The notes beneath the pieces are model-generated. The model made no database searches, had not been told where the DNA came from, and saw only the letters and a list, made by a program, of their open reading frames with translations. The position numbers were made by a program, and so were the translations under genes. Positions 1-64,000 of a stretch of DNA of 64,000 nucleotides are shown here, piece after piece. Positions within the stretch are counted from its first letter, which is position 1. Every line of letters begins with the position of its first letter. The DNA is from Blastocatellia bacterium (GTDB lineage: Bacteria > Acidobacteriota > Blastocatellia > UBA7656): assembly GCA_963765495.1 (NCBI GenBank), contig CAVXWP010000007.1, positions 128,001 through 192,000 on the forward strand, in the 5' to 3' direction.

Positions 1-87
1 TAATGGAATCGCGCGCCGATATGCGGGATTTATATCTTCAACTCAAGGCCCGTATCCCGGAACCGAAATAACGTCTCTCGACTTCTA

Positions 88-957
88 TCACCGCTCCTTG
101 AGCGATTCATTGAGCGAGCCTGTCCTATAGCCTTCCAGATCCAGAGTCACAAACTTAAATCCAATCGTCTTCAATGCTGACGACATCTGTCGAGCCATCG
201 CCCTGTCGAGCGCGCGCGGCAGTTCGTCTTCTGCGACTTCGATGCGGGCTATATCGCCGTGATGGCGCACGCGGACCTGCCGGAAACCTAACTGCTTGAG
301 CGCGATTTCTGCTTTGTCAACCATTGAGAGTTTTTCGATAGTTACCACCTGTCCATAAGGAACTCGCGAAGACAGACACGCAGAGGCGGGCTCGTCCCAG
401 GTGGGAAGCCCTCGCCGCCGCGACATTTCGCGGATGTCGGCCTTGGTCATCCGGCATTCCAGAAGCGGTGAGCGCACGCCAAGCTCCCGTGCGGCCTGTC
501 GGCCCGGTCTGTAATCTCCCACATCGTCGGCGTTCGTCCCGTCGCAGATCGTACGGTAACCGCGCTCCCGGGCAAACCGGGTGAGCTTTGAGTAAAGCTC
601 CGACTTGCAGTAGTAGCATCGGTTCGGCGGATTGCTTGTGTAGTTTGAATCCTGAAACTCTTCGGTAAAGATTATCTCGTGGCGGATACCGAAATCCTTT
701 GTGAGACGATCTGCCAGTTCGCGCTGAAAGCTCGGATAAGAGGCGCTGTCTCCGGTGACAGCAAGCGCATTCTCTTTCAATTCGCTATGCGCGACATAGG
801 CCAGATAGGCGCTATCCACACCGCCTGAAAAAGCTACTATCGTCGAACCATAGCTGCGGAGCAGGGCGCGAAGTTTCTGCTCTTTTACCTCGGCGGATTC
901 AGCCGGTTGAAGGCTGATAGCGCCTGCCGAATTTATGTCTGATCGGGTAAAACTCAC
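88..957 (-). CDS. larE: ATP-dependent sacrificial sulfur transferase LarE (PP-loop family)
   Basis: PP-loop AFSGGVDS, NPPNRCYYCK, DYRPG, ACLSSR and C-terminal LDLEGYRTGSLN typical of LarE. Confidence 0.9.
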   Translation of the reverse strand: MSFTRSDINSAGAISLQPAESAEVKEQKLRALLRSYGSTIVAFSGGVDSAYLAYVAHSELKENALAVTGDSASYPSFQRELADRLTKDFGIRHEIIFTEEFQDSNYTSNPPNRCYYCKSELYSKLTRFARERGYRTICDGTNADDVGDYRPGRQAARELGVRSPLLECRMTKADIREMSRRRGLPTWDEPASACLSSRVPYGQVVTIEKLSMVDKAEIALKQLGFRQVRVRHHGDIARIEVAEDELPRALDRAMARQMSSALKTIGFKFVTLDLEGYRTGSLNESLKER

Positions 958-1031
958 AGGATGATGTTAGCCGTTTGCCCGGGCGTTCGGCAACCTGCCA
1001 GGAAGATATATAGGAAAGTTCTGAAAGAGAG

Positions 1032-1490
1032 TCACGCAACAAGAGTCAGGTATTTATCCGAGTGATGGTTTTGAGATTCGGTCAAGATGCGCCAGGATTG
1101 ATCGGCGCTATTTCTTTGAATGGGGTGCAGATTGCCCTCGACAAATGCTTTGCCGCAGAATCCTTCATCCCTGGCGGCAATTTCCCAGATGCTTGTGACA
1201 ACCGTCTTATTGTCAATCATCACCTGTTGATCTAACAATCTCTGAACCGGAATAATGCTGACATGACAATCTATGCCCGTGCCATCGGTTATCGCCTGCG
1301 CTAATCGTTCGGCCTCAGCCCGAAAAAGGTAAGGGCCGGTTGAAGCCAGAAAATGGCGAGGGAGATTTGAAGAGCCAGGTTTCTTGTGAATTATGTATCC
1401 GTTAACAGGCATTGACTGAATATCCTTTTGAATTCTGCTCAGGCTCCCCCTCTCTTTTATTGAATATTGACAATGGGCGCAAATCTCCAC
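1032..1490 (-). CDS. Hypothetical protein
   Basis: 152-aa ORF fills the intergenic space, AT-richer than flanks; no recognisable family (GPY..RAEAERLA is weakly SPOR-like). Confidence 0.45.
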   Translation of the reverse strand: MEICAHCQYSIKERGSLSRIQKDIQSMPVNGYIIHKKPGSSNLPRHFLASTGPYLFRAEAERLAQAITDGTGIDCHVSIIPVQRLLDQQVMIDNKTVVTSIWEIAARDEGFCGKAFVEGNLHPIQRNSADQSWRILTESQNHHSDKYLTLVA

Positions 1491-1512
1491 TTATCTGTTT
1501 GACGGCAGCGCT

Positions 1513-1590
1513 CACCTGAGATTTGAGATTTCAGATGACCGCGAATGAGAGGAAATAATTTCAGCCTACATAACCTCAGGTGTTCAAATC
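1513..1590. repeat. Degenerate short repeat/inverted repeat element (GAGATTT units; CACCTGAG...CTCAGGTG)
   Basis: gagatttgagatttcagat at ~1518-1536; CACCTGAG 1513-1520 inverted to CTCAGGTG 1575-1582. Confidence 0.3.
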
Positions 1591-1681
1591 TATTTGCAAC
1601 ACAGGGCGTAATTAGGTAGATATTCATATCCGGCCTCGATCTTGTAAAAGGCGAACTTCTACCGGGGATGCTCTAAGGCTT

Positions 1682-3013
1682 ATGAAAATGACAATAAAAA
1701 GCTCTCTTGTAATTCTGCTGTCTGCGCTCTTCTTTTTTGCGATGCCTGCGCCTGCGCTGACTCAAGCCTCATACCAGCCGAGCGCTGCAAACCTTGAAGC
1801 CAGGCGATGGTTTCAGGATGCGAGGTTTGGGCTCTTCATTCACTGGGGAGTCTATAGCACACTGGGCGACGGCGAGTGGGTGATGAACAATCGCAGAATA
1901 CCTATAAGCGATTATGAAAAGCTTCCATCGCAATTCAACCCAATCGAGTTCGACCCTGCCGAATGGGTTGCGCTGGCGAAGGCCGCCGGGATGAAATACA
2001 TCACCATCACAAGCAAGCATCACGATGGATTCGCGATGTTCGATTCAAAGGTTTCCGACTACGATATTGTAGATCGCACTCCTTACAAGAAAGACGTGCT
2101 CAAGATGCTTGCCGATGAATGCCACAGGCAGGGAATAAAACTCTTCTTCTACTATTCACAACTCGACTGGCATAACCCCAATTATTTCCCGAGGGGGGGG
2201 ACGGGCCGTGATGCGGGACGCCCTGACAGGGGCGACTGGCCGAAATATATTGATTACATGAACGCGCAGCTAAAGGAGTTGTTGACCGGTTACGGCGAGA
2301 TTGGCGGGATATGGTTCGACGGATGGTGGGACCGCCCCGATGCGGACTGGCGTCTTGATGAAACATATAAGCTCATTCACGACCTCCGGCCCGCCGCCCT
2401 TATCGGCTCGAATCATCATCGTCGTCCGAACCCCGGCGAAGATTTTCAGATGTTCGAAAAAGATTTGCCCGGAGCAAACACTGCCGGTTTCAACAAGGAT
2501 TCCGAGATCGGCTCTCTTCCACTTGAAACCTGCGAGACGATGAACAACTCGTGGGGGTTTAATATCACCGACAGGAAATATAAGAGCACGCGCGAATTGA
2601 TTCAATATCTGGCGCGAGCGGCGGGCAATAACGCAAATTTTCTGTTGAACGTCGGCCCGATGCCAAACGGAAGGATTCAGCCCGAATTTGCAGCGCACCT
2701 TCGAGAGATGGGCAAGTGGCTTGATAAGTACGGCGAGGCGATATACGGCACGCGGGGCGGCCCTGTTTCACCTCGCCTCTGGGGTGTGACTACTCAAAAA
2801 GAGAACATAGTCTATCTGCATGTGCTCGACTGGAATTTTTCGGACGCGCTCTGGGTTCCCCTCTCTCATCGAGTCAAATCGGCAAGGTTCCTGAAGGATG
2901 GAAGCAATGCCGAGTTTCTTCAGGTTGATAACGGGGTTTTGTTGAAAGCGATCCCACAGCGCGCAATTGACGAATACGATACGGTAATCGCGCTTGAGCT
3001 AGACAATAAGTGA
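1682..3013 (+). CDS. Alpha-L-fucosidase (GH29), secreted
   Basis: Signal peptide; WFQDARFGLFIHWG, TSKHHDGF, IWFDGWW nucleophile motif, NFLLNVGP. Confidence 0.92.
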   Translation: MKMTIKSSLVILLSALFFFAMPAPALTQASYQPSAANLEARRWFQDARFGLFIHWGVYSTLGDGEWVMNNRRIPISDYEKLPSQFNPIEFDPAEWVALAKAAGMKYITITSKHHDGFAMFDSKVSDYDIVDRTPYKKDVLKMLADECHRQGIKLFFYYSQLDWHNPNYFPRGGTGRDAGRPDRGDWPKYIDYMNAQLKELLTGYGEIGGIWFDGWWDRPDADWRLDETYKLIHDLRPAALIGSNHHRRPNPGEDFQMFEKDLPGANTAGFNKDSEIGSLPLETCETMNNSWGFNITDRKYKSTRELIQYLARAAGNNANFLLNVGPMPNGRIQPEFAAHLREMGKWLDKYGEAIYGTRGGPVSPRLWGVTTQKENIVYLHVLDWNFSDALWVPLSHRVKSARFLKDGSNAEFLQVDNGVLLKAIPQRAIDEYDTVIALELDNK

Positions 3014-3094
3014 AGCCGGATGACAACCGATGGCCATCGCCTTTGCGCCGGGGCCGTTTACGAGTCTCCTGATGAATAGAGGTAAAATGTGGGC

Positions 3095-3676
3095 TCAGTT
3101 TGTCTGGTATCCAGGTGGCGGAAAGTTGCGCGCCCGGTCATCGAGAACCAGTACCCAGTCATTGCCACGCCCGCTTGTTGAAGGCACAAATTCTCGATCT
3201 TCCATTCTTGTGAAGCTCGCGATTTTCGTGCTTTTCCCCGTTCTGGGATTATACCAGTAGGCCATCAGTCTTTGCCCTTTTAACCTGCCTGTTGCAATCC
3301 TCACGGGCCTGCCTGTAGGTATGTAAACAAATGCAAAGCTGCCGTCTTCGGCGCGAGCCGCATTTATATAATCCTGCCCCTTGCCCGGGTTGCTAACGAT
3401 CATTGCCTGATCCGGCACAAGCTTTGTGAAGGGCCGCGACTGGAAAAGTCTACGCAGGTATTTCATCTGCACAGCGCCGGGTTGATTTAACGCCTCCCGC
3501 CAGGGAGTCCTGGCCGCCGTGATAGGCTCGCGCCCCGGTCGCCACATCTGCCATATATTGTGATTGCCGTAGGTGTGTCCGCACGCTCCCGCCAACAAAG
3601 ACCAGTAGGCAGCCTGCCTCGCCTCCGAGTATCCGGGCAGGTCGAAACGGCTGGCAGACGAGCAGCGTAGCGGCAA
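3095..3676 (-). pseudogene. 5'-truncated DUF4038/putative collagen-binding-domain glycoside hydrolase fragment
   Basis: AYWSLLAGACGHTYG..IWQM, WYNPRTG and DWVLVL are C-terminal motifs of this family; the N-terminal two-thirds is missing and homology stops near 3640. Confidence 0.7.
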
Positions 3677-3686
3677 ATTGAGTATC

Positions 3687-3907
3687 CAGGGCCATTCAAT
3701 TTTTGAGTAGCAGGCACGAGGCGGAAGAAATGTTGAAAGTTGAGTTCAAGCAAAGGCGTGTTGAAATAGGCCGCGGATAACGCGGATCGGGCGGATTTTC
3801 GCGGATTTGCTCATAAAGAGTCAGATCCGCGTAGATCCGCCCGATCCGCGTCCGTCCCGGTCTATTCCCAGTCTCCTTATCTACACTTTGAAAACTGAAT
3901 GGCCCTG
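3687..3907. mobile_element. 221-bp MITE with CAGGGCCATTCA terminal inverted repeats and 10-bp target-site duplication
   Basis: Left end CAGGGCCATTCAATTTT (3687), right end AAAACTGAATGGCCCTG (3891-3907), flanked by direct repeat ATTGAGTATC (3677-3686, 3908-3917); contains inverted CGCGGAT-type repeats at ~3763-3868. Confidence 0.85.
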
Positions 3908-3934
3908 ATTGAGTATCGTATTTACCTGCCGATA

Positions 3935-3971
3935 TTTCTTGAAATAATAGAGGGCATTCCTGTGTCTAAAT
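3935..3971 (+). promoter_or_regulatory. Putative ECF-sigma promoter (autoregulatory)
   Basis: TTTCTTGAAATA-N16-TGTCTAAAT, 15 nt upstream of the sigma GTG; identical boxes and spacing at 9487-9523 on the minus strand. Confidence 0.75.
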
Positions 3972-3986
3972 GGTAGTGTAAATAAA

Positions 3987-4568
3987 GTGAATGACCGCAA
4001 CACCGACATCAACGCTTTGATGGATGAAGAACTGGTGGAGATGATCGTCGCCGGCCAGGGTGAAGTGTTTAGTCTTATATATAATCGTTATTACTCTCGT
4101 GTTTATCGTATGGCTTACGCAATGACAGGCAGCCATCATTCCGCAGAAGATATGGCCCAGGAGGTTTTCATGAGAGCCTACCAAAAGATAACGCTCTTTG
4201 GCGGAAAATCGAAATTCTCGACCTGGCTGTACCGACTTGCGCATAACCACTGTTTGAATCATTGCAAACGCGAGCATGTGCAAGACAATATGCAATTCGA
4301 TGAAATGAGGTCATCGCCGCTAAACACTTCCTTCGAGTCTGCGGAAAGCAGGCTCCTGCAAACACAGGTTCAGAGCGAAATACAGAAAGCTCTGCTCAGT
4401 CTGAAACCCGAGGTGAGATTGATTATCATTCTCAGAGATATTGAGGGGCTGACTTATGCAGAGATATGCGAGCAATTGAACTGTTCGACAGGAACCCTGG
4501 CCGCACAACTGAATCGCGCACGGAAGTTAATAGCCAGAAAGCTGGAACATCTTCGAGGCACAATTTAG
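3987..4568 (+). CDS. ECF RNA polymerase sigma-70 factor
   Basis: AEDMAQEVF, FSTWLYRLAHN (region 2); LRDIEGLTYAEI..GT..LNRAR (region 4). Confidence 0.92.
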   Translation: MNDRNTDINALMDEELVEMIVAGQGEVFSLIYNRYYSRVYRMAYAMTGSHHSAEDMAQEVFMRAYQKITLFGGKSKFSTWLYRLAHNHCLNHCKREHVQDNMQFDEMRSSPLNTSFESAESRLLQTQVQSEIQKALLSLKPEVRLIIILRDIEGLTYAEICEQLNCSTGTLAAQLNRARKLIARKLEHLRGTI

Positions 4569-4570
4569 CT

Positions 4571-6784
4571 ATGCTGGTATCATACAAACAACTTGGCGAA
4601 TATCTGTTCTGTGTTGCCTATTTTCGACGCCTGCTTACTCCCTATATTGATGGAGAGCTTGACGCGTTGAAACAAACTCGCGTGCAACGGCATCTAGGGA
4701 AATGTGAAAGGTGCCAGCGCGAATACGACCACCTGCTGTTTGCTTCTCGGGTGGTATCTCATCTGATCTTGCCCGTTGAACCGCCGACAGGGATGCCTGC
4801 CTGGTTTGCGCCCGTCCGTGTTGAGGATAAGTTTCGCTCGTATTGGCGGCCATGGAAGATACTCGTGCCGTTTGCCGCAGCAACCCTGGCGACTCTCCTC
4901 ATCGCCGTCGTGTTGATTCATCGGCGTCACATGGATCAGCAAAATGGTTCCTTGAATCAGGAGGTTTCCTGGAATGTCGTACGCCTGGCGGGCACGCCGC
5001 TGATCAACTCAAGCCGGATGAGTAAAACAAATGAGATTAAAGTGGGCGACTGGCTTGAGACCGACAAGAGCTCCCGAGCCCTGCTCAATATGGGAATCCT
5101 GGGGCAGGTCGAAGTGGACCCCGACACGCGCATCAGGCTGGTCGAGTCGCGCTCGAATGAGCAAAGACTCTCCATAACTCGCGGTCGCGTCTACGCGACC
5201 ATCCTTGCTCCGCCACGCATTTTTTTCATTGAGACGCCGTCGGGAATCGCGATAGATCTTGGCTGCGCCTACACGCTTGAGGTTGATGAATCGGGGCAGA
5301 GCACCGTCTACGTCTTTTCCGGGGGGGTCGCCTTTGCCTATCGAGGCCGGGAATCTACAATCCCAGCAAACATGGCTTGTCGCGCAAGACCCGGTAGCGG
5401 GCCGGGGACTCCTTACGACAGGGGCGCTTCGGAGTCGTTTCAAAACGCGCTTGCGGAATTCGATTTTGAAAGCGGAGGTTCACAGGCTCTTCAAAAGGTA
5501 CTGGCAGAGACACAGGCGTCGGATGCCCTTACGCTCTGGAATTTGTTGAAGCGTGTCGAAGGCCGAGACCGGGATCGGGTTTATGAGAAGCTTGCCAGGT
5601 TTGTTCCTCCCCCCGATGCTTCAACGAAGGAAGGGATACTTCGGCTCGATCAGCCAATGCTCGACCTGTGGCTGCAAAAGGTCGATGAAGCAAGAGCAGG
5701 TCACGAGTCAAAACGGAGACCCGCACCAGGCACAATAAGGCTTACGGGCAATATGGAGGTTGACCGTTCCTGGCACAGGGCGATTTTGTTGCCCAATGGA
5801 AAGGTATTGGTCACAGGCGGGCTCGACAGCTACGGGAACGCTCTGGCGAGCGCAGAGCTTTACGATCCTGCAACCGGCGAATTTACCGATGCAGGAAAGA
5901 TGAACTCAAGACGCTATGCTCATAGCGCGACGTTACTCAAAAACGGTAAGGTGTTGTTTGTCGGAGGCGGAGAAGGCAAAGAGACAAGGGATACTTTATC
6001 GAGCGCCGAAATCTATGACCCCAACACAGGTCTCTTTACTCCAACAGGTATGTTAAAGACTGCGCGCCTTGCGCACGAAGCCACCCTGCTTGCTGATGGA
6101 AGAGTGCTCATCACCGGCGGTATGGGAGGGAACGGCGATGCGTCCTGGCTGGCGAGCGCAGAGATTTACGATCCCGCTACTGAAACATTCAACGAGACTG
6201 GGAAGATGCGCGAGGCGCGGGTAGATCACACCGCAACGTTGCTAAATAATGGCAAGACGCTCATTGCCGGTGGATACGGCAATACAGGCGCAAGAAACGG
6301 CGTGACCTCAAGCGCAGAGCTTTACGATCCTCAGACAGGCAGCTTCTCGCTTGTGTCGAACATGAACTTTCATCGCTTCAAGCATTCGGCAGTACTGCTC
6401 AATGATGGCAAGGTTCTCATCGTGGGAGGCATAGCCTCTTCCAGCAATCCGCGCCAATATACGACGGCAGAGCTTTTTGATCCTGCAACCAACAGCTTTG
6501 TAAATACAGGCGACATGGTTTTGGACCGCTACAAGGTTAGAAATGCCGCCGTGCGGTTGCAAAACGGCAAAGTGTTTATCGCCGGCGGAAGTTGGGGTTT
6601 TGAGATTTACGACCCGGCTACGGGCACATTCAGCATGAACACAGGCAGGATGAACATGACGCGATATTATTCGACGGCCACACTGCTGCCAAACGGCGAT
6701 GTCGTAATCATCGGTGGTTATAGCGGCATTCAGCCCGAAGATTTCTATCACTCAAGCGCGAGCGCGTGGATCTATAGCCCCTGA
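4571..6784 (+). CDS. Anti-sigma factor: zf-HC2 zinc finger + TM + FecR-like + Kelch/galactose-oxidase propeller
   Basis: ATG 2 nt after the sigma stop; YIDGEL..HLGKCERC; TM helix; FecR-like FIETPSGIAIDLG; repeated R..H.A.LL.NGKVL..GG..SAELYDP Kelch blades. Confidence 0.82.
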   Translation: MLVSYKQLGEYLFCVAYFRRLLTPYIDGELDALKQTRVQRHLGKCERCQREYDHLLFASRVVSHLILPVEPPTGMPAWFAPVRVEDKFRSYWRPWKILVPFAAATLATLLIAVVLIHRRHMDQQNGSLNQEVSWNVVRLAGTPLINSSRMSKTNEIKVGDWLETDKSSRALLNMGILGQVEVDPDTRIRLVESRSNEQRLSITRGRVYATILAPPRIFFIETPSGIAIDLGCAYTLEVDESGQSTVYVFSGGVAFAYRGRESTIPANMACRARPGSGPGTPYDRGASESFQNALAEFDFESGGSQALQKVLAETQASDALTLWNLLKRVEGRDRDRVYEKLARFVPPPDASTKEGILRLDQPMLDLWLQKVDEARAGHESKRRPAPGTIRLTGNMEVDRSWHRAILLPNGKVLVTGGLDSYGNALASAELYDPATGEFTDAGKMNSRRYAHSATLLKNGKVLFVGGGEGKETRDTLSSAEIYDPNTGLFTPTGMLKTARLAHEATLLADGRVLITGGMGGNGDASWLASAEIYDPATETFNETGKMREARVDHTATLLNNGKTLIAGGYGNTGARNGVTSSAELYDPQTGSFSLVSNMNFHRFKHSAVLLNDGKVLIVGGIASSSNPRQYTTAELFDPATNSFVNTGDMVLDRYKVRNAAVRLQNGKVFIAGGSWGFEIYDPATGTFSMNTGRMNMTRYYSTATLLPNGDVVIIGGYSGIQPEDFYHSSASAWIYSP

Positions 6785-6886
6785 TCAACTCTTTGCCAAA
6801 TCGAACTGCACAAGATTGGCACAGTTGAATCAGCAAGGATATCCAAAGCAACAGATAGGCTTGTGATCATTAAAGCCCTACAGTTA

Positions 6887-8038
6887 TCAATACACGGCTC
6901 TCAGAATGTCTGAATAAAGAAAATCAACCGGTTCGGCGAAGGTTGATGAGGTGTTTCCAGTAATGACAACTACCATGTCGTATTTCGGGATGACAAAGAT
7001 CCACTGATCGCGTGCGCCAGAGGCCGTGTAGATGTCTCCGTCAGCATCTTGCACCTTGCCTGATCCATCGAGCGGCAACAGCCACCATAGATAGCCGTAG
7101 TCCACCGGGTGCGAGTTGAATGTTCGCGGATTTCTCACCCAGTGTTGCAACGACTCTTGCAGCCATTCTTCGGAAATGACCTGCTCGTCTTGCCACCTTC
7201 CTTTTCTAAGTACCAGGTAGCCAATCTTTGCCATATCCTTTGCCCGAAGATACAAGCCGCCACCCATGTGCGGTAAACCTTCCGGGCGTCCCTGAACCCA
7301 CCGCGCCGTCGTGATGCCGAGCGGGTAGAAAAGGAAGCGTTGCGCGAAGTCGTCTACCGAAGTGCCTGCGACATTGAGAATGATCCCACCGAGCACGATC
7401 ACGCCGCCACTGTTATATTCGAAACGCAGGCCGGGCGGTTCGCGCATCGGCCAATTAAGTACGAACCGCAGCCAATTGCAGCCGCAGGTGTTCAACTGTT
7501 GCAAGGGTGATCCGGCATAAATCGATTCGCTCCAATCCAAGCCAGTTCGCATCGTGAGCAGGTCTTGTAGGCGGAGGGCGGTTTTGCGCTCGTCAAGATT
7601 CCTGACGTTTGGGTATTCGGGGAAATAATCTAACACTCGATCATCCACGCTGTGAATCTTTCCCTGTTCGAGAGCGATGCCGATGAGCAGTGACGTGATG
7701 CTCTTGGTGTCCGATTGTAACGTATGCACATCATCCGGCGTGGAGCCGTTGAAATATTTTTCAACAACCAGGTAGCCGTTGCGCACTATCAAGAGGCTAT
7801 TGAGGTCTCTGATCTCGTTTCTGCGGATTCGTTTGACGAGCTTCTTCAAGATCTTCTTATCCAGCATCTGATCTTCCGGTTTAGATCTTCGCCACTCGCC
7901 GGTCGGCCAATAATCGGTCTGACTCTGCGCCGCGACTTGCAAGGAAATGCAACCAAGGGCAAACAGAGAGAGCGAAAAGATTACCAGAGTCCTTTTTAGG
8001 CTGCATATGTGTGCCATATCTAAATCTCCGTTCCTCAC
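6887..8038 (-). CDS. Secreted serine hydrolase (beta-lactamase class C/NylB-like)
   Basis: Signal peptide; SxxK (SDTK), LLTMRTG, FEYNS, YGYLWW motifs. Confidence 0.88.
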   Translation of the reverse strand: MRNGDLDMAHICSLKRTLVIFSLSLFALGCISLQVAAQSQTDYWPTGEWRRSKPEDQMLDKKILKKLVKRIRRNEIRDLNSLLIVRNGYLVVEKYFNGSTPDDVHTLQSDTKSITSLLIGIALEQGKIHSVDDRVLDYFPEYPNVRNLDERKTALRLQDLLTMRTGLDWSESIYAGSPLQQLNTCGCNWLRFVLNWPMREPPGLRFEYNSGGVIVLGGIILNVAGTSVDDFAQRFLFYPLGITTARWVQGRPEGLPHMGGGLYLRAKDMAKIGYLVLRKGRWQDEQVISEEWLQESLQHWVRNPRTFNSHPVDYGYLWWLLPLDGSGKVQDADGDIYTASGARDQWIFVIPKYDMVVVITGNTSSTFAEPVDFLYSDILRAVY

Positions 8039-8140
8039 TCATCACCCCCCACATACTGGGTTAGTTCGTCAAAGCAAACCTCTCCACATCTGCTTGATCA
8101 ACGCCAGGATTGCGACAAAACCCGGTAGCCCGTTTCGTCG

Positions 8141-8197
8141 GCCTTAACGATGAGCCTTAACGATGAGCCTTAACGGTGGGCCTTAACGGTGGGCCTC
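8141..8197. repeat. 13-bp tandem repeat, ~4.3 copies
   Basis: GCCTTAACGATGA x2, GCCTTAACGGTGG x2, then GCCT abutting the stop codon of the upstream minus-strand gene. Confidence 0.9.
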
Positions 8198-9428
8198 ATT
8201 CAATGGCGTACAAAGTTCCTGTCGCTCCGACATTGGTGGCAAAATAGATTGCCCCATCGCCGATTGCCGCACCCGCGATGATTCTGCCGTCGGCCTGAAA
8301 CCTCCAAAGCTGCTCGCCCGTCTGCGCGTCCACGCCATAAAAATAACGCTGTTCGATTGTGTCATCAAAATTGGCTTCTCCGAAATAAACGACTCCACCT
8401 GCCACAATCGGATCGGCCGTGGCTGAGGCTTCAGCCTTGAAACGCCACACCATCTCGCCTGTCTGTTTATTGAGAGCAGTTACATACTGATCCTTATTTC
8501 CAATATAGACAAGATCGTCGGCTACGGCGGGGCGAGACCATGCGAAATCGCCTCCTCCTCCTGAATAACTCCAAATGACTTCCCCGGTTTGACTGTCCAG
8601 CGCTTGAAACATCCCATCCACACTGCCGATATAGAGCAGCTCGTCGGCAAAAGCGATGCCGGTCGTCCAGGCCGATGAAGCAGGTCTGTCTATCTTCCAT
8701 TTTTGCTGGCCGGTCTCGCTGTCTATAGCATAAACAGAATAAACGCTTGTCGTAGAGTCGGCCGCTGAAAGATAAATCGTGCCGTTATCATAGACCGGCG
8801 GCGTATCCGAATCTCCGATGGTGATCGTCCACCTCTTCTCACCGGTGGTTGCATTAACGGCATAGAGCTTGTTGTCAAAGCAACTAAAATAGACGGTTGG
8901 GCCGACAACAAGAGGCGCGGTTAAGGCCAATCCCTTGGTCTTGATTTTCCAGACTTTCTTGCCCGTTCTAGCATTCAGGGCATAGAGGCGCAGGTTCTGA
9001 CCGACATAAACGACTCCGTCAGCAACAGCGACGGCAGAAAACAACGGCGTGGCCGGCTTGGGTTTAAACGCCCAGACTCTATTACCGGTGGCACTATCAA
9101 TTGCTTGCAGCCGACCGTTGCTGCCCATCAGATAAACGAGCCCGTCTGCAAATACCGCCGGGCCATGAGTAATCTCGCCGACTGCCGTCTGCCATCGGAC
9201 GCGGCTCATTGTCCGCAGCCCCGGCCCCTCATATGCTCCGGTTCGATGAGCGTCCCCACGATAAAGCACTACCTGCGAGGCGCTTTGCAAAGGCGCAGGG
9301 TTGAGATCAAGCCTATGACTCTTTGCAGCTACACTTATGGCTAAAACGTACCCTAAGATACACACTACTGAAATGATGGAAAGAAAGCCCAGAGCCACTT
9401 GCACGCTCTTCTCTTCGTTAATCCTCAT
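8196..9428 (-). CDS. PQQ-like (BamB-type) beta-propeller repeat protein, N-terminally anchored
   Basis: N-terminal hydrophobic segment, YRGDAHRTG, repeated LYALNARTGKKVW / VYAIDSETGQQKW blades. Confidence 0.85.
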   Translation of the reverse strand: MRINEEKSVQVALGFLSIISVVCILGYVLAISVAAKSHRLDLNPAPLQSASQVVLYRGDAHRTGAYEGPGLRTMSRVRWQTAVGEITHGPAVFADGLVYLMGSNGRLQAIDSATGNRVWAFKPKPATPLFSAVAVADGVVYVGQNLRLYALNARTGKKVWKIKTKGLALTAPLVVGPTVYFSCFDNKLYAVNATTGEKRWTITIGDSDTPPVYDNGTIYLSAADSTTSVYSVYAIDSETGQQKWKIDRPASSAWTTGIAFADELLYIGSVDGMFQALDSQTGEVIWSYSGGGGDFAWSRPAVADDLVYIGNKDQYVTALNKQTGEMVWRFKAEASATADPIVAGGVVYFGEANFDDTIEQRYFYGVDAQTGEQLWRFQADGRIIAGAAIGDGAIYFATNVGATGTLYAIE

Positions 9429-9486
9429 GGACGGTTTCCTCCTGAAGCGATATTCCTTGATGCAGATGCAACAACTCCCAACTTCG

Positions 9487-9523
9487 ATTTAGACAGCTTA
9501 GGAGGAGAGAATATTTCAAGAAA
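9487..9523 (-). promoter_or_regulatory. Putative ECF-sigma promoter for the propeller/serine hydrolase genes
   Basis: Reverse complement reads TTTCTTGAAATA-ttctctcctcctaagc-TGTCTAAAT, matching 3935-3971. Confidence 0.75.
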
Positions 9524-9686
9524 AGAGAGTTAGTTCTGTTACGCTATCAGCCGTCAGGCGAATAGATATTCAGCTTCTAAACACAAGTTGTTAGTTCAGA
9601 TGAGATTTTCGGAAAAGCCAGTCACCATAGCGTTACCGCTCCAAAGGCATTGACTGTTGGATTGGCTGTAAATAATTGAAGATAGA

Positions 9687-9762
9687 TGGTGACTCGTACG
9701 GGATTTGAACCCGTGTTGCCGCCGTGAAAGGGCGGTGTCCTAGGCCTCTAGACGAACGAGTC
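9687..9762 (-). tRNA. tRNA-Glu (TTC)
   Basis: GACTCGT acceptor stem, CCGCC-CTTTCAC-GGCGG anticodon arm, GGTTCAAATCC T-arm, encoded CCA. Confidence 0.96.
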
Positions 9763-9788
9763 AAACGGAGATTGTCAAAACTTACTTG

Positions 9789-9829
9789 TGAGCCCTGTAA
9801 GACTCAAACTCGCGACCCCTTAATCAAGG
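9789..9829 (-). pseudogene. Degenerate copy of the tRNA-Lys 3' half (att-like scar or pseudo-tRNA)
   Basis: tgagccctgtaagactcaaactcgcgaccc matches tgagccgtgtaggactcgaacctacgaccc (10088-10117) at 24/30 positions. Confidence 0.55.
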
Positions 9830-10034
9830 CAATAAGCTTGCGTGTTACAGCTAGTCGCCAAGTTCATAAACTAACAAATCATGTGCTGTCCTGTCCATAG
9901 CTTGTTGCCGATTTTATTTTGCCTGCCGTCAAGATCACCGGGCCAAACCGAACTCCTTCATAAGTTAGCATTTTGCGCGGTTTCGAAGGTAAAACACGTA
10001 TGGTCTTGCGGGAGTTCAATCAGGCGTTTCGGCT

Positions 10035-10080
10035 CTCAAATGAAAAAGGGAAGACATTCGATCTCCCCTTTTCATTTGAG
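10035..10080 (-). terminator. Hairpin downstream of tRNA-Lys, probable terminator
   Basis: CTCAAATGAAAA / TTTTCATTTGAG 12-bp arms plus inner GGG/CCC pairing. Confidence 0.6.
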
Positions 10081-10084
10081 TTTA

Positions 10085-10160
<76 letters not shown>

Positions 10161-10333
10161 AATTTATCAAGTTTGAATGTCACTCATGCGTAAATATCGG
10201 TGACAAATTCAAAATTGCATCTTAGCAATTGGGGTTCGACCCGTCAACCCTGGCATTACTCCTCATTCTGCTCTCTGCAAACGACACGGCTGCTTGTCTC
10301 AAAGCTATTTTCAAGCTCCCGGCCAGAACCGGC

Positions 10334-11119
10334 CTAAAGCATGAAATTGAAGGTGATCGTGCCTATGACTTTTACACCTACGCCGTTGAGCATAGTTGGG
10401 TTCCACCTCCACTTTAGCGCCGCCGCGAGAGATACATCCTTTAACAACGGGTGGCCCGAAAGCACCCGCGCCGAAGACACATTACCCTGCTCATCAATCA
10501 AAACCTCGACTACTACAGCACCGCTGACGCAAGCGGCCTTTGCAAGCGCTGGGTATGAAGGCTCAACTTTCCTGATTGCAGTCCCTTGCAACATCTGGCT
10601 TGCCCGGCGAACAATCTGAACCTCGACGGGGGGCATCTGTCTTTTAGCCTCAGGCGGCTTGGGTGGAGGCGGCGCAGCAGATTTGTCTCCATACGGGCTG
10701 CCCGTATCTATTCCTTCGGGTATGCCTTTTGCAGAGCCAAAGGGTGAACCCGTATCGGCTCCATTCCTGTTGACCCCTACTGATATTGTTTCGATTTGAG
10801 GGAAATCCGGTGGCGTTTGTCTGGGCGCAGAAATCTTATCGGGGACAGTCAGTACAGACTGAATTCTTTCGACCGGCTGTGTCTTATCCGATGCCGACGG
10901 TCTGTGTTCTGAAACCCGTCGCAACGGGGCTGGCGGCGGTGTGGGTGTGGCAAGGGCTGTCAGTGTGTACTGATCGTTGAGGCGCGCGTCATAGGCGAAT
11001 ATTCCCGTGGCTATAATCATAGTGAGCGCCATCATCCATACAGTCGCTGTTGCTGTGAAGTAGGGCCATCTCTTGCCCCTTTTCCTGGCAGACGAGGATT
11101 CTACTAATTTTTCAAACAT
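10334..11119 (-). CDS. tonB: Energy transducer TonB
   Basis: N-terminal TM, Pro-rich linker, PSYPALAKAA..GAVVVEVLIDEQG..SGHPLL..WRWNP TonB C-domain. Confidence 0.88.
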   Translation of the reverse strand: MFEKLVESSSARKRGKRWPYFTATATVWMMALTMIIATGIFAYDARLNDQYTLTALATPTPPPAPLRRVSEHRPSASDKTQPVERIQSVLTVPDKISAPRQTPPDFPQIETISVGVNRNGADTGSPFGSAKGIPEGIDTGSPYGDKSAAPPPPKPPEAKRQMPPVEVQIVRRASQMLQGTAIRKVEPSYPALAKAACVSGAVVVEVLIDEQGNVSSARVLSGHPLLKDVSLAAALKWRWNPTMLNGVGVKVIGTITFNFML

Positions 11120-11224
11120 TACTCTCCCTCCAATGTTTTGCTAAGGATCACGGCGCTGACTACTTTGGCGCTCCCGCTCGAAACAGGGTGATTTGACAAG
11201 TGAGTGGAATCAAACTCCGCAGCC

Positions 11225-11253
11225 TTAGACTCCGGCCACGCTCTCTTTGTTCC
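11225..11253 (-). promoter_or_regulatory. Possible RpoE-type ECF promoter for tonB
   Basis: Minus strand GGAAC-N18-GTCTAA about 105 nt upstream of the tonB start. Confidence 0.45.
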
Positions 11254-11389
11254 CATTCGTCTTTAACTGATTGAAAGGTTTATTGCTCAGGCATAAAATA
11301 GCCTCGCCGCGCAGAAGGATCAGCCGCTGATTCGAACAATCAATTTCTCGGCCCTCTTTTTGCGCACTTTTGAGCACAGGGAATCAACG

Positions 11390-13111
11390 ATGAAAGTGGA
11401 CCCGGTCAAACTCGAAATATTCAAATCGCTCTACTCTTCGGTAGCCGAGGAGATGGGCGTATCTTTGCGGCGGTCGGCCTTCTCTCCAAACATAAAAGAG
11501 CGCCGCGATTATTCCTGCGCCGTCTTTAACAGCGAAGGCGTTCTTATAGCTCAGGGCGATCATATGCCTGTTCATCTCGGCTCGATGCCGATGTCTGTCC
11601 GCGCAGCCCTCGATCTGTTACAACTCGCGCCCGGTGACATAGCGGTTCTCAACGATCCTTACGCGGGCGGAACCCATCTGCCCGATGTGACTATGGTGGC
11701 CGCCGTATTCGGGGGCCAGGGGCCGGGAGCCAGGGCAGGGGCCGGGGGCCGGGGGCCGGGGGCCGGGGCACAAAGGTTAGTAGTCACTGACAGACACGCA
11801 ACAGCCAGGTTGAAGAGGTCGGAATGGAACACCCATAAGGGTACAAAACAAACGCAAGTCAAATACTGGCCCCCGGCCCCTGGCCCCCGGCCCCTCTTCT
11901 ACGTTGCCAACCGCGCCCACCATGCCGACATTGGAGGTGCGACGCCGGGTTCTATGGGAAGGGCCGAAGAGATTTATCAGGAAGGGCTGAGGATACCACC
12001 CGTTCGATTGATGAGGGGCGGGCGCATCAACGATGATGTGATGCGATTGATTGCGGCAAACGTCCGTCTGCCCGAAGAGCGCGAGGGAGATTTGACGGCA
12101 CAACTCGGGGCGATCAATACGGGCGCGGCTCGGCTCGTTGAAATAGTCGAGCGATACGGGTTCAGGGAAGCCGATCTTTATGCCTCGCATTTGATCAATT
12201 ATACCGCTCGGATGATGCGGAGCGTCATCGCCAGCCTGCCCGACGGTCTTTACAAAGCCGAAGACTTTCTTGATGACGACGGGTTTTCAGACGAGCCTGT
12301 CCGTATAGCCGTGAGCATCGAGATCAAAGGCGAACAGGCAATCGTAGATTTCACAGGCAGCGCGCCGCAGGTTCGCGGCCCTGTCAATGCTGTCGAAGCA
12401 ATCACGGTCTCGGCAGTCTATTACGTATTCCGGTGCCTTATACCTATGGACGTTCCCGCAAGCCAGGGGATACTCGAACCGATTAGAGTAATCGCGCCCG
12501 TTGCGACCGTGGTCAATGCCCGTCCGCCCGCTGCGGTCGCGGGCGGAAATGTCGAAACCTCTCAGCGAATAGTCGATGTGCTGCTGCTCGCGCTCTCAAA
12601 AGCCTCGGCTGGCGTGCCTGCCGCAAGCCAGGGCACTATGAACAATCTGACCATAGGCGGCGTAGACGCGCGCACAAATCGGCAGTTCGCCTACTATGAA
12701 ACGATAGCGGGCGGAATGGGTGCCCGGCCCTCAAGCGACGGGCTTGATGCGATCCATACTCACATGACTAATTCATTGAATACGCCCGCCGAGGCGATGG
12801 AATACGCCTATCCCATGCGAGTGCGGCGATATGAGATACGACGCGGATCGGGCGGTGGTGGCCGGTTTCGCGGCGGCGATGGGATTGTGCGAGAGATAGA
12901 ACTGTTAACACGCGCGCAGGTTACTATACTGGCTGACCGGCGCAAGACTCGACCCTACGGGCTTGCCGGCGGAGAGAAGGGGGCGCCGGGCCGCACGCTT
13001 CTGATAAGCGATAAGGGCGAACGGTTGCTTGCGGGAAAAGATTCGGTTCACGCAAGCGCGGGCGACCGTATCCGCGTAGAGACGCCCGGCGGTGGCGGGT
13101 ACGGAAAGTGA
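11390..13111 (+). CDS. Hydantoinase B/5-oxoprolinase family protein with in-frame repeat-element insertion
   Basis: SPNIKERRDYSC, HMPVHLGSM, NDPYAGGTHLPD, RAHHADIGG, HTHMTNSLNTP, ETPGGGGYG; start taken at ATG 11390 (MKVDPVKLEIF). Confidence 0.9.
   Translation: MKVDPVKLEIFKSLYSSVAEEMGVSLRRSAFSPNIKERRDYSCAVFNSEGVLIAQGDHMPVHLGSMPMSVRAALDLLQLAPGDIAVLNDPYAGGTHLPDVTMVAAVFGGQGPGARAGAGGRGPGAGAQRLVVTDRHATARLKRSEWNTHKGTKQTQVKYWPPAPGPRPLFYVANRAHHADIGGATPGSMGRAEEIYQEGLRIPPVRLMRGGRINDDVMRLIAANVRLPEEREGDLTAQLGAINTGAARLVEIVERYGFREADLYASHLINYTARMMRSVIASLPDGLYKAEDFLDDDGFSDEPVRIAVSIEIKGEQAIVDFTGSAPQVRGPVNAVEAITVSAVYYVFRCLIPMDVPASQGILEPIRVIAPVATVVNARPPAAVAGGNVETSQRIVDVLLLALSKASAGVPAASQGTMNNLTIGGVDARTNRQFAYYETIAGGMGARPSSDGLDAIHTHMTNSLNTPAEAMEYAYPMRVRRYEIRRGSGGGGRFRGGDGIVREIELLTRAQVTILADRRKTRPYGLAGGEKGAPGRTLLISDKGERLLAGKDSVHASAGDRIRVETPGGGGYGK
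11711..11893. repeat. Inverted GGGGCCG-heptamer element inserted in frame
   Basis: (GGGGCC[A/G])n arm 11711-11768, ~97-nt AT-richer spacer, (CCCC[T/C]GG)n arm 11866-11893; 183 nt = 61 codons. Confidence 0.85.
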
Positions 13112-13208
13112 TACGTGATTCGATTTCTGATGCGTGATGCGTGAGTTCAGGCAGGCCGCAGGTTCAAGACTACTTGCAAGTCTGGTAAATCACGTATCAC
13201 GCATCACG
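13108..13208. repeat. Inverted TGATGCG-heptamer element, copy A
   Basis: gtgatacgtga..tgatgcgtgatgcgtga / tcacgtatcacgcatcacg with core caggcaggccgcaggttcaagactacttgcaagtctg. Confidence 0.8.
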
Positions 13209-15392
13209 CTATACTTCTTCAAGGATCAGGTTTGAAGAATCCTGTTTGCTTCGAACTTCTTCAATCAGGTTTTGTACGATTTCAGTCAGCTTCTGGATGG
13301 AAGTCGGATTGAGAAACACTTTCTTGATACCGAGTTCGCGTGCAGTCTCTTTGTCTTGAGTGCGGATGTAGCCTGTGGCCATAACTATAGGCACATCCCG
13401 GCGAATTTTCTGGATAAGACGAATAAGCTCAGGCCCTTCAAACTCCGGCGGACATATCGGTTATGACTATGTCATAGCGGTCGGGTTCGGCGCGAAATGC
13501 CATCAGTGCCTCCTGAGGGCGGTCGAATCCGGCCACCTCATAGCCCTGTCGCTCAAGCATTCGCTTGGCCAGAAAGACGAGCGGTTCCTCATCATCCACA
13601 AACATGATGCATCCGCGAGAGTGGCGCGTTTTGCACTTTGACTCCGGTTTCGAATGCTCTACCCCGGCTTCGACCGTCGGGAAATAGAGATTGAAGAGAG
13701 TCCCCTTTCCCGGTTCGCTGTAAACGGTCACGGCCCCGTCATGGCTTTTCATAATGCCATGCACCTGCGAGAGCCCCAGACCTGTCCCTTCGCCCGAGGG
13801 TTTGGTAGTGAAAAACGGCTCAAAGATGTGTCGTTGTGTCTGCGTGTCCATGCCGCAGCCGGTGTCGCTTACCGACAGACGCAGATAACGCCTTGGGCGC
13901 ACGCCCATCGCCGAGGCTTCTTCGTCGCCGAGCATAACCTCAGACAAATCGATCTCTATCTGCCCGCCGTGTTCTTTCATCGCATGAGCGGCGTTCGTCC
14001 CGAGGTTCATCAGCACCTGATGAATCTGAGTGGGATCGGCCGACACAAGCCGGGGTTCAATGTCCTCATGGCTTGAGGTAATCTTGATCTTTGCCGGAAG
14101 AACCGCCCGCAGGAATCCGAGCGCCTCTTCGATTATCGGCTCCAGCCTGATGATCTTGCGCATCGTCTTTTGATTGCGGCTGATCGTCAAAATCTGCTGC
14201 ACTATGTCGGTAGCCCTATCAACGGCCTTCTCGATCTCGGCGAGGCTTACCTGCGCGGTATGTTCGATCGGTATGTCGAGCCGCGCAAGTTTTACATTTC
14301 CGGCAAGCGCCGCAAGGATATTGTTGAAGTCGTGCGCTATGCCTCCCGCCAGCCGCCCGATGGCTTCCATCTTCTGCGATTGACGCAGGTGGTCGGCCAG
14401 TCTCCTTTGCTCGGTCGTGTCGCGGAAGGAGGCCAGCAGCACCGGCTTTCTGTTCCTTTCCACCTGCACAACGTGCATATCCGCACTGCGGGTCTCGCCG
14501 TCTCGCCATATCTGGATTTCGCAGAATTGCCCTTCCTGTACGGAGAACCCCAGCAGTTCACCTATAAAATCTTCGCGGCTCTTGCCGAACATATTGTGCA
14601 TTCCTTTATTGTCAATCGTGTACTCACGAATCTGCTTGTCGTGCCAGGTGCCGCGCATCTTAAGCACGGTGAGCCCCCGGCGCATCTCGCCCTGCAACTC
14701 CACGTATCGCAGAAGGATGATCGTGTCGGTGATCGTCGAGATGTGCGTCTCGGTGATCGATTCGCCTCCCAGAGGCATCGAGGTCGTGTTTGTGAACAAT
14801 CCGGTTATTTCCTGATGCTTGATAAAGCTTGTGATGCCGATGACGAATTCGCGGAATGACTTGATTGTCGAAACGCGCTCAAAGGCCGACATGCTGTCTA
14901 CGGCTACGCGGCTCGGGTTAAAATCCTTGATGTCTCGTTTCATTTGCAACAGGTGGTCTTCAAGCCCCATGACCTCCGGGTATCGGCAGATGATTCGCAG
15001 CAACCCGTCTTTTTCAGCCTTTTCCAGATCGACGCCCCACGAAGTCGCGTTGCGTGTGAGTTGCTCGCGGCTCTCTTCGGCCCCGAACAAAATGGCGCGC
15101 TCGCCCGCGTTTATGGCCGCCTTTATGTACTCGGTGACCATAAGCGTCTTGCCCGTTCCGGTAGCACCGCTGACGAGGATGATCGAGTCGCGGTACATGC
15201 CGTGTATCCGTAAAGGCGTTCGGCGGCAGGATTCCAACTGGTGAGCGTTCCATCGAGTGTCTTTGTCAGAATCGCATCATCGGAAGATTCGATGATGGTT
15301 CTGTAAAGCCGTTCTCTTGTGGCCTGTTGCTCTTCGCGGCTTAGAGTTTTTTCGTTAATAACCTGCATAAGATTCAACCATTCATAAAGCAT
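13209..15392 (-). pseudogene. Chimeric, frameshifted PAS / KaiC-CII / PAS / histidine kinase / receiver locus
   Basis: PAS start IIESSDDAI..WNPAAERLYGY breaks at ~15200; KaiC CII (GATGTGKT, EESREQL, HISTITDTII, KMRGTWHDK) ~15198-14596 fused in frame to PAS remnant + RQSQKMEAIGRLAGGIAHDFNN..GTGLGL + REC; REC frameshifts at ~13450 and continues to 13209. Confidence 0.75.
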
Positions 15393-15762
15393 GGACCGAT
15401 AATCTTTGCCCTCGCCCTCACCGATATGCGGGACTCGGATTTTGTATCGGGCCAGTTATAGTACGCCGGTTTTCTTTTGGGGGCCGTTTCCATTATTCGG
15501 GGGACCTGGAACCAGCATTCTTCCACTCTTACTATATCCCACCTCTCTTATCAATGCATATCGTTGCCGGAGATCAAGTGTGAACAGCAAGGCCATGTAG
15601 TTCTCAGATGGGTTTGTTTGCGACTTTGCAGGCAACTATTTCTCGCAAAATCGCCAGGTGCCCTCGGTACGCCAGGAATTTCTAAATGGCCCTGAATCTC
15701 TGGATTTTTGCGGCATCCTTTACTTTTACAACCTGAAGGGGGCTTTGCTAAAATTCATACGC

Positions 15763-16464
15763 ATGCTCGAAGAGATAACAGAGCGACTTGCGCGGGTAAA
15801 CGAACGTATAGAGCGGGCTGCCCGCAGCGCCGGACGCAGCGCCGAAGAGATTACTCTCGTCACCGTATCAAAGACATTTGATCACGCAACGGTTCAGCAG
15901 GCGGTAGAGGCGGGCGCGCGCGACCTGGGCGAAAACCGCGTGCAGGAGGCGGTGGCTAAAGCGCCGCACATCAGAGGCGAAAACCTCAGATGGCATCTGA
16001 TCGGCCCCCTGCAATCAAACAAGGCCAGGGCGGCCGTTTCTACGTTTGATGTTATCCACACTGTAGATTCCGCGCGTCTGGCAGATCGCCTTGACCGCGT
16101 CGCGGCGGAAGAAGGCCGCCGCGTGGAAGTGCTGATACAAATTGACCTCGCGGGCGAGCCTCGAAAATCGGGCGCAACCGAAGCCGAATTGCCCAGAGTC
16201 GTAGAGGCACTCGACCGGGCCAGAGCGCTCGACTTTCGAGGCCTGATGACCTTGCCGCCTTTTTTTGAATCGGCGGAAGAGACGCGCCCTTACTTTCAAA
16301 GACTTCGGCACTTGCTTGAAAGCCTGAACCACAGCCGCCCGGCTGAAAGCAGGCTCACTGCTCTTTCGATGGGAATGAGTCACGATTTCGAGGTGGCAAT
16401 AGAGGAGGGCGCGACGATTATCCGCGTAGGCACGGCCATTTTCGGATCGCGCCAAAAGAGATAA
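15763..16464 (+). CDS. yggS: PLP homeostasis protein YggS
   Basis: VSKT, GENRVQE, WHLIGPLQSNK, GLMTLP, LSMGMSHDFEVAIEEGAT.IRVGTAIFG. Confidence 0.95.
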   Translation: MLEEITERLARVNERIERAARSAGRSAEEITLVTVSKTFDHATVQQAVEAGARDLGENRVQEAVAKAPHIRGENLRWHLIGPLQSNKARAAVSTFDVIHTVDSARLADRLDRVAAEEGRRVEVLIQIDLAGEPRKSGATEAELPRVVEALDRARALDFRGLMTLPPFFESAEETRPYFQRLRHLLESLNHSRPAESRLTALSMGMSHDFEVAIEEGATIIRVGTAIFGSRQKR

Positions 16465-16526
16465 ACTAAAAGGAAATAAAGACCGGTTGGCGCGGGCGAG
16501 AGTTTTGCGCCACAATCAATAATGAT

Positions 16527-17114
16527 ATGGACTTAATCATCGCTGCGCTCAATTTTCTTGGAAAGATAGTCTTCTGGGCTACTATAGTCTTTGCGTCGCT
16601 GTTTTTCTTGCGCGTGATCGTGACCTGGATCGGAGTCAATCCTTTCGGGCGAATCACTTATAACCTGACTCGAATAACCGAGCCGCTCGTGCGCCCGCTC
16701 CGGTCTCAATTCAGCAACAGATACATGCGTTATGATCTGCTGCCGCTCGTGTTAGGAGTAATGATCCTCTTTATAGGATTGTTCATCGCCAGCATGATCT
16801 GGCAACTCACGGGGATATTTGCAAACATCGCCTTCACCCTTATGAGGGGCACGCTCACCGCCGGGTTCCTGCTTGGCAACCTGATAAACCTGCTGGGATT
16901 GCTCTATGTGGTAGCGATCTTTTTGAGGTTCTTTCTGCCGTTTTTCGGAGTCGGTTACAGCAACAACCTTATGCGCTTTTTGTATGCGATAACCGAGCCG
17001 ATACTAAAACCGCTTCGCCGCATCTTTGTGGCCGGAATGTTCGATTTCTCGCCGCTCATCGCAATGGTCATAGTCCAGGTGTTCACTACGGTGCTTGCAA
17101 ACATGCTTATCTGA
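16527..17114 (+). CDS. yggT: YggT family membrane protein (duplicated domain)
   Basis: Two ITEP.. PLR / DFSPL repeats; follows yggS. Confidence 0.9.
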   Translation: MDLIIAALNFLGKIVFWATIVFASLFFLRVIVTWIGVNPFGRITYNLTRITEPLVRPLRSQFSNRYMRYDLLPLVLGVMILFIGLFIASMIWQLTGIFANIAFTLMRGTLTAGFLLGNLINLLGLLYVVAIFLRFFLPFFGVGYSNNLMRFLYAITEPILKPLRRIFVAGMFDFSPLIAMVIVQVFTTVLANMLI

Positions 17115-17128
17115 ACCGGCGAAAATTA

Positions 17129-17419
17129 ATGATCGAACTCACTGAAAGAGACGGGACCGTTACGTTCGCGGTTCGAGTCCAGCCTCGGGCCTCGCGGACC
17201 GAATCGGCGGGCGAACAGTCGGGCGCGCTGAAGCTCAGAGTAACCGCGCCGCCCGTGGACGGCAAAGCCAATGAAGAGTGCCGCAGGTTTCTGGCCAGGT
17301 TGATAGGCGTTCCCGCCCGGTCTGTAGAGATCATTTCAGGCGATTCATCACGAAATAAAATCATCCGCATCCACAACTCAAGCGCCGCCCGTGTCCGCGA
17401 TGCGCTGGCTGATGCGTGA
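17129..17419 (+). CDS. yggU: DUF167/YggU family protein
   Basis: VRVQPRASR, VTAPPVDGKANE, SGDSSRNK. Confidence 0.92.
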   Translation: MIELTERDGTVTFAVRVQPRASRTESAGEQSGALKLRVTAPPVDGKANEECRRFLARLIGVPARSVEIISGDSSRNKIIRIHNSSAARVRDALADA

Positions 17420-17498
17420 TGCGTGATCCGTGACGCAAGCAGGCTTGCAAGTCCGCTTAAACCTGCGGCCTGTCTGAAAGTCACGCATCACGCATCAC
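17410..17498. repeat. Inverted TGATGCG-heptamer element, copy B (opposite orientation to A)
   Basis: tgatgcgtgatgcgtgatccgtga / tcacgcatcacgcatcac; core is a diverged reverse complement of copy A; supplies the yggU stop. Confidence 0.8.
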
Positions 17499-17508
17499 AT
17501 GAACGGGT

Positions 17509-18330
17509 CTAATTCTTGATCGCATAAGTCACGTTGACCGTCACTCCGTCTTTACCGCTTACGGCGTTGACGACGGCCGTGCGCTTTTTGTTTGCGTCAT
17601 CGGCGACAAGGGTTCGCGACGGCTCTTCGCTTTGCTGCGTGAGGTTTGTGCGAATCTTCAGCCCGGCTTCTTCCAGCGCCCTTTGATAAAAGGCCGCGAC
17701 ATCGTCTATGGAATCATTTGTAGTAAAACTGAAGGACCCGCTTCTCCCGTCTTTGCCATCGGCCGAATAGTTGCCTCGAATAGTCGCTCCCGGATACGAA
17801 GGCAACCATTCGGGCAGATTTGCCGGGGCTCCGCTGCCCAATTTGACCGTGCCTTCTTCGGATTTCACCTCTACGCCGCCCGAATCGCCCTCGCCCTTTG
17901 CCTCTATTGTGACGGCTTCTTTGCCTTCTTCTTTAAACTCGATCTTTCCCCGGCGCGCATCTTCCAGGTTTACGGTTACGGTCTTGCCTGTCTTCTTATC
18001 CCTGACCGTTATGAGTCCCTTCTCTTCATCAACCGAGACGAGTTCGAGATCGGGGTTTGTGGCCGTTATAAATTTCGCCATCGCAAGCGCGGGTTGTTTC
18101 TCCATCAACTCCGGGTCAAGCCCCGCTTCCTTAGCCATTCGCGAGGCTTTTTGATAAGCAAAGTAACCTGCAATGGCGAACCCGATCACCGATATGATTA
18201 TTAGCGAGCCGCAGCCTAGCAGTATGTATAGCCATGTCTTCTTCTTTTTCGGCGGCTCGCCCTGTGGATACTGCGAATACTGCGGCGGCGGCCCGGGCTG
18301 ATATTGCTGTTGAGTATCGTAATTAGACAT
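17509..18330 (-). CDS. Hypothetical single-pass membrane protein
   Basis: Gln/Pro-rich N-terminus, KKKK + TM, C-terminal LPEWLPSYPGA domain; GGAG RBS. Confidence 0.8.
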   Translation of the reverse strand: MSNYDTQQQYQPGPPPQYSQYPQGEPPKKKKTWLYILLGCGSLIIISVIGFAIAGYFAYQKASRMAKEAGLDPELMEKQPALAMAKFITATNPDLELVSVDEEKGLITVRDKKTGKTVTVNLEDARRGKIEFKEEGKEAVTIEAKGEGDSGGVEVKSEEGTVKLGSGAPANLPEWLPSYPGATIRGNYSADGKDGRSGSFSFTTNDSIDDVAAFYQRALEEAGLKIRTNLTQQSEEPSRTLVADDANKKRTAVVNAVSGKDGVTVNVTYAIKN

Positions 18331-18506
18331 TCACTCTCCTTAAATCATTTCGGCACACATCCCCGGAAAAAATCTCCGGGCTGCATGCGCTGTTCTTCGC
18401 ACGCGCTTCGTCTGAGTAAGGGGTTCTTCAGAAAGCATTGCAGAGCAAACATACCATCTTCCGAAGTGGAGGCCAACTCCGGGTCGTATCGGTTTGAGTT
18501 CAACAG

Positions 18507-18578
18507 TTGCCACAGAAGCACAGAGACACAGAGATTCTTTTATTTTCTTCTCTCTGTGCCTCTGTGCCTCTGTGGCAA
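18507..18578. repeat. Inverted CACAGAG-nonamer element
   Basis: ttgccacagaagcacagagacacagaga / tctctgtgcctctgtgcctctgtggcaa. Confidence 0.85.
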
Positions 18579-18756
18579 ATTTTCTCTCTCTTAACAGCTA
18601 CCCGGATTCTTTGCCCGCCTGTGATTAGCTTTGACAGGATCGCGCCCCGTATGCCACTCTTTTACCGGGCCAATCCGCTGATTGGCCCTTTGCAGTATGT
18701 AAGTGGAGTAACCAATAGAAAGGTGACACAGATTTTACAATCTGTTACTGAAAGAG

Positions 18757-19995
18757 ATGATAGAGCCGGCTAGAAGGACAGAGAATTTTCATTATGCTAT
18801 TCGCAATCTGGTCCGCGCCGCCGAGACCGAAGAGCGCGCCGGGCGTAATGTCATTTACTTAAACATAGGGGACCCGCAACGCTACGGATTCCAGCCGCCC
18901 GCCCTGTTGTCTGAGGTGGTCGCGCGTGCGCTCTCGGATCGCTTTACCGGGTATGCCCATTCGCTCGGTCTGCTTGAAGCCAGGGAAGCGGTCGCCCGCT
19001 TTGCGACGGCACTTGGCGCGCCCACCGGCCCAAACGATGTTCTTATAACATCAGGCGCGAGCGAGGCAGCCGACCTCATACTGACCGCGCTTGTAAACGA
19101 AGGCGATGAAGTCTTATTGCCCGCGCCGGGTTATCCGCTCTATTCGGCCATCCTGAGCAAGTACGGCGCGGTGGCGCGTTACTACAATCTGGACGGCGAG
19201 CGAGGGTGGCAGCCTTCTACAGACGAAGTTCGTTCGCTCATCAATGACCGCACGCGGGCGCTGATTCTGATAAATCCCAATAACCCCACGGGCTCTATCA
19301 TCCCTGATGAAATCACCGTAGAGTTGCTGGAACTGGCCGCCGAACACAACCTGCTTGTGATTGCCGACGAAGTCTACAGGGACCTCTGCTTTGGCCCGCA
19401 GCCCTCCCCCTCTTCGGTGCTGGCCGAGGCAGCGGGCGTTCCGCTCGTTACGCTTGAGAGTCTGTCGAAGACGCACATGATACCGGGATGGCGAGTCGGC
19501 TGGATGCGTTACACAAACGCGGACAAGATGCGCGATGTTATCGCCTCGGTCAATCGCCTTGCCGATGGACGGCTCTGCTCGCCTACGCCAACGCAATATG
19601 CCGTGCGGCCCGCGCTCGAAGAGAGCCGCGAGCATCTGGCCGGGTTCATGAGCGAGATCAGAAGAAGGCGCGATCTGGCTCTTTCGCACATAGCCGGTAT
19701 CGACGGGTTATCTTGCGAGACACCGCAGGCGGCGTTTTACATGATGATCAAGGCATCCGATCTCAACGGGCGGACGGATGAAGAATTCGTGCTCGATATG
19801 TTGAGGGAATCGGGTGTTCTTGTCGTACACGGGTCAGGATTTGGTTCCGACCCCGTGCAGGGTTATTTCCGGCTCGTATACCTTGCCGATGAAGAGATGC
19901 TAAACGCGGCATTCACCGGGATTCGCCGTTTTATGGAGATGGAACCGATGCGCCCGACCCCGGGTCTTGAGCACGCGCAGATAATTACCAGATAA
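18757..19995 (+). CDS. Class I/II PLP-dependent aminotransferase (AlaA/AspB-like)
   Basis: LNIGDP, INPNNPTG, DEVY, SLSK..PGWRVGW. Confidence 0.9.
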   Translation: MIEPARRTENFHYAIRNLVRAAETEERAGRNVIYLNIGDPQRYGFQPPALLSEVVARALSDRFTGYAHSLGLLEAREAVARFATALGAPTGPNDVLITSGASEAADLILTALVNEGDEVLLPAPGYPLYSAILSKYGAVARYYNLDGERGWQPSTDEVRSLINDRTRALILINPNNPTGSIIPDEITVELLELAAEHNLLVIADEVYRDLCFGPQPSPSSVLAEAAGVPLVTLESLSKTHMIPGWRVGWMRYTNADKMRDVIASVNRLADGRLCSPTPTQYAVRPALEESREHLAGFMSEIRRRRDLALSHIAGIDGLSCETPQAAFYMMIKASDLNGRTDEEFVLDMLRESGVLVVHGSGFGSDPVQGYFRLVYLADEEMLNAAFTGIRRFMEMEPMRPTPGLEHAQIITR

Positions 19996-20007
19996 CAAGC
20001 GCGTGTC

Positions 20008-20466
20008 TCAATCTTCCGGCTTCTGATTGCGGACGATCTCGACCGAGCAGTTTGCCTGCGAGGCCACAGCCTGCGACACCGAGCCGAGCAGCAACCGCGT
20101 GAGACCGCGATAGCCGTGCGAGCCCAGGACAATCAGATCAGCGCCCCAGCGGTCCGCCTCTTCCACGATGGCGTGTTTGGGATAGCCGTGAATGATCTCG
20201 GCTGTGACGACAGGCGCGGTCGTCGCGGATGAGCTGATACGCGAGGCCGCGACTTCAAGAGCCTTGCGAGCCTGTTCTTCACCGGCCTTTATTAGCTCGT
20301 TGTAATAATTTTCTGGCAGGGTCCACGTCTCCGAAGTAGGCATAACAGGCGGCTCGACCACAGAAATAATTCTGATTTCGCTTCCATCGGGCCACGGCCT
20401 GCGGCTCACGGATTCGACCGCCGCGTCGCTGAAGGGGGAACCGTCTACGGCTAATAGAATTTTCAT
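20008..20466 (-). CDS. Universal stress protein
   Basis: MKILLAVDGS, ADLIVLGSHG..LLGSVS..CSVEIVR; GGAGG RBS before 20466. Confidence 0.92.
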   Translation of the reverse strand: MKILLAVDGSPFSDAAVESVSRRPWPDGSEIRIISVVEPPVMPTSETWTLPENYYNELIKAGEEQARKALEVAASRISSSATTAPVVTAEIIHGYPKHAIVEEADRWGADLIVLGSHGYRGLTRLLLGSVSQAVASQANCSVEIVRNQKPED

Positions 20467-20655
20467 CTCAAACCTCCGAGACAATTCTATCACTTCAAAC
20501 TCGAAGTCAGTCCAGAGGTAAAGCAATCATGCTACGGTGACGTTAACGGTCTGCACTTTTAGAATATGTTTCGTATCCAGTTGCATTGTGGCGTAATGGT
20601 TTGCTTATTCGTTAGAATGAAGCTGCCGATCAACGAATTGAAAGGAGCCGAACCG

Positions 20656-20839
20656 ATGGAAACTGTGAGCGTCGAACTACCGTTGCAACTGGCTGATGAA
20701 CTGCACCGGCTGGTTTCAAAATGAACAGGAAGCCATCCGTCTGGCTTTGAGCGAGTTTGTGCGCCGCAATCAATTCACGCTGATCGAACGTTTTCAGCGT
20801 GAAGACATCGCCTGGGCACTCTCTCAAAAGATTACGTGA
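20656..20839 (+). pseudogene. Frameshifted CopG/ribbon-helix-helix antitoxin-like gene
   Basis: AAAGGAG RBS; METVSVELPLQLADELHRLV continues in another frame as GWFQNEQEAIRLALSEFVRRNQFTLIERFQREDIAWALSQKIT*; not in the ORF track. Confidence 0.6.
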
Positions 20840-20857
20840 CTCTAATCAGCCATCAAT

Positions 20858-23698
20858 CTATTCGTGTCGCAATGCATCAAGCGGATCAACTCTTGATGCG
20901 CGGCGAGCGGGTATCCAGCAGGCCGCGAGCGCCACAAGCAACAACACTCCCGCTATCGCTCCGAATAGCAGTGGGTCGGCCCCCTTTACTCCATAAAGCT
21001 GTTCGGCCATCTCGTGCTGCCACGTCTCGGGGCCGTAATACTGGGTCGCCATCAGTCGCTTTACCGCGTACGCAGCAAGCCCGCCTGCCGCAAGGCCAAG
21101 CAATACGAGTTTCATTCCCTGCCAGATCACAAGTCGCAGGACGTTCCCCGGCTGCGCGCCAAGCGCCATCCGTATGCCTATCTCGTTTGTGCGTTGCGCT
21201 ACCGAATATGCAAGCACGCCCGATAGACCTATGGCCGCAAGCAAGAGCGCCAGTATCCCGAAAAAGCTGAGTAACTGCGCATAAAGCCTCTCCTGACTCA
21301 AGGATGCTTCGGAGCGGGCTGTCTGCGATGAGACTTCCGTTATCGGCAGATTGCCGTCGAGTTCCTGCACCGTCTGGCGCACGGCCTCCGTGAGCGCGGT
21401 TGGCTCTCCCTCGGTCCGCAGCGCAAAATACATGCCTCCGATGTTGTCTACTTCCTGTTGCCACGGCGTGTAAAGCAACGGCTCCATATCTTCGCGCTGG
21501 CTGTTGTATTTGCTGTCGGCCACTATGCCTACGATTTCGAGATCGTTTTTTGCCCGGTTTAACTTTACACGTTTGCCGAGCGCTCCTTCATCGGGAAAGA
21601 ACTGGCGCGCAAAGGTTTCATTGACGATGGCGACCTTCGGAGCATTCCGGTCATCCTGCGGAGTGAAATCGCGCCCGGCATGCAACGGAATCTGCAAGGT
21701 CGAAAAGTAGTTTTCGCGCACCATCTGACGGTTGGCTATATGGTCACTGGCTGTTTGTTCCGTTTCACCCGGCAGCAATAGGCCCGTGTTCCAGGTGTAG
21801 TGGGAGATCAGAGGAACTATGCCGAATGTGGCCGAGCGCACGCCGGGCGTGGTATCGAGCCGCGCAAACAATTGTTTATAGAAGTCGATCAGCCGGTCAT
21901 CTTTATATCCGCCCTTTTCCGGCTGCAATGCAAACGTCAGCAGGTTTTCCTGATTGAAACCGAGATCAATCTTTTGCAGGTTGCTCAAAGTGCGGATGAA
22001 TAACCCCGCGCCGATCAAAAGCATCAGAGACAGCCCGACCTGCGCCACGATCAAGCCTTTGCTCAAGCGCGATACGCCGCCCGTCGTGCGGCGGCTGCCT
22101 TTGAGCGAGCTTGCCAGATCGGTCTTTGTAGCGCGCAGGGCCGGAACCAGACCAAACAGAAGGCCGGTCAGAAGCGAAACGCCCAGAGTAAATCCAAGCA
22201 CCCGCCAGCTTAGATTCGGCTCGATGCCGTCGGGCAAAAAGTCTGTGTTCCGCCCGCCAAGCGACGCCAGCACGTTCTTGCCCCACAATGCCACCAGAAC
22301 TCCCGCCGCCCCGCCAATCGCCGCAAGCAACAGGCTCTCCGTCAACAGTTGTCGAATCAGTCGCCATCGTCCCGCTCCAACGGCCAGGCGTATGCTGATC
22401 TCCGGCCCTCTTAGTGCCGCTCGCGCAAGCAAGAGATTGGCTACGTTGGCGCACGCGATCAGCAACACAAGCACCACCACGGCGAACAGACCGTATATCG
22501 TTTTCGCATAGATTTTGCGAATCTCCAACAACCCGCGTCCGCCCGATATCGCCATCAGTTGAGGATATTGCGCGGGGTCTATCTGCGCCGCTTCGCTCTC
22601 TTTGCGCGGGGGCGGCATTATCTCAAGCGCGGTGGCCTGGAAAGCGCCGCCAAGACTGTCGCGCGCCTGTTCAAATGTAGCCCCGGGTTTCAATCGCCCC
22701 ATCAGATGAACCCACCAGTAGCCCGGCTTGTCTGCCTGCGCCATTGCGGAACTCTCACCCAGCAGCACAGGCTCAAATGCGAGCGGCACCGTGACCTCAG
22801 GGTGCGTGCTCACTTGCAGAGTGCCGCTGAAGCCGGGAGGCGTTACGCCGATAATGGTAAACGATGTCTTATTGAGCTTGATCTGCTGGCCGACTGCGTC
22901 GGGGTCGGAGTTGAATCTCTTCTGCCAGTAATCGTAATCGAGGACGACTACAGGCGTAGCCGCCGTATTGTCGTCCTCCGCTGTGATTGCGCGCCCGTAA
23001 ATCGGGTGTACGCCAAGCCCCGTGTAGTAGTCGCCCGAAACTCCCTGCCCGTGAACATTCTCCGCCTGTTCATTCATCACGGCGGTCAGTTCGTACAGCG
23101 GCGCAAAGGCGAAGAGGTCGCTCAACGGATCGTCGGCCAACTGCGCCCGCGCCTGCCGTAGTTTTTCGATTATGTCGTAACGAAAGACCGAGGCGTGCCG
23201 CCTGCCCGGCATATCATTGACAAAGGTGCCGCGGCTTCCGTTGGTCCTGAAATCGCGACCCGCCTGCCATTCAAACAGCACAAGCCGATCAGGTTCAGCC
23301 ACCGGCAGCATCCTGAGCAATACGGTATCAACCAGGCTAAACTGCGCGGTGTTTGCGCCTATGCCGAGCGCAAGCGAAAGCACAGCGACGATGGTGAAGC
23401 CTTTGTGTTTGAGCAGCATTCGCCAGCCATAACGCAGGTCTTGAAACATCTCGTCCTCCAATCTTTTCGGTTGTAAGAGTAATGCATCCAAAAACGCGCC
23501 CAGACTACGCCTGAGCAGATCGAGTTTCGCCCGCCAGTCGAGACGGTTCCACTCCGAAAGCAACAGTTCACGATAATACAACTCGGCTTCCCACTCGCGC
23601 CGCCAGTTTGCGCGAAGCCGGCGCGGCACGATCACGCCGATCAGACGGATCAGCCAGAGCCAGAATCGAAAGCGGGCAATGCGAGTCCGATCAGCCAT
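20858..23698 (-). CDS. ADOP-family duplicated ABC permease (array gene 9, distal)
   Basis: Conserved leader + [44 protein letters not shown]; two MacB-PCD/FtsX halves. Confidence 0.92.
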
Positions 23699-23771
23699 CA
23701 GATTTACTCGTGGCGAAGCGCGGTTAAGGGATCAACCCTCGTAGCCCGCCGCGCAGGTATCCAGCAGGCCA
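23648..23771. repeat. 124-bp junction direct repeat, copy 1 (partner 26317-26440)
   Basis: 123/124 identical; spans the 3' end of one permease, the 5-nt spacer and the 5' end of the next. Confidence 0.9.
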
Positions 23772-26367
23772 GAAGCGCAACGCCTGTCAGCAGGAAAGCA
23801 ACTCCCACAAACGTCAGCGGGTCAGTTGCGCTCACCCCAAACAGCAACGACTTCAGCCATCGCGTCAAAATCAGAGCGCCTGTCAAACCAAAACCCACAC
23901 CCGGCAGCGTCAGTTTCATCCCTTGCCCGATGATCAGGCGCAGTACATCTTGCGACTGTGCGCCCAACGCCATACGAATGCCGATCTCATGCTTGCGCTG
24001 CGTAACGGTGTAGGCGAGCACACCGTAAATCCCCAGGGCCGCCATCAAAAGCGCCACCCCCGCAAAGATCGCCATCAACAACAGCGTGAAGCGGCGTGGG
24101 GCGAGTGAGGCCGAGAGCAGTTGCCGCATCAGGGTGACTTCGTAAGCAGGCAGATCAGGATCAAGCGCGTGGATGGCCTGTCGAACAGCGCCCGTCAGAG
24201 CGCTTGGCTCGACCGAGGTGCGCACAACCAATTGCATATACGAATCCGTCAACTGCGCGTGCGGAACGTAAACCTGTAAATCGGGTGGCGTTTCCAGGCC
24301 ATAGTGGTTGACATCACCGACAATGCCTACGATAACGCGCGGCGGATCGTCAATTCCACCCAGCCTTATCTGCTTTCCAACGGGGTCTTCATCCGGCCAG
24401 ATGCGACGAGCCGCGGTCTGATTGATGAGGGCCACAAGCGTATTGTTTTCGTTATCCTGATCGGTAAAGCCACGACCACGTAAGACCGGAATCCCCATCG
24501 CACGCAGATAATCGGGGGTGATACCGTAACGTTCCGCGCTGGGCGCTTCGGCCGGATTTGCCAGCGGTTTTTCCTCGACGTGAAACCCGCTTGTGTCCAT
24601 ATTGCCGCCAAACGGCAGATTGCTGACAAGGCCAACTGCCTCGACGCCGGGCAGCGCTTCGATACGTTTGATGGCTTCGCTGTGAAAGGCGCGTTTCTGC
24701 GCCTCCTCACTGTACTTTGCGCCAAGGGCCGGCACCGGCATCGTCAACAGATTGCGCGCTTCGAACCCCGGCGTTACATCCAGCACGCGCGCGAAACTGC
24801 GGATGAGCAAACCCGCTCCGGCCAGCAGCACCAGCGCGAAGACAATTTCAGCCACCACAAACATCTCGCGCGCTCGGCGCTGTCCTTTGCCTGATGAGCC
24901 TCTGGCTTTTTCCTTCAAGGCAAGCTGGACATCCTGCCGCGCTGCCTGCCACGCCGGGGCCAGGCCAAAGAGCAAACCCGTCAGCAATGCCGACAGGAAC
25001 GTAAAGCCCAGCACGCGCGCATCAATCGTGACTGTCTGTACCTGCAACATCCTGGCGGGGCTGAGCCGCGTGAGCAGATCCGTCCCCCACAGCGCCAGCA
25101 ACAATCCAGCGCCCGCCCCGAGCGATGACAGCAGCAGACTCTCAATCAGCAATTGCCGCATAATGCGCAACGCGGGAGCGCCCAGCGCCGCGCGAATCGC
25201 CATCTCCATTCGTCGCTCATTTGCGCGTGCCAGCAACAGGCTGCCGATGTTTGCGCACGCGATCAGCAAGACTCCTCCCACCGCCGCCAGCAGCAGGTAC
25301 AGGGCCGAACGGATGGCGTTTACAAACTGATCCTGAAGGCGCGCAATGCTGACGGCAGATGTTGCATAGATTTTCGGATGCTCGGTCTGCATCACGCTCA
25401 TAATCGCGCTCATCTCGTTTCTGGCCTGCTCCATCGAAACATCGGATTTGAGACGGGCGATAGTCTTAAGGTGCTGGCAATCGCGACAGGCAAACGGCTG
25501 CGTCACGTCATATCCAAGCGGTACCCAGATGTCGGCTGTCTTGTAAAAATTCGCGGCGAGCAGATCGGTAAACCCTGATGGCATGACGCCTATAATCGTG
25601 TATGGTTGATCGCTCAGGCTGAGTTGTTTGCCTAAAACGTTCGGATCAGAGTTGAAACGCCGCTGCCAGAGCGAATGGCTGATGATAACGACAAAGCGCG
25701 TCGCCGGGCGGTCTTCGGCAGCCGCGAAATCACGGCCCAGTTCCGGGCTGACGCCCAGCAGATTGAAGTAGTCGGCAGACACGCGCAATCCCTGAATCAT
25801 CTCTGATTCACCCTGCCCGGTCATCACCCCTCCCCAATACCGGATCGCCACCATCGACTCGAACGAGTGGCTGCGCTCGCGCCAGTCTGCCAGAGTGGCA
25901 TATCCGGTGTTGCCCAGCACCCCTCCACTTTCGTCCGTCGATAGCATTACCAGCCGATCAGCATCCTGATACGGCAGCGGGCGTAGCAACACGGCGTTGA
26001 CTACGCTGAAGATCGCCGTGCTCGCGCCGATCCCAAGCGCGAGAGTGAAGACCGCAACAAGAGTGAAACCGGGATTCTTCCATAACATCCGCACGCCGAA
26101 ACGCAGATCTTGAAACATCTCATCCTCCCATCTGTAGGATTGCAACCAGAGCGCATCCCAGAATGCGCCGAGTGAGCGCCTGAGCAGATCGAGCCGTGCC
26201 CGCCACCCGAGACGGTCCCACTCCGAAAGCAACAGTTCGCGATAGCGCAACTCGGCCTGCCACTCCTCGCGCCAGTCTCGGCGAAGCCTTCCGGGGACGA
26301 TCACGCCTATGAGCGCGATCAGCCAGAGCCAGAAACGAAAGCGGGCAATGCGAGTCCGATCAGCCAT
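23704..26367 (-). CDS. ADOP-family duplicated ABC permease (array gene 8)
   Basis: Same motif set; leader [29 protein letters not shown]. Confidence 0.92.
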
Positions 26368-26440
26368 CAGATTTACTCGTGGCGAAGCGCGGTTAAGGGA
26401 TCAACCCTCGTAGCCCGCCGCGCAGGTATCCAGCAGGCCA
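26317..26440. repeat. 124-bp junction direct repeat, copy 2
   Basis: See 23648-23771. Confidence 0.9.
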
Positions 26441-29084
26441 CAAACGCGACGGCGATAAGCAAAATCGCTACACCCGCGAATGTGACGGGATCGGTTGCGC
26501 CTACGCCTAAGAGCAGACTCGCCAGTACGCGGGTTACGGCGAAAGCTCCAACGAGGCCGATCACAATACCGGCAATCACGAGCGTCATTCCCTGGCGGAG
26601 AATAATCCGCAGCACATCGCGGATTTGCGCGCCTAATGCCATGCGGATGCCGATCTCGCGTGTTCGCTGGCTGACCGTGTAGGTCATCACGCTGTAAAGT
26701 CCCATCGTTGCCAGTAGCAACGCAAGCAGGCCAAAGGTCGTAGCCATCCCGGCGGCCAGTCGCGGACCCCAGTAGGCATACGATAAATTCTGCTCAGCCG
26801 TCTGCACGCCAAAGACCGGCACACGCGAATCTATCTGCCCTATTTCGCGCCGAACGCTTTCGGCTATGGCTTTTAAATCGCCCGCAGAATTCGCGCCGAC
26901 AAGCAAGGTCATCTCCGACTGGTATTGCTGATATTCGGGCAGGTACATGTACATCTGCGGATCTTCGTATAGATTGCGGTACAGACCATCTTTGGCGATT
27001 CCGATAATCTCATTCAGCGGCTCCTTATTGCTCCAGAATCGAATGCGTTTTCCAAGTGCCGCCTGCTCGCTGCCGTAAAACCGGCGCGCAAATTCTTGAT
27101 TGACGATCACGACACGGGGCGTGTCAATCGTGTCGCGTTCGGTGAAATCGCGTCCCGACACGAGAGGCGTTTTTACAGTTTTAAAATATCCGGGCGCAAC
27201 CCAGTTGCAGGGAACAGTTACTCCCTGATTTGGCGGAGGGTCGGGCTCGCCTTCCTTTATCACCGGGCCTTTGCTGGAGTTGTTGTCACTGAGCGGCAAA
27301 TAAGCCGCAAGCGAAGCCGCGCGCACGCCGGGCTGCGCCTCTACGCGCCTCAGAGTTTCGGTATAAAACCGCTTTCCATCGGCGTCGTCATAGCCAAGCA
27401 ATCCCGGGTCAAGCCTCATCGTCACAAGCCTGTCGGCGCTGAATCCCAGATCGGTCTTCAGAACCTTATCCAGGCTTCTCAGAAACAACCCCGCGCATAC
27501 CAGCACTATGATCGAAATAGCCACCTGCGCGACTACGAGCGAGCCGCGCAGATTCCATCGCCGCCCCGTCCTGCCCGAAGACTGTCCGGCTATGCCGCCT
27601 TTGATCACAGCAACCAGATCGGTACGCGACGCAAGCCACGCCGGAGCCAGCCCAAAGATCAAGCCCGTCATCAGCGTAATAATGATCATCCATTTCAGCA
27701 CCGCAAGATCGGGACTGACGCCGAGATCAACAGGATAGGGAATCGGTGGAACCGAAGCATTAATCAGACTCGCCCCACCATAAGCAAAACACCATCCGAG
27801 CGCGCCGCCAAGGCTCGCGAGCAGAACGCTTTCGGTCAGCAGTTGTCGTATGATGCGAAACCGTCCCGCGCCAATCGCCAGACGGATGCCGATCTCTTTA
27901 GCGCGAGTAGCGGCTCGCGCAAGCATAAGATTCGCTACATTCGCGCAGGCCACGATCAGCACGAGACCGGAAACGCACAGCGCCAGCAATGCGCTGAATT
28001 TGAATGCGCCTACAGTATCCCCAAACCGCCCATCCGGTTCAGAAACGATTCGAACTTTCGTATCCGCGTTATTTTCCGGGTAAAGCCGGGCCAGATTTTC
28101 CGCGATCAGATTCAAATCCGCCTCGGCCTGCTCCATAGTGACGCCGGGTTTGAGCCGCCCTATCACGTTTAGGTTTGTCCACCCTCGGTTGGTTTCCCAT
28201 TCCGCGCCCATTTTGAATTTTGAGCGCATCATCAAAGGCGTCCAGAAGGACTGCTGTAATGGGAATTTCACGCCCTTAAATGCTTCGGGCGCTACGCCGA
28301 TTATCGTAAATGGAAACCCGTTCATGTAAATCGTTTTGCCCACAACCGAAGCATCGGCATTGAAACGACGCTGCCAGAGCGAATGGCTTATCACTACCAC
28401 CGGATGCGCATCCTGCGTGCGGTCTTCTTCGGGCAGAAAACCGCGACCCAGGATAGGTTTGACGCCGAGTACATCGAAGTAATTGCCGCTGACTATTTCG
28501 CCCCAGCCGATTTCCGCCCGTTCATTGTCGCCGGTACTGTGATTCTCGCCCGAACTGATCCCCGCCGAGGTCATACTCCACGCAAGTAAACCGGAAAGGC
28601 TCTTGTTCTGATCGCGCAGGTCAATATAGTTAGGGTAAGAAAAGTCGCCCCAGACCTCGCTGTCTGTCTTGCCGCCCCAGAACCCCACAACCAGTTCGTC
28701 CGGCTTTTCAACCGGCAGCGGACGAATAAGGAAACTGTTGACTGTACTCAATATCGCCGTATTCACGCCAATGCCGAGCGCAAGCGTGAGCACCGCCACA
28801 GCCGTGAACGCCTTGTCCTTTACCAGCATCCGCAGGCCGAAACGCAGGTCTTGAAACATCTCATCCTCCCATCTGTAGGATTGCAACCAGAGCGCATCCC
28901 AGAACGCGCCGAGACTGAGTCGCCTGAGCAGATCGAGCCGTGCCCGCCAGCCGAGACGGTCCCACTCCGAAAGCAACAGTTCGCGATAACGCAACTCGGC
29001 CTGCCACTCTTCGCGCCAGTCCGCGCGTACCCGGCGCGGCACGATCAGACCAATAAAGTTTATGAACCAGAGATGAGGCTTCAC
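26373..29084 (-). CDS. ADOP-family duplicated ABC permease (array gene 7)
   Basis: Same motif set; leader has an extra residue (RRLSLGAF). Confidence 0.92.
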   Translation of the reverse strand: MKPHLWFINFIGLIVPRRVRADWREEWQAELRYRELLLSEWDRLGWRARLDLLRRLSLGAFWDALWLQSYRWEDEMFQDLRFGLRMLVKDKAFTAVAVLTLALGIGVNTAILSTVNSFLIRPLPVEKPDELVVGFWGGKTDSEVWGDFSYPNYIDLRDQNKSLSGLLAWSMTSAGISSGENHSTGDNERAEIGWGEIVSGNYFDVLGVKPILGRGFLPEEDRTQDAHPVVVISHSLWQRRFNADASVVGKTIYMNGFPFTIIGVAPEAFKGVKFPLQQSFWTPLMMRSKFKMGAEWETNRGWTNLNVIGRLKPGVTMEQAEADLNLIAENLARLYPENNADTKVRIVSEPDGRFGDTVGAFKFSALLALCVSGLVLIVACANVANLMLARAATRAKEIGIRLAIGAGRFRIIRQLLTESVLLASLGGALGWCFAYGGASLINASVPPIPYPVDLGVSPDLAVLKWMIIITLMTGLIFGLAPAWLASRTDLVAVIKGGIAGQSSGRTGRRWNLRGSLVVAQVAISIIVLVCAGLFLRSLDKVLKTDLGFSADRLVTMRLDPGLLGYDDADGKRFYTETLRRVEAQPGVRAASLAAYLPLSDNNSSKGPVIKEGEPDPPPNQGVTVPCNWVAPGYFKTVKTPLVSGRDFTERDTIDTPRVVIVNQEFARRFYGSEQAALGKRIRFWSNKEPLNEIIGIAKDGLYRNLYEDPQMYMYLPEYQQYQSEMTLLVGANSAGDLKAIAESVRREIGQIDSRVPVFGVQTAEQNLSYAYWGPRLAAGMATTFGLLALLLATMGLYSVMTYTVSQRTREIGIRMALGAQIRDVLRIILRQGMTLVIAGIVIGLVGAFAVTRVLASLLLGVGATDPVTFAGVAILLIAVAFVACWIPARRATRVDPLTALRHE

Positions 29085-29097
29085 ATAATGCCTTTCA

Positions 29098-31746
29098 TCA
29101 TTCGTGTCGAAGCGCCCTCATCGGGTCCACCTTCGTAGCGCGCTGCGCGGGTATCCAGCAGGCCATCAATGCGACGAATATCAACAGTGACGCGATCAGA
29201 ACGAATGTCATCGGATCGGTCGCGCTCACGTTGAACAACAAGCTCTTTATCAATCGCGTCAGGGCAAGCGATGCGGCAAGACCGATGCCTACGCCGATAA
29301 TTGCCAGTGTCATTCCCTGTTTCACAACCAGCTTCAACACATCGCTCGTTTGCGCCCCCAGCGCCATCCGAATTCCGATTTCGTGTGTGCGTTGATTAAC
29401 CGAGTAAGAGATGACCGCATAGATTCCCGTCGCCGCAAGTATCAACGCAAGCCCCGCCAGAATCGCTATCAAAAGCGCGGGATAGCGTCGCAGAAAGGCT
29501 GAAGGCGTATCGCTTATCAGTTGCTCCATCGTCGCTGCCGAATAGAGCGCGAGGTCCGGGTCTATCGCCTGCACTTCACCGCGCACCGCGCTCACAATGT
29601 TCTGGGGGTCGCCTGCGGTTCGCACCACCAGATTGAGCTTTGTCCAGGGCTCTTGCAGGAAGGGGCGATAGATCACCGAGTCGGGCTCTTCATCGAGCGC
29701 GCCGACCCTCTCGTCATCTACCACGCCGATAATCTCAAGCGGCCTCGGCTCGTCGCCCGCGAAGTTGATGCGGTGCCCTATCGGGTCCTGATCTGCGAAG
29801 AGCCGATTGGCGAGCGCGGCGTTGATGATGATCGCATCGGGCGAGGCCGGATTGTCCTGTTCCGTAAACTCGCGTCCGCGCAGGAGGGCGATCCCCATCG
29901 TGCGAAAGTAAGTCGAACTGACCGTGCGCGTGCTTGCCTTTGGCTCTGTACCCGGAGCCGGTGGTGGTTGCCCTTCGACAAGCAGCAGATCGCCGGGGCC
30001 GGGCTGCATGGGCAGCCAGTTGACGGTAGCGGCCCCGACTACGCCGGGCAAATTTTCGATGCGCGAAAGCATTTGCTGATGAAATGCGCGCGTCTGATCG
30101 TCTTCGGAGTATCTGCCCGGGGGCAACTCCAATTGCAGGGTCAGCAACTGCTCGGGCTGAAACCCTAGCTTGACTTCCAACAATCGCAACGTGCTCTTTA
30201 TCATCAAACCCGCTCCGACAAGCAGCACAAGCGCCAGAGCGATTTCCGAGATCATAAGCAGCCCGCGAAATCCATAACGGCCCGCAGCCGTATTTGCGCG
30301 GCTGCCGTCCTTGAGCGAGGATTGCAGATCGAGCTTTGATGCCTGCCAGGCCGGAGCTAGCCCGAAAACTATCCCCGTCAAAGCCGACAATGCGCCCGTA
30401 AAGGCGAAGACCCGCCCGCTGAGCGTAAGCCCTCGGAGGTAAGGCATCGTATCGAGTTGCGCAGCCGGAATGGCCGCGATCAGAAACTTGATTCCCCAGA
30501 CGGCAATCGCGAGCCCGACGACTCCTCCCAGAAGCGTCAGCAGCAGGCTTTCGCTGATGAGTTGCCGCACAAGTCGCCAGCGGGTTGCGCCGAGGGCTAA
30601 TCTTACTGCGATCTCTTTGCGCCGCGCCGCAGCGCGAACGAGAAGGAGATTTGCGACGTTGGCGCAGGCTATGGCAAGCACGAATCCTACTGCTCCAAAC
30701 AGGACAAGCAGAAGCGGGCGAACAGAGCCTATGATCTGATCGTGCAGGGGGACTATCCTGATGCCCGCGCCCGTGTGCGAATCGGGGTTGTCGTGCTCGA
30801 TGCGAGAAGCAATCGCGCTCATCTGCGTCTGAGCCTGTTCGATGCTTACGCCGGGCTTCAGCCTGACTATAACATCCAGCCAGTGCATGAAGCGCCGCGT
30901 TACCTGCCCCTCGCTCGGGCGCAAGGGAACCCAGAGTTCAGCCTTTCCCATCGGCGCGAATTGGAAACTCCGGGGCAGCACTCCGAGCACCGTGTAGGCG
31001 TCTCCATCGAGCATCAGCCGCTGCCCTATGATGTTCGGGTCAGCGCCGAAACGTCTTTGCCAGAGCCCGTAGCTCAAAATGACATTTGCCGCTGCGCCGG
31101 GTTTGTCTTCATCAGGCAGAAACGAGCGGCCCAAAACGGGGTCTACGCCGAGCACGGAAAAGAAACCTGCGGTGATGCGCGCGCCCTCGATGCGTTCGGG
31201 TTCGGCCCTGCCTGTGAGGGTGAACGAGCCGCCCCAGCCCGTGTAACCGCATATGCCTTCGATGACATCGGTCTGGCTGCCCCAGTCCAGATAATCGGGA
31301 TAGGAGGCGTCTACCTGTTTGATTTCATAACCGGGGCGAGTCTCCCAGATTTGAACCAGCCGGTCAGGATTTCTGTATGGCAACGCGCGTAAAAGCGCCG
31401 CATCGACTACCGTAAATATCGCGGTGTTAGCGCCGATGCCCAATCCGAGCATGAGCATGGCAACGGCGGTAAAGCCCGGCTTTTTCAAAAGCATTCGCAC
31501 GCCGAAACGTATGTCTTGAATCATTTCGTCCTCCCAACGGTAGGATTGGAGCCAGAGCGCATCCCAGAATGCGCCGAGACTGCGTCGCCATAAATCCAGT
31601 CTGTTTTTCCAGTCGAGTCTGTCCCAGTCCGCCAGGAGCAACTCGCGGTATTGCAACTCGGCTTCCCACTCATCGCGCCAGTCCGCGCGCAGACGGCGAG
31701 GGACAATCAAACCGATAAATTGAATCAGCCTCAGATGCGTCTTCAC
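29098..31746 (-). CDS. ADOP-family duplicated ABC permease (array gene 6)
   Basis: Same motif set; leader [12 protein letters not shown]. Confidence 0.92.
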
Positions 31747-31773
31747 ATTTACCTTTAATCACTCGTGCTTTAA

Positions 31774-34531
31774 TTACTCGTGCCGCAGGGCCGTCAGCGG
31801 ATCGACCTTCGTAGCTCTGTGCGCGGGCAGAAAACCTGCCAGCGCCGCCACCGCGATCAACAGCAAAATAGCCGAAACGAGAGTCAGCGGATCGTTTGGT
31901 TTTAGCCCAAACAGTAAACTGTCAGCCATCTTTGTGACGGGCGAGGCGACGGCCAGCCCGATGCCTACGCCTATGAGAACCATCAACATCGCTTCGCGGA
32001 AGATAAGCCAGATGACGGCTCCGCGCTGCGCGCCGAGCGCCATACGGATACCGATCTCATTTGTGCGGCGCGCTACCGAATAAGAGAGCGTACCGTAGAG
32101 ACCTACGCAGACGAGCAGAAGCGCGAGCAATCCGAAGAAAGCGGCAAGCCAGGCGACAAGTCTTTGCTGAACAAGCGACCGGCCTATGTGTTCCGAAAGT
32201 GTCACGACTTCATCAATGGGGAGGTTGGAATTTACATCCTGGATGGAGCGTCTTATCAGCGGAATGACAGCCGCAGGTGAACCCGAGTAACGCACGATAA
32301 AATTGCTGAGATTTCCTCCGCCCTGAGCGTGCGGATAATAAGCCATGGCTTGCGGGTCTTCGGTCAGGCTCATGGATTTGGAATCTTTCACAACGCCGAT
32401 GATTTCGATCTCTTCTCTGGATTCGGGGCCGTCGATGCCAAAACGCCTGCCGAGCGGAGACTGGTTGGGAAAGAAACGTTCAGCCATCGTCTCACTTATC
32501 ACGGCGACCTTCTGAGATTTAAACGTGTCCTGCGTGCCAAAGCTTCGACCGAGCACAAGCGGGATGCCCATCGCTGTGAAATAATCCGGGCCGATGGTGT
32601 TATTCCTGATGACCTGGCTCCGGCCTTCGAATGTGGGTTTTTCACGCGTGAATGCAGGGGTTGTCCATGTGCCCTGATTAAATGTCATCATTGAAAATGA
32701 AGCCGCCTCGACGCCCGGCACCGTCTCTACCTTCTCTTCAACCTCGCGGAGCATTTCGGCGAGTTGAGCGTCTTTATAGCCCGTTGGACTGGTATCGATT
32801 TTAAATTGCAATGCGTTGTTTGTATTGAATCCTGTTGGAACATTCTCAAGATTTGTCAGAGTGCGGACAAACAATCCGGCTCCCACAAGCAATAGAAGCG
32901 AAAGCGACACCTGCGCTATAACGAGCGCCCTGCCGAGCGGGCTCTGCGAAATGGCCTGCGCCGTGCCTCGCCCTCCTTTCAGCGATGTATAGGGTTCGAT
33001 TCGGGCAGCGCGCAGCGCCGGGGCCGTCCCAAAGATGACGGCCGATAGCAGCGATGCAAGCAAGGTGAAACCTAAAACGCGGGCGTTGGGGGATACGTCC
33101 AGAGGGAGCGGCTCGGAGCTTGCGGAAACCATGAGGACGAGCAAACGGCTGCCCCACCACGCAAGAAAGACGCCCGCGATGCCCCCGAGAGAGGCAAGCA
33201 GAATGCTTTCCGTCAGCAACTGGCGGATGAGGCGTATGCGGCCCGCGCCCAGAGCCAGCCGCACTGCGAACTCCTTCTGTCTGGATGCCGCGCGCGCAAG
33301 CAGGAGGTTGGCTACATTTGCGCAGGCTATCAGCAGCACAACCCCGACTACGGCCATCAGAATCCGCAACGACAGAGAGAACTCCTGGCGGAGTTCCGAC
33401 AGCCCCCGCCCGGCAGGAGTCAATACAATAAATGCTTTCTGGATGTCTTGCTGCCGCTCGGGTGAAGGTTGCGGTCCCGCTACTTCTTGAAGGAACTGTT
33501 TGAATTTCAGGTTTACGGCTGCGCTTGCCTGTTCTGTGCTCACGCCGTTTTTCAGACGAGCGATAATATTGAGCGATTGAAATAAGCCCTCATCCCGCCC
33601 GTTCCAGTGAGCGGGTGGGAACTGCTCTCCCATCGCCAGAGGCACATAGATATCGGGTGCCTGGCCGACCGTCGTGCCGAAAAACTCGCGCGGCGCGACT
33701 CCGACAATGGTGTATGCGACCTGATCAATCGTGATCGTTTTGCCGAGCGCCCGAGGGTTGCCGCCAAGCCTGTTTTCCCAGAAGGCGTGGCTCACTACGG
33801 CAATCGGATGCCCCCCGGGCGTCTGATCATCCTCGTCATTGAAGACGCGACCGAGATAAGGGGTCACCCCAAGCGTAGAGAAATAAGTGCCCGACACCAG
33901 TTGAGCATCGATCTGCTCCTGATTGCCGCTCGCTCCATTTGTATTGACGGAACCGTGTACGCTCCAGGGGATGCTCAAGGCGCCGCGACATCGGAAAAAG
34001 ACCTCATTGTGCTTCTGCACTTCTCTGTAAAAAGGATAGGAGAAGAGATCGCAGCTTTCGTTTGGGAAGCCGCCTGACACCCCCATCCCCTCGCCTCTCC
34101 CGAAGAGGATGAGCCGCTCAGGCTGCTCGACCGGAAGCGACTTGAGCAGCACTACATCGAGCAGGCTGAAGATCGCGGTGTTCGCCCCTATGCCGAGCGC
34201 GAGCGAAAGCACTGCAATCAGAGTGAACCCAGGTTTCTTGAGCAGCATTCGCGCGCCGTAACGTAAATCTTGAAACATATCATCCTCCAAACGGTAAGAT
34301 TGCAGCCAGAGCGCATCCCAGAATGCGCCAAGTGAGCGCCCGAGCAGATCGAGCTTCGCACGCCCGTCGAGGCGGTCCCACTCCGCAAGCAACATGTTCG
34401 CGGTAACGGAGTTCGGCCTCCCATTCATCGCGCCAATCTGCGGCGAAGACGGCGCAGGCACGAGCACGCCGATCAGACGGATCAGCCACAGCCAGAATCT
34501 GAAATCGAGTTTCAGTCGTCGGGTCAGACAT
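31774..34531 (-). CDS. ADOP-family duplicated ABC permease (array gene 5), leader frameshifted
   Basis: Expected start ATG 34531 (MSDPTTETRF); about four single-base insertions in the leader and a compensated shift near 33980-34000; core open from MFQDLRYG. Confidence 0.8.
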
Positions 34532-34545
34532 CAATTTCCACGGCC

Positions 34546-37221
34546 TCACTCGTGACGCAGGGCGACCATCGGGTCAACCTTTGTAGCTCTCCGCGCAGGC
34601 AGATAGCAGGCCAGTAGAGTGACCGACGTAAGGAGAAGAGAGATAACCGCAAATGTTACGGGATCGGTCGCGCTCACGCCGAAAAGCAGACTCTTCATCA
34701 ATCGCGTCAGCGCAAGGGCCGCTCCCAGACCAATCGCGACACCGATAAGGGTCAGCCGTATACCCCGCCCAATCACCAGCTTTAAGACATCCGATTTTTG
34801 CGCGCCCAAAGCCATGCGAACCCCGATCTCGTGTGTGCGCCGCGTGACCGAATAAGACATCACGCCGTAGATGCCTATGGCGGCAAGCAGAAGCGCAAGC
34901 AACCCGAAGCCGCCCAGGATCGAAGCCGCTATTCGCGCAGGGAGCATCGGAAGACTCAACTTCTCGACGAGCGTGTCGGAAGAGACCGGCATGTGCGGAT
35001 CGAGTTCCTGCACTTCGCGGCTCACGGCGGCCATCATCGTCTGTAAATCGCCCCTGGTGCGGACGATCACACTCGTAGCCCCTGTGTCGGACTGCCAGAT
35101 CGGACGAGCTACATAGGGGAGCGGGTCTTCATTCAAGCCCGCGTACTTGCCGTCTTCGACCACGCCGATGATCTTTGTCTTTGCCGCTTCGGGTCTGCCC
35201 AGACGAAATTGTCTGCCGAGCGGGTCTTCGCCGGGGAAGAGGCGGCGCGCGAATGTCTCGTTGATGATCGCCACACGTTCTCCCTGTTCATCGTCCTGAG
35301 GGGTGAAATCGCGGCCTTCGAGCATGCGCGTGCCCATCGCCTGGAAGTAGCCGGGGCCTACCCGGTTGTACATAGCCACGGGTACTTTTGCGTTTCGCTC
35401 CGGCGTTTGCCCTTCGGTAAAAATTTGAGTGCGCGAAAAATGAAGATCGACCGGGATGGTGTCGCCTATGCCTGTGGATTCGATGCCGGGCAGGGCGCGG
35501 ACGCGCTCAAGCAAACGTTTCTGAAACTCTTTGCCCTGAGCGTTCTCGTACCCTTGCAACCGAAGATCGAAAGAGACTTCGGCGGCGCGCTCGGGTTCGA
35601 ATCCGAGCTTGAGCGTCTGCGCCTTTTCGAGCGCCCGCATCATCAGCCCGCCGCCAACCAGCAGCATAAGCGACAGGGCGATCTGTAAGACGATCAGCCC
35701 GCTTTTCCAGAATGTGCGAGAGCTTCTGCCAAATAAAGACTCGCCTTTGAGCGCCGGGATCAGATCGGTCTTCGTGGTCTGTAAGGCTGGCAACAACCCG
35801 AAGACCACGCCGGTCACAAGCGAGAGCAGGAAGGTAAAGAGATACACTCTATAATCGACAGAGATACCAATCGTCACCGGAACATTGACCGGCATCTTGA
35901 TCGCCCCGGCCAGATTCACAAGCCACAGCGCAGGCAGCAAACCAAGCGCGCCGCCAAAGAGAGCAAGCAAGAGGCTTTCAGTCAGCAGTTGCCGCACGAG
36001 CCGGAAGCGGGTTGCGCCCAATGCCAGCCGCACGGCGATCTCTTTCTGTCGTTCCGCCGTTCGAGCCAGAAGCAGATTGGCCAGATTGATGCAGGCCAGC
36101 AACAGGACTACTCCAACCACAGCCATCAACAGCCCGAGAAAACCGAGCACGGGGCCGCGCATTGCATTGCCTATCAAACCGGGAGGCGACAGGGCGATAC
36201 GTTTGCCTTCGTTGACATCCGGGTATTCGCGCTCAAGCTGGGCGGCAATCGTGTTGAGCGCCGTTTCCGCCTGAGCTACGCTTATGCCGGGTTTGAGGCG
36301 GCCCTGCACAAAGATATTGTCATTGCCACGCTCGTCGAGCCAGTTGTTGCCCAGTTCGAGTTGCGCCTGCATCGCCATGGGGAAAAACAGGTCGGGCGCA
36401 GCGATGATTTCGGTTCCGAAAAAAGATTTTGGCGCTACACCTATGACGGTGTAACTGCGACCGTTGACAATCAAATCTCTGCCGATGATTTCCGGGTCTC
36501 CGCCAAAGCTGCTCTGCCAGTATTTGTAGCTCAATACGGTCACGGGATGCGCGCCCGCCGCCCGGTCGTCGTCAGGCGTGATCATCTGTCCGAGCGCCGC
36601 GTTTACGCCGAGAACATCAAAGTAATTGCCCGTCACCTCATAACCCCAGAGCCGTTTGTTGATCCCGTCGTGGCTCAGGCTGAGCGGCGTAAAGCGATAG
36701 CCGATGAGACCGGAAAACGCCTCGTTGCGATCACGCAGATCCTTGTAATTCGGATAAGAGAATGAAGGGAAAATATGGCGTTCCGCCATGTTGTTGAGCG
36801 CCACAATCTGGCCCGGCCCCCGGACAGGCAACGGACGCAACAAAACGGTATTGATCAAACTGAAGATGGCGGTATTTGCGCCCGTGCCAAGCGCAAGCGA
36901 GAGCACCGCAACAAGCGTAAAGCCTCTGTTCTTGAGCAGCATTCGCACGCCGTAACGTATGTCTTGAATCATCTCGTCCTCCCAACGATAAGTTTGCAAC
37001 CAGAGCGCATCCCAGAACGCGCCAAGTGAGCGCCTGAGCAGATCAAGCCGTGCACGCCAGCCGAGGCGGTCCCACTCCGCAAGCAACAGTTCGCGGTAAC
37101 GGAGTTCGGCTTCCCACTCTTCGCGCCAATCAGCGCGAACCCTGCCGGGCACGATCACGCCGATCAAACGGATCAGCCACAGCCAGAATCGAAACCGGTT
37201 TGATTGAGCCGTGTCGGTCAT
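34546..37221 (-). CDS. ADOP-family duplicated ABC permease (array gene 4)
   Basis: Same motif set; leader [17 protein letters not shown]. Confidence 0.92.
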   Translation of the reverse strand: MTDTAQSNRFRFWLWLIRLIGVIVPGRVRADWREEWEAELRYRELLLAEWDRLGWRARLDLLRRSLGAFWDALWLQTYRWEDEMIQDIRYGVRMLLKNRGFTLVAVLSLALGTGANTAIFSLINTVLLRPLPVRGPGQIVALNNMAERHIFPSFSYPNYKDLRDRNEAFSGLIGYRFTPLSLSHDGINKRLWGYEVTGNYFDVLGVNAALGQMITPDDDRAAGAHPVTVLSYKYWQSSFGGDPEIIGRDLIVNGRSYTVIGVAPKSFFGTEIIAAPDLFFPMAMQAQLELGNNWLDERGNDNIFVQGRLKPGISVAQAETALNTIAAQLEREYPDVNEGKRIALSPPGLIGNAMRGPVLGFLGLLMAVVGVVLLLACINLANLLLARTAERQKEIAVRLALGATRFRLVRQLLTESLLLALFGGALGLLPALWLVNLAGAIKMPVNVPVTIGISVDYRVYLFTFLLSLVTGVVFGLLPALQTTKTDLIPALKGESLFGRSSRTFWKSGLIVLQIALSLMLLVGGGLMMRALEKAQTLKLGFEPERAAEVSFDLRLQGYENAQGKEFQKRLLERVRALPGIESTGIGDTIPVDLHFSRTQIFTEGQTPERNAKVPVAMYNRVGPGYFQAMGTRMLEGRDFTPQDDEQGERVAIINETFARRLFPGEDPLGRQFRLGRPEAAKTKIIGVVEDGKYAGLNEDPLPYVARPIWQSDTGATSVIVRTRGDLQTMMAAVSREVQELDPHMPVSSDTLVEKLSLPMLPARIAASILGGFGLLALLLAAIGIYGVMSYSVTRRTHEIGVRMALGAQKSDVLKLVIGRGIRLTLIGVAIGLGAALALTRLMKSLLFGVSATDPVTFAVISLLLTSVTLLACYLPARRATKVDPMVALRHE

Positions 37222-37226
37222 CGGGT

Positions 37227-39881
37227 TTACTCGTGCCGTAAGGCAGTCAGCGGGTCAACCTTCGTAGCTCGCCAGGCCGGCACGAAACAGGCCAGCAGCG
37301 CCACTATCATCAGAAGCAGGGTAATAACTCCGAAAGTCGCCGGATCGGTCGTGCTCACGCCATACAGCATTTTTACCATCAGCCTGGTCAGCACCAGCGC
37401 GGCTGCCAATCCGAGCGCCACCCCGCTCAACGCCATCTTCAATCCGTGACCCAGGACCAGACGCAGCACGTCCGCGCGCTGTGCGCCAAGCGCCAGGCGG
37501 ATGCCCAGTTCGTGTGTGCGCTGGCCGATGAGGTATGAGATGACGCCGTAAAGACCCAGGCTCGCAAGCAGCAGCGCCACTACGGCGAAGGCATCGAGGA
37601 GGATCATCGAGAAGCGCCGCGCCGCAAGCGAGTCGGCGATTACCTCATCCATCGTTTGAGGTCTGAAGATGACATTCTGGCTGTTCTGACTTTGCACGAC
37701 TCCGCGGATCGAGTCAAAAAGCGAGGGAGGCACGGCTCCTGCTTCTCCGGCTAACCCTTCGGTACGCATTATTACGTCCACGCCCGAAGGGCTGCCCGAT
37801 AATTGTCTGAACGGTTCGTAGAGTTGAGCCTGAAGCGATGTCTGATCATCCGAATCGAGACCCCACTGTTTCACGTGCCCGACCACCCCGACGATCTGCG
37901 CCTGATCGCCCTCCAGATTTATTCGCTTGCCGATGGGGTCTGTGTCAGGGAAGTATTTGAGGGCAAAAGCCTCGTCAATCACCACGACATTCGGAGATCG
38001 TTCATCATCCTGTTCGGTGAAGAAACGGCCCTGCTTGAGCGGGATGTCCATCGCCGTCAGATAGGCAGGTTCGACCCTGTATACAAGCGCCATGTTCATC
38101 TCGCTGTTGCTCGCAGGTTTCGGCTGGCCTTCGATCCAGAAGAACAGGTCATCCTCGCTCTGCATGGGAGATGCGCCCACTGAAAATGAGGCGGCCCGGA
38201 CACCCGGCATGGAGTTGAGCCTGTCGCTCAGTTCGCGCAGGTTGGCGCGAGCCGCTTCCGGGGTTGCCGTCTTCATTGACGGCGGAAAGCCGAGTCCAAA
38301 CGTCAACACCTCATCCGAGCGAAATCCCGGATCGACATCCCAGAGCGCGCTCAGGCTGCGGATCATCAAGCCCGCGCCGATAAGCAAAACGACCGCCAGC
38401 CCCATCTCAACCGCGACCAGGACGGCCTGCGCCCGCCCGCGCCCGCCGCTTACGCCGCGCCCGCCCTCCTTTAGCGTTTCCGATAACCGCCACTGCGAAG
38501 TCTTCAGCGCCGGAACCATCCCCGCCACTATCCCTGTGAGCAGCGAAACGGCCAGCGTGAAAAGCAGTACGCGTCCGTCCAGCCCAACCTCTTCCGAGCG
38601 GGGCAACGCTGTGGGCAGCACGCCAAGCGCGGCGCGTGTTCCCCATCCAGCAAGCAACACCCCGAGCCCCCCGCCTGCAAGCGACAGCAGTATGCTTTCG
38701 GTGAGCAGTTGACGGAGCAAGCGCCACTGCCCGGCGCCAAGGGCGGCGCGGATGGCGAATTCGCGTCTCCTGCCGGTCGAGCGCGCAAGCAGCAGATTGC
38801 TGACGTTTACGCAGGCAATCAGCAGCACAAACCCGACCGCGCCAAATAACATCCACAGGGTAGGCCCGATGTCGCCAACCATCCTTTCCTTGAGCGGTAT
38901 GAGCTTCGCGCCGTTGCCCTTGTTGGCATCAGGATAAGTGGCGGCGAGATTCTCCATCACTCTATCCATGTCGGCCTGCGCCTGCGCGACACTGATGCCG
39001 GGTTTGATTCGGCCAATGCCGTGCAGCCCCAAGGCGGCGCTGCGGTTTTGCAGGGCGGGGGTATTCCACTGGCCAATCGGCACATAGACATCGGTGCCGC
39101 GATACAGATTGAAGCTTGCGGGGAGCACGCCTATGATCGTGTAGCTCTTGTCATCAAGGGTCAGGCTTTTTCCAAGCACATCCGGCGCGGCATCGAATTT
39201 GCGCTGCCAGAGGGCCGTGCTGATCATCACCACGGGGCTTGCGCCGCGCTCATCTTCGCCCGGCTCAAAGGCGCGCCCCAGCGCGGGCTCGACACCGAGA
39301 ACAGAGAAAAAATCCGCCGAGATCATCCTTCCATCCAGGCGCTCGGCTTCGCCCGTGCCGATCAGACTGAAACCGTACCCGCGCGAGATGGCCATAGCGG
39401 AGAAGGTCTGGTTCTCTTTTTGCCAGTCACGAAAATTCGGATAGGGGATTGCGCCGGTTTCGAAATTCGGTTTGCTCTGATGCAGCGTCACGATCTGCTC
39501 GGGCTGCGGGTAGGGCAGCGGATTGAGCAGCACGCCGTTGACTACGGAAAAGAGCGCCGCGTTAGCCCCAATGCCGAGCGCAAGCGTTATCACTATCATC
39601 CCGGTGAAGCCGGGGTTCTTGAGCAGCATCCGCACGCCGTAACGTATGTCCTGAATCATCTCGTCCTCCCAACGATAAGTTTGCAACCAGAGCGCATCCC
39701 AGAACGCGCCAAGTGAGCGCCTGAGCAGATCAAGCCGTGCACGCCAGCCGAGGCGGTCCCACTCCGCAAGCAACATTTCGCGGTAACGGAGTTCGGCTTT
39801 CCATTCCTCGCGCCAATTGGCGCGGAGCCGCCTCGGGACAATCAAACCGATAAATCGAATCAGCGACAGATGCGGTTTCAC
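37227..39881 (-). CDS. ADOP-family duplicated ABC permease (array gene 3)
   Basis: Same motif set; leader nt 39652-39775 identical to 36965-37088. Confidence 0.92.
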   Translation of the reverse strand: MKPHLSLIRFIGLIVPRRLRANWREEWKAELRYREMLLAEWDRLGWRARLDLLRRSLGAFWDALWLQTYRWEDEMIQDIRYGVRMLLKNPGFTGMIVITLALGIGANAALFSVVNGVLLNPLPYPQPEQIVTLHQSKPNFETGAIPYPNFRDWQKENQTFSAMAISRGYGFSLIGTGEAERLDGRMISADFFSVLGVEPALGRAFEPGEDERGASPVVMISTALWQRKFDAAPDVLGKSLTLDDKSYTIIGVLPASFNLYRGTDVYVPIGQWNTPALQNRSAALGLHGIGRIKPGISVAQAQADMDRVMENLAATYPDANKGNGAKLIPLKERMVGDIGPTLWMLFGAVGFVLLIACVNVSNLLLARSTGRRREFAIRAALGAGQWRLLRQLLTESILLSLAGGGLGVLLAGWGTRAALGVLPTALPRSEEVGLDGRVLLFTLAVSLLTGIVAGMVPALKTSQWRLSETLKEGGRGVSGGRGRAQAVLVAVEMGLAVVLLIGAGLMIRSLSALWDVDPGFRSDEVLTFGLGFPPSMKTATPEAARANLRELSDRLNSMPGVRAASFSVGASPMQSEDDLFFWIEGQPKPASNSEMNMALVYRVEPAYLTAMDIPLKQGRFFTEQDDERSPNVVVIDEAFALKYFPDTDPIGKRINLEGDQAQIVGVVGHVKQWGLDSDDQTSLQAQLYEPFRQLSGSPSGVDVIMRTEGLAGEAGAVPPSLFDSIRGVVQSQNSQNVIFRPQTMDEVIADSLAARRFSMILLDAFAVVALLLASLGLYGVISYLIGQRTHELGIRLALGAQRADVLRLVLGHGLKMALSGVALGLAAALVLTRLMVKMLYGVSTTDPATFGVITLLLMIVALLACFVPAWRATKVDPLTALRHE

Positions 39882-39893
39882 AATCGCCCCCGG

Positions 39894-42575
39894 TCATTCC
39901 TGCCTTAGCGCCGTCAACGGGTCGACCTTTGTCGCTCTGCGCGCGGGCAGATAACAGGCAAACAAGGCGACGCTCAACAACAGGAGCGCAACGCCTGCAA
40001 ACGTCAGCGGATCGGTTGCGCTCACATCATAAAGCAGCCCGATTAACAGGCGTGTCACCGCCCACGCAGAGAGCAATCCGATGCCTACGCCGACGAGTGT
40101 GAGTTTTATGCCTTGCCGCAAAATCAGATTGAGCACATCGCTTGTTTGCGCGCCCAATGCCAGCCGCACCCCGATCTCTTGCGTGCGCTCGGTGACGTTG
40201 CCGGAGAGTACGCCATAGATGCCGATGGTTGCGAGCGCGAGCGCCACGAGTCCGAACATCTCGAACAGTATCATCGCAAAATGTCGCTCGGCGGCTGATG
40301 CCGCGAGCAGGTCATCCATCGTGACGATCCGCGCAATTGACTGATCTTTGTCAACAGACCAGATCGCCTTTTTGATGGCGGGGGCAAGCGCCGCCGCATC
40401 ACCGCTCGTGCGGACCACAAGCGACATCGCCCTGTCGGCGAAGGGCCACTGATCGGTCGGGACATACACGGCATCCGACTGGCTCACCGCGAGCGATGCC
40501 TGCTTTACGTCGCCGACCACGCCCACGATTGTGTATAACGGTCCGTCTATCGGTCCGATGCGCAGACGCTGACCAATCGGGTCAACTCCGGGGAACTTGC
40601 GATTTGCGAAAGACTCGCTGATCTGCGCGACGAGCAGAGCATTCGCGCGGTCGTGTTCGTCGAGCAGACGGCCCTGACGGAGAGGGATTCCTGTCGTTTC
40701 GAAATAGCCCGGGCTTACCGCGTATCGAAACGCGCTGTGATCTTCTTCGGGGCTTTCATTCGGGCTTGATTCGAAGTGCACGCCGTATTGATCCAGATCG
40801 CCGCTCAAGGGCAACTGGCTGGTGAAGGCCGCCCGAGTGACACCGGGAATCTGACGCACCGCCTCCAGGGTCTGGCTGAAGAACCGATGAGTGGCTGCGT
40901 TGTCAAAGCGGTGCCCCGATGTCTGCACCTGCATTGTGAGCAGGTGTGAAGCGTCGAACCCCGGATCAACCGCAAAGAGTCGCTGCATACTACGCAACAG
41001 CAATCCCGCGCTCACAAGCAGCACAAAGGCGAGCGCCACCTCCGCGACGACGAGCGTTCCGCGCGTCAGCCTGTGACCGCCGGTCACGCGCCTCGAACTT
41101 TGCTGTATCCCCGTGTGGAGGTCAGCCCGAGATACGTGTAGGGCCGGAATCAGCCCCGTCAAAAGCCCGATCAGCGTGGTGAGGCCCAATCCGAAGGCGA
41201 ATACATTTCCATTGATGACTATCGCATTTACCCGGGGAAGACCGGGTGGGCTGAGCGCCACCAGTGCTCCTACACCGAACTGCGCCACCAGCATCCCGAG
41301 AGCGCCGCCGAGTATGGCAAGCAGCAGACTCTCGGTGAGGAGTTGCCGGATTATCCGAGTACGCCCGGCACCAAGCGCGGCGCGAACCGTAAATTCGCCG
41401 CGCCGCTGTGTGCCGCGAGCCAGCAACAGATTCGTCACGTTTACGCAGGCTATCGTGAGCACCAGCAGTACCGCGCCGAGGACGGCAACGAGCGCAGGCC
41501 TTACGCCGCGTGTGATTTCGTCCTTGAGCGAATTCACTATGAGCCCATCTTTGAGTGCCGCCCAGGGCGCTCTGGGAAAATCGGGCACAGGGGAGTGGGC
41601 GATGGAGTCAATCTCTAATCCGGCCTGGTCTGTTGTGATGCCCGGGCGCAATCGGCCTACTATGTGAAGGTGATGCCCCCACGCCTGCGGGAGCGACATG
41701 TCATATTGCATCGGCGTCCACAGTTCCGCCGCAGGAGACAGGACATTTTCGAAGGCAACCGGCATCACTCCGATGACCGTATAGCTGTTGTCGTCGAGCG
41801 TGATCTGCCGCCCGATAATCGTGTGATCACCGCCGAAGCGCCGTTGCCAGAGCCCGTTGCCGAGGATGGCTACTCTGGGGCCGCCCAGCCGATCATCGGA
41901 TGAATCGAAGTCCCGTCCAATCATCGGCGGCACTCCCAATACCTGAAAATAACTCGCGCTCACGCGCTGCCCATCCAGGCGCTCGGGCTCGGTTTGCCCG
42001 GTCATGGTCGGTTGCCAGGGTTTTACTACCGCGATTGCGTCGAAGGCGCTACTCCGTTCCGCCAGTTCGCGATAGGTGCCGAAGGTGCCGTCAAGGTGCG
42101 AGCCTTCGGGGCCGTGGTCCCAGATCATCTGTATACGGTCGGCTGAAGGATAGGGCAAGGGCTCGAATAGAACGGGTTTCACCGCACTGAAGATCGCGGT
42201 GCTTGCGCCAATCCCAAGCGCAAGCGTTAAGACGGCAATTAGAGTGAACGCGGGGTTTTTCCAAAGCATTCGAATACCAAAACGCAGGTCCTGAATCATC
42301 TCGTCCTCCCAACGGTAAGTTTGCAGCCAGAGCGCATCCCAAAACGCGCCTATGCTTCGCCTGAGCAGATCGAGTTTCGCAAGCCATCCGAGACGGTCCC
42401 ACTCTGAAAGCATCGCTTCGCGGTAACGGAGTTCGGCCTGCCACTCTGCGCGCCAGTCTCGGCGAAGACGGCGGGGCACGATCACGCCTATGAATGCGAT
42501 CAACCAGAGATGAAGCTTTAAGGGGACTCTTTTGCCGTTTTGCATTCCGCACTCTGCCTTCCGCGCTCGAATCAC
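39894..42575 (-). CDS. ADOP-family duplicated ABC permease (array gene 2)
   Basis: Same motif set; GTG start overlaps the upstream stop; N-terminal [12 protein letters not shown] encoded by degenerate heptamer repeats. Confidence 0.9.
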
Positions 42576-45241
42576 TCGTGCCTCAAGGCCACCAGTGGAT
42601 CAACCCGCATCGCGCGGCGCGCGGGCAGATAGCAGGCCAGCAACGCTGTGCCCGTCAGCAAAAGCGTAATGGCTGCGAAGGTAATCGGGTCGCTTGCGCT
42701 GACACCAAACAACAGCCCTTTCAGCATCCGCGTCACAACCAGTGACGCCGCCAACCCGCCGGCCACGCCTATCAAGACCAGCCGCATGCCGTAACCGAGG
42801 ACCAGCTTGAGAACATCTCCTGTCTGCGCGCCAAGCGCCAGGCGAATGCCGAGTTCGTGCGTGCGCTCTGTGACTGACCAGGCGAGCACGCCGTAAATGC
42901 CCGTTGTGGCCAGCAACAGCGCAAGCCCCGCAAACATCCCGGTCAACCACACCGACAACCGGCGGCGGGCAAGCACCGCCGAAAGCGCCTCTTCCATCGT
43001 CCGCATCTGGTGGATGGGTTGCTCGCTGTCGGTTGCAAATACCGCCTGCCGCACGGCGGCGGCAAGCCCCGCCGGATCGCCTGCGCTGCGAATCATCAAC
43101 ATCTGCTGGTTGCTGAATCCGGGTGCATAAATTTCCGGCTCGACCTGAGTGTCAAGACCGAGGTCTTTGACATCAGCGACGACGCCGATAACGGGAACCG
43201 CGATCGGGTTAGGGAACATCACGCCCATCAGGATATTTTTGCCGACCGGGTCTTCGTTCGGGAAATAGCGGCGGGCCATGGTCTCGTTGATGATAAAGAA
43301 GTTGCGGTTGTTGGCGATGTCGTCGGTCGTGAATACGCGCCCGCCTTTCACGGCTATCCCCATCACCTGGAAATAGTCCTGACTGACGTTACGAATTTGC
43401 GCGACCGGGAAATGGCCCGGCGCAGAAGGCGGCGCGCCTTCCACCGCGAACCGCGTTTTGGCATTGAAGGGAGTCAGCGGAAAATAGTCAATCGTGGCTA
43501 CCCCTTGCACGCCGGGCAGCGCCGCTATGCGCGGTAACAGGTCCCGGTCGAAATTGTTTACCTGCTGAAACTGCTGATATTTCACGGCGGGCAGTGTCAG
43601 TTGCGCGGTCAGTAGATGTTCGGCGCGAAACCCCGGCTCCACCTGTAAGAGGTTTTGAAAGCTCCTGAGCAACAGGCCCGCGCCGACAAGCGCAACCATC
43701 GTGAATGCGACCTCTGCAATCACCAGAAGACGGCTGGTCCGCTGGCGGCCTTTCCCGGCGGAAGATTTCCCGCCATCTTTGAGCGTTTGATTGAGATTGA
43801 GCCGCGAGAGTTGAAAGGCCGGGATCAGCCCAAACAACACGCCGGTCAGCATTGTCACAAACAGAGTGAAGCCCAGCAGTCTCAGATCAAGCCCGACCTC
43901 GTTTAGCGCCGGAAGCTGTTCGCTTGCCATGTGCGGCAGGATGACGCGCAACAACGGCAGGCTCCAGACGGCCAGCAACAGCCCGCCCAGCCCGCCCAGC
44001 AAAGCCAGCATCAGGCTTTCCGTCAGGAACTGCCGGAACAAACGCCCGCGCCCTGCGCCCAGTGCCGCGCGCATTGCCACCTCCCTTTGCCGGTGCGCCG
44101 CGCGTGCCAACAGCAGGTTGGAAACATTTACGCAGGTGATGAGCAGCACGAGCCCAACAGTGCCAAATAGCGCCAGCAGAGCGGGTTTTAACTCGCCGGT
44201 CATTTGCTCGTGCAAAGAGGTGAGCGTGACGCCGATAGTCTTGTTGGTATCCGGGTAGGATTGTTGGAGCCGTCCGGCGATGGATTCCAACTCCGCTCGC
44301 GCCTGGTCGAGTGTGACGCCGGGTTTGAGCCGTCCAACCACTTCAAGCGGATGGCGCACCCGATTTGTCAAATAATCGGTCCCCAGTTGCGAGAGCGGCA
44401 ACCAGACATTCGCATCAAACGGGAACTGCGCGCCCTGCGGCAGTACGCCGACTACGATGTGTGGTTCGCCGTTCAGCCGTATAGTCTTTCCCACGATTCC
44501 CGGGTCTGCGGCAAAGCGGCGCTGCCACAGCCCGTAACTCACCAGCGCAACGCGATCACGTCCTGCCCGATTCTCCTCCGGCAGGAAATTGCGGCCCAGC
44601 GCCGGCTCGATACCGAGCAGCGGCAGGAGGTTTGGCGTGATACAGGTGCCCTGTAATTGCTCCGGCTCGCCGACATCGGTGAGCACATAATTGCCCAGAG
44701 CCTTGAATGAATAAGCCGCCAACCCTGAGAAACTCACTGCCTGTTGTTGCCAATCCTCGAAATCGGGCGTCGCCACCTGGAGCCGTGGCACTTCCGGGTG
44801 CGTCTCGGTTATCGCCACCAGCCGCCCGGGTTCGGCAAACGGCAGCGGACGTAACAGGACGGCATTGATAACGCTGAAGATGGCCGTATTTGCGCCTATG
44901 CCGAGCGCGAGCGTGATGATTGCTATCAATGTGAAACCGGGCGTCTTGAGTAACATTCGCACGCCGTAACGTATGTCTTGAATCATCTCGTCCTCCCAAC
45001 GATAAGTTTGCAACCAGAGCGCATCGCGGAGCGCGCCAAAGGAACGCCTGAGCAGATCGAGTTTCGTAAGCCACCCGAGACGATCCCACTCCGAAAGCAA
45101 CAGTTCGCGATAACGCAACTCGGCCTGCCATTCTTCGCGCCAGTCTCGGCGAACCCTGCCGGGCACGATCACGCCTATGAGCGCGATCAGCCAGTAGCAG
45201 GGATTGGAGCGCCTGGCTTTGAGGCGGTGGAAAAACGCCAT
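42572..45241 (-). CDS. ADOP-family duplicated ABC permease (array gene 1, promoter-proximal)
   Basis: Same motif set; start taken at ATG 45241, 4 nt after the PadR stop. Confidence 0.9.
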
Positions 45242-45245
45242 GGTT

Positions 45246-45572
45246 TCAGCCTTGCTCTTCAATAGTCTTTCCGACCTTTGCAGGCCCGGTCTGTTCAAGC
45301 ATCTTGTATCGCTTCGCCGCCTCTATCAGCGCATCCTCTCCGCTGCGGGTGAGTTGATAGTATTTTCGTGGGGGTCGCAATTCCTGCTGCGCGATTGTCG
45401 ACTTTTCCCATTTCGAGGTTACAAACCCCGCTTCCTCCAGACGACGCAGCGCCGGATAGATCGTGCCGCTCGGCAAACCCGTTATGTCCATTATGTCGAA
45501 ACCATACCGATAGCCGTTTGCCAGAGCCTGCAATATCACCGTAGCCGAAAATGATAAATATCCTTTCCCCAT
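45246..45572 (-). CDS. PadR-family transcriptional regulator
   Basis: [34 protein letters not shown]; GAGGAG RBS before ATG 45572. Confidence 0.92.
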
Positions 45573-45592
45573 ATGTCTCCTCACTAAATCGT

Positions 45593-45637
45593 ATGTCGTT
45601 TGCTATTTATATAGTTTGCTACATAGGTAAATGTCAA
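45593..45637 (-). promoter_or_regulatory. Sigma70-type promoter overlapped by two tandem PadR-like operators
   Basis: Minus strand TTGACA (45637-45632)-N18-TATATA; ATGT-AGCAAACT-ATAT (45624-45609) and AAAT-AGCAAACG-ACAT (45608-45593). Confidence 0.7.
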
Positions 45638-45722
45638 GCACTTTTTGGCCGGCTTGAGGCGAAAAATTTCCCGCGCGAATTTTGCCCGCACAGGAATGGA
45701 GAACTGAGTTAAGATTTCAATC

Positions 45723-46871
45723 ATGAGTTTTACGCCCGCAGAGCGATTCAGAAACATCAGAAAGAGTGCGATCCGCAGGCTCTATGAGCGCGCGCCTCAA
45801 GGCTCTATAAATATGGGGCTGGGCGAGCCTGGTTTTCAGACCCCCGAAGCGGTGCGCCGCGCGGCCACACGCGCCATAGAAGAGGGCGGGAACGGATATA
45901 CCTCAAACGCCGGGCTTGTGGCGCTTCGCCGTCGGATAGCCGATTATCACAATCGGGACGCTCGCGCCGTTCTTACCCCCGATTCGATCTGTGTGACCAA
46001 CGGGTCGGCCGAGGCGTTGTTTGCGATAGTTATGGCTATGGCAGGGCCTGGGGATGAAGTGCTGATGCCAGACCCTGGCTATCTCGCCTATCCTGTGCTG
46101 ACCGAGATTGCCGGCGCGCGCGCGGTTCGTTACTCGCTTCCGGCGGCGCGTGGCTTTGCGTTTGACCGGGATAGTTTTCAGACCGGGGTTTCGCAGGCGA
46201 CACGGCTTGTCTTTGTGCTGTCGCCGTCGAATCCCACGGGCCGCGTGATCGAGCGCGAAGACCTGCGCTTTATAGCGGAGTGTCTTGCGGGGACTGACGC
46301 CTATGTGGTTTCCGACGAGATATACCGCGAGCTTTATTTCGGTGAGCGGCCCTCTTCGATAGCCGAGTTTTTTGACAGGACCATAATCATATCGGGTCTG
46401 TCAAAGATGATGAGCATGACGGGCTGGCGACTGGGCTGGGCCGCCGGTCCCACGGATGTGATCTCGCAGGTGACGGTGATGCATCAATACGTCTCTACGT
46501 GCGCGTCGGCCATCTCGCAGAAAGCCGCGCTCGCCGCATTCAGCGAAGAAGGGCGCGAGGCAACCGCGCAGATGAGAGAGGAGCTTCGCAGCCGCCGCGA
46601 TGTAATAGAGCGAACCATCGAGCGTGAGTTGAAGTTGCCTTTCGTCGGCGGGGAAGGCGCTTTCTATATTATGCTGGATGTGTCGAAATTTGGCTGTTCC
46701 GAAGCAGTAGCCGAGGCGTTACTTGATGAGCGGGTAATCACCGTGCCCGGTTCGGCATTCGGCTCAGAGAGTGAGGGCTACTTGCGGCTCTCTTTTTCAA
46801 TCGAACCGGAGCGGATAAAAGAAGGGATACGCCGCATTGCGAGAGGGCTCCGCGTGATGCGTGATGCATAG
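45723..46871 (+). CDS. Class I/II PLP-dependent aminotransferase
   Basis: INMGLGEP, SPSNPTG, SDEIY, SKMMSMTGWRLGW, GYLRLSF. Confidence 0.92.
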   Translation: MSFTPAERFRNIRKSAIRRLYERAPQGSINMGLGEPGFQTPEAVRRAATRAIEEGGNGYTSNAGLVALRRRIADYHNRDARAVLTPDSICVTNGSAEALFAIVMAMAGPGDEVLMPDPGYLAYPVLTEIAGARAVRYSLPAARGFAFDRDSFQTGVSQATRLVFVLSPSNPTGRVIEREDLRFIAECLAGTDAYVVSDEIYRELYFGERPSSIAEFFDRTIIISGLSKMMSMTGWRLGWAAGPTDVISQVTVMHQYVSTCASAISQKAALAAFSEEGREATAQMREELRSRRDVIERTIERELKLPFVGGEGAFYIMLDVSKFGCSEAVAEALLDERVITVPGSAFGSESEGYLRLSFSIEPERIKEGIRRIARGLRVMRDA

Positions 46872-46883
46872 GAAGCACCGGGT

Positions 46884-46944
46884 TTTTGACAGGATTAACG
46901 GGATTTCCGTAGATGGTTGGGAAATCCCGTTAATCCTGTCTAAA
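46884..46944. repeat. Inverted GACAGGATT-nonamer hairpin between convergent genes (possible bidirectional terminator)
   Basis: gacaggattaacgggatttcc / ggaaatcccgttaatcctgtc perfect 21-bp arms. Confidence 0.8.
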
Positions 46945-46950
46945 GCCTTC

Positions 46951-49941
46951 TTAGAAGGTGAACTTTGCCGAAAGCTGAACCTGGCGCGGGTCGCCTACGC
47001 CCTGTCTCAGGAACCCGTCGAAGTTGAACAGCCCGGGCGTGGTCAGCGGGTTGATGTTGTTCTTGTTGTTAAAGGTATTGAACATTTCGAATGTCGGGGT
47101 CAAAGCGAAACGTTCGCCGAACCTGAACGGACGCATCACCCGCCAATCGAATGAGAAGAACTTGTTGTCTTTGCGTATGCTGTTGCGGCCAAGATCAACA
47201 CCGTTTACTACGCGAGGGTTCGGTGTGATCGGCTGCGCCGATCTTGCCTGAATCCGCACGTTTGCCGAAAAGCCTCCCGGCAGTTCCATATAAGTATAGA
47301 AGTTGAACTTGTGACGGATGTCTCTGTCAGACAGCGAATAGTCTTTTGAGAAATCCGTGTGATCGAAGATGCGGTCTGTGAACGGATCGCGCTCATTCGA
47401 ATCGTCGTCGAGGTCTTTCGACAACACGTAGTTGCCTTCAAGCTGGAACCCGTCGCTGAAACGTTTTCGCACGCCTATAGTGAATCCGCGATAGAGCGAT
47501 TTGGCCGAGCTTTGCGTGACAAACACATCGCCAAGCGAGGGGAACATCACCGGGTTGACGTTTATGTTTATAAAACGCGTAAGGTGAACACCCTTCGACC
47601 AGGTGAAATCCGCGTACACCGCGAGATTTGGATAAAGCTCCTGTTCGTAGCCGATGTTGCCTGTATAGATGCGCGGGTTGGCGTAGTCTTTGCTGAATAC
47701 GCGGACGCCCGCTCCGGGCGGTATCACGCCGGGCGCTGACGGTGGCGGTATAGTCCCCGGGAAGGTCGGCGGCAAGGGGGTGAATCCAAGGGCGAAGAGT
47801 TGCGTATTTGTGAAGAGGCTGAACTGCTGGACGCCGTTATCGGTGATCGAACCGACCTGCGTCAGCATGTTCTGGCGGGCGTTATAGATTCCCGCGCTCG
47901 CTCTCAGCACCGATTTCTGATTGTTGAACAGATCCCAGGCAAATCCGAGGCGGGGCTGAAACATCTTCTTTTGACTCGGCAGCGTGCCGTCGGAAGGGAA
48001 GCGGGGATCGCTCAGCAACGGCCCGTACGCGGTCATCGACGGGTCTATTGTGGGATCGGGGAATATCTGCGCTTCCCATCGCAGCCCGTAGCTCAGCGTG
48101 AAATTCGGAGCGATCTGCCACTTGTCCTGAATAAACAGGGCATACTCTTCGTTATCGATTTTCGATGCGCCTGGAGGAATATCCGATAACCCTGTGGGGA
48201 TTCCGCCCTGTAGATAAAAGATCAGCGGGCCGACGGGCAGGTTGCCTCCCGGGCAGCTTGCCGGAAGCGTGACATAGCTGCCGTCAGGGCATTCGGCAGC
48301 GCGCGGGCCAAAGCCGCCGGGCGCTGCCGGCGAGGCGTAGCGAAGGAAGCCCGATACGCTGTCGAAAAGATACCGTCCCTCAAAGAATCCTCGGAAGACC
48401 TGATCGTTGAGGCTGTGTATCCACTCGCCGCCCGCCTTGACCGTGTGCGTTCCCTTGATTATCGAGAAGTTGTCTTTGATCTGCGTGCGCCAGAAAATCT
48501 CGTCAACAGTCGGAGCCAGGAAGAACGGATTGCCAAACCGGAAGGTGTCGACAAATCCCATGGCCACATCGGCGGGCACGTTTGAATCCACTGCCGAGCG
48601 CGGGCGGTTCTCGCGCGAATAGGTGAAGTGAGCTTCGTTCAACTTTGTAGGCGAGATCGTGCTGAAGAGATTCAGATTGAATACGTGTATCTTTGACGGG
48701 CCTTCGATGCCGTTTGCGGAATTGCCGTAGGTGGCAACGTCAAAGGTCTGATTCTCGTTTCTGGAACGATCGAAGCTGTATGAGAGTCCCAGTTTATTTG
48801 CCGCCGAGAGATTCCAGTCAAGCTTGGCCAGAGTCGCCGTATTCCTTACGGGGTGCTTGACGGGCAAGCCCTCTTCCTGATTCAGGCTTGACTTGAAGAA
48901 ATCGACAAGCGCGAGCCTCTGACAATCCGCGTTGCCGTTTATCAGCGCCTCGTTTCCCCTGACTGTAGGGTTTGAGACGGGGCAGGGCGTCGAGCCTCGT
49001 TGAACGCTCAGGTTTGGTCGCGAGAGATTTTCGATGATTTGCTCGAAGGCCCCGAAGAAAAATACCTTGTCTTTGATGATTGGGCCGCCGATCGTTCCGC
49101 CGAATTGCTCTCGATGAAAATCTTTGAGCGGCTGTCCGTCTGAGGTATTGGCCGCAAGCGCTTCGAGTCTTTGATAATGGAACAGACTGCCGTGAAGGTC
49201 ATTGGTACCGGATTTGGTAATGACGTTGACGACGCCGCTTGCGGTGCGCCCAAACTCGGCGCTCGCCCCTGTAGCCACTACCTGAAACTCTTTGACCGCC
49301 TCCAGCGTGATGTCGATCGCGGCTCGCTGGCCGCCCACCTGTTCGCCGAAGAAACCGTTGTTGTAATCGCCGCCGTCGAGGCTGATGTTGTTAAAGATGC
49401 CGCGCTGACCCGAGAAGGTTATCTCGTCGCCGTCAGGCCCCTGTACCACGCTCACGCCGGGGGTCAATGTCAACAGGTCTTCAAATTTTCTTCCGAGAAT
49501 AGGTGTCGTGCTTATAGACAGTTCGTTGAGAGTGCTGCTTGATTCGGTCTTAACCGTATCAATGGTCGGGGCAGCCGCGATTGTTATGCGCTCTTCAAGC
49601 TGAGAGACTTTCATGTTTAAGGTCAGGGATATGGTCTGGCCTACTGTGAGAGTCAGGTTTTCCTGAACCAGAGTGGCAAATCCCTGCTTTGCGACGGTAA
49701 GCGTGTAGCGACCGGAAGGCAATTGAAGAAAGACAAACCGGCCGTCTGTATTTGTGTTCAAAGTTCTTTCGAAATTCGTATCGAGATTCTTTACCTCGAT
49801 GAGGGCATCGGCGACAACGGCATTCGACTCATCCACCACCACGCCCTGAATAACGCCTGTGGTGATCTGAGTTTGAGCTTTCGCTACGAACGCCAACGCC
49901 ATTATGCCAAGTAAACAAAATGCAACCAGCCTCATCTTCAT
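46951..49941 (-). CDS. TonB-dependent receptor (Oar-like, N-terminal carboxypeptidase-regulatory-like domain)
   Basis: Signal peptide, EAVKEFQV..SAEFGR..NVITKSGTN, QPRLGFAWD, terminal PRQVQLSAKFTF. Confidence 0.92.
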   Translation of the reverse strand: MKMRLVAFCLLGIMALAFVAKAQTQITTGVIQGVVVDESNAVVADALIEVKNLDTNFERTLNTNTDGRFVFLQLPSGRYTLTVAKQGFATLVQENLTLTVGQTISLTLNMKVSQLEERITIAAAPTIDTVKTESSSTLNELSISTTPILGRKFEDLLTLTPGVSVVQGPDGDEITFSGQRGIFNNISLDGGDYNNGFFGEQVGGQRAAIDITLEAVKEFQVVATGASAEFGRTASGVVNVITKSGTNDLHGSLFHYQRLEALAANTSDGQPLKDFHREQFGGTIGGPIIKDKVFFFGAFEQIIENLSRPNLSVQRGSTPCPVSNPTVRGNEALINGNADCQRLALVDFFKSSLNQEEGLPVKHPVRNTATLAKLDWNLSAANKLGLSYSFDRSRNENQTFDVATYGNSANGIEGPSKIHVFNLNLFSTISPTKLNEAHFTYSRENRPRSAVDSNVPADVAMGFVDTFRFGNPFFLAPTVDEIFWRTQIKDNFSIIKGTHTVKAGGEWIHSLNDQVFRGFFEGRYLFDSVSGFLRYASPAAPGGFGPRAAECPDGSYVTLPASCPGGNLPVGPLIFYLQGGIPTGLSDIPPGASKIDNEEYALFIQDKWQIAPNFTLSYGLRWEAQIFPDPTIDPSMTAYGPLLSDPRFPSDGTLPSQKKMFQPRLGFAWDLFNNQKSVLRASAGIYNARQNMLTQVGSITDNGVQQFSLFTNTQLFALGFTPLPPTFPGTIPPPSAPGVIPPGAGVRVFSKDYANPRIYTGNIGYEQELYPNLAVYADFTWSKGVHLTRFININVNPVMFPSLGDVFVTQSSAKSLYRGFTIGVRKRFSDGFQLEGNYVLSKDLDDDSNERDPFTDRIFDHTDFSKDYSLSDRDIRHKFNFYTYMELPGGFSANVRIQARSAQPITPNPRVVNGVDLGRNSIRKDNKFFSFDWRVMRPFRFGERFALTPTFEMFNTFNNKNNINPLTTPGLFNFDGFLRQGVGDPRQVQLSAKFTF

Positions 49942-50033
49942 TACTTTTCCCTCCGGCTGAAATTAACGGTGTCCTAACCTAAGTGGCTGGACGAATCTAT
50001 AGAATAACCGGGGTCATAAAGTCAACAGAAAAT

Positions 50034-50252
50034 GGGGGTCAGGGGCCGGGGACCGGGGGCCGGGGATGGTTATTAATCGCACTTGTCTTTCTCATCCGAG
50101 GTTTCTGATTGGGATAAGCGCAATGGATATGAACAGACGCGGATGCGACGGAAAAATGCGAAACAAATTTGCGCTGATCGGGTATTTGCCGGCCCCGGTC
50201 CCTGGCCCCTGACAACCGATCACCGGCCCCCGGCCCCCGGCCCCCGGCCCCC
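50034..50252. repeat. Inverted GGGGCCG-heptamer element overlapping the HAD gene 3' end
   Basis: gggggtcaggggccggggaccgggggccgggg / ccggccccggtccctggcccctgac..ccggcccccggcccccggcccccggccccc. Confidence 0.85.
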
Positions 50253-50909
50253 ATCTAAGAGGTGTTCGCGGATGAATTCGGCTACGCCGTCTCCGCTAGG
50301 CAAGGTGGTTACGAAATCGGCATCCTTTTTGATTGAATCAAGTGCGTTGGCTACGGCCACGGCAAAACCGGAGGCTTGCAGGAATGCGTGGTCATTTTCG
50401 GCATCGCCCACGGCTATCAATTCGCGGGGCTGAACGCCTGCTTTTTTTAGCCCCGCTTCAAGCCCTGTGGCTTTGTTGACGCCCGTAGGCAAAACCATGA
50501 CATCCTGTTTGTTAAAGATGATTTCCAGTTCCAATCCGAGCGTTGAGATGGCCGAAAGCACTTCGTGTTCGTGGGGTCTGACGGTCCCGATTATGATGCG
50601 ACCGGCTGAGAATGGAACTCTTCGACGTTCAAGTTCCCGAATAAACTCAGGCGGCGGCGGTACGGCAAGGTCTTCGATTTCATCCGTTGCGGGGCAGTAG
50701 AGCACCGCTCCGTTTTCAGCTACTACCATGTCGAAGAGCGGGATTTGAGGGCAAGCCTCTAAAAGATTTTCAAACTCGCGGCCCGTAACAAGCCCCAGCA
50801 AATATCCCGCTTTTTTTGCCTCGGCCAGCGCCTCTGCGGCGGCGGGAACAACTACGCCGAGGTTGGCCAGTGTGCGATCATAGTCGCAGGCCAGCATCTT
50901 GTATTGCAA
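50220..50909 (-). CDS. HAD-superfamily hydrolase (Cof/IIB-like)
   Basis: ACDYDRTL, VTGR, AENGA, NKATGL, GDAENDH; AAAGGAG RBS before the TTG start. Confidence 0.9.
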   Translation of the reverse strand: MQYKMLACDYDRTLANLGVVVPAAAEALAEAKKAGYLLGLVTGREFENLLEACPQIPLFDMVVAENGAVLYCPATDEIEDLAVPPPPEFIRELERRRVPFSAGRIIIGTVRPHEHEVLSAISTLGLELEIIFNKQDVMVLPTGVNKATGLEAGLKKAGVQPRELIAVGDAENDHAFLQASGFAVAVANALDSIKKDADFVTTLPSGDGVAEFIREHLLDGGRGPGAGGR

Positions 50910-51082
50910 ATCAAGTCTCCTTTCGTCTGATTATTTTAGCATTCAATTCTGTTAGCTCGGCGCTTGCAGTGTCAACCGGTCGGGGCAGAGGCCGCCGGGA
51001 CCGGACGAGCAAAATAAGGCATCTTCGTTGTAGAATGTACCCGCAATTTCGGAACATATCTGTTCGGAGAGAGGATGAATTT

Positions 51083-51149
51083 GCCACAGAGCCGCGAAGA
51101 GGCAGAGATTTTTTACAATCTTTTCTCTGTGCCTCTGTGCCTCTGTGGC
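51083..51149. repeat. Inverted CACAGAG-nonamer element, second copy
   Basis: gccacagagccgcgaagaggcagaga / tctctgtgcctctgtgcctctgtggc. Confidence 0.8.
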
Positions 51150-51241
51150 TGCTGCTGAACTCTTACATCAAAGCCTCACTCTTTAGCGATGAGCTACAAT
51201 CTGAGACAATACCCCGGTTGCCGAAAGTCGGCACAGGTTGA

Positions 51242-53941
51242 ATGCTGGAGGAGTTAATGGCGAAACGAGCTAGACTCACGGGCCAGGTGCTTGATGGAAA
51301 ATATCATCTCGACAAACGGCTCGGACGCGGAGGCATGGGAGCCGTCTATCTTGCCACGCATCTGGGCACAAAGCGCCCGGTCGCGCTGAAGGTGATCGCG
51401 CCGCAGTTTATGGCCAACACGGAATTCGTCGAGCGGTTCAGGCGCGAGGCCGAAGCGGCGGGACGCCTGCGTCATCCAAACGTCGTCAACGTTACCGATT
51501 TCGGTTTTGCCCGCGTAGGCGAAAACGATCTCGCCTATCTTGTGATGGAGTATCTGGACGGCGCAACGCTCGGCGAAACGCTCAAACAGAGAGGCCGCCT
51601 GCCTCTCGAGATGGTCGTGGACATTGTGGAACAGGTTTGCCTGGCCATAGACGACGCTCATCAGCAGGGGGTGATACACAGAGACTTGAAGCCCGATAAC
51701 ATCTGGCTCGAACCCGACCGTCGAGGCGGATACAACGTCAAGGTGCTCGATTTCGGACTCGCCAAACTCCGCGATGCGGCTGTGACCGATACCGAAACTG
51801 AATTGCCGCGCGAGGAACTTCCCCGTATGATGACGCGCGCGGGAGCAGACAATCGGCCCGAGACGCTCGGCCTGAAACGGGCGACCGCCGCTCCATCATC
51901 TGATCTGGCCGAAGGGGAAGCCGCCACGCGGATACAATCAATTGCTGAGAGCGAACAGGAGCAAACCGCTTTATTCGATCATCCTCCCGACGATGATGAT
52001 GCCGAATATGACATCGAAGATTATGGGGAACAACAGACCGCTTTGTTTGATCAACAGACCGAATCGGCTGACTCTGATCTCGAAGCCGCCACGCAGATAC
52101 AATCAATCACCGAGAGCCGGTCAGCCAATGAGACAGATGAAGAGAGCGGCGGCGAAACAGGCAGTGAAATCAGCAGTGAAATCAGCAGTGAAATCAGCGC
52201 GAGTTCCTCTCGGCAGCGATCATCAACAGGCGCGTTCGACCTCAGCACCTCCTCAACATCGAACCTCACTCGCATAGGCGCGGTCATGGGCACGCCGCTT
52301 TACATGTCGCCCGAACAATGTCGTGGCCAGGCGCTCGACTACGGTTCCGACATATACAGTCTTGGTGTGGTCGTCTATCAGATGCTGGCCGGAGAGCCGC
52401 CTTTTGACGGAAGCATGAACGAGCTAATACTCAAGCACACCGAAGAAGCGCCTCCTCCGCTCTCGGACCGAATGAGCGATATTCCAAAACCTGTCGAAGC
52501 CGTCGTGATGTCGGCGCTCGCAAAAAGGGTGTCGGACCGCCCTCAAAGCGCGCAATCCTTTGCCGATGCATTTCGTGCCACAGCCGAAGACGACGCGGCG
52601 ATATTGCGACAGGCAAAGCAAATCTATTACGGCAATATACCGAATTTTCTGTCGGCCACTTTTCTTGCTTACACACCTTTCATACTGCTTACGGTTGTGT
52701 TGAGCGGGGCGCTTTCGCTTGCGCAGGTGAATCCGCTGGGCGTCACTGCCTTATGTTTCTGGCCGTTGTTTGTCCTGATAATCATAGTCGCAAACCATAT
52801 CAAGACAGCCGTCTTTACAAGGGTAATTTACTTGCTTCGGGTTTCGCCTGACACGCGCCCTACTGCTCGACAAAACCTGACCGCCTTGATCGCAAGCGCG
52901 GGCCCTCTTTTGAAGACGACTTTGCAGAGCATGCTCGCTACCGTCGCGGGGCTTGTGAAACTCGTTGTGCCGGGTGTTCGGACCTCGATAAAACATGCGC
53001 TCTTTCCCTCCGTAGTGATTGTGGAAGGAAAAGAAGGAACGGCGGCGCTCGTGCGTTCCGAGCAACTGGTCAAGCCTCTGCAATCGGTCGCGGCGGCGCT
53101 CGACATGCGCCATATGGGCATCGCGCTTGCGGCGTTTTTAGCCCTTCCATTTTTCGGGATGGTTGGGATTGTGGCCTCGGGCGGCCCGCCCGAGTTGTGG
53201 TTCTATACTACGCTGAGATCGAGATATGTCACCATCGGCTATACGTGGTTTATGCTCTTCATAATCCATTCCGTTTACGGCACGATCCCTCTTGTCCTGC
53301 TCTATTTCAGAGCGCGGCAGGCAAGGGGCGAGGCGCTTGAGCGAACCGCCGACCAGCAGTCGCTTGCCGAGAAGCCGCGCAAACGCCAGAGCGCGTTTGG
53401 CAAATCCACACTGGTGTGGATCATAGCGCCGTTTCTGATGCTTGCCGTCTTTCTGCTCCCGCCTTTGACTATGGGGCGACCGCCCCTCGTTGAGGCCGCG
53501 CGAACCGGGCGCAGCGGCGAAGTCAGGAAACTGATCGAGGCGGGCGCAAACGTAAACACGAAAACCACAAACGACATCACGTCATTGATGTTTGCGGCAA
53601 GAGAGGGATACCCCGACATAATAAAGGCCTTGCTAGATGCGGGCGCGGACCCGAAGGCCAGAGACGGCGACGGCGATACGGCGCTGTTATACGCGGCAGA
53701 GCAGGGGCGCGAGGATACTTTGAAATTGTTGCTCGAAGCGGGGGCAGACCCTAACGCTGCCAATAAGGAAGGGCAGACACCGCTGATGGTAGCTTCGGGC
53801 AAGGGGCGGGTTGATGTTATTCGGACTCTGCTTGCCGCCGGGGCCGATCCACACGCGACAGACAAGAAAGGCAAATCCGCATCGAGCTACGCTAAGGAGG
53901 AAGGCCACGACGAAGCGGTCGAGGCGCTAACAGGGAAGTGA
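51242..53941 (+). CDS. Hanks-type Ser/Thr kinase with multi-TM region and C-terminal ankyrin repeats
   Basis: LGRGGMGAVY, VALK, HRDLKPDN, DFG, GTPLYMSPE; about 7 hydrophobic segments; G.T.L..AA..G ankyrin repeats. Confidence 0.92.
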   Translation: MLEELMAKRARLTGQVLDGKYHLDKRLGRGGMGAVYLATHLGTKRPVALKVIAPQFMANTEFVERFRREAEAAGRLRHPNVVNVTDFGFARVGENDLAYLVMEYLDGATLGETLKQRGRLPLEMVVDIVEQVCLAIDDAHQQGVIHRDLKPDNIWLEPDRRGGYNVKVLDFGLAKLRDAAVTDTETELPREELPRMMTRAGADNRPETLGLKRATAAPSSDLAEGEAATRIQSIAESEQEQTALFDHPPDDDDAEYDIEDYGEQQTALFDQQTESADSDLEAATQIQSITESRSANETDEESGGETGSEISSEISSEISASSSRQRSSTGAFDLSTSSTSNLTRIGAVMGTPLYMSPEQCRGQALDYGSDIYSLGVVVYQMLAGEPPFDGSMNELILKHTEEAPPPLSDRMSDIPKPVEAVVMSALAKRVSDRPQSAQSFADAFRATAEDDAAILRQAKQIYYGNIPNFLSATFLAYTPFILLTVVLSGALSLAQVNPLGVTALCFWPLFVLIIIVANHIKTAVFTRVIYLLRVSPDTRPTARQNLTALIASAGPLLKTTLQSMLATVAGLVKLVVPGVRTSIKHALFPSVVIVEGKEGTAALVRSEQLVKPLQSVAAALDMRHMGIALAAFLALPFFGMVGIVASGGPPELWFYTTLRSRYVTIGYTWFMLFIIHSVYGTIPLVLLYFRARQARGEALERTADQQSLAEKPRKRQSAFGKSTLVWIIAPFLMLAVFLLPPLTMGRPPLVEAARTGRSGEVRKLIEAGANVNTKTTNDITSLMFAAREGYPDIIKALLDAGADPKARDGDGDTALLYAAEQGREDTLKLLLEAGADPNAANKEGQTPLMVASGKGRVDVIRTLLAAGADPHATDKKGKSASSYAKEEGHDEAVEALTGK
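52161..52198 (+). repeat. In-frame 12-bp tandem repeat x3 (SEIS)
   Basis: GCAGTGAAATCA x3 inside the kinase activation-segment insert. Confidence 0.85.
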
Positions 53942-54028
53942 AGCGTGATGCGTGATTTATCCGGTTTGCAAATTGTCGTTTATAGGTGGTCTGCCTGATA
54001 ATCACGGATCACGGATCACGCTTCACGC
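53938..54028. repeat. Inverted TGATGCG-heptamer element, copy C
   Basis: gtgaagcgtgatgcgtgat / atcacggatcacggatcacgcttcacg; contains the stop codons of both convergent genes. Confidence 0.8.
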
Positions 54029-56446
54029 ATTAAGTTTATTTCTGACCGGATCGCCCAACCCGTTTTGTCGCGTCTCTTTTATCAACTCTCTGACCGATTC
54101 GGCGTCCATAGGTTTTGATAGCAGGAACCCCTGTACATATTCGCAATTCATGCCGGTAAGCTGGATGATCTGTTCGCCCGTTTCTACGCCCTCCGCGATC
54201 ACATCCATCCCGAGGTTGCTTGCAAGCGTCACGATAGTGCGGACGATTTCGGAATTTTTGGGCAGGTTCATACGGGTGATGAACGAGCGATCTATCTTCA
54301 ATGTGTCTATGGGAAAGCGGTGCAGATAACTGAGCGATGAATAGCCGGTGCCGAAATCATCGAGAGAGACCTTTATGCCAAGCTGTTTGAGTTGTTTGAG
54401 CATCGCGGTTGCCGATTCTATGTTTTCGATAATCGCGCTCTCCGTAATTTCGATCTTCAGGCTGCTGGCCTCGACCCCGGTCTCGGCCAGTATCTGTTTT
54501 ATATCTTCGATAAGGGTTGGTTGTAGGAACTGCTTGCCCGACAGATTGACGCTGATGAAGAGGGGCGGGGTCGAAGGGAATTCCTGCTGCCAGGCGCGCA
54601 GTTGGCTACAGGCTTCAAAGAGCACCCACTGGCCTATTTGCAGGATGAGCCCTGTGTCTTCGGCCACGGGGATAAACTCCAGAGGCGAGATGAAACCCTG
54701 TTGAGGGTGCTCCCATCTGAGGAGCGCCTCAAGCCCCGTTATCTGCCACGAAGCAAGCGAAATGATGGGCTGATAATCGACCATGAACTCGTCTCGTTCG
54801 ATTGCGCGGCGCAAATCCGTCTCCAGTTGCAAAAGCGCCACCACGCGCGCGCGCATTCCCTTATCGAACAATTCAAATCCGCCGCGCCCGCGCTCCTTCG
54901 CGCGATACATCGCGGTGTCGGCATTGCGGAGCAAATCTTCGGGCTGATCGTTTGGCGTCAGGCTCAGGGCTATGCCGATGCTTGCCGAAGCGAACACTTC
55001 GTGGTCGTTCAGGTTGTAAGGCTGCGCGAGTTCCTTGTGAATGCGTTCGGCCGCCTGTGTGGCATCGTTTACATGTTTGAGATGATCCAGTATGACGGCA
55101 AATTCATCGCCTCCGAGTCGCGCCACCATATCGCCCGGACGGAGTGATGCCTCAAGCCTGCGCCCGACGACTTTGAGGAGATGGTCCCCGATTTCGTGTC
55201 CGAGGCTGTCGTTGACCACTTTGAAACGGTCCAGGTCGAGAAACAGCACCGCAAACAGATAATCTGGACAGTCGCGCGCGCGGTCGAGCGCTCGCTTGAG
55301 CCTGTCCATAAAAAGGGCGCGGTTTGGCAGTTCCGTCAGCGCGTCGTAAAAGGCGTTATGCAGGAGCTGTTGTTCAGTCTCTTTTTGATCGTTTATGTCG
55401 ATAAGCGAGCCGGCCATGCGGTAAAGCTCGCGTCTGCTGTTCCAGACGGCCACGCCCCGGCAGAGCATCCAGCGATACTCGCCTGTTCGGGTTCTGAGGC
55501 GATGCTCGTTCTGAAAATGAGGCGTCAGATTCAACAGGTGAGCCATTAACTCGGAGTGGACCTGCTCCACCTCTTCGGGGTGAATGCGACTGAACCACTC
55601 GTCGGGGCGGCTGCTCATCTCGTCTTCCCTGTATCCGAGCATGGCTTTCCAGCGAGGGCAGAAATGAATCTCGTTTGTTTGCACGTCCCAGTCCCACATG
55701 CCATCGTTGCCGCCTCGCACAAGCAGGGCATAGCGCTCTTCGCTTTCGGCAAGCGAGGCGAACGCTCTTTTATCATCGTCGCTTTCTCGTTTGAGCAGAG
55801 AGTTTATGCTCAACAGTTCGGCATTTCGCTCTTCGGCTCTCGTAAGCAATGTCTCGCTCAACCGCAGCATCTCTTCCTTGTGGTCGCGTTCGGCGATTGC
55901 CACATCCAGTTCCGCGTTTCTGCTTTCCAGTTCGAAATGGGCCATCGCGGCTGCGGCAATCGTCAACAGCGCCTTCGTTTGAGAGGGCTTCAGGTTCCTC
56001 GGCCTGTGATCCATCACAGAGAGCGTACCTATAATACGGCCTGTTGATGTCGCAATCGGCACTCCTGCGTAGAAACGGATTCCGGGATCGGATGCGACCA
56101 GAGAAAGGGCGCTGAATCTTTTATCTTTCCGAGCATCAGCAACGATGAAGAGCCCCTCATGTTCGATGGTGAGAGAGCAGAAAGACTCTTTCAATGGCGT
56201 CTCGGTCGATGCAAGTCCTATTTTGGATTTATGCCAGAGGAGATCGCCGTCAATAATGCTCAACAGCGCCACGGGACAACCGCAGACCTCCGACGCAAGA
56301 GATGTGAGACCATCGAATACTTCTTTCTGCTCGATGTTGGCTACACTGTATCCCCGAGAGGGCGCGAACCCGGTCGATCTGTCATCAGACATCGGCAATT
56401 TGATCACGGGCATTTCGGTTGCCGAGCCTGTAATCAATTTTTCCAT
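54023..56446 (-). CDS. GAF-PAS-GGDEF-EAL c-di-GMP signalling protein
   Basis: GAF (FC..TI, IRFYAGVP), PAS (DGMWDWD..IHPEE), RLGGDEF, EALLRW, DDFGTGYSS; start uncertain (56446-56518). Confidence 0.92.
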   Translation of the reverse strand: MEKLITGSATEMPVIKLPMSDDRSTGFAPSRGYSVANIEQKEVFDGLTSLASEVCGCPVALLSIIDGDLLWHKSKIGLASTETPLKESFCSLTIEHEGLFIVADARKDKRFSALSLVASDPGIRFYAGVPIATSTGRIIGTLSVMDHRPRNLKPSQTKALLTIAAAAMAHFELESRNAELDVAIAERDHKEEMLRLSETLLTRAEERNAELLSINSLLKRESDDDKRAFASLAESEERYALLVRGGNDGMWDWDVQTNEIHFCPRWKAMLGYREDEMSSRPDEWFSRIHPEEVEQVHSELMAHLLNLTPHFQNEHRLRTRTGEYRWMLCRGVAVWNSRRELYRMAGSLIDINDQKETEQQLLHNAFYDALTELPNRALFMDRLKRALDRARDCPDYLFAVLFLDLDRFKVVNDSLGHEIGDHLLKVVGRRLEASLRPGDMVARLGGDEFAVILDHLKHVNDATQAAERIHKELAQPYNLNDHEVFASASIGIALSLTPNDQPEDLLRNADTAMYRAKERGRGGFELFDKGMRARVVALLQLETDLRRAIERDEFMVDYQPIISLASWQITGLEALLRWEHPQQGFISPLEFIPVAEDTGLILQIGQWVLFEACSQLRAWQQEFPSTPPLFISVNLSGKQFLQPTLIEDIKQILAETGVEASSLKIEITESAIIENIESATAMLKQLKQLGIKVSLDDFGTGYSSLSYLHRFPIDTLKIDRSFITRMNLPKNSEIVRTIVTLASNLGMDVIAEGVETGEQIIQLTGMNCEYVQGFLLSKPMDAESVRELIKETRQNGLGDPVRNKLNA

Positions 56447-56683
56447 CGTCAGTATCGGGATATTTTCAACGAGCCGATATAGAGAACGGCCGTCAAATCT
56501 GCGAGCACAGACCAACATCGTGGGGGCAGGCGTTCCGCCAGTAAATTTAACCCAACTCTCGATTTATTCAAGAATTAATTTCCTCTCCGCCAAATCGGAT
56601 CGGAATAGACAGGGCCGTTCAGTATTTATTCTACGGGCATCAGGCGACAATAGTATTAGCGGGTCATTTGTCCGAAAGGCGAA

Positions 56684-56718
56684 TAGGAATAGGCCGCGGA
56701 TTCCGCGGCCTATTCCTA
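56684..56718. repeat. 35-bp palindrome TAGGAATAGGCCGCGGA-T-TCCGCGGCCTATTCCTA
   Basis: Perfect 17-bp arms matching the outer arms of the element inside the 3687-3907 MITE; a TIR-like CAGGGCCGTTCAGT lies at 56610. Confidence 0.8.
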
Positions 56719-56774
56719 CCTCCTATTCTAAATTTTGTGGAGGCGATGAGATCACGCGGATCATCCGTATTGAT

Positions 56775-57707
56775 TTACGCGGTCGCAATCAAACGATGGA
56801 CTTCATCAAGCGAGGGCAGACCTGCGCGCGCGCCCAGGTCGCGGCATTTCAGCGCCGCTACGGCATTTGCAAACCTGAGCGTCTCTTCCACGGAAAGCCC
56901 TTCGAGCAGTCCGTAAATGAAGCCGCCGTGGAAGGCATCTCCGGCACCCGTAGTATCTCGGCACTCGACGGCGAAGGCAGGCGAATGTATATAGCTCCCT
57001 CGGAAGTATGCAAGGACTCCCCGGCTTCCAAGTGTGGCGGCAATGAAGAGAGAACCCGACATCTCGGCCAGCTTCCTGAACGCGGCCCTTAAATCAGCCT
57101 CTCCGGTCATTCTTTCGGGAAAGGTGCTTGAAGATATCAGGAAATCAATCAACGGCAGCAGATGTTCGGTTCCCGGATAGATGTTGTCTATATCGAGCAC
57201 CGTAGGAATTCCGGCCCGTCGCGCAAATCGAGCCGCCGCGATTGCCGCTCCTACGTCGTGACCGTCCACAAGCAGAACGCGACCCGAAGTGACCTGCGTC
57301 TGATCCACCTCTTGCTCTTCGATAGTCAGACGGTCGTCACGGTCCCAGATGATAGTCCGCTCGCCGCTCTTCTGATCTATGATAATGAACGCGGTTTGAG
57401 TTTCGGCTCCTTCGACCGTTGCCACTCCCCCGGCTTCCACCCCCTCGCCGACAAGCGAGGCAATCTGTATTCGCCCGGCTTCGTCCGATCCGACCTTGCC
57501 GATGTAGCGGGCGCGCAATCCCAGCCGGGCAAGCGCCACCATAGCGGTGGCCGACTGGCCTCCGGGCGCGATCCGGTGTGAGAGAAATCTGATCTTGCTG
57601 TCGAATTGAGGATAAGCCGGGACGACTATCAGATGATCAACCGCGTTCAATCCCAGAGCCACGGCGTCATAGGGTTTGTCCTGCGGCAATTCGATTCCGA
57701 AATCCAT
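56775..57707 (-). CDS. PfkB/ribokinase-family carbohydrate kinase
   Basis: PGGQSAT..LARLG..IGKVGSD, DTTGAGDAFHGG. Confidence 0.93.
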   Translation of the reverse strand: MDFGIELPQDKPYDAVALGLNAVDHLIVVPAYPQFDSKIRFLSHRIAPGGQSATAMVALARLGLRARYIGKVGSDEAGRIQIASLVGEGVEAGGVATVEGAETQTAFIIIDQKSGERTIIWDRDDRLTIEEQEVDQTQVTSGRVLLVDGHDVGAAIAAARFARRAGIPTVLDIDNIYPGTEHLLPLIDFLISSSTFPERMTGEADLRAAFRKLAEMSGSLFIAATLGSRGVLAYFRGSYIHSPAFAVECRDTTGAGDAFHGGFIYGLLEGLSVEETLRFANAVAALKCRDLGARAGLPSLDEVHRLIATA

Positions 57708-57712
57708 AAAAT

Positions 57713-57844
57713 GGGGGTCAGGGGTCGGGGGCCGGGGGCCGGTGACAGGTTATTGATGTCTGTAAATTTCAGCCCGGAAACGCCAGTCATGGCTAAGAGC
57801 CGTCTGCCTGCTAATGAATAACCGGCCCCCGGCCCCCGGCCCCT
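57713..57844. repeat. Inverted GGGGCCG-heptamer element filling the ompA-pfkB intergenic space
   Basis: gggggtcaggggtcgggggccgggggccggt / accggcccccggcccccggcccct. Confidence 0.85.
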
Positions 57845-57846
57845 GT

Positions 57847-58530
57847 TTACTGTCCGACCGCGTTGTTTGTGAGCAATCGGACTTCGACGCGGCGGTTCTG
57901 CTGTCTGCCCTCGCGCGTGTCATTGTCTGCGACGGGGCGGTTCTCGCCAAAGCCCAGGATGTAGAGACGAAACAGCGGTATGTTGTGCTGCTCGGCCAGG
58001 TATCTGCGTACAGACTCGCTTCGTTCCTGGCTCAACCGTTCATTCAACGCCGTAGGCCCGTCCGATGAGGCGAATCCCTGAATCTCCATCAGATAGCCGT
58101 TGCGGTCCGTGATCTGGCTGGCCAGTTCGTCAAGCGATGACATGGCTTCGGGGGTCAGTTCGGATCTGCCTACCTTAAACCACACGGTCACGGTCTTTTG
58201 CACCGTGTACTTGTCGAGGTTAGACCGCAAATCGCTTATTGACTGTTCGACGCCCGTCACGCGGGTATTGGCCTGCTCGGCGGAAGAGGCTGCGCGGTCG
58301 GCCTGCTGTTGAGCGCGGTCGGCCCGCAGTCGCACGTCTTCGACATCGCGCGAGATACGGCTTATTTCCTGAGTGTTGCGCCGCGAGGTTTCTTCCAATT
58401 CACCGGTTCGATTTTCGAGCGGGGTGACTCGCTCGTTGACGCGGTTGCGAACATATTTCTTTGTCGCGCACGCGTTGCCCAGCGGAACCAGTGCCGCCAG
58501 GGCGATTATCGTTATCGCTTTGAGCTTCAT
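57847..58530 (-). CDS. OmpA-family lipoprotein with coiled-coil
   Basis: Lipobox-like GNAC-ATKKYV, coiled coil, NERLSQER..GFGE..NRRVEV; GGAGG RBS before ATG 58530. Confidence 0.9.
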   Translation of the reverse strand: MKLKAITIIALAALVPLGNACATKKYVRNRVNERVTPLENRTGELEETSRRNTQEISRISRDVEDVRLRADRAQQQADRAASSAEQANTRVTGVEQSISDLRSNLDKYTVQKTVTVWFKVGRSELTPEAMSSLDELASQITDRNGYLMEIQGFASSDGPTALNERLSQERSESVRRYLAEQHNIPLFRLYILGFGENRPVADNDTREGRQQNRRVEVRLLTNNAVGQ

Positions 58531-58727
58531 ACTGTCCTCCATAGGATGTCATCATATCAGAAGTTTCCAATTGTTTTTACCCGTGGTAGAAGTGAGGCGA
58601 GCCGACGCGGGCCAGAGCTGGATATGCCACAAATGATGCCATTTGCCGTGATTTCACGAACTAACTTATACTGTATTTCAGTGACGCTAAGTTATTACAT
58701 GAAAGCCGATGAGGAGTCAAGAAGTTG

Positions 58728-59492
58728 ATGAGATATGTTTTGATGCTAATTCTGGTCGTCGGAGCCTTGATGCCGCTTTCGGCCTCGGCCGATGATTGCA
58801 ACGCGCCCGACCTGATCTGCAAGGCCGCAGCCAATCAGGATCGCTCGCTTTATTTCCGCGACCACTGCCGCTATCAGCAGAAACTGCACGTCGAGCGCTT
58901 CAAGCTCAAGAACGGAAAAGAGAATATGCAGGAACTCCGCGAAACTATCGTCGAGATCGAACCCGCCGGACAACCGGACAAGACCGGCAATACCCCCGTG
59001 TCGGTTCGAGTCGTGGGCGATACCGATAAGAAAGGCAATCCAAAAGACAGGGTGAATGAAGATGAGCGCACTATGCTCTCCTTTGGAAACGTGTGGGATC
59101 TGGCATTCTTTCCGCTGTTGCCTGAAAAGATAAAGTATTACAGCTTTCAGGAGGTCGTTGCCGACCGCCCAAATGAAAAATGGTATCGCTTCATTCCGAA
59201 ACCAGAAGCCAGCGACGAGCCGCTCGCTTCTGGCGTAGTTCAACTCGACCCTCGAACCGGCGAGGTGCTGACGATAAAGATAGAAGCTCTTCACAATCTG
59301 GACGCGCTCGACAAGGAAGCGCAAAAGCTCAGAGTCTTCACCGCGACAATCGATTACTCTCAATTCGAAGGCGCGCTTCGAATGCCTACGCTTGCTTCGG
59401 GCGGGGGCGTATCAAACGTCCGCCGCTTCGAAGGAGACTTTCGGTTCCGCTTCGAAGAGAGCAAATATGTGCTTGTGAGCAAGATCGAATAG
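58728..59492 (+). CDS. Hypothetical secreted protein
   Basis: Signal peptide (ASA-DD), 254-aa ORF upstream of uvrC. Confidence 0.75.
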   Translation: MRYVLMLILVVGALMPLSASADDCNAPDLICKAAANQDRSLYFRDHCRYQQKLHVERFKLKNGKENMQELRETIVEIEPAGQPDKTGNTPVSVRVVGDTDKKGNPKDRVNEDERTMLSFGNVWDLAFFPLLPEKIKYYSFQEVVADRPNEKWYRFIPKPEASDEPLASGVVQLDPRTGEVLTIKIEALHNLDALDKEAQKLRVFTATIDYSQFEGALRMPTLASGGGVSNVRRFEGDFRFRFEESKYVLVSKIE

Positions 59493-59498
59493 GAGACA

Positions 59499-59538
59499 GT
59501 GATGCGCTCACGTGAGCGCATCACGCATCACGCATCAC
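59499..59538. repeat. 26-bp perfect palindrome plus GCATCAC heptamers upstream of uvrC
   Basis: GTGATGCGCTCAC|GTGAGCGCATCAC followed by GCATCAC x2. Confidence 0.8.
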
Positions 59539-59544
59539 TCTGCT

Positions 59545-61395
59545 ATGACGTTATCTGAAAAACTCGCCAACCTGCCGACCGAGCCCGGCTGCTATATCTA
59601 TCGCGATGAGCGGGAGAAGATTCTCTATGTCGGCAAGGCGAAGAATCTCCGCAATCGCGTGCGGCAGTACTTTCAGTCCTATCGCTCGCACGATGCCAAA
59701 ACGAATGAACTGGTATCGCGCATAAACGATGTGGAGTTGATAGTCACCGACAACGAGATAGAGGCCCTTGCGCTTGAATGCAACCTGATAAAGAAGCACA
59801 AGCCCCCCTTTAACGTCCTGCTCAAAGACGATAAGCAATACCCGCACATCAAGATCACAAATGAGGGTGCGCCTCGCGCCGTCATCGCTCGAAAGATCGT
59901 AAAGGACGGCTCGCGTTACTACGGCCCTTTTCTGCCGCCTTCGCTCGCGTGGCAGACGCTCGATTTGATCAACAAATATTTTCAGCTCCGCACCTGTACG
60001 ATGGAGATAGACGGGCGCGCCGACCGGCCCTGCCTCGAATATCACATAAAGCGATGTCTCGGCCCGTGCGTCAAGGAGCTTTGCTCGATGGAGCATTACC
60101 TTGAGGCCGTTCGCGATGTCGAGCTTCTGCTTGAAGGCAAGACGGCTGACCTCGAAGTGGCGCTGAAAGATCGAATGCAACAGGCTTCTGATGAACTCCG
60201 ATTCGAAGCGGCGGCCCGCTACCGCGATCAGCTAAAGACCATCAGCCGGCTGGGCGAGCAGCAAAAAATGATGTCGGTTTCAGGCGAAGACATAGACATT
60301 TTCGGGTACTACCGCGAGGGCTTTCAACTGGCGCTTGCGCTCTTTACGATGCGCGATGGCAAGGTGGTCGGCAAGCGCGAGTTCTACTGGGAAGATATAA
60401 CCGACCCGTTCGACCCGGGCGCATTCATAGGGCAGGCGCTCAAGCAGTATTACACGACCGGAGATTACGCGCCGGGCGAGGTCCACGTCCCCGTAGATTT
60501 CGAAGACAGAGAGTTGCTGGAAGAGTATCTTTCCGAGCAGCGCGGTCGCCGGGTTCACATCACCTCGCCGCAGCGCGGAGTAAAACGCGATCTGATAGAC
60601 CTGGTGGAAAAAAATGCCCGCCTCAATTTCGATCAGCGATTCCGCGTTCAGCGACCCGATATGCAGAAGGTCTTGCAGGAGCTACAGGAGGCGCTCGAAT
60701 TGCCCGAACTGCCCGACCGCATAGAGTCGTTCGACATCTCGAACATTCAGGGAGACGAGAACGTCGCCTCGATGGTGGTCTGCGAACACGGCGAGATGAA
60801 AAAGAGCGACTATCGCAAATTCAAAGTGCGCTCGGTCGAAGGACGCGCCGACGATTTTCAGTCGATGTATGAAGTCGTGGGGCGGAGGTATTCCAGGTTG
60901 CTCCGCGAAGACAGACCGCTGCCGAGTCTCGTGTTGATCGACGGCGGCAAGGGGCAGCTTGCGGCTGCGGCCCGCGCACTGCACGAACTCGGGCTTGAAG
61001 CCCTGCCCACGGCCTCGATTGCCAAGCGCGAAGAATTACTATTCATAAAAGGCCGCGCCGAGCCCGTCAGAATAGATCATCATTCGCCCGTGCTTCACCT
61101 GATACAGGTGATCCGCGACGAGACCCACCGCTTCGCCGTCACCTATCACCGCAAACGGCGAGCTATGCGCGATTTCAAATCCGAGCTTACCTCGATTCCC
61201 GGCGTAGGCGAAAAGCTGAAGGCCCGCCTGCTTCGCAATTTCGGCAGCCTCAAGCGTGTCTCGGAAGCAAGCTACGCCGAGTTGAAGCCCTTTGTCGGAG
61301 CGCGTCAGGCCGAGCGCATCATAGAGCATTTTGCCAACCTGCGCGCCCTTGAACTCGAAGCCGCCGAGTCTTCGGCTTCGTATGAAGCGGAATAA
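59545..61395 (+). CDS. uvrC: Excinuclease ABC subunit C
   Basis: GIY-YIG (PGCY..LYVGKAKNLR), FEAAARYRD, IESFDISN, DGGKGQL, IRDETHRFA, HhH. Confidence 0.97.
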   Translation: MTLSEKLANLPTEPGCYIYRDEREKILYVGKAKNLRNRVRQYFQSYRSHDAKTNELVSRINDVELIVTDNEIEALALECNLIKKHKPPFNVLLKDDKQYPHIKITNEGAPRAVIARKIVKDGSRYYGPFLPPSLAWQTLDLINKYFQLRTCTMEIDGRADRPCLEYHIKRCLGPCVKELCSMEHYLEAVRDVELLLEGKTADLEVALKDRMQQASDELRFEAAARYRDQLKTISRLGEQQKMMSVSGEDIDIFGYYREGFQLALALFTMRDGKVVGKREFYWEDITDPFDPGAFIGQALKQYYTTGDYAPGEVHVPVDFEDRELLEEYLSEQRGRRVHITSPQRGVKRDLIDLVEKNARLNFDQRFRVQRPDMQKVLQELQEALELPELPDRIESFDISNIQGDENVASMVVCEHGEMKKSDYRKFKVRSVEGRADDFQSMYEVVGRRYSRLLREDRPLPSLVLIDGGKGQLAAAARALHELGLEALPTASIAKREELLFIKGRAEPVRIDHHSPVLHLIQVIRDETHRFAVTYHRKRRAMRDFKSELTSIPGVGEKLKARLLRNFGSLKRVSEASYAELKPFVGARQAERIIEHFANLRALELEAAESSASYEAE

Positions 61396-61603
61396 ACCGA
61401 AACGCCGCAACGAAAATCCGCCGCATCCGTGTCATCCGTGGGCTGTTTCTTCATACCCCATTTTGAAAATCCTGGCCGATTTGTCTGTGCCGATCCCGTA
61501 CGCTTTGATTTAGAAGGGGCAACACACCAGACGATGCGAGACATCTCAGGGCTGTACCCAGACGAGCCTGTATAAAGGGTATCGAGAAAGAAGAGGAAGC
61601 ATC

Positions 61604-62413
61604 ATGAAGAGAAACCTTATCAATTCTTTTATAGCACTGGCGATGCTGGTCGCGGCCGGGTCGCCGCTTTCACAGTCAACGGCTCTAGCGCAGACAAAAC
61701 GGTCTACGAGCCGCAAACCCGTATTACATCGGAAGGCGGCCCCGGCAAAGACTCGCGCGGTGCAACATGCCAAAGTTGACCCTTCGCCCGCCCGTGGCGG
61801 GATCAATGCCGAGGTAATCGGGCCGGTCTTTGTTACCTACACCTTGCCGCAAAACGAATATTTCAGACTGAGAATGAACCAGAATATCAGTTCCGCCACG
61901 GCTCGAACGGGCGACCGTTTCAAGGCGACCGTGACCATCCCTGTTTACGCAAGCGGAGTTGAGGTAGTACCGGCAGGCTCTATAGTCGAAGGGCGCGTAA
62001 CATCGGTCCAGCCCGCTCGCACGCGTGGCCGCGAAGGGCAGATAGCCGTGGCGTTTGACGCTCTCACACTCCCCGATGGGACGAGGCGCAGCATCGAAGG
62101 CGAGTTGACCGAGTTACAGGATAAGAACGCGGGCGAGGTCGAAGGCGAAAACGAGGTGAGCGGGCGTTCGTCCGATACGCGCAAGATCGTCTACATAGGC
62201 GGCGGCGGCGCGGGCGGCGCAATTCTGGGCGGCGCAATAGGAGGCGCGAAGGGCGCAGCCATAGGCGCGATCCTCGGTGCAGGTGCGGGTGTTGCGGGGA
62301 CGATTTTGACAAAGGGCAACGAGGCCGAGCTTAGAAGCGGCACAGAAATCGGAATGACGACTACGAAAACCATAGTCTTTTCCGTCCGCTCGGATCGCTT
62401 CGACCGGCGATGA
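61604..62413 (+). CDS. Secreted hypothetical protein with TrbI/VirB10-like beta domain and glycine zipper
   Basis: Signal peptide; VPAGSIVEGRV; GGAILGGAIGGAKGAAIGA. Confidence 0.75.
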   Translation: MKRNLINSFIALAMLVAAGSPLSQSTALAQTKRSTSRKPVLHRKAAPAKTRAVQHAKVDPSPARGGINAEVIGPVFVTYTLPQNEYFRLRMNQNISSATARTGDRFKATVTIPVYASGVEVVPAGSIVEGRVTSVQPARTRGREGQIAVAFDALTLPDGTRRSIEGELTELQDKNAGEVEGENEVSGRSSDTRKIVYIGGGGAGGAILGGAIGGAKGAAIGAILGAGAGVAGTILTKGNEAELRSGTEIGMTTTKTIVFSVRSDRFDRR

Positions 62414-62446
62414 AATACCGGCAGTGATTTGCAAGAAAACCCGTTT

Positions 62447-62489
62447 TTTAGACAGGATTGACAGGATTATCCCGTTGATCCTGTCTAAA
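62447..62489. repeat. Inverted GACAGGATT-nonamer element, second copy
   Basis: tttagacaggattgacaggat / atcccgttgatcctgtctaaa. Confidence 0.75.
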
Positions 62490-62580
62490 TCTTTTCATGG
62501 ATCAGGCATCACTAAATACCTGAAAAAATTCTTTCCAGAGGGGCAACGTAAACGGGGGGGGCAATGTATCTAACCTAAGA

Positions 62581-62650
62581 ACAGCGACCCGATAGTTAAT
62601 AACGCTGGTAGAATCATCCTTTCGAGGCAGTCCGACACTCGGGTCGCTGT
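62581..62650. ncRNA. Possible structured small RNA or terminator
   Basis: ACAGCGACCCGA / TCGGGTCGCTGT 12-bp closing stem with inner CCT-TTCG-AGG hairpin. Confidence 0.35.
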
Positions 62651-62652
62651 CT

Positions 62653-63285
62653 CTATATCTCCCTCAACAAGTTCAATCCTCCGGCAATGCGGGTGCGCCT
62701 TCCTTCAATCTTAAAACCTTCACTTAACACCAGAGCGACCGCGCGAGGATAAATCGAGTGTTCCTGTTCGAGAATGCGTGCCGATAATCGCTCGACCGTA
62801 TCGTCATCGAGCACCTCTACGGCCTGCTGCATCACTATGGGGCCGTGGTCGAGTTCTTCATCAACGATGTGGACGGTGCAACCCGTGATCTTGACCCCGT
62901 GTTCCAGCGCCTGGCGCTGCGCATCGAGGCCGGGAAAGGCCGGAAGCAGCGAAGGGTGAATGTTTAGAATACGACCATCGAACTCGCGGATCATCGCCCC
63001 GCTCACAAGCCTCATATATCCGGCAAGGCAGACGAGAGTGACGCCGCGCCGCTTCAATTCTGTGACCATCAACTGGTCGTGCTCCTGACGCGTATGCCCT
63101 TTGTGACTGATAAAGAGCGTCTCGATCCCGCGCGCTCGGGCCTTCTTCAAACCTTCGGCGGATTCAATATTGCTTATGACGAGGGCTATCTCCGCGTCGA
63201 GCCGTCCGGCTGCTGCGGCCCCAATCAACGCCAGCATGTTCGATCCCCGCCCAGAGATCAATATCCCGATTTTTTGCTTGTTCAT
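62653..63285 (-). CDS. purN: Phosphoribosylglycinamide formyltransferase
   Basis: ISGRGSNM, LAGYMRL, NIHPSLLPAFPG, GCTVH.V..LDHGPI. Confidence 0.96.
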   Translation of the reverse strand: MNKQKIGILISGRGSNMLALIGAAAAGRLDAEIALVISNIESAEGLKKARARGIETLFISHKGHTRQEHDQLMVTELKRRGVTLVCLAGYMRLVSGAMIREFDGRILNIHPSLLPAFPGLDAQRQALEHGVKITGCTVHIVDEELDHGPIVMQQAVEVLDDDTVERLSARILEQEHSIYPRAVALVLSEGFKIEGRRTRIAGGLNLLREI

Positions 63286-63330
63286 ACGGCGCGGAAAATA
63301 CCTCATTGCCGACATGTCGCGCAAGCCCTC

Positions 63331-63447
63331 TGAGGGATGAGGGATGAAAAGGACTGTCGGGGAACTCTTCGGTAATTGGTTAAATCAATTAATCGGAATT
63401 TACCCTTGGATTCTTTTTCATCCCTCATCCCTCATCCCTCATCCCTC
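63331..63447. repeat. Inverted GATGAGG-heptamer element between divergent purN and nrdD
   Basis: tgagggatgagggatgaaaa / ttttcatccctcatccctcatccctcatccctc. Confidence 0.85.
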
Positions 63448-63491
63448 CTATGTTGCTTCCGGCCCCTAAAACAAGTATCTTTATCTCCGCG

Positions 63492-64000
63492 ATGGAGTCC
63501 GACCAGATTTTCCCAGATGACAAACCTGATATCTCATCCGAGGAGATCGGTGAGCCGGAAGTGCTCGTCCGCAGTTCGGATGAAGATATAGCGATTTTCG
63601 ATTCGCAGCGTATAGTCGAAGCGCTCGTGCGCGAGGCCAACATAGATGCCGATCTGGCCGCGCAGATCGGGCTCGAAGTGCGCGAGTTTATTCAAAAGCT
63701 CGGATTCCGCACCCTCAGTTCTTCGCTCATACGCGGGCTGGTAGACGCAAAGCTCCTTGAGCTTGGTCTTGAGGACGCGCACAGGTCGCACACCCGGCTG
63801 GGCGTTCCCTTTTATGATGTAGATCGCATAATTCACAATTCGTTTCGCGAATCGATCTCGCAGTCCTACGGGCCGGAGGGCACTAGCCTGATGCTGGCCG
63901 AGTCCATCAAACGCGAGTACGCCATCTTAAGCGTCTTCTCCGAACAGATTGCAAACGCTCACCTTGTAGGCGACATACACATACACGGTATTGGGGCCGT
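63492..64000 (+). CDS. nrdD: Anaerobic ribonucleoside-triphosphate reductase-like protein, N-terminal part (ATP cone); runs off the window
   Basis: Hand translation: LVRSSDEDIAIFDSQRIVEALVRE..LIRGLVDAKLLELG..RLGVPFYDV..IKREYA..AHLVGDIHIH; absent from the ORF track because no stop falls in the window. Confidence 0.8.
   Translation, partial: MESDQIFPDDKPDISSEEIGEPEVLVRSSDEDIAIFDSQRIVEALVREANIDADLAAQIGLEVREFIQKLGFRTLSSSLIRGLVDAKLLELGLEDAHRSHTRLGVPFYDVDRIIHNSFRESISQSYGPEGTSLMLAESIKREYAILSVFSEQIANAHLVGDIHIHGIGA

Follow-up and report, generated by a model that had tools for sequence, protein, structure and literature searches.

Short-tract gene conversion as the probable origin of a 124-nt repeat flanking one permease gene in a nine-gene ADOP array of a Blastocatellia bacterium

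Results

A 124-nt repeat at two neighbouring gene junctions

The 64,000-nt window (the whole stretch of DNA analysed here) contains an old array of nine ADOP permease paralogs in which two neighbouring gene junctions share a 124-nt sequence, very probably as the result of recent short-tract gene conversion between them. In all likelihood the repeat belongs to a large set of short patches copied among neighbours by an ordinary process, and does not mark a mobile cassette. The coordinates of the genes, of both repeat copies and of related tracts are collected in Table 1.

Table 1. Genes and shared tracts of the permease array, with positions counted from the first letter of the window
Feature	Coordinates	Strand	Details
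ADOP array	20858..45298	(-)	nine co-directional ADOP paralogs, G1-G9; TIGR03434
G1, downstream ADOP permease, last gene of the array	20858..23698	(-)	946 aa; TIGR03434 906.7 bits
G2, bracketed gene, ADOP family duplicated permease	23704..26367	(-)	887 aa; TIGR03434 995.4 bits (cutoff 622.3)
G3, upstream ADOP permease	26373..29084	(-)	903 aa; TIGR03434 940.3 bits
PadR-family regulator gene, array head	45246..45584	(-)	Pfam PadR, E 8.3e-14, 51.8 bits (cutoff 27)
Repeat copy A	23648..23771	(-)	end of G2 (21 codons + TAA), 5-nt spacer, first 17 codons of G1
Repeat copy B	26317..26440	(-)	end of G3, 5-nt spacer, first 17 codons of G2
Tract in G6 prefix (longer second conversion tract)	36928..37112	(-)	185 nt, 98.4% to 39615-39799 (G7)
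Partner in G7 prefix	39615..39799	(-)	185 nt, 98.4%
Two tracts in G2 prefix, paired with G3	26086..26277	(-)	two direct tracts
Partners in G3 prefix	28827..29021	(-)	direct tracts

The initial annotation, made from the sequence alone, had described a 124-bp direct repeat that spans a gene junction and differs at one base, and this was borne out with exact coordinates: the two 124-nt copies show a single mismatch (23666 vs 26335), and the bases immediately beyond both of their ends are not the same. Reading of the minus strand confirmed that the repeat takes in the end of one gene, the spacer and the start of the next, each copy beginning, on the coding strand, with 2 nt, 21 codons and the TAA stop that close the upstream gene, followed by ATCTG as spacer and by the opening 17 codons of the downstream gene. 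The 17-residue N-terminal peptide encoded in both copies is the same, and the sole mismatch is a synonymous CGA/CGT difference. The likeness of synonymous sites held as well, with matches at 38 of 39 third codon positions within the tract vs 33 of 51 and 18 of 66 in the flanks. The gene between the copies, G2, is indeed a unit flanked by in-register, junction-spanning direct repeats, whose start-to-start distance (2669 nt) corresponds to one gene unit, that is, a 2664-nt CDS plus the 5-nt spacer.

The flanks of both copies, compared in the same register, are 58-76% identical, vs 123 matches in 124 positions within the tract. Near-identity with such sharp edges is a mark of gene conversion, as is the homogenisation of synonymous sites inside the tract relative to its flanks. 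A blastn match around the tract extended over 567 nt with 75.7% identity, a value that fell to 69.1% when the tract was taken out; at this background, the chance of observing at least 123 matches in 124 is about 7e-19. Across the genome, near-identical copies of the 124-nt sequence were just these two, the next best matches being 81% over 64 nt and 71% over 124 nt.

An old array of ADOP permeases

The TIGR03434 cutoff was passed by all nine array genes, with scores of 906.7-1022.5 bits. Pfam scanning of G1, G2 and G3 revealed two MacB_PCD (PF12704) and two FtsX (PF02687) stretches in each, and the PDB relatives were MacB chains (E 2e-20 to 2e-17). These traits (TIGR03434 scores, doubled MacB_PCD and FtsX in the three genes scanned, MacB relatives) are shared with ADOP and MacB-type (type VII ABC) permeases, from which the array genes differ by a prefix located before the first residue of the family model. 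The eight spacers of the array measure 5, 5, 13, 27, 78, 5, 12 and -4 nt (range -4 to +78). At the head of the array, the PadR-family gene overlaps the annotated TTG start of G9, and its TIGR03433 score (45.4 bits) is under the cutoff of 101.8. No ABC ATPase family was found among 18 flanking ORFs (Pfam) or 3 further large ORFs (NCBIfam); with no ABC ATPase gene alongside among the flanking ORFs scanned, the array permeases fit the 'orphan' type of ADOP.

Pairwise identities among G1-G9 were 37.5-49.1% at the amino acid level and 48.2-56.6% at the nucleotide level, and no pair was near-identical over its full length. G2 showed 43.8% aa identity to G1 and 44.9% to G3, and no near-identical second copy of it was present in genome-wide repeat lists. 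Its GC content (0.593; array range 0.565-0.606) and its GC3 (0.682) were within the ranges of the array. Reciprocal best matches in other genera, with 66-74% aa identity, were found for G1, G6, G7, G8 and G9. As judged from their sequences, the array paralogs are old and predate the split of the genera. The order of the genes within the array is not kept between genera, and the closest cross-genus relative of the G2 body (60% aa, in genome G010) lacks the prefix. Among 40 relatives searched, none of them a same-genus genome, the best foreign DNA match reached 67%, and the best metagenome relatives showed 51-54% aa identity.

Prefixes cluster by genome and bodies by orthology

The prefix, of ca. 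83 aa, precedes the first residue of the TIGR03434 model in all nine genes (frame-disrupted in G5). No Pfam or NCBIfam model matched it and no PDB match covered it; among the protein-atlas matches listed there was no named cluster, all of them being 'hypothetical protein'. The motif GGAGGA-N4-ATG, located within the reading frame at the canonical ADOP start, is kept in nine of nine genes. Mean pairwise differences at codon positions 1/2/3 were 0.21/0.09/0.35 in the prefix and 0.47/0.35/0.66 in the body. Synonymous divergence is lowered in the prefix relative to the body.

The G2 prefix is a mosaic, its nearest paralog being in turn G1 (100%), G9 (91-94%), G3 (97%), G7/G6 (92-94%) and G3 (97-100%). 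Such a mosaic of tracts from the same array means that G2 has been resident and has repeatedly exchanged sequence. Analysis of 29 prefix-bearing genes from seven genomes revealed that the nearest prefix (nt) came from the same genome for 26 of them, whereas the nearest body (aa) came from another genome, also for 26; this comparison took the prefix as a whole and omitted ADOP ORFs without the prefix motif or shorter than 700 aa (e.g. 7 of 11 in G010). One of the three cases with a prefix from another genome (G013) had no same-genome partner to choose from. Same-genome prefixes combined with other-genome bodies amount to concerted evolution. Across genera, the type of N-terminus is not bound to body orthology.

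Further tracts at the ends of ADOP genes

Direct tracts of at least 45 nt and at least 92% identity numbered 23 in the array and 51 across the 53 ADOP ORFs of the genome. Of these 51, 36 fell within the first 160 codons of an ORF and 8 within the last 140, 4 crossed junctions and 3 were intergenic, with 0 in gene bodies. Among the 43 tracts with both ends in ADOP ORFs, 15 linked adjacent genes and 22 linked genes 2-8 apart. The two tracts shared by the G2 and G3 prefixes correspond to 101 nt at 97.0% (26177-26277 vs 28921-29021) and 87 nt at 96.6% (26086-26172 vs 28827-28913). Only the longer tracts with at least 97% identity are safe as conversion tracts; for many of the shorter ones (45-70 nt, 92-96%), codon bias combined with strong purifying selection may be the cause instead of conversion.

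A Sawyer-type permutation test, in our own implementation and ignoring rate variation among sites, was run with 2000 permutations on eight junction segments, whose alignment had 648 columns free of gaps, 398 of them polymorphic. Four fragments were globally significant, every one of them between adjacent junctions. The top fragment, J7>6/J8>7, corresponds to the G6/G7 tract and comprises 57 polymorphic sites (global p 0.0005), followed by J2>1/J3>2, the 124-nt repeat, with 53 sites (global p 0.0005), J3>2/J4>3, where the tracts of the G2 and G3 prefixes lie, with 21 sites (global p 0.004) and J6>5/J7>6 with 20 sites; the longest permuted run was 23 sites.

Gene-end tracts of at least 60 nt and at least 95% identity were also present in five of six arrays from other genera, a sample biased by choosing arrays for several consecutive matches, and the G010 array contains a junction-spanning pair of 71 nt with 100% identity. 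Such tracts were detected in 15 of 45 metagenome loci with at least two ADOP ORFs, loci biased by having been picked for similarity to G2; the number drops to 14 if L035 is discounted, since its tracts are located outside ADOP ORFs.

Discussion

Probable gene conversion between adjacent junctions

The data suggest that purifying selection keeps the ends of these genes, i.e., the C-terminal transmembrane tail and the N-terminal prefix, alike among paralogs (ca. 70-82% nt), and that gene bodies have drifted apart to ca. 50% nt identity. As only the ends would retain enough match for RecA-type strand exchange, patches would be copied from junction to junction, mostly between adjacent genes, through conversion, a non-reciprocal repair event of homologous recombination. 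For the 124-nt pair, copy A, at the G2>G1 junction, most probably overwrote copy B, at the G3>G2 junction. The final 21 codons of G3 would then derive from G2, and the spacer before G2, together with its opening 17 codons, from G1; the one synonymous change would have arisen after copying. The assignment of copy A as probable donor and copy B as probable recipient is derived from the change of nearest paralog at the tract edge: G1 remains G6/G5-like (91-97%) on either side of the downstream tract boundary, whereas G2 passes there from G1-identical to G9-like (91-94%). From these patterns we infer that the tracts arose by recombination, that copying ran from A to B, and that residual similarity is what confines tracts to gene ends.

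Among paralogs in bacteria, intragenomic (ectopic) gene conversion and concerted evolution are known from tufA/tufB, rRNA operons and the opa and pil genes of Neisseria. The array resembles these systems in its short, sharp-edged tracts of near-identity inside diverged paralogs, in its homogenised synonymous sites and in the dependence on residual sequence similarity, but differs in that the exchange does not go beyond a junction module, made up of the C-terminal tail, the spacer and the N-terminal prefix, in nine genes with bodies just 40-49% identical. Repeat families of M. tuberculosis reportedly provide further examples (PMC12046097, PMC13061034), and the phenomenon is the subject of a prokaryote-wide survey (PMC6053082). 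In the literature searched, no description of gene conversion in ADOP family arrays was found.

Alternative explanations

The initial annotation had considered G2 as the expected product of Campbell-type integration of a circular cassette or of unequal crossover, and neither origin was upheld. Entry of G2 by a single crossover, as a 2.67-kb circle with one copy of the junction, and exit by the same route would account for in-register direct repeats that bracket exactly one gene unit, and is in line with whole-gene units having been gained, lost or reshuffled over time, as the differing array orders imply, and with the separable histories of bodies and prefixes implied by the prefix-less relative of the G2 body. 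We nevertheless hold it to be very unlikely. G2 is a single-copy, old paralog of its neighbours, with array-like GC and GC3 and a prefix sharing further tracts with G3, G9, G7 and G6 of the same array, features that do not fit a foreign history, and the repeat is not special to G2, as it counts among 23 comparable tracts of the array. In addition, no recombinase, transposase or other mobility family was matched (Pfam, E <= 1e-5) among the 18 flanking ORFs tested, and the assembly contains no small circle, its smallest contig measuring 29.6 kb. Nearby mobility genes are not strictly required for RecA-mediated events. For a Campbell event, the identical 124 nt would have to be present in circle and target from the start, and this alone calls for homogenisation. 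Integron cassettes and Campbell-type circles are similar in having one gene between direct repeats and a conceivable circular form, but here the 18 flanking ORFs tested yielded no integrase family, the repeats consist of coding sequence common to neighbours and the enclosed gene is a resident paralog. It is extremely improbable that the repeat is what remains of a gene duplicated recently in tandem through unequal crossover, with an interior that diverged afterwards. The spacing equals one gene unit and tandem arrays are the classic substrate of unequal crossover, but divergence is 1/124 in the tract vs saturation just outside (27% of third positions matching over the next 66 codons), the paralogs are older than the genus split, and G2 is no nearer to G1 or G3 than to any other paralog, in place of the whole-length near-identity of a fresh duplicate.

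Selection on a junction element, such as a signal for translational coupling, an internal promoter or an RNA structure, could hold 124 nt constant. At the centre of the tract lie a stop codon, the 5-nt spacer and a start codon, an arrangement that recurs at the G7>G6 junction (TAA, 5 nt, ATG). That junction, however, is just 71% identical over 124 nt, the remaining five differ in spacers and start codons, and similar tracts sit at varying positions in different gene pairs, which a fixed element leaves unexplained. The predicted fold is ordinary (-42.6 kcal/mol, z = -0.56; equalled or bettered by 56 of 200 shuffles), and no Rfam family was found in 20000-46000. We regard such an element as highly improbable, and the same low standing applies to consensus polishing, or a collapsed or chimeric assembly, having made the copies alike. 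The genome is in 17 contigs with overlapping ends and may be metagenome-derived, since the only runs holding its DNA are soil metagenomes. On the other hand, reads would not cross-map between flanks of 58-76% identity, and repeats of 1.3-12.7 kb are resolved within contigs, which points to long reads. A separately built public soil-metagenome contig of 486 nt (record 6) covers 26108-26593 with one difference, and so takes in copy B along with the unique sequence to its left and right; the differences listed for its run (X1) within this interval lie only at 26164-26191, outside the repeat. Run X1 is possibly the source sample and hence not independent, and copy A is covered by none of its pieces listed. 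Similar tracts in five of six arrays of other genomes, and at 14-15 of 45 metagenome loci from assemblies made elsewhere, also make an artefact unlikely.

Possible consequences for the array

RecA-dependent unequal crossover and duplication-amplification use in-register direct repeats as substrate and yield clean deletion or duplication of one gene. The array offers such repeats one gene unit apart, and as a side effect of conversion its tracts may serve as substrates for unequal crossover, which could delete or duplicate whole gene units. No duplication or deletion product was seen in it. The clean excision of G2 proposed in the initial annotation is geometrically possible: because the repeats are in register and one unit apart, recombination between them would remove exactly G2 and leave an intact G3-stop, spacer and G1-start junction. 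In run X1, the one run with this DNA, which is shallow (depth about 0-7) and kept as contigs only, no joint skipping ca. 2669 nt and no circle joint was detected.

Beyond the probable origin of the repeat in gene conversion, the junction module might act as a homogenised 'linker' maintained by the array, with a common cytoplasmic prefix that docks one shared partner and with portable homology for the swapping of bodies. We consider this reading rather unlikely, although it is hinted at by the uncoupling of bodies and N-terminal types across genera, the reshuffled array order, the prefix-less closest cross-genus relative of the G2 body and the conservation of GGAGGA-N4-ATG at the canonical ADOP start in nine genes. 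If it were true, linker homology would let whole permease bodies be swapped, added or dropped within and between arrays, in a recombinase-free, cassette-like shuffling system for substrate-specific permeases.

A near-identical repeat at adjacent junctions of a permease array

The region contains nine tandem ADOP permease genes (G1 to G9, G9 being the first), all of which scored above the TIGR03434 cutoff of 622.3 bits (906.7-1022.5 bits). Comparison of G1, G2 and G3 with Pfam revealed two matched MacB_PCD and two FtsX stretches apiece, and the relatives of solved structure are MacB chains. A PadR-family regulator gene lies at the head of the array, and its 3' end shares 53 nt (45246-45298) with G9 as annotated from a TTG start; the true G9 start may be a downstream ATG (MAFFHRLKA...), in which case the overlap would largely or wholly disappear. 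The 18 flanking ORFs tested were ordinary chromosomal genes, coding for instance for a fucosidase, aminotransferases, a TonB-type receptor, UvrC and a universal stress protein, and none of them matched recombinase, transposase or ABC ATPase families in Pfam (E <= 1e-5).

Features of the permease array and of related tracts (window coordinates unless a contig is named)
Feature	Position	Strand	Description
G1	20858-23698	minus	ADOP family duplicated permease
G2	23704-26367	minus	ADOP family duplicated permease
G3	26373-29084	minus	ADOP family duplicated permease
G4	29098-31746	minus	ADOP family duplicated permease
G5	31774-34467	minus	ADOP family duplicated permease
G6	34546-37221	minus	ADOP family duplicated permease
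G7	37227-39881	minus	ADOP family duplicated permease
G8	39894-42575	minus	ADOP family duplicated permease
G9	42572-45298	minus	ADOP family duplicated permease
PadR-family regulator gene	45246-45584		head of array
124-nt repeat, copies A and B	23648-23771; 26317-26440		G2>G1 and G3>G2 junctions
G6/G7 prefix tract	36928-37112 vs 39615-39799		185 nt, 98.4%; longest in array
G2/G3 tract	26177-26277 vs 28921-29021		101 nt, 97.0%
G2/G3 tract	26086-26172 vs 28827-28913		87 nt, 96.6%
Tract elsewhere in genome	contig C8		297 nt, 98.3%
Tracts elsewhere in genome	contig C9		234 nt, 97.0%; 177 nt, 99.4%
GGAGGA-N4-ATG, G2	26116-26128
GGAGGA-N4-ATG, other genes	23447-23459; 28857-28869; 31522-31534; 34276-34288; 36970-36982; 39657-39669; 42297-42309; 44984-44996
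G5 insertion motifs	34504-34495; 34459-34450; 34447-34438; 34399-34390	minus

The initial annotation had described a direct repeat on both sides of G2, covering a gene's end, the spacer and the beginning of the following gene, synonymous sites included, and this description was confirmed. The two copies, of 124 nt each, differ at a single position (23666 vs 26335) and comprise, on the coding (minus) strand, the 21 last codons and TAA stop of a gene, then the spacer ATCTG, then the 17 first codons of its neighbour. The sole mismatch is a synonymous CGA/CGT change, and at third codon positions the copies agree at 38 of 39 sites within the tract, compared with 33 of 51 and 18 of 66 in the sequence on either side. 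The copies are spaced by 2669 nt, their outer neighbouring bases are unlike at both ends, and their flanks show 58-76% identity. Against a background of 69% identity in the 567-nt match around the tract, a 123/124 match has a probability of ~7e-19. In the source genome (7.30 Mb, 17 contigs) these are the only near-identical copies of the tract; the next best are an 81% match across 64 nt and the G7>G6 junction, at 71% across all 124 nt. With its single difference, the tract is recent by comparison with the paralogs. A 486-nt contig of one soil-metagenome run, which may be the source sample, spans copy B with unique flanks and supports the assembly at copy B only.

Sister tracts are located at gene ends

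The paralogs resemble each other in DNA mainly at the gene ends, with bodies that barely align; junction segments, defined as the ~100 last codons of one gene and the ~120 first codons of the next, showed 66-83% aligned identity for every pair. A blastn search with a mismatch penalty of -4 for direct tracts (>=45 nt, >=92%) across the ADOP genes of the source genome, from whose count contig C10 was excluded, its end being a duplicate of the C11 start, detected 51 tracts. The window array carries 23 of them, the 124-nt tract being the second longest. Of the 51, 36 fall within the first 160 codons of a gene, 8 within the last 140, 4 cross a junction and 3 are intergenic; none was found inside a gene body. 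Among the 43 tracts with both ends within ADOP ORFs, 15 join adjacent genes and 22 join genes two to eight apart.

The eight junction segments (648 ungapped columns, 398 polymorphic) were subjected to a custom Sawyer-type test, which scored each pair by its longest run of shared polymorphic sites against 2000 permutations of site order; the largest permuted run was 23. Four fragments were globally significant, all four between adjacent junctions: J7>6 with J8>7 (57 sites, p 0.0005), J2>1 with J3>2, which is the 124-nt repeat (53 sites, p 0.0005), J3>2 with J4>3 (21 sites, p 0.004) and J6>5 with J7>6 (20 sites, p 0.0065).

The source genome holds 53 ADOP-like ORFs, including a 16-gene array on contig C9. 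In that array, two neighbouring gene starts share a 103-nt, 98% match in inverted orientation (C9:363944-364046 vs C9:366538-366640), and direct tracts occur at the same places, which suggests a palindromic element at those junctions. A sequence of 46-52 nt (96-100%) is common to intergenic ADOP spacers of three arrays (C7:798509-798580, C11:8404-8455 and C9:366614-366664); its C7 copy matches itself at 7-nt offsets and is therefore a heptamer repeat. Contig ends overlap between C7:842956-855649 and C11:16947-29652 (12.7 kb, 99.8%, inverted) and between C10:160744-169681 and C11:1-8937 (8.9 kb, 99.8%), so that one ADOP gene is counted twice among the 53; these three contigs are probably continuous with one another in the actual chromosome, or else represent unresolved haplotypes.

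Ancient gene bodies and concerted evolution of gene ends

Pairwise identity among the nine paralogs was 37.5-49.1% for protein and 48.2-56.6% for DNA, and G2 was no nearer to G1 (43.8%) or G3 (44.9%) than to any other array member. Several members have reciprocal best hits at 66-74% amino acid identity in arrays of other genera of the same family: G1 in three genomes (G010, G003 and G022), G7 in two (G010 and G009), G8 in G003, and both G6 and G9 in G015; the best match of G2 in other genera reaches 60%, in G010. The duplications are therefore older than the split of these genera, and a fresh tandem duplication is excluded. No same-genus genome was present among the 40 relatives searched, and the best foreign DNA match was 67%. 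Gene order differs among genera, the G1 ortholog adjoining that of G7 in G010 and the G9 ortholog adjoining that of G6 in G015.

The gene ends follow a different pattern from the bodies. We compared 29 genes carrying the motif of the prefix, the N-terminal ~83 residues ahead of the TIGR03434 model start, from seven genomes (9, 4, 6, 2, 3, 1 and 4 genes), motif-less ADOP ORFs and those of <700 aa being excluded. The nearest prefix (186 nt before the canonical Met) was that of a same-genome paralog in 26 of the 29 genes, one of the three exceptions (G013) having no same-genome partner to choose; the nearest body (from Met+100) belonged to another genome, likewise in 26 of 29. The type of N-terminus is uncoupled from body orthology: G7 starts with VKPHLSLIRF, and its 73% ortholog in G010 is of the MAD...RFRLWFWLIRL type. 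The prefix varies as coding sequence does, but with synonymous divergence depressed: at codon positions 1/2/3, genes differ pairwise by 0.21/0.09/0.35 on average, vs 0.47/0.35/0.66 in the body.

Similar tracts occur elsewhere. Gene-end tracts (>=60 nt, >=95%) were present in five of six arrays fetched from other genera, a biased sample picked for several matches in a row in the search of relatives, and G010 contains a 71-nt, 100% pair across a junction, like the 124-nt repeat. A metagenome scan with G2 retrieved 77 loci (best 51-54% amino acid identity), 45 of them with at least two ADOP ORFs; tracts of the same thresholds were carried by 15 of these 45, or 14 once locus L035, whose tracts fall outside ADOP ORFs, is set aside, a lower bound from truncated loci in a sample biased by its retrieval through G2 similarity.

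Origin of the 124-nt repeat

The initial annotation had regarded G2 as an excisable unit derived from Campbell-type integration of a circle or from unequal crossover. Its geometry stands, since recombination within the copies would delete exactly 2669 nt (the G2 coding sequence plus spacer) and leave the neighbours intact, which makes excision of G2 plausible; the prefix tracts would allow like deletions, with chimeric products. The proposed origin did not withstand analysis. The GC content of G2 (0.593) lies inside the array range (0.565-0.606) and does not mark it as foreign, its distance from G1 and G3 is not that of a fresh product of unequal crossover, its bracketing is one of 23 such tracts in the array, and at least four members of the array have traded sequence with it. 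Campbell integration would, in addition, presuppose prior identity of the 124 nt. A cassette or Campbell origin is thus not supported. Public sequencing runs were also inspected: a soil metagenome (X1, Logan contigs) contains 57% of the sampled words, and two further runs 7% (X2) and ~0% (X3). For X1, whose pieces listed on 21500-28500 are short and shallow (263-778 nt, depth ~0-7), no joint was listed, and so none skipping ~2669 nt, though contigs are unable to reveal rare variants; the four X3 joints, whose sides measure 21-25 nt at 90% likeness, derive from other organisms or from paralogs.

It is unlikely that the 124 nt have been kept alike by selection on a nucleotide element: the G7>G6 junction, of the same stop, 5-nt and start architecture, is only 71% identical, spacer and start differ at the other junctions, tract positions vary from gene pair to gene pair, the RNA fold of the tract is unremarkable (z = -0.56), and Rfam gave no match at the gathering threshold in 20000-46000. 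Likeness created by consensus polishing is also unlikely, given flanks that are 58-76% identical, the resolution of long repeats in the assembly and the same phenomenon in assemblies made by others. The pair very probably represents a short-tract gene conversion between adjacent junctions, as indicated by the embedded near-identical tract with sharp edges, the homogenised synonymous sites, the permutation test, the limitation of sister tracts to gene ends, and the clustering of prefixes by genome and of bodies by orthology. The mobile-cassette reading is replaced by one of ordinary gene conversion of tandem paralogs, and repeats of this kind are not peculiar to a single gene.

The G2 prefix is a mosaic, its nearest paralog in successive 36-column windows being G1 (100%), G9 (91-94%), G3 (97%), G7/G6 (92-94%) and again G3 (97-100%); past this region, G2 is nearest to G8/G9, at the lower level usual for its body. 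At the downstream edge of the 124-nt tract G2 changes from G1-identical to G9-like, and G1 is G6/G5-like (91-97%) on either side of it. In the simplest reading of these patterns, copy A would be the donor and copy B the recipient.

Strand exchange requires a few tens of matching bases. Only the gene ends, selectively conserved, would still supply such matches, and conversion would then hold these ends alike and sustain further conversion. Gene conversion and concerted evolution of bacterial paralogs are well established, with tuf, rrn and Neisseria as examples. Related work concerns M. tuberculosis repeat families (PMC12046097, PMC13061034) and a prokaryote-wide survey (PMC6053082). The ADOP family is scarcely treated in the literature searched, in which nothing on its arrays or on conversion was found; the 124-nt repeat probably reflects an ordinary process in an under-studied family.

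The N-terminal prefix

In the large ADOP arrays of soil Acidobacteria, gene ends evolve in concert within each genome and bodies keep ancient, orthology-wise identities. Consequently, trees or ortholog calls from the N-terminal ~100 codons will mislead, short-read assemblies will tend to break or mis-join at the tracts, and the unannotated prefix stands out as the protein segment with the strongest common constraint. This wider pattern is modestly useful, and the prefix is a reasonable target for finding the partner of these 'orphan' permeases. It appears rather improbable that the array keeps its homogenised junction module both to give the permeases a shared docking prefix and to supply portable homology by which entire permease units are shuffled.

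The prefix (~83 first codons of each gene in 20858-45298, with a 69-residue consensus) is the most conserved part of the proteins. No NCBIfam family matched residues 1-90 of G1 and G2 (E <= 1), no Pfam family matches the prefix, no PDB match covers it, and each of the protein atlas matches listed for it was a 'hypothetical protein' cluster (scores 0.85-0.90). Many metagenome relatives carry the prefix, the G2 match beginning at residue 1-16 in many of the 77 loci. The nearest cross-genus relative of the G2 body (60% amino acid identity) and its three neighbours (L013/L014, G010:C10:26089-35000) are without it and start with MQTLWQDVRYG, and genes with and without the prefix occur together in one G010 array.

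The G5 prefix (34390-34531, minus) has four single-base insertions vs the other eight genes. The first severs the old ATG (34531), and the remaining three sum to +3, so that the frame is regained with ~20 residues scrambled (a stretch of 20 where 19 are conserved); in the frame of the body, the longest ORF begins at GTG 34467. These changes reflect either prefix decay in this single gene or long-read indel errors.

All nine genes keep GGAGGA followed by four bases and ATG, which encodes (W/L)-E-D-(E/D)-M, at the exact residue where the TIGR03434 model and the prefix-less ADOP relatives begin. Judging from its sequence, this site looks like a Shine-Dalgarno motif with a start codon inside the reading frame, and a shorter, prefix-less isoform may therefore be produced alongside the long form.

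Follow-up and report, generated by a model that had tools for sequence, protein, structure and literature searches.

A PadR-headed array of nine ADOP permeases in a Blastocatellia bacterium with probable concerted evolution of a shared N-terminal leader

In the window (the whole 64,000-nt stretch of contig CAVXWP010000007.1 that was analysed), a PadR gene is followed by nine duplicated permeases of the ADOP family, which very probably combine ancient, stable cores with concerted evolution restricted to an N-terminal leader. The account as a whole, in which PadR itself would be the common partner of the leaders, seems to us evenly balanced between right and wrong.

Array layout and permease cores

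ORF calls and profile matches bore out the original prediction of nine same-strand permease genes behind one PadR gene, with minus-strand ORFs (G1-G9) of 882-946 aa (Table 1). Gaps between -4 and 27 nt, as described earlier, were found at seven gene-gene junctions (-4, 12, 5, 27, 13, 5 and 5 nt; 4 nt between PadR and G1), but not between the G4 and G5 ORFs, where the broken leader of G5 leaves 78 nt. The promoter claimed ahead of PadR could be read from the sequence (TTGACA, 18 nt, TATATA), but was not returned by the consensus promoter scan, which demands a final T that the -10 hexamer does not have. From the small gaps, and as no good promoter or terminator match lies inside the array, it is read as a real single operon. 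The statement that no ABC ATPase, HlyD-type fusion protein or TolC is encoded in the window was confirmed for its 31 other ORFs of at least 90 aa, and an in-frame pair of Walker-A and LSGGQ motifs was found nowhere in the window. Such arrays are common, as 161 genes could be sampled from 38 assemblies. Short-read assembly graphs could be misled by exact repeats as long as 124 nt, but a concatenation of dispersed ADOP genes through their leader repeats is hardly credible: tandem arrays of like build are present on contigs from many of the 38 assemblies, one of them a record with the title of a 9.5-Mb chromosome, where a single region contributed at least 14 full-length genes to the sample, and all junctions in the window are tight and in-frame.

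Table 1. Features of the array (positions within the window; orthologue values are identities of the cores).
Feature	Position	Strand	Details
Putative promoter	45606..45640	-	TTGACA 45637-45632, 18-nt spacer, TATATA 45613-45608; read from sequence
Operator-like word CTATGTAG	45626-45619	-	With two TAGCAAAC copies, in and after the promoter spacer
PadR-family repressor, 108 aa	45246..45572	-	PF03551 51.8 bits; divergent subtype
G1 ADOP duplicated permease	42572..45241	-	Leader 44969-45241; TIGR03434 982 bits; start 4 nt past PadR stop
G2 ADOP permease	39894..42575	-	Leader 42282-42548; TIGR03434 927 bits; orthologues 0.70-0.72
G3 ADOP permease	37227..39881	-	Leader 39642-39881; TIGR03434 957 bits; orthologue 0.80
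G4 ADOP permease	34546..37221	-	Leader 36955-37221; TIGR03434 964 bits; orthologue 0.75
G5 ADOP permease	31774..34545	-	ORF 31774-34467 (core intact); leader remnant 34261-34545; TIGR03434 935 bits; orthologues 0.68-0.70
G6 ADOP permease	29098..31746	-	Leader 31507-31746; TIGR03434 1022 bits
G7 ADOP permease	26373..29084	-	Leader 28842-29084; TIGR03434 940 bits; orthologues 0.62-0.67
G8 ADOP permease	23704..26367	-	Leader 26101-26367; TIGR03434 995 bits; AF2 pLDDT 88.6, pTM 0.82
G9 ADOP permease	20858..23698	-	Leader 23432-23698, most divergent of the nine; TIGR03434 907 bits; orthologues 0.70-0.71
105-nt exact junction repeat	23667..23771	-	G8 tail, 5-nt spacer, first 32 nt of G9; identical to 26336-26440

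All nine genes matched TIGR03434 (ADOP; cut-off 622 bits) over profile positions 2-803 of 803 with 907-1022 bits, and each contains two MacB_PCD and two FtsX stretches. Each permease has two MacB-like domains in the periplasm, and 8 transmembrane helices are predicted. The permeases can be aligned end to end (window-wise identities 0.17-0.66), so that the cores are homologous and the earlier view of them as unrelated to their neighbours had to be abandoned. For seven of the nine, orthologues with 67-80% identity were detected in other Blastocatellia, compared to at most 47% to any window neighbour (for G1, 0.74 for the best cross-genome match and 0.47 for the best window paralogue), and the orthologue pairings received 100% SH-aLRT support; for G6 and G8, no orthologue of at least 0.55 was found among the 161 sampled genes. 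Therefore, the cores are old and stable paralogues from ordinary duplication and divergence, and not captured or hypervariable inserts.

The original prediction had suggested a cassette-type diversification, with cores of unrelated or foreign origin being taken up and actively exchanged between constant ends. This is very unlikely, even if leader and core histories are decoupled and leader repeats of ~270 nt with 67-90% identity could mediate unequal crossing-over. The same core types do occur in differing order and at varying distance from PadR across genomes (G2-G9, G9-G2, G3-G9 and G9-G3), and the array order in the sampled relatives is not identical to that of the window, as had been proposed; but these relatives are distant (orthologues ~70-80% identical), so order differences are expected with time and say little on the rate of shuffling. 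Moreover, a Pfam scan of the window revealed no integrase, recombinase, transposase or reverse transcriptase, the gaps are too small for recombination sites, the conversion tracts described below have no fixed ends, and every copy is full-length and co-oriented, with no silent ones. A dedicated shuffling system was thus rejected on the homologous, orthologous cores and the lack of such machinery in the window, and the unusual history sits in the leader.

Homogenisation of the leader

The leader (~85 aa) is better conserved than any other part of the protein. Of the 40 invariant protein columns, 16 fall within the first 87 residues, and identity is 79% (column mean) among eight copies and ~75% also between genomes. 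The leader matched no Pfam or NCBIfam model, NF038403 included (E up to 10). In the AF2 model of G8 it forms helices 12-22, 30-48 and 55-97, the last running on into TM1, at a leader pLDDT of only 50-78 in the full-length model. A near-constant leader had been ascribed to every gene, which is correct for eight of the nine; the leader DNA of G5 is present with three frameshifting indels relative to G4. As the core of G5 is intact despite this loss, the leader is dispensable for keeping the gene, which counts against the docking role proposed below. The likewise described constant tail is conserved at the protein level only, as its synonymous-site identity (0.46) equals the background of 0.41-0.47. 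A sole exception is the 105-nt exact tail-spacer-start repeat found at both the G7/G8 and the G8/G9 junction, its copy at 26336-26440 comprising the G7 tail, the spacer and the G8 start.

Two further expectations, incongruent leader and core trees and a leader dS far below that of the core, were confirmed. dS was 0.78 in the leader versus 1.53-2.23 elsewhere in the genes, and 46 of the 51 exact repeats of at least 20 nt lie within the first 330 nt. The shared tracts are mosaic with variable instead of fixed ends, the longest being a 124-nt exact repeat in the leaders of G3 and G4. In the leader tree, G1, G2, G3, G4, G7 and G8 formed one clade (support 98/97), which was rejected by the core columns (delta lnL 2418.6, p-AU 1.3e-83); the G6 leader falls outside this clade, and that of G9 groups with non-window leaders, those of its orthologues among them. 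The low dS, the position of the repeats and the rejection of the leader clade by the cores therefore indicate a gene conversion in short mosaic tracts that homogenises the leaders within a genome and is confined to them. Leader similarity might instead reflect strong purifying selection, local preferences in codon use or a constraint on the RNA, as suggested by the invariant columns and by the similarity that is also seen between genomes. This explanation is already disfavoured and highly improbable: identical residues shared their codon 1214 times out of 1894 (expectation 763) even under a per-amino-acid control, the exact tracts of 124 and 105 nt join genes with cores only ~47% identical at the nucleotide level, the frameshifted G5 leader is still close to that of G4 in DNA, and leader RNA showed no excess folding (z +0.30 and +0.83). 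In addition, leaders group by genome and cores do not, with 91 genome-label changes in the leader tree of 156 genes compared to 128.8 +/- 2.4 in shuffles and 132 in the core tree. The same-codon fraction of leaders was 0.60 within a genome and 0.53 (paralogue-like) or 0.55 (orthologue-like pairs) between genomes, the latter two being near the core orthologue value of 0.54.

PadR as predicted partner of the leader

The leader is read as a separate cytoplasmic helical module leading into TM1, and the most likely reason for its homogenisation would be that all leaders must dock to one common partner. We propose the PadR of the operon itself, for which the leader would be the common docking module. 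The window PadR matches PF03551 above its cut-off of 27 bits, and its AF2 model (pLDDT 79.8) has a winged helix-turn-helix fold. Orthologues of this subtype were located directly upstream of a leader-bearing ADOP in 28 of 28 cases (E 1e-38 to 1e-58), whereas weak PadR hits of the canonical type preceded leaderless ADOPs in 4 of 4 cases, a set in which one of the four PadRs was tested and assigned to TIGR03433 and two of the four downstream ADOPs were tested, both carrying NF038403. Co-inheritance could also account for this co-occurrence of PadR subtype and leader type. Among 29 PadR orthologues, 27 have the word CTATGTAG in the 150 nt upstream of their start, in the promoter spacer, and 1.67 Mb of loci contain it only 34 times when both strands are counted. 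Furthermore, where PadR has Ser35, the leader has Gly67 in 40 of 41 downstream genes (the last was unreadable at a contig end) and additionally in 8 of 8 in the window, and Gly35 goes with Ser67 in 32 of 34. On the PadR tree, this covariation amounts to a single change, i.e. one event, and shared operon ancestry could explain it.

Co-folding of a PadR dimer with the leader led to a median ipSAE of 0.62 (best of three controls 0.00), a mark that 116 of 157 solved complexes and 2 of 215 mismatched pairs also attained, although these counts are only approximate here due to self-supplied alignments and a job of 2+1 chains. The runs share at least 94% of contacts with a partner pLDDT of at least 67, and the leader is predicted to lie on the DNA-binding face of PadR, with interface residues 23-25, 28, 34-37, 39-40, 43 and 65-70. 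These fall in helix 2, at the beginning of recognition helix 35-47 and in the wing loop that precedes strand 70-74. In the leader, conservation at the predicted interface positions (0.78) does not exceed that of the rest (0.84). We tentatively favour PadR as the bound partner, at slightly less than even confidence. Acidic leader helices (~34-45 and ~63-78) would cover the recognition helix and wing, and a permease in the right state might keep PadR off its CTATGTAG operator and derepress the operon, so that one regulator would be fed by nine different periplasmic cores. The direction of this sequestration is rather doubtful, and both it and the sensing role are inferred.

Another shared partner of the leader, most plausibly an ABC ATPase of the MacB/LolD type with its gene at another place in the genome, is an unlikely alternative, with which concerted evolution would fit as with any shared partner. 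The ADOPs would then be ordinary type VII ABC exporters and PadR a transcriptional switch only. The nearest folds to the G8 model belong to the ATPase-driven YbbP (9ge6_A, E 2.4e-18), MacB and LolCDE, which are also close in sequence, besides BceAB. The YbbP/MacB group includes the further structural match 5gko_A and the best sequence match (5lil_A, E 2.4e-41). Window permeases and E. coli YbbP/YbbA and MacB, which are type VII ABC transporters, have a mechanotransmission-type fold with periplasmic domains in common. The motifs of the strictly conserved cytoplasmic loops TM2/TM3 (R385, E388, R392, G396) and TM6/TM7 (E794, R798, G802) are invariant in 118 sequences; these loops resemble the ATPase-coupling helix of MacB, which would speak for such a separately encoded ATPase. 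The leader also sits before TM1, where MacB bears its fused ATPase; the MacB alignment to the query starts only from ~597 or 87, and no solved chain covering query positions 1-86 was found. However, YbbP and MacB have a dedicated ATPase, fused or adjacent, whereas the window permeases have the leader in N-terminal position and the window has no ATPase. The 833 kb of related loci hold only two ORFs with Walker-A and LSGGQ, both on the strand opposite to the arrays, and docking to PadR, not to an ATPase, is suggested by the PadR subtype tracking the leader type and by a co-fold that passes its controls.

Related systems

Psychroflexus torquis has been reported to carry about ten ADOP paralogues in a 42-kb cluster, again with MacB-like periplasmic domains, and the proteins are described as abundant and of unknown function (PMC3914696). 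Unlike the window, this cluster belongs to a genomic island with other transporters, some with ATP-binding regions, and the part of the description available mentions no leader domain, PadR link or concerted evolution (PMC3914696). Another related system is the canonical pairing of PadR and ADOP (TIGR03433, TIGR03434 and NF038403, 'permease prefix domain 1'), which is also present in related loci and shares the full-length core family, the order of PadR followed by ADOP, a short N-terminal prefix before TM1 and the lack of an adjacent ATPase. It differs in that the window PadR reaches only 45.4 bits on TIGR03433 (cut-off 101.8), the prefix is unlike NF038403, and long arrays follow a single PadR. 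In the family description, ADOPs are regarded as orphan and PadR-linked. Repressor capture by a transporter is known from Mlc-PtsG, and signalling from a permease to a regulator from BceAB-BceS (BceB to BceS). By analogy, their logic would match our proposal, as direct contact lets a transport-type protein of the membrane control a regulator of transcription; the families differ, however, the contact is only predicted for the window, and one regulator would serve nine permeases. Domain-restricted concerted evolution is generally known in tandem bacterial paralogues, and as in the window, paralogous segments within a genome are closer than orthologous ones between genomes and tracts are mosaic. 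The window differs in that the effect is limited to an 85-codon module and the remainder of the genes is saturated at synonymous sites.

Family membership and age of the nine permeases

Behind one PadR gene lies a single co-oriented block of nine full-length ORFs (G1 to G9, counted from PadR), each with its own start codon. From PadR to G9 the gaps are 4, -4, 12, 5, 27, 13, 5 and 5 nt, leaving aside G4-G5, where the gap is 78 nt because the 5' end of G5 is broken; ORFs and small gaps thus bear out the nine-gene same-strand array behind one PadR that had been described in the original prediction. All nine genes match the ADOP family of duplicated permeases (TIGR03434) with 907-1022 bits against a cut-off of 622.3 and with coverage of profile positions 2-803 of 803, and each contains two PF12704 (MacB_PCD) and two PF02687 (FtsX) stretches. 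The internal duplication is visible as two repeated halves in an AF2 model of G8 (118-row alignment; pLDDT 88.6, pTM 0.82), the body of which has YbbP, MacB, LolCDE and BceAB as nearest folds and MacB as best sequence match.

Features of the array and its surroundings (window positions)
Feature	Position	Strand	Basis or remark
ECF sigma factor gene and gene for 772-aa protein	3987-6784	+	
KaiC-like ATPase/histidine kinase fusion	13438-15237	-	
Class I/II aminotransferase	18757-19995	+	
PadR gene (108 aa), then G1-G9 (882-946 aa)	45572 down to 20858	-	ORFs
Leader remnant of G5	34261-34545	-	
Region with CTATGTAG and TAG-containing half-sites	45606-45640	-	
Putative promoter, TTGACA-18 nt-TATATA	45637-45608	-	by eye; CTATGTAG in spacer
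Class I/II aminotransferase	45723-46871	+	
996-aa outer-membrane beta-barrel protein	46951-49941	-	Pfam scan
Ser/Thr protein kinase/ankyrin fusion	51242-53941	+	

The permease cores, that is, the proteins beyond the N-terminal leader, had been thought unrelated to their neighbours. This is wrong, because the TIGR03434 matches are full-length, the domain stretches are shared and the nine genes can be aligned end to end, with an identity per 30-codon window that lies at 0.17-0.45 for the periplasmic domains and reaches 0.66 in membrane segments. In a sample of 161 non-redundant ADOP genes of at least 780 aa from 38 assemblies (149 of the 161 bear the leader), core orthologues from other genomes at 0.67-0.80 identity were detected for seven of the nine (G1, G2, G3, G4, G5, G7 and G9), whereas paralogues within the window reach 0.47 at most; G6 and G8 had no match of at least 0.55 among the sampled genes. 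A tree of 22 rows, from which G5 was omitted due to its broken leader, joined G1, G2, G3, G4, G7 and G9 each to its core orthologues with 100% SH-aLRT. As orthologues across genomes are closer than paralogues in the window, the paralogues are older than the split of these genomes, and judging from the sequences the dissimilar cores are explained by ordinary duplication and long divergence.

In soil Acidobacteria few paralogous families are larger than the ADOPs, for which we know of no established function, partner or energy source. For Psychroflexus torquis a cluster of ten ADOP paralogues is reported, with the function of ADOPs given as still not known (PMC3914696). Such arrays are the rule in related genomes, the three largest cases among the sampled contigs having 14, 12 and 8 full-length ADOP genes in the sample; the present one is large but typical of its family, which is known yet has no functional explanation. 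Its permease fold is that of a MacAB-TolC-type tripartite pump, in which an ATPase, a fusion protein and an outer-membrane channel go with the permease, whereas all three are absent from the window. As had been predicted, no ABC ATPase, membrane fusion protein or TolC was found in a Pfam scan of the 31 other window ORFs of at least 90 aa, and a motif scan of the 64 kb gave no in-frame pair of Walker-A and LSGGQ, so that by both scans the genes are 'orphan' ADOPs with neither a fused nor an adjacent ABC ATPase. ORFs with both motifs were detected twice in 833 kb of related loci, both times on the strand opposite to the arrays.

Concerted evolution of the leader

The leader comprises the first ~85-90 residues before TM1 and lies outside the ADOP profile. 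In the G8 model it forms helices 12-22, 30-48 and 55-97, the last of which continues into TM1 (99-128), with a leader pLDDT of 50-78 only, and no solved chain in a structure-database comparison spans it. Searches of Pfam and NCBIfam at E up to 10 gave no meaningful match, only Metal_resist (E 0.03) and an edge match to ADOP, and the ESM Atlas only acidobacterial fragment clusters without names (best score 0.91). NF038403, the permease prefix domain 1, gave no match in four of four window leaders tested at E up to 10. A leader profile detected 691 clusters at E<=1e-3, 105 of them at E<=1e-30, among 1.84 billion representatives, its full-length matches being proteins of 875-924 aa, and at least 551 confirmed copies in species-representative genomes. 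From the best 80 matches 60 loci were kept, nearly all titled Blastocatellia or Acidobacteriota; the best leader identity is 79%, so the genome of the window or a close relative is absent from the loci sampled. Eight loci (L027, L035, L038, L042, L051, L052, L053 and L058) are titled 'uncultured Clostridia' or 'Heliomicrobium' and yet carry PadR-ADOP arrays of the Blastocatellia type with proteins 70-83% identical to those of the window; these titles are probably wrong about the lineage of the contigs. In the metagenomic protein P0062 an NF038403 prefix is followed in tandem by a leader of the window type, and the two prefix types can therefore be combined.

Conservation of the leader is strong at the protein level, with 16 of 40 invariant columns of a 118-sequence alignment within the first 87 residues. 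The near-constant leader predicted for each gene stands in this respect but not for G5, whose copy is a decaying remnant with three frameshifting indels relative to G4 and several changes at residues invariant elsewhere, in front of an intact core ORF of 897 aa. The remnant DNA still aligns closely to the G4 leader, and the combination of G4-like leader DNA and intact core fits gene conversion limited to the leader. Some G5-type orthologues in other genomes are likewise without a leader call (L002, 4786-7293).

At synonymous sites the leader also differs from the rest of the genes. Third-position identity among the window genes is 0.64-0.70 in the leader against 0.29-0.43 elsewhere, conserved membrane helices included; at identical amino acids the same codon was used in 1214 of 1894 cases in the leader, against 763 expected from per-amino-acid rates in the rest of the genes; and median dS is far lower in the leader (0.78) than elsewhere (1.53-2.23). 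RNA structure as a cause of this conservation was rejected (leader folding z +0.30 and +0.83). The C-terminal tail, also predicted to be constant, holds a conserved family motif in the protein but has no excess at synonymous sites (identity 0.46, background 0.41-0.47), which points to protein-level conservation of the motif. Exact repeats of at least 20 nt between array genes number 51, of which 46 fall within the first 330 nt of the genes; the other five are one 105-nt tail-spacer-start junction common to G7/G8 and G8/G9 and four repeats of exactly 20 nt elsewhere. The longest exact tract measures 124 nt (G3-G4), and tract sharing is mosaic, with partner genes that differ along the leader and variable tract ends.

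Leader and core trees are incongruent. In the nucleotide tree of 22 leaders, those of G1, G2, G3, G4, G7 and G8 form one clade (98/97 support) that leaves out the leaders of their own core orthologues; this group was named after viewing the leader tree and then tested on different columns, and the core columns of the same 22 rows reject it (delta lnL 2418.6, p-AU 1.3e-83). The G6 leader falls outside the clade, and that of G9 stays with leaders from outside the window, its core orthologues' among them. Over 156 genes the leader tree requires 91 changes of genome label and the core tree 132, compared with 128.8 +/- 2.4 (minimum 122) for shuffled labels. Within a genome, paralogous leaders have a same-codon fraction of 0.60 (0.63 in the window); between genomes the leader value is 0.53 for paralogue-like and 0.55 for orthologue-like pairs, and in the core the fraction is 0.54 for orthologues and 0.41-0.42 for paralogues. 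Leaders of different genomes thus appear about as far apart as the species, and paralogous leaders within one genome closer, which together with the mosaic tracts indicates concerted evolution and is the signature of gene conversion limited to one segment.

Array order differs among relatives as well (G2-G9, G9-G2, G3-G9, G9-G3 and G9-G5-G2-G9), as does the core type that comes first after PadR, in a comparison of distant genomes drawn from the best 80 leader matches only. Because trees are incongruent, dS is unequal and order is not identical, the contrast between leader and core is real. The cassette-type diversification system proposed for it, with cores captured or shuffled between constant ends, is not supported, since the cores are old and related and the window contains no dedicated machinery: a Pfam scan of its ORFs detected no integrase, recombinase, transposase or reverse transcriptase. 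An integron or other site-specific cassette array was rejected from the missing integrase and recombinase in the window and from the gaps of -4 to 27 nt; attC sites need more room, and gaps of this size appear to leave no space for recombination sites. An expression site with silent cassettes of the pilE/pilS type was rejected as all nine genes are full-length and co-oriented with their own starts and there are no partial copies, and a diversity-generating retroelement as there is no reverse transcriptase in the window and the repeats detected proved to be the leaders. It is plausible that, in the long run, homologous recombination at the leader repeats could change the order of whole genes or lead to their loss or duplication. 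The locus is not evidence for a new diversification machine; it is a clean example of gene conversion limited to one domain of otherwise saturated paralogues.

The PadR subtype, its putative operator and predicted binding of the leader

The window PadR matches PF03551 with 51.8 bits (gathering score 27), and its model has helices 8-18, 24-31 and 35-47, wing strands 51-55 and 70-74 and a helix 76-94. With TIGR03433, the acidobacterial PadR paralogue family, it reaches 45.4 bits, below the cut-off of 101.8, compared with 146.6 bits for a canonical PadR from locus L042. ORFs of the window subtype were detected 28 times in related loci (E 1e-38 to 1e-58), in all 28 cases directly upstream of a leader-bearing gene, one of these genes being a fragment at a contig end. 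Four weak matches of the canonical type adjoin leaderless ADOPs from upstream; the one of these four PadRs that was tested belongs to TIGR03433, and the two of the four downstream ADOPs that were tested both carry NF038403 (41.8 and 57 bits; loci L042 and L020). Regulator subtype and prefix type therefore go together, and from these searches neither the heading PadR subtype nor the prefix domain is as yet described in curated libraries.

A putative promoter upstream of PadR was missed by the consensus scan, which accepts only -10 hexamers that end in T; here the hexamer is TATATA. By the same kind of scan no convincing internal promoters were found in 20400-40300 (3 against 7.5 expected), and terminator-like sites were about as frequent as chance predicts (26 against 21.7 expected). 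Of 29 PadR starts, 27 have the word CTATGTAG in the 150 nt upstream, located in the promoter spacer wherever a -35 box is visible; on both strands of 1.67 Mb of locus sequence it occurs just 34 times in all. In the window and in the 27 of 29 upstream regions (loci L004-L060), it is followed by repeated TAG-containing half-sites between -35 and -10. Together, CTATGTAG and the half-sites likely represent a PadR operator common to Blastocatellia arrays.

Co-folding of two PadR chains (29-row alignment) with one leader (8-row alignment) led to a median ipSAE of 0.62 (0.67, 0.59 and 0.62), while the best of three controls gave 0.00. Of 157 solved complexes 116 reach the mark applied, as do 2 of 215 mismatched pairs; these counts are only rough here because the alignments were our own and the complex is not a single-chain pair; such a pass supports binding without showing it. 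The runs agree in at least 94% of contacts, with a partner pLDDT of at least 67, and place leader residues 34-45 and 63-78 against PadR residues 23-25, 28, 34-37, 39-40, 43 and 65-70, which in the model are helix 2, the start of the recognition helix 35-47 and the wing loop before strand 70-74. Winged-helix proteins bind DNA by this face of helix 2, recognition helix and wing, and the leader is thus predicted to bind the DNA-binding face of its own PadR. The interface positions of the leader are not more conserved than the rest of it (0.78 against 0.84). An ATPase encoded elsewhere may instead be the shared partner of the leader, which we consider rather doubtful.

Two residues of the predicted interface, number 35 of PadR and number 67 of the leader, swap in step. 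Where PadR has Ser35, the leader has Gly67 in 40 of 41 downstream genes (the last is unreadable at a contig end) and in eight of eight further genes of the window; where PadR has Gly35, Ser67 is found in 32 of 34. As independent evidence this covariation was rejected, since a single change on the PadR tree makes the swap one event and not statistics. Both PadR classes (Ser35 and Gly35) coexist in one assembly (L005 and L046), each with its own leader class (Gly67 and Ser67). Locus L010 has both on one contig (1613-1936 and 17921-18244); only the Gly35/Ser67 pairing is readable there, because behind the Ser35 PadR the contig ends before the leader reaches residue 67.

From the synonymous signal, the trees and the co-folding, what is new is that the prefix evolves in concert while the cores do not, and that it is predicted to bind the DNA-binding face of PadR; a literature search on ADOP, PadR-permease and permease prefix domain found no paper on concerted evolution of the ADOP prefix or on prefix-PadR binding. 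An uncurated N-terminal domain from 691 representative clusters that behaves as a shared docking module is one testable lead, and its binding to the adjacent PadR is a second, which, if true, would explain why PadR and ADOP genes travel together and would add an instance of a PadR regulator under the control of a membrane protein.

A speculative reading and the genomic surroundings

One could go further and regard the ADOPs not as transporters but as a multi-input transmembrane sensor array, a proposal we judge unlikely as it stands. Every diverged periplasmic core would have a ligand or envelope state of its own to recognise, and MacB-type mechanotransmission in reverse would expose the constant acidic leader, which would then act as a DNA mimic on recognition helix and wing of the PadR repressor and so capture it. 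The match of all leaders to their cognate PadR would be maintained by gene conversion, and a single genome would hold the two PadR/leader specificity classes (Ser35/Gly67 and Gly35/Ser67) insulated from each other.

Class I/II aminotransferase genes flank the array region on both sides; as a mark of recent duplication they were rejected, because they are only 32% identical. Beyond the aminotransferase on the PadR side, just upstream of the array region and on its strand, lies the gene for the 996-aa beta-barrel protein, which has a CarboxypepD_reg domain and resembles a TonB-dependent receptor, not TolC. Further away, the ECF sigma factor gene is followed by that of the 772-aa protein, in which a zf-HC2 anti-sigma motif occurs together with a FecR domain and Kelch repeats. 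A second protein is a fusion of a KaiC-like ATPase domain with the histidine-kinase domains HisKA and HATPase_c, and a third, of 899 aa, combines a Ser/Thr protein kinase domain with C-terminal ankyrin repeats.
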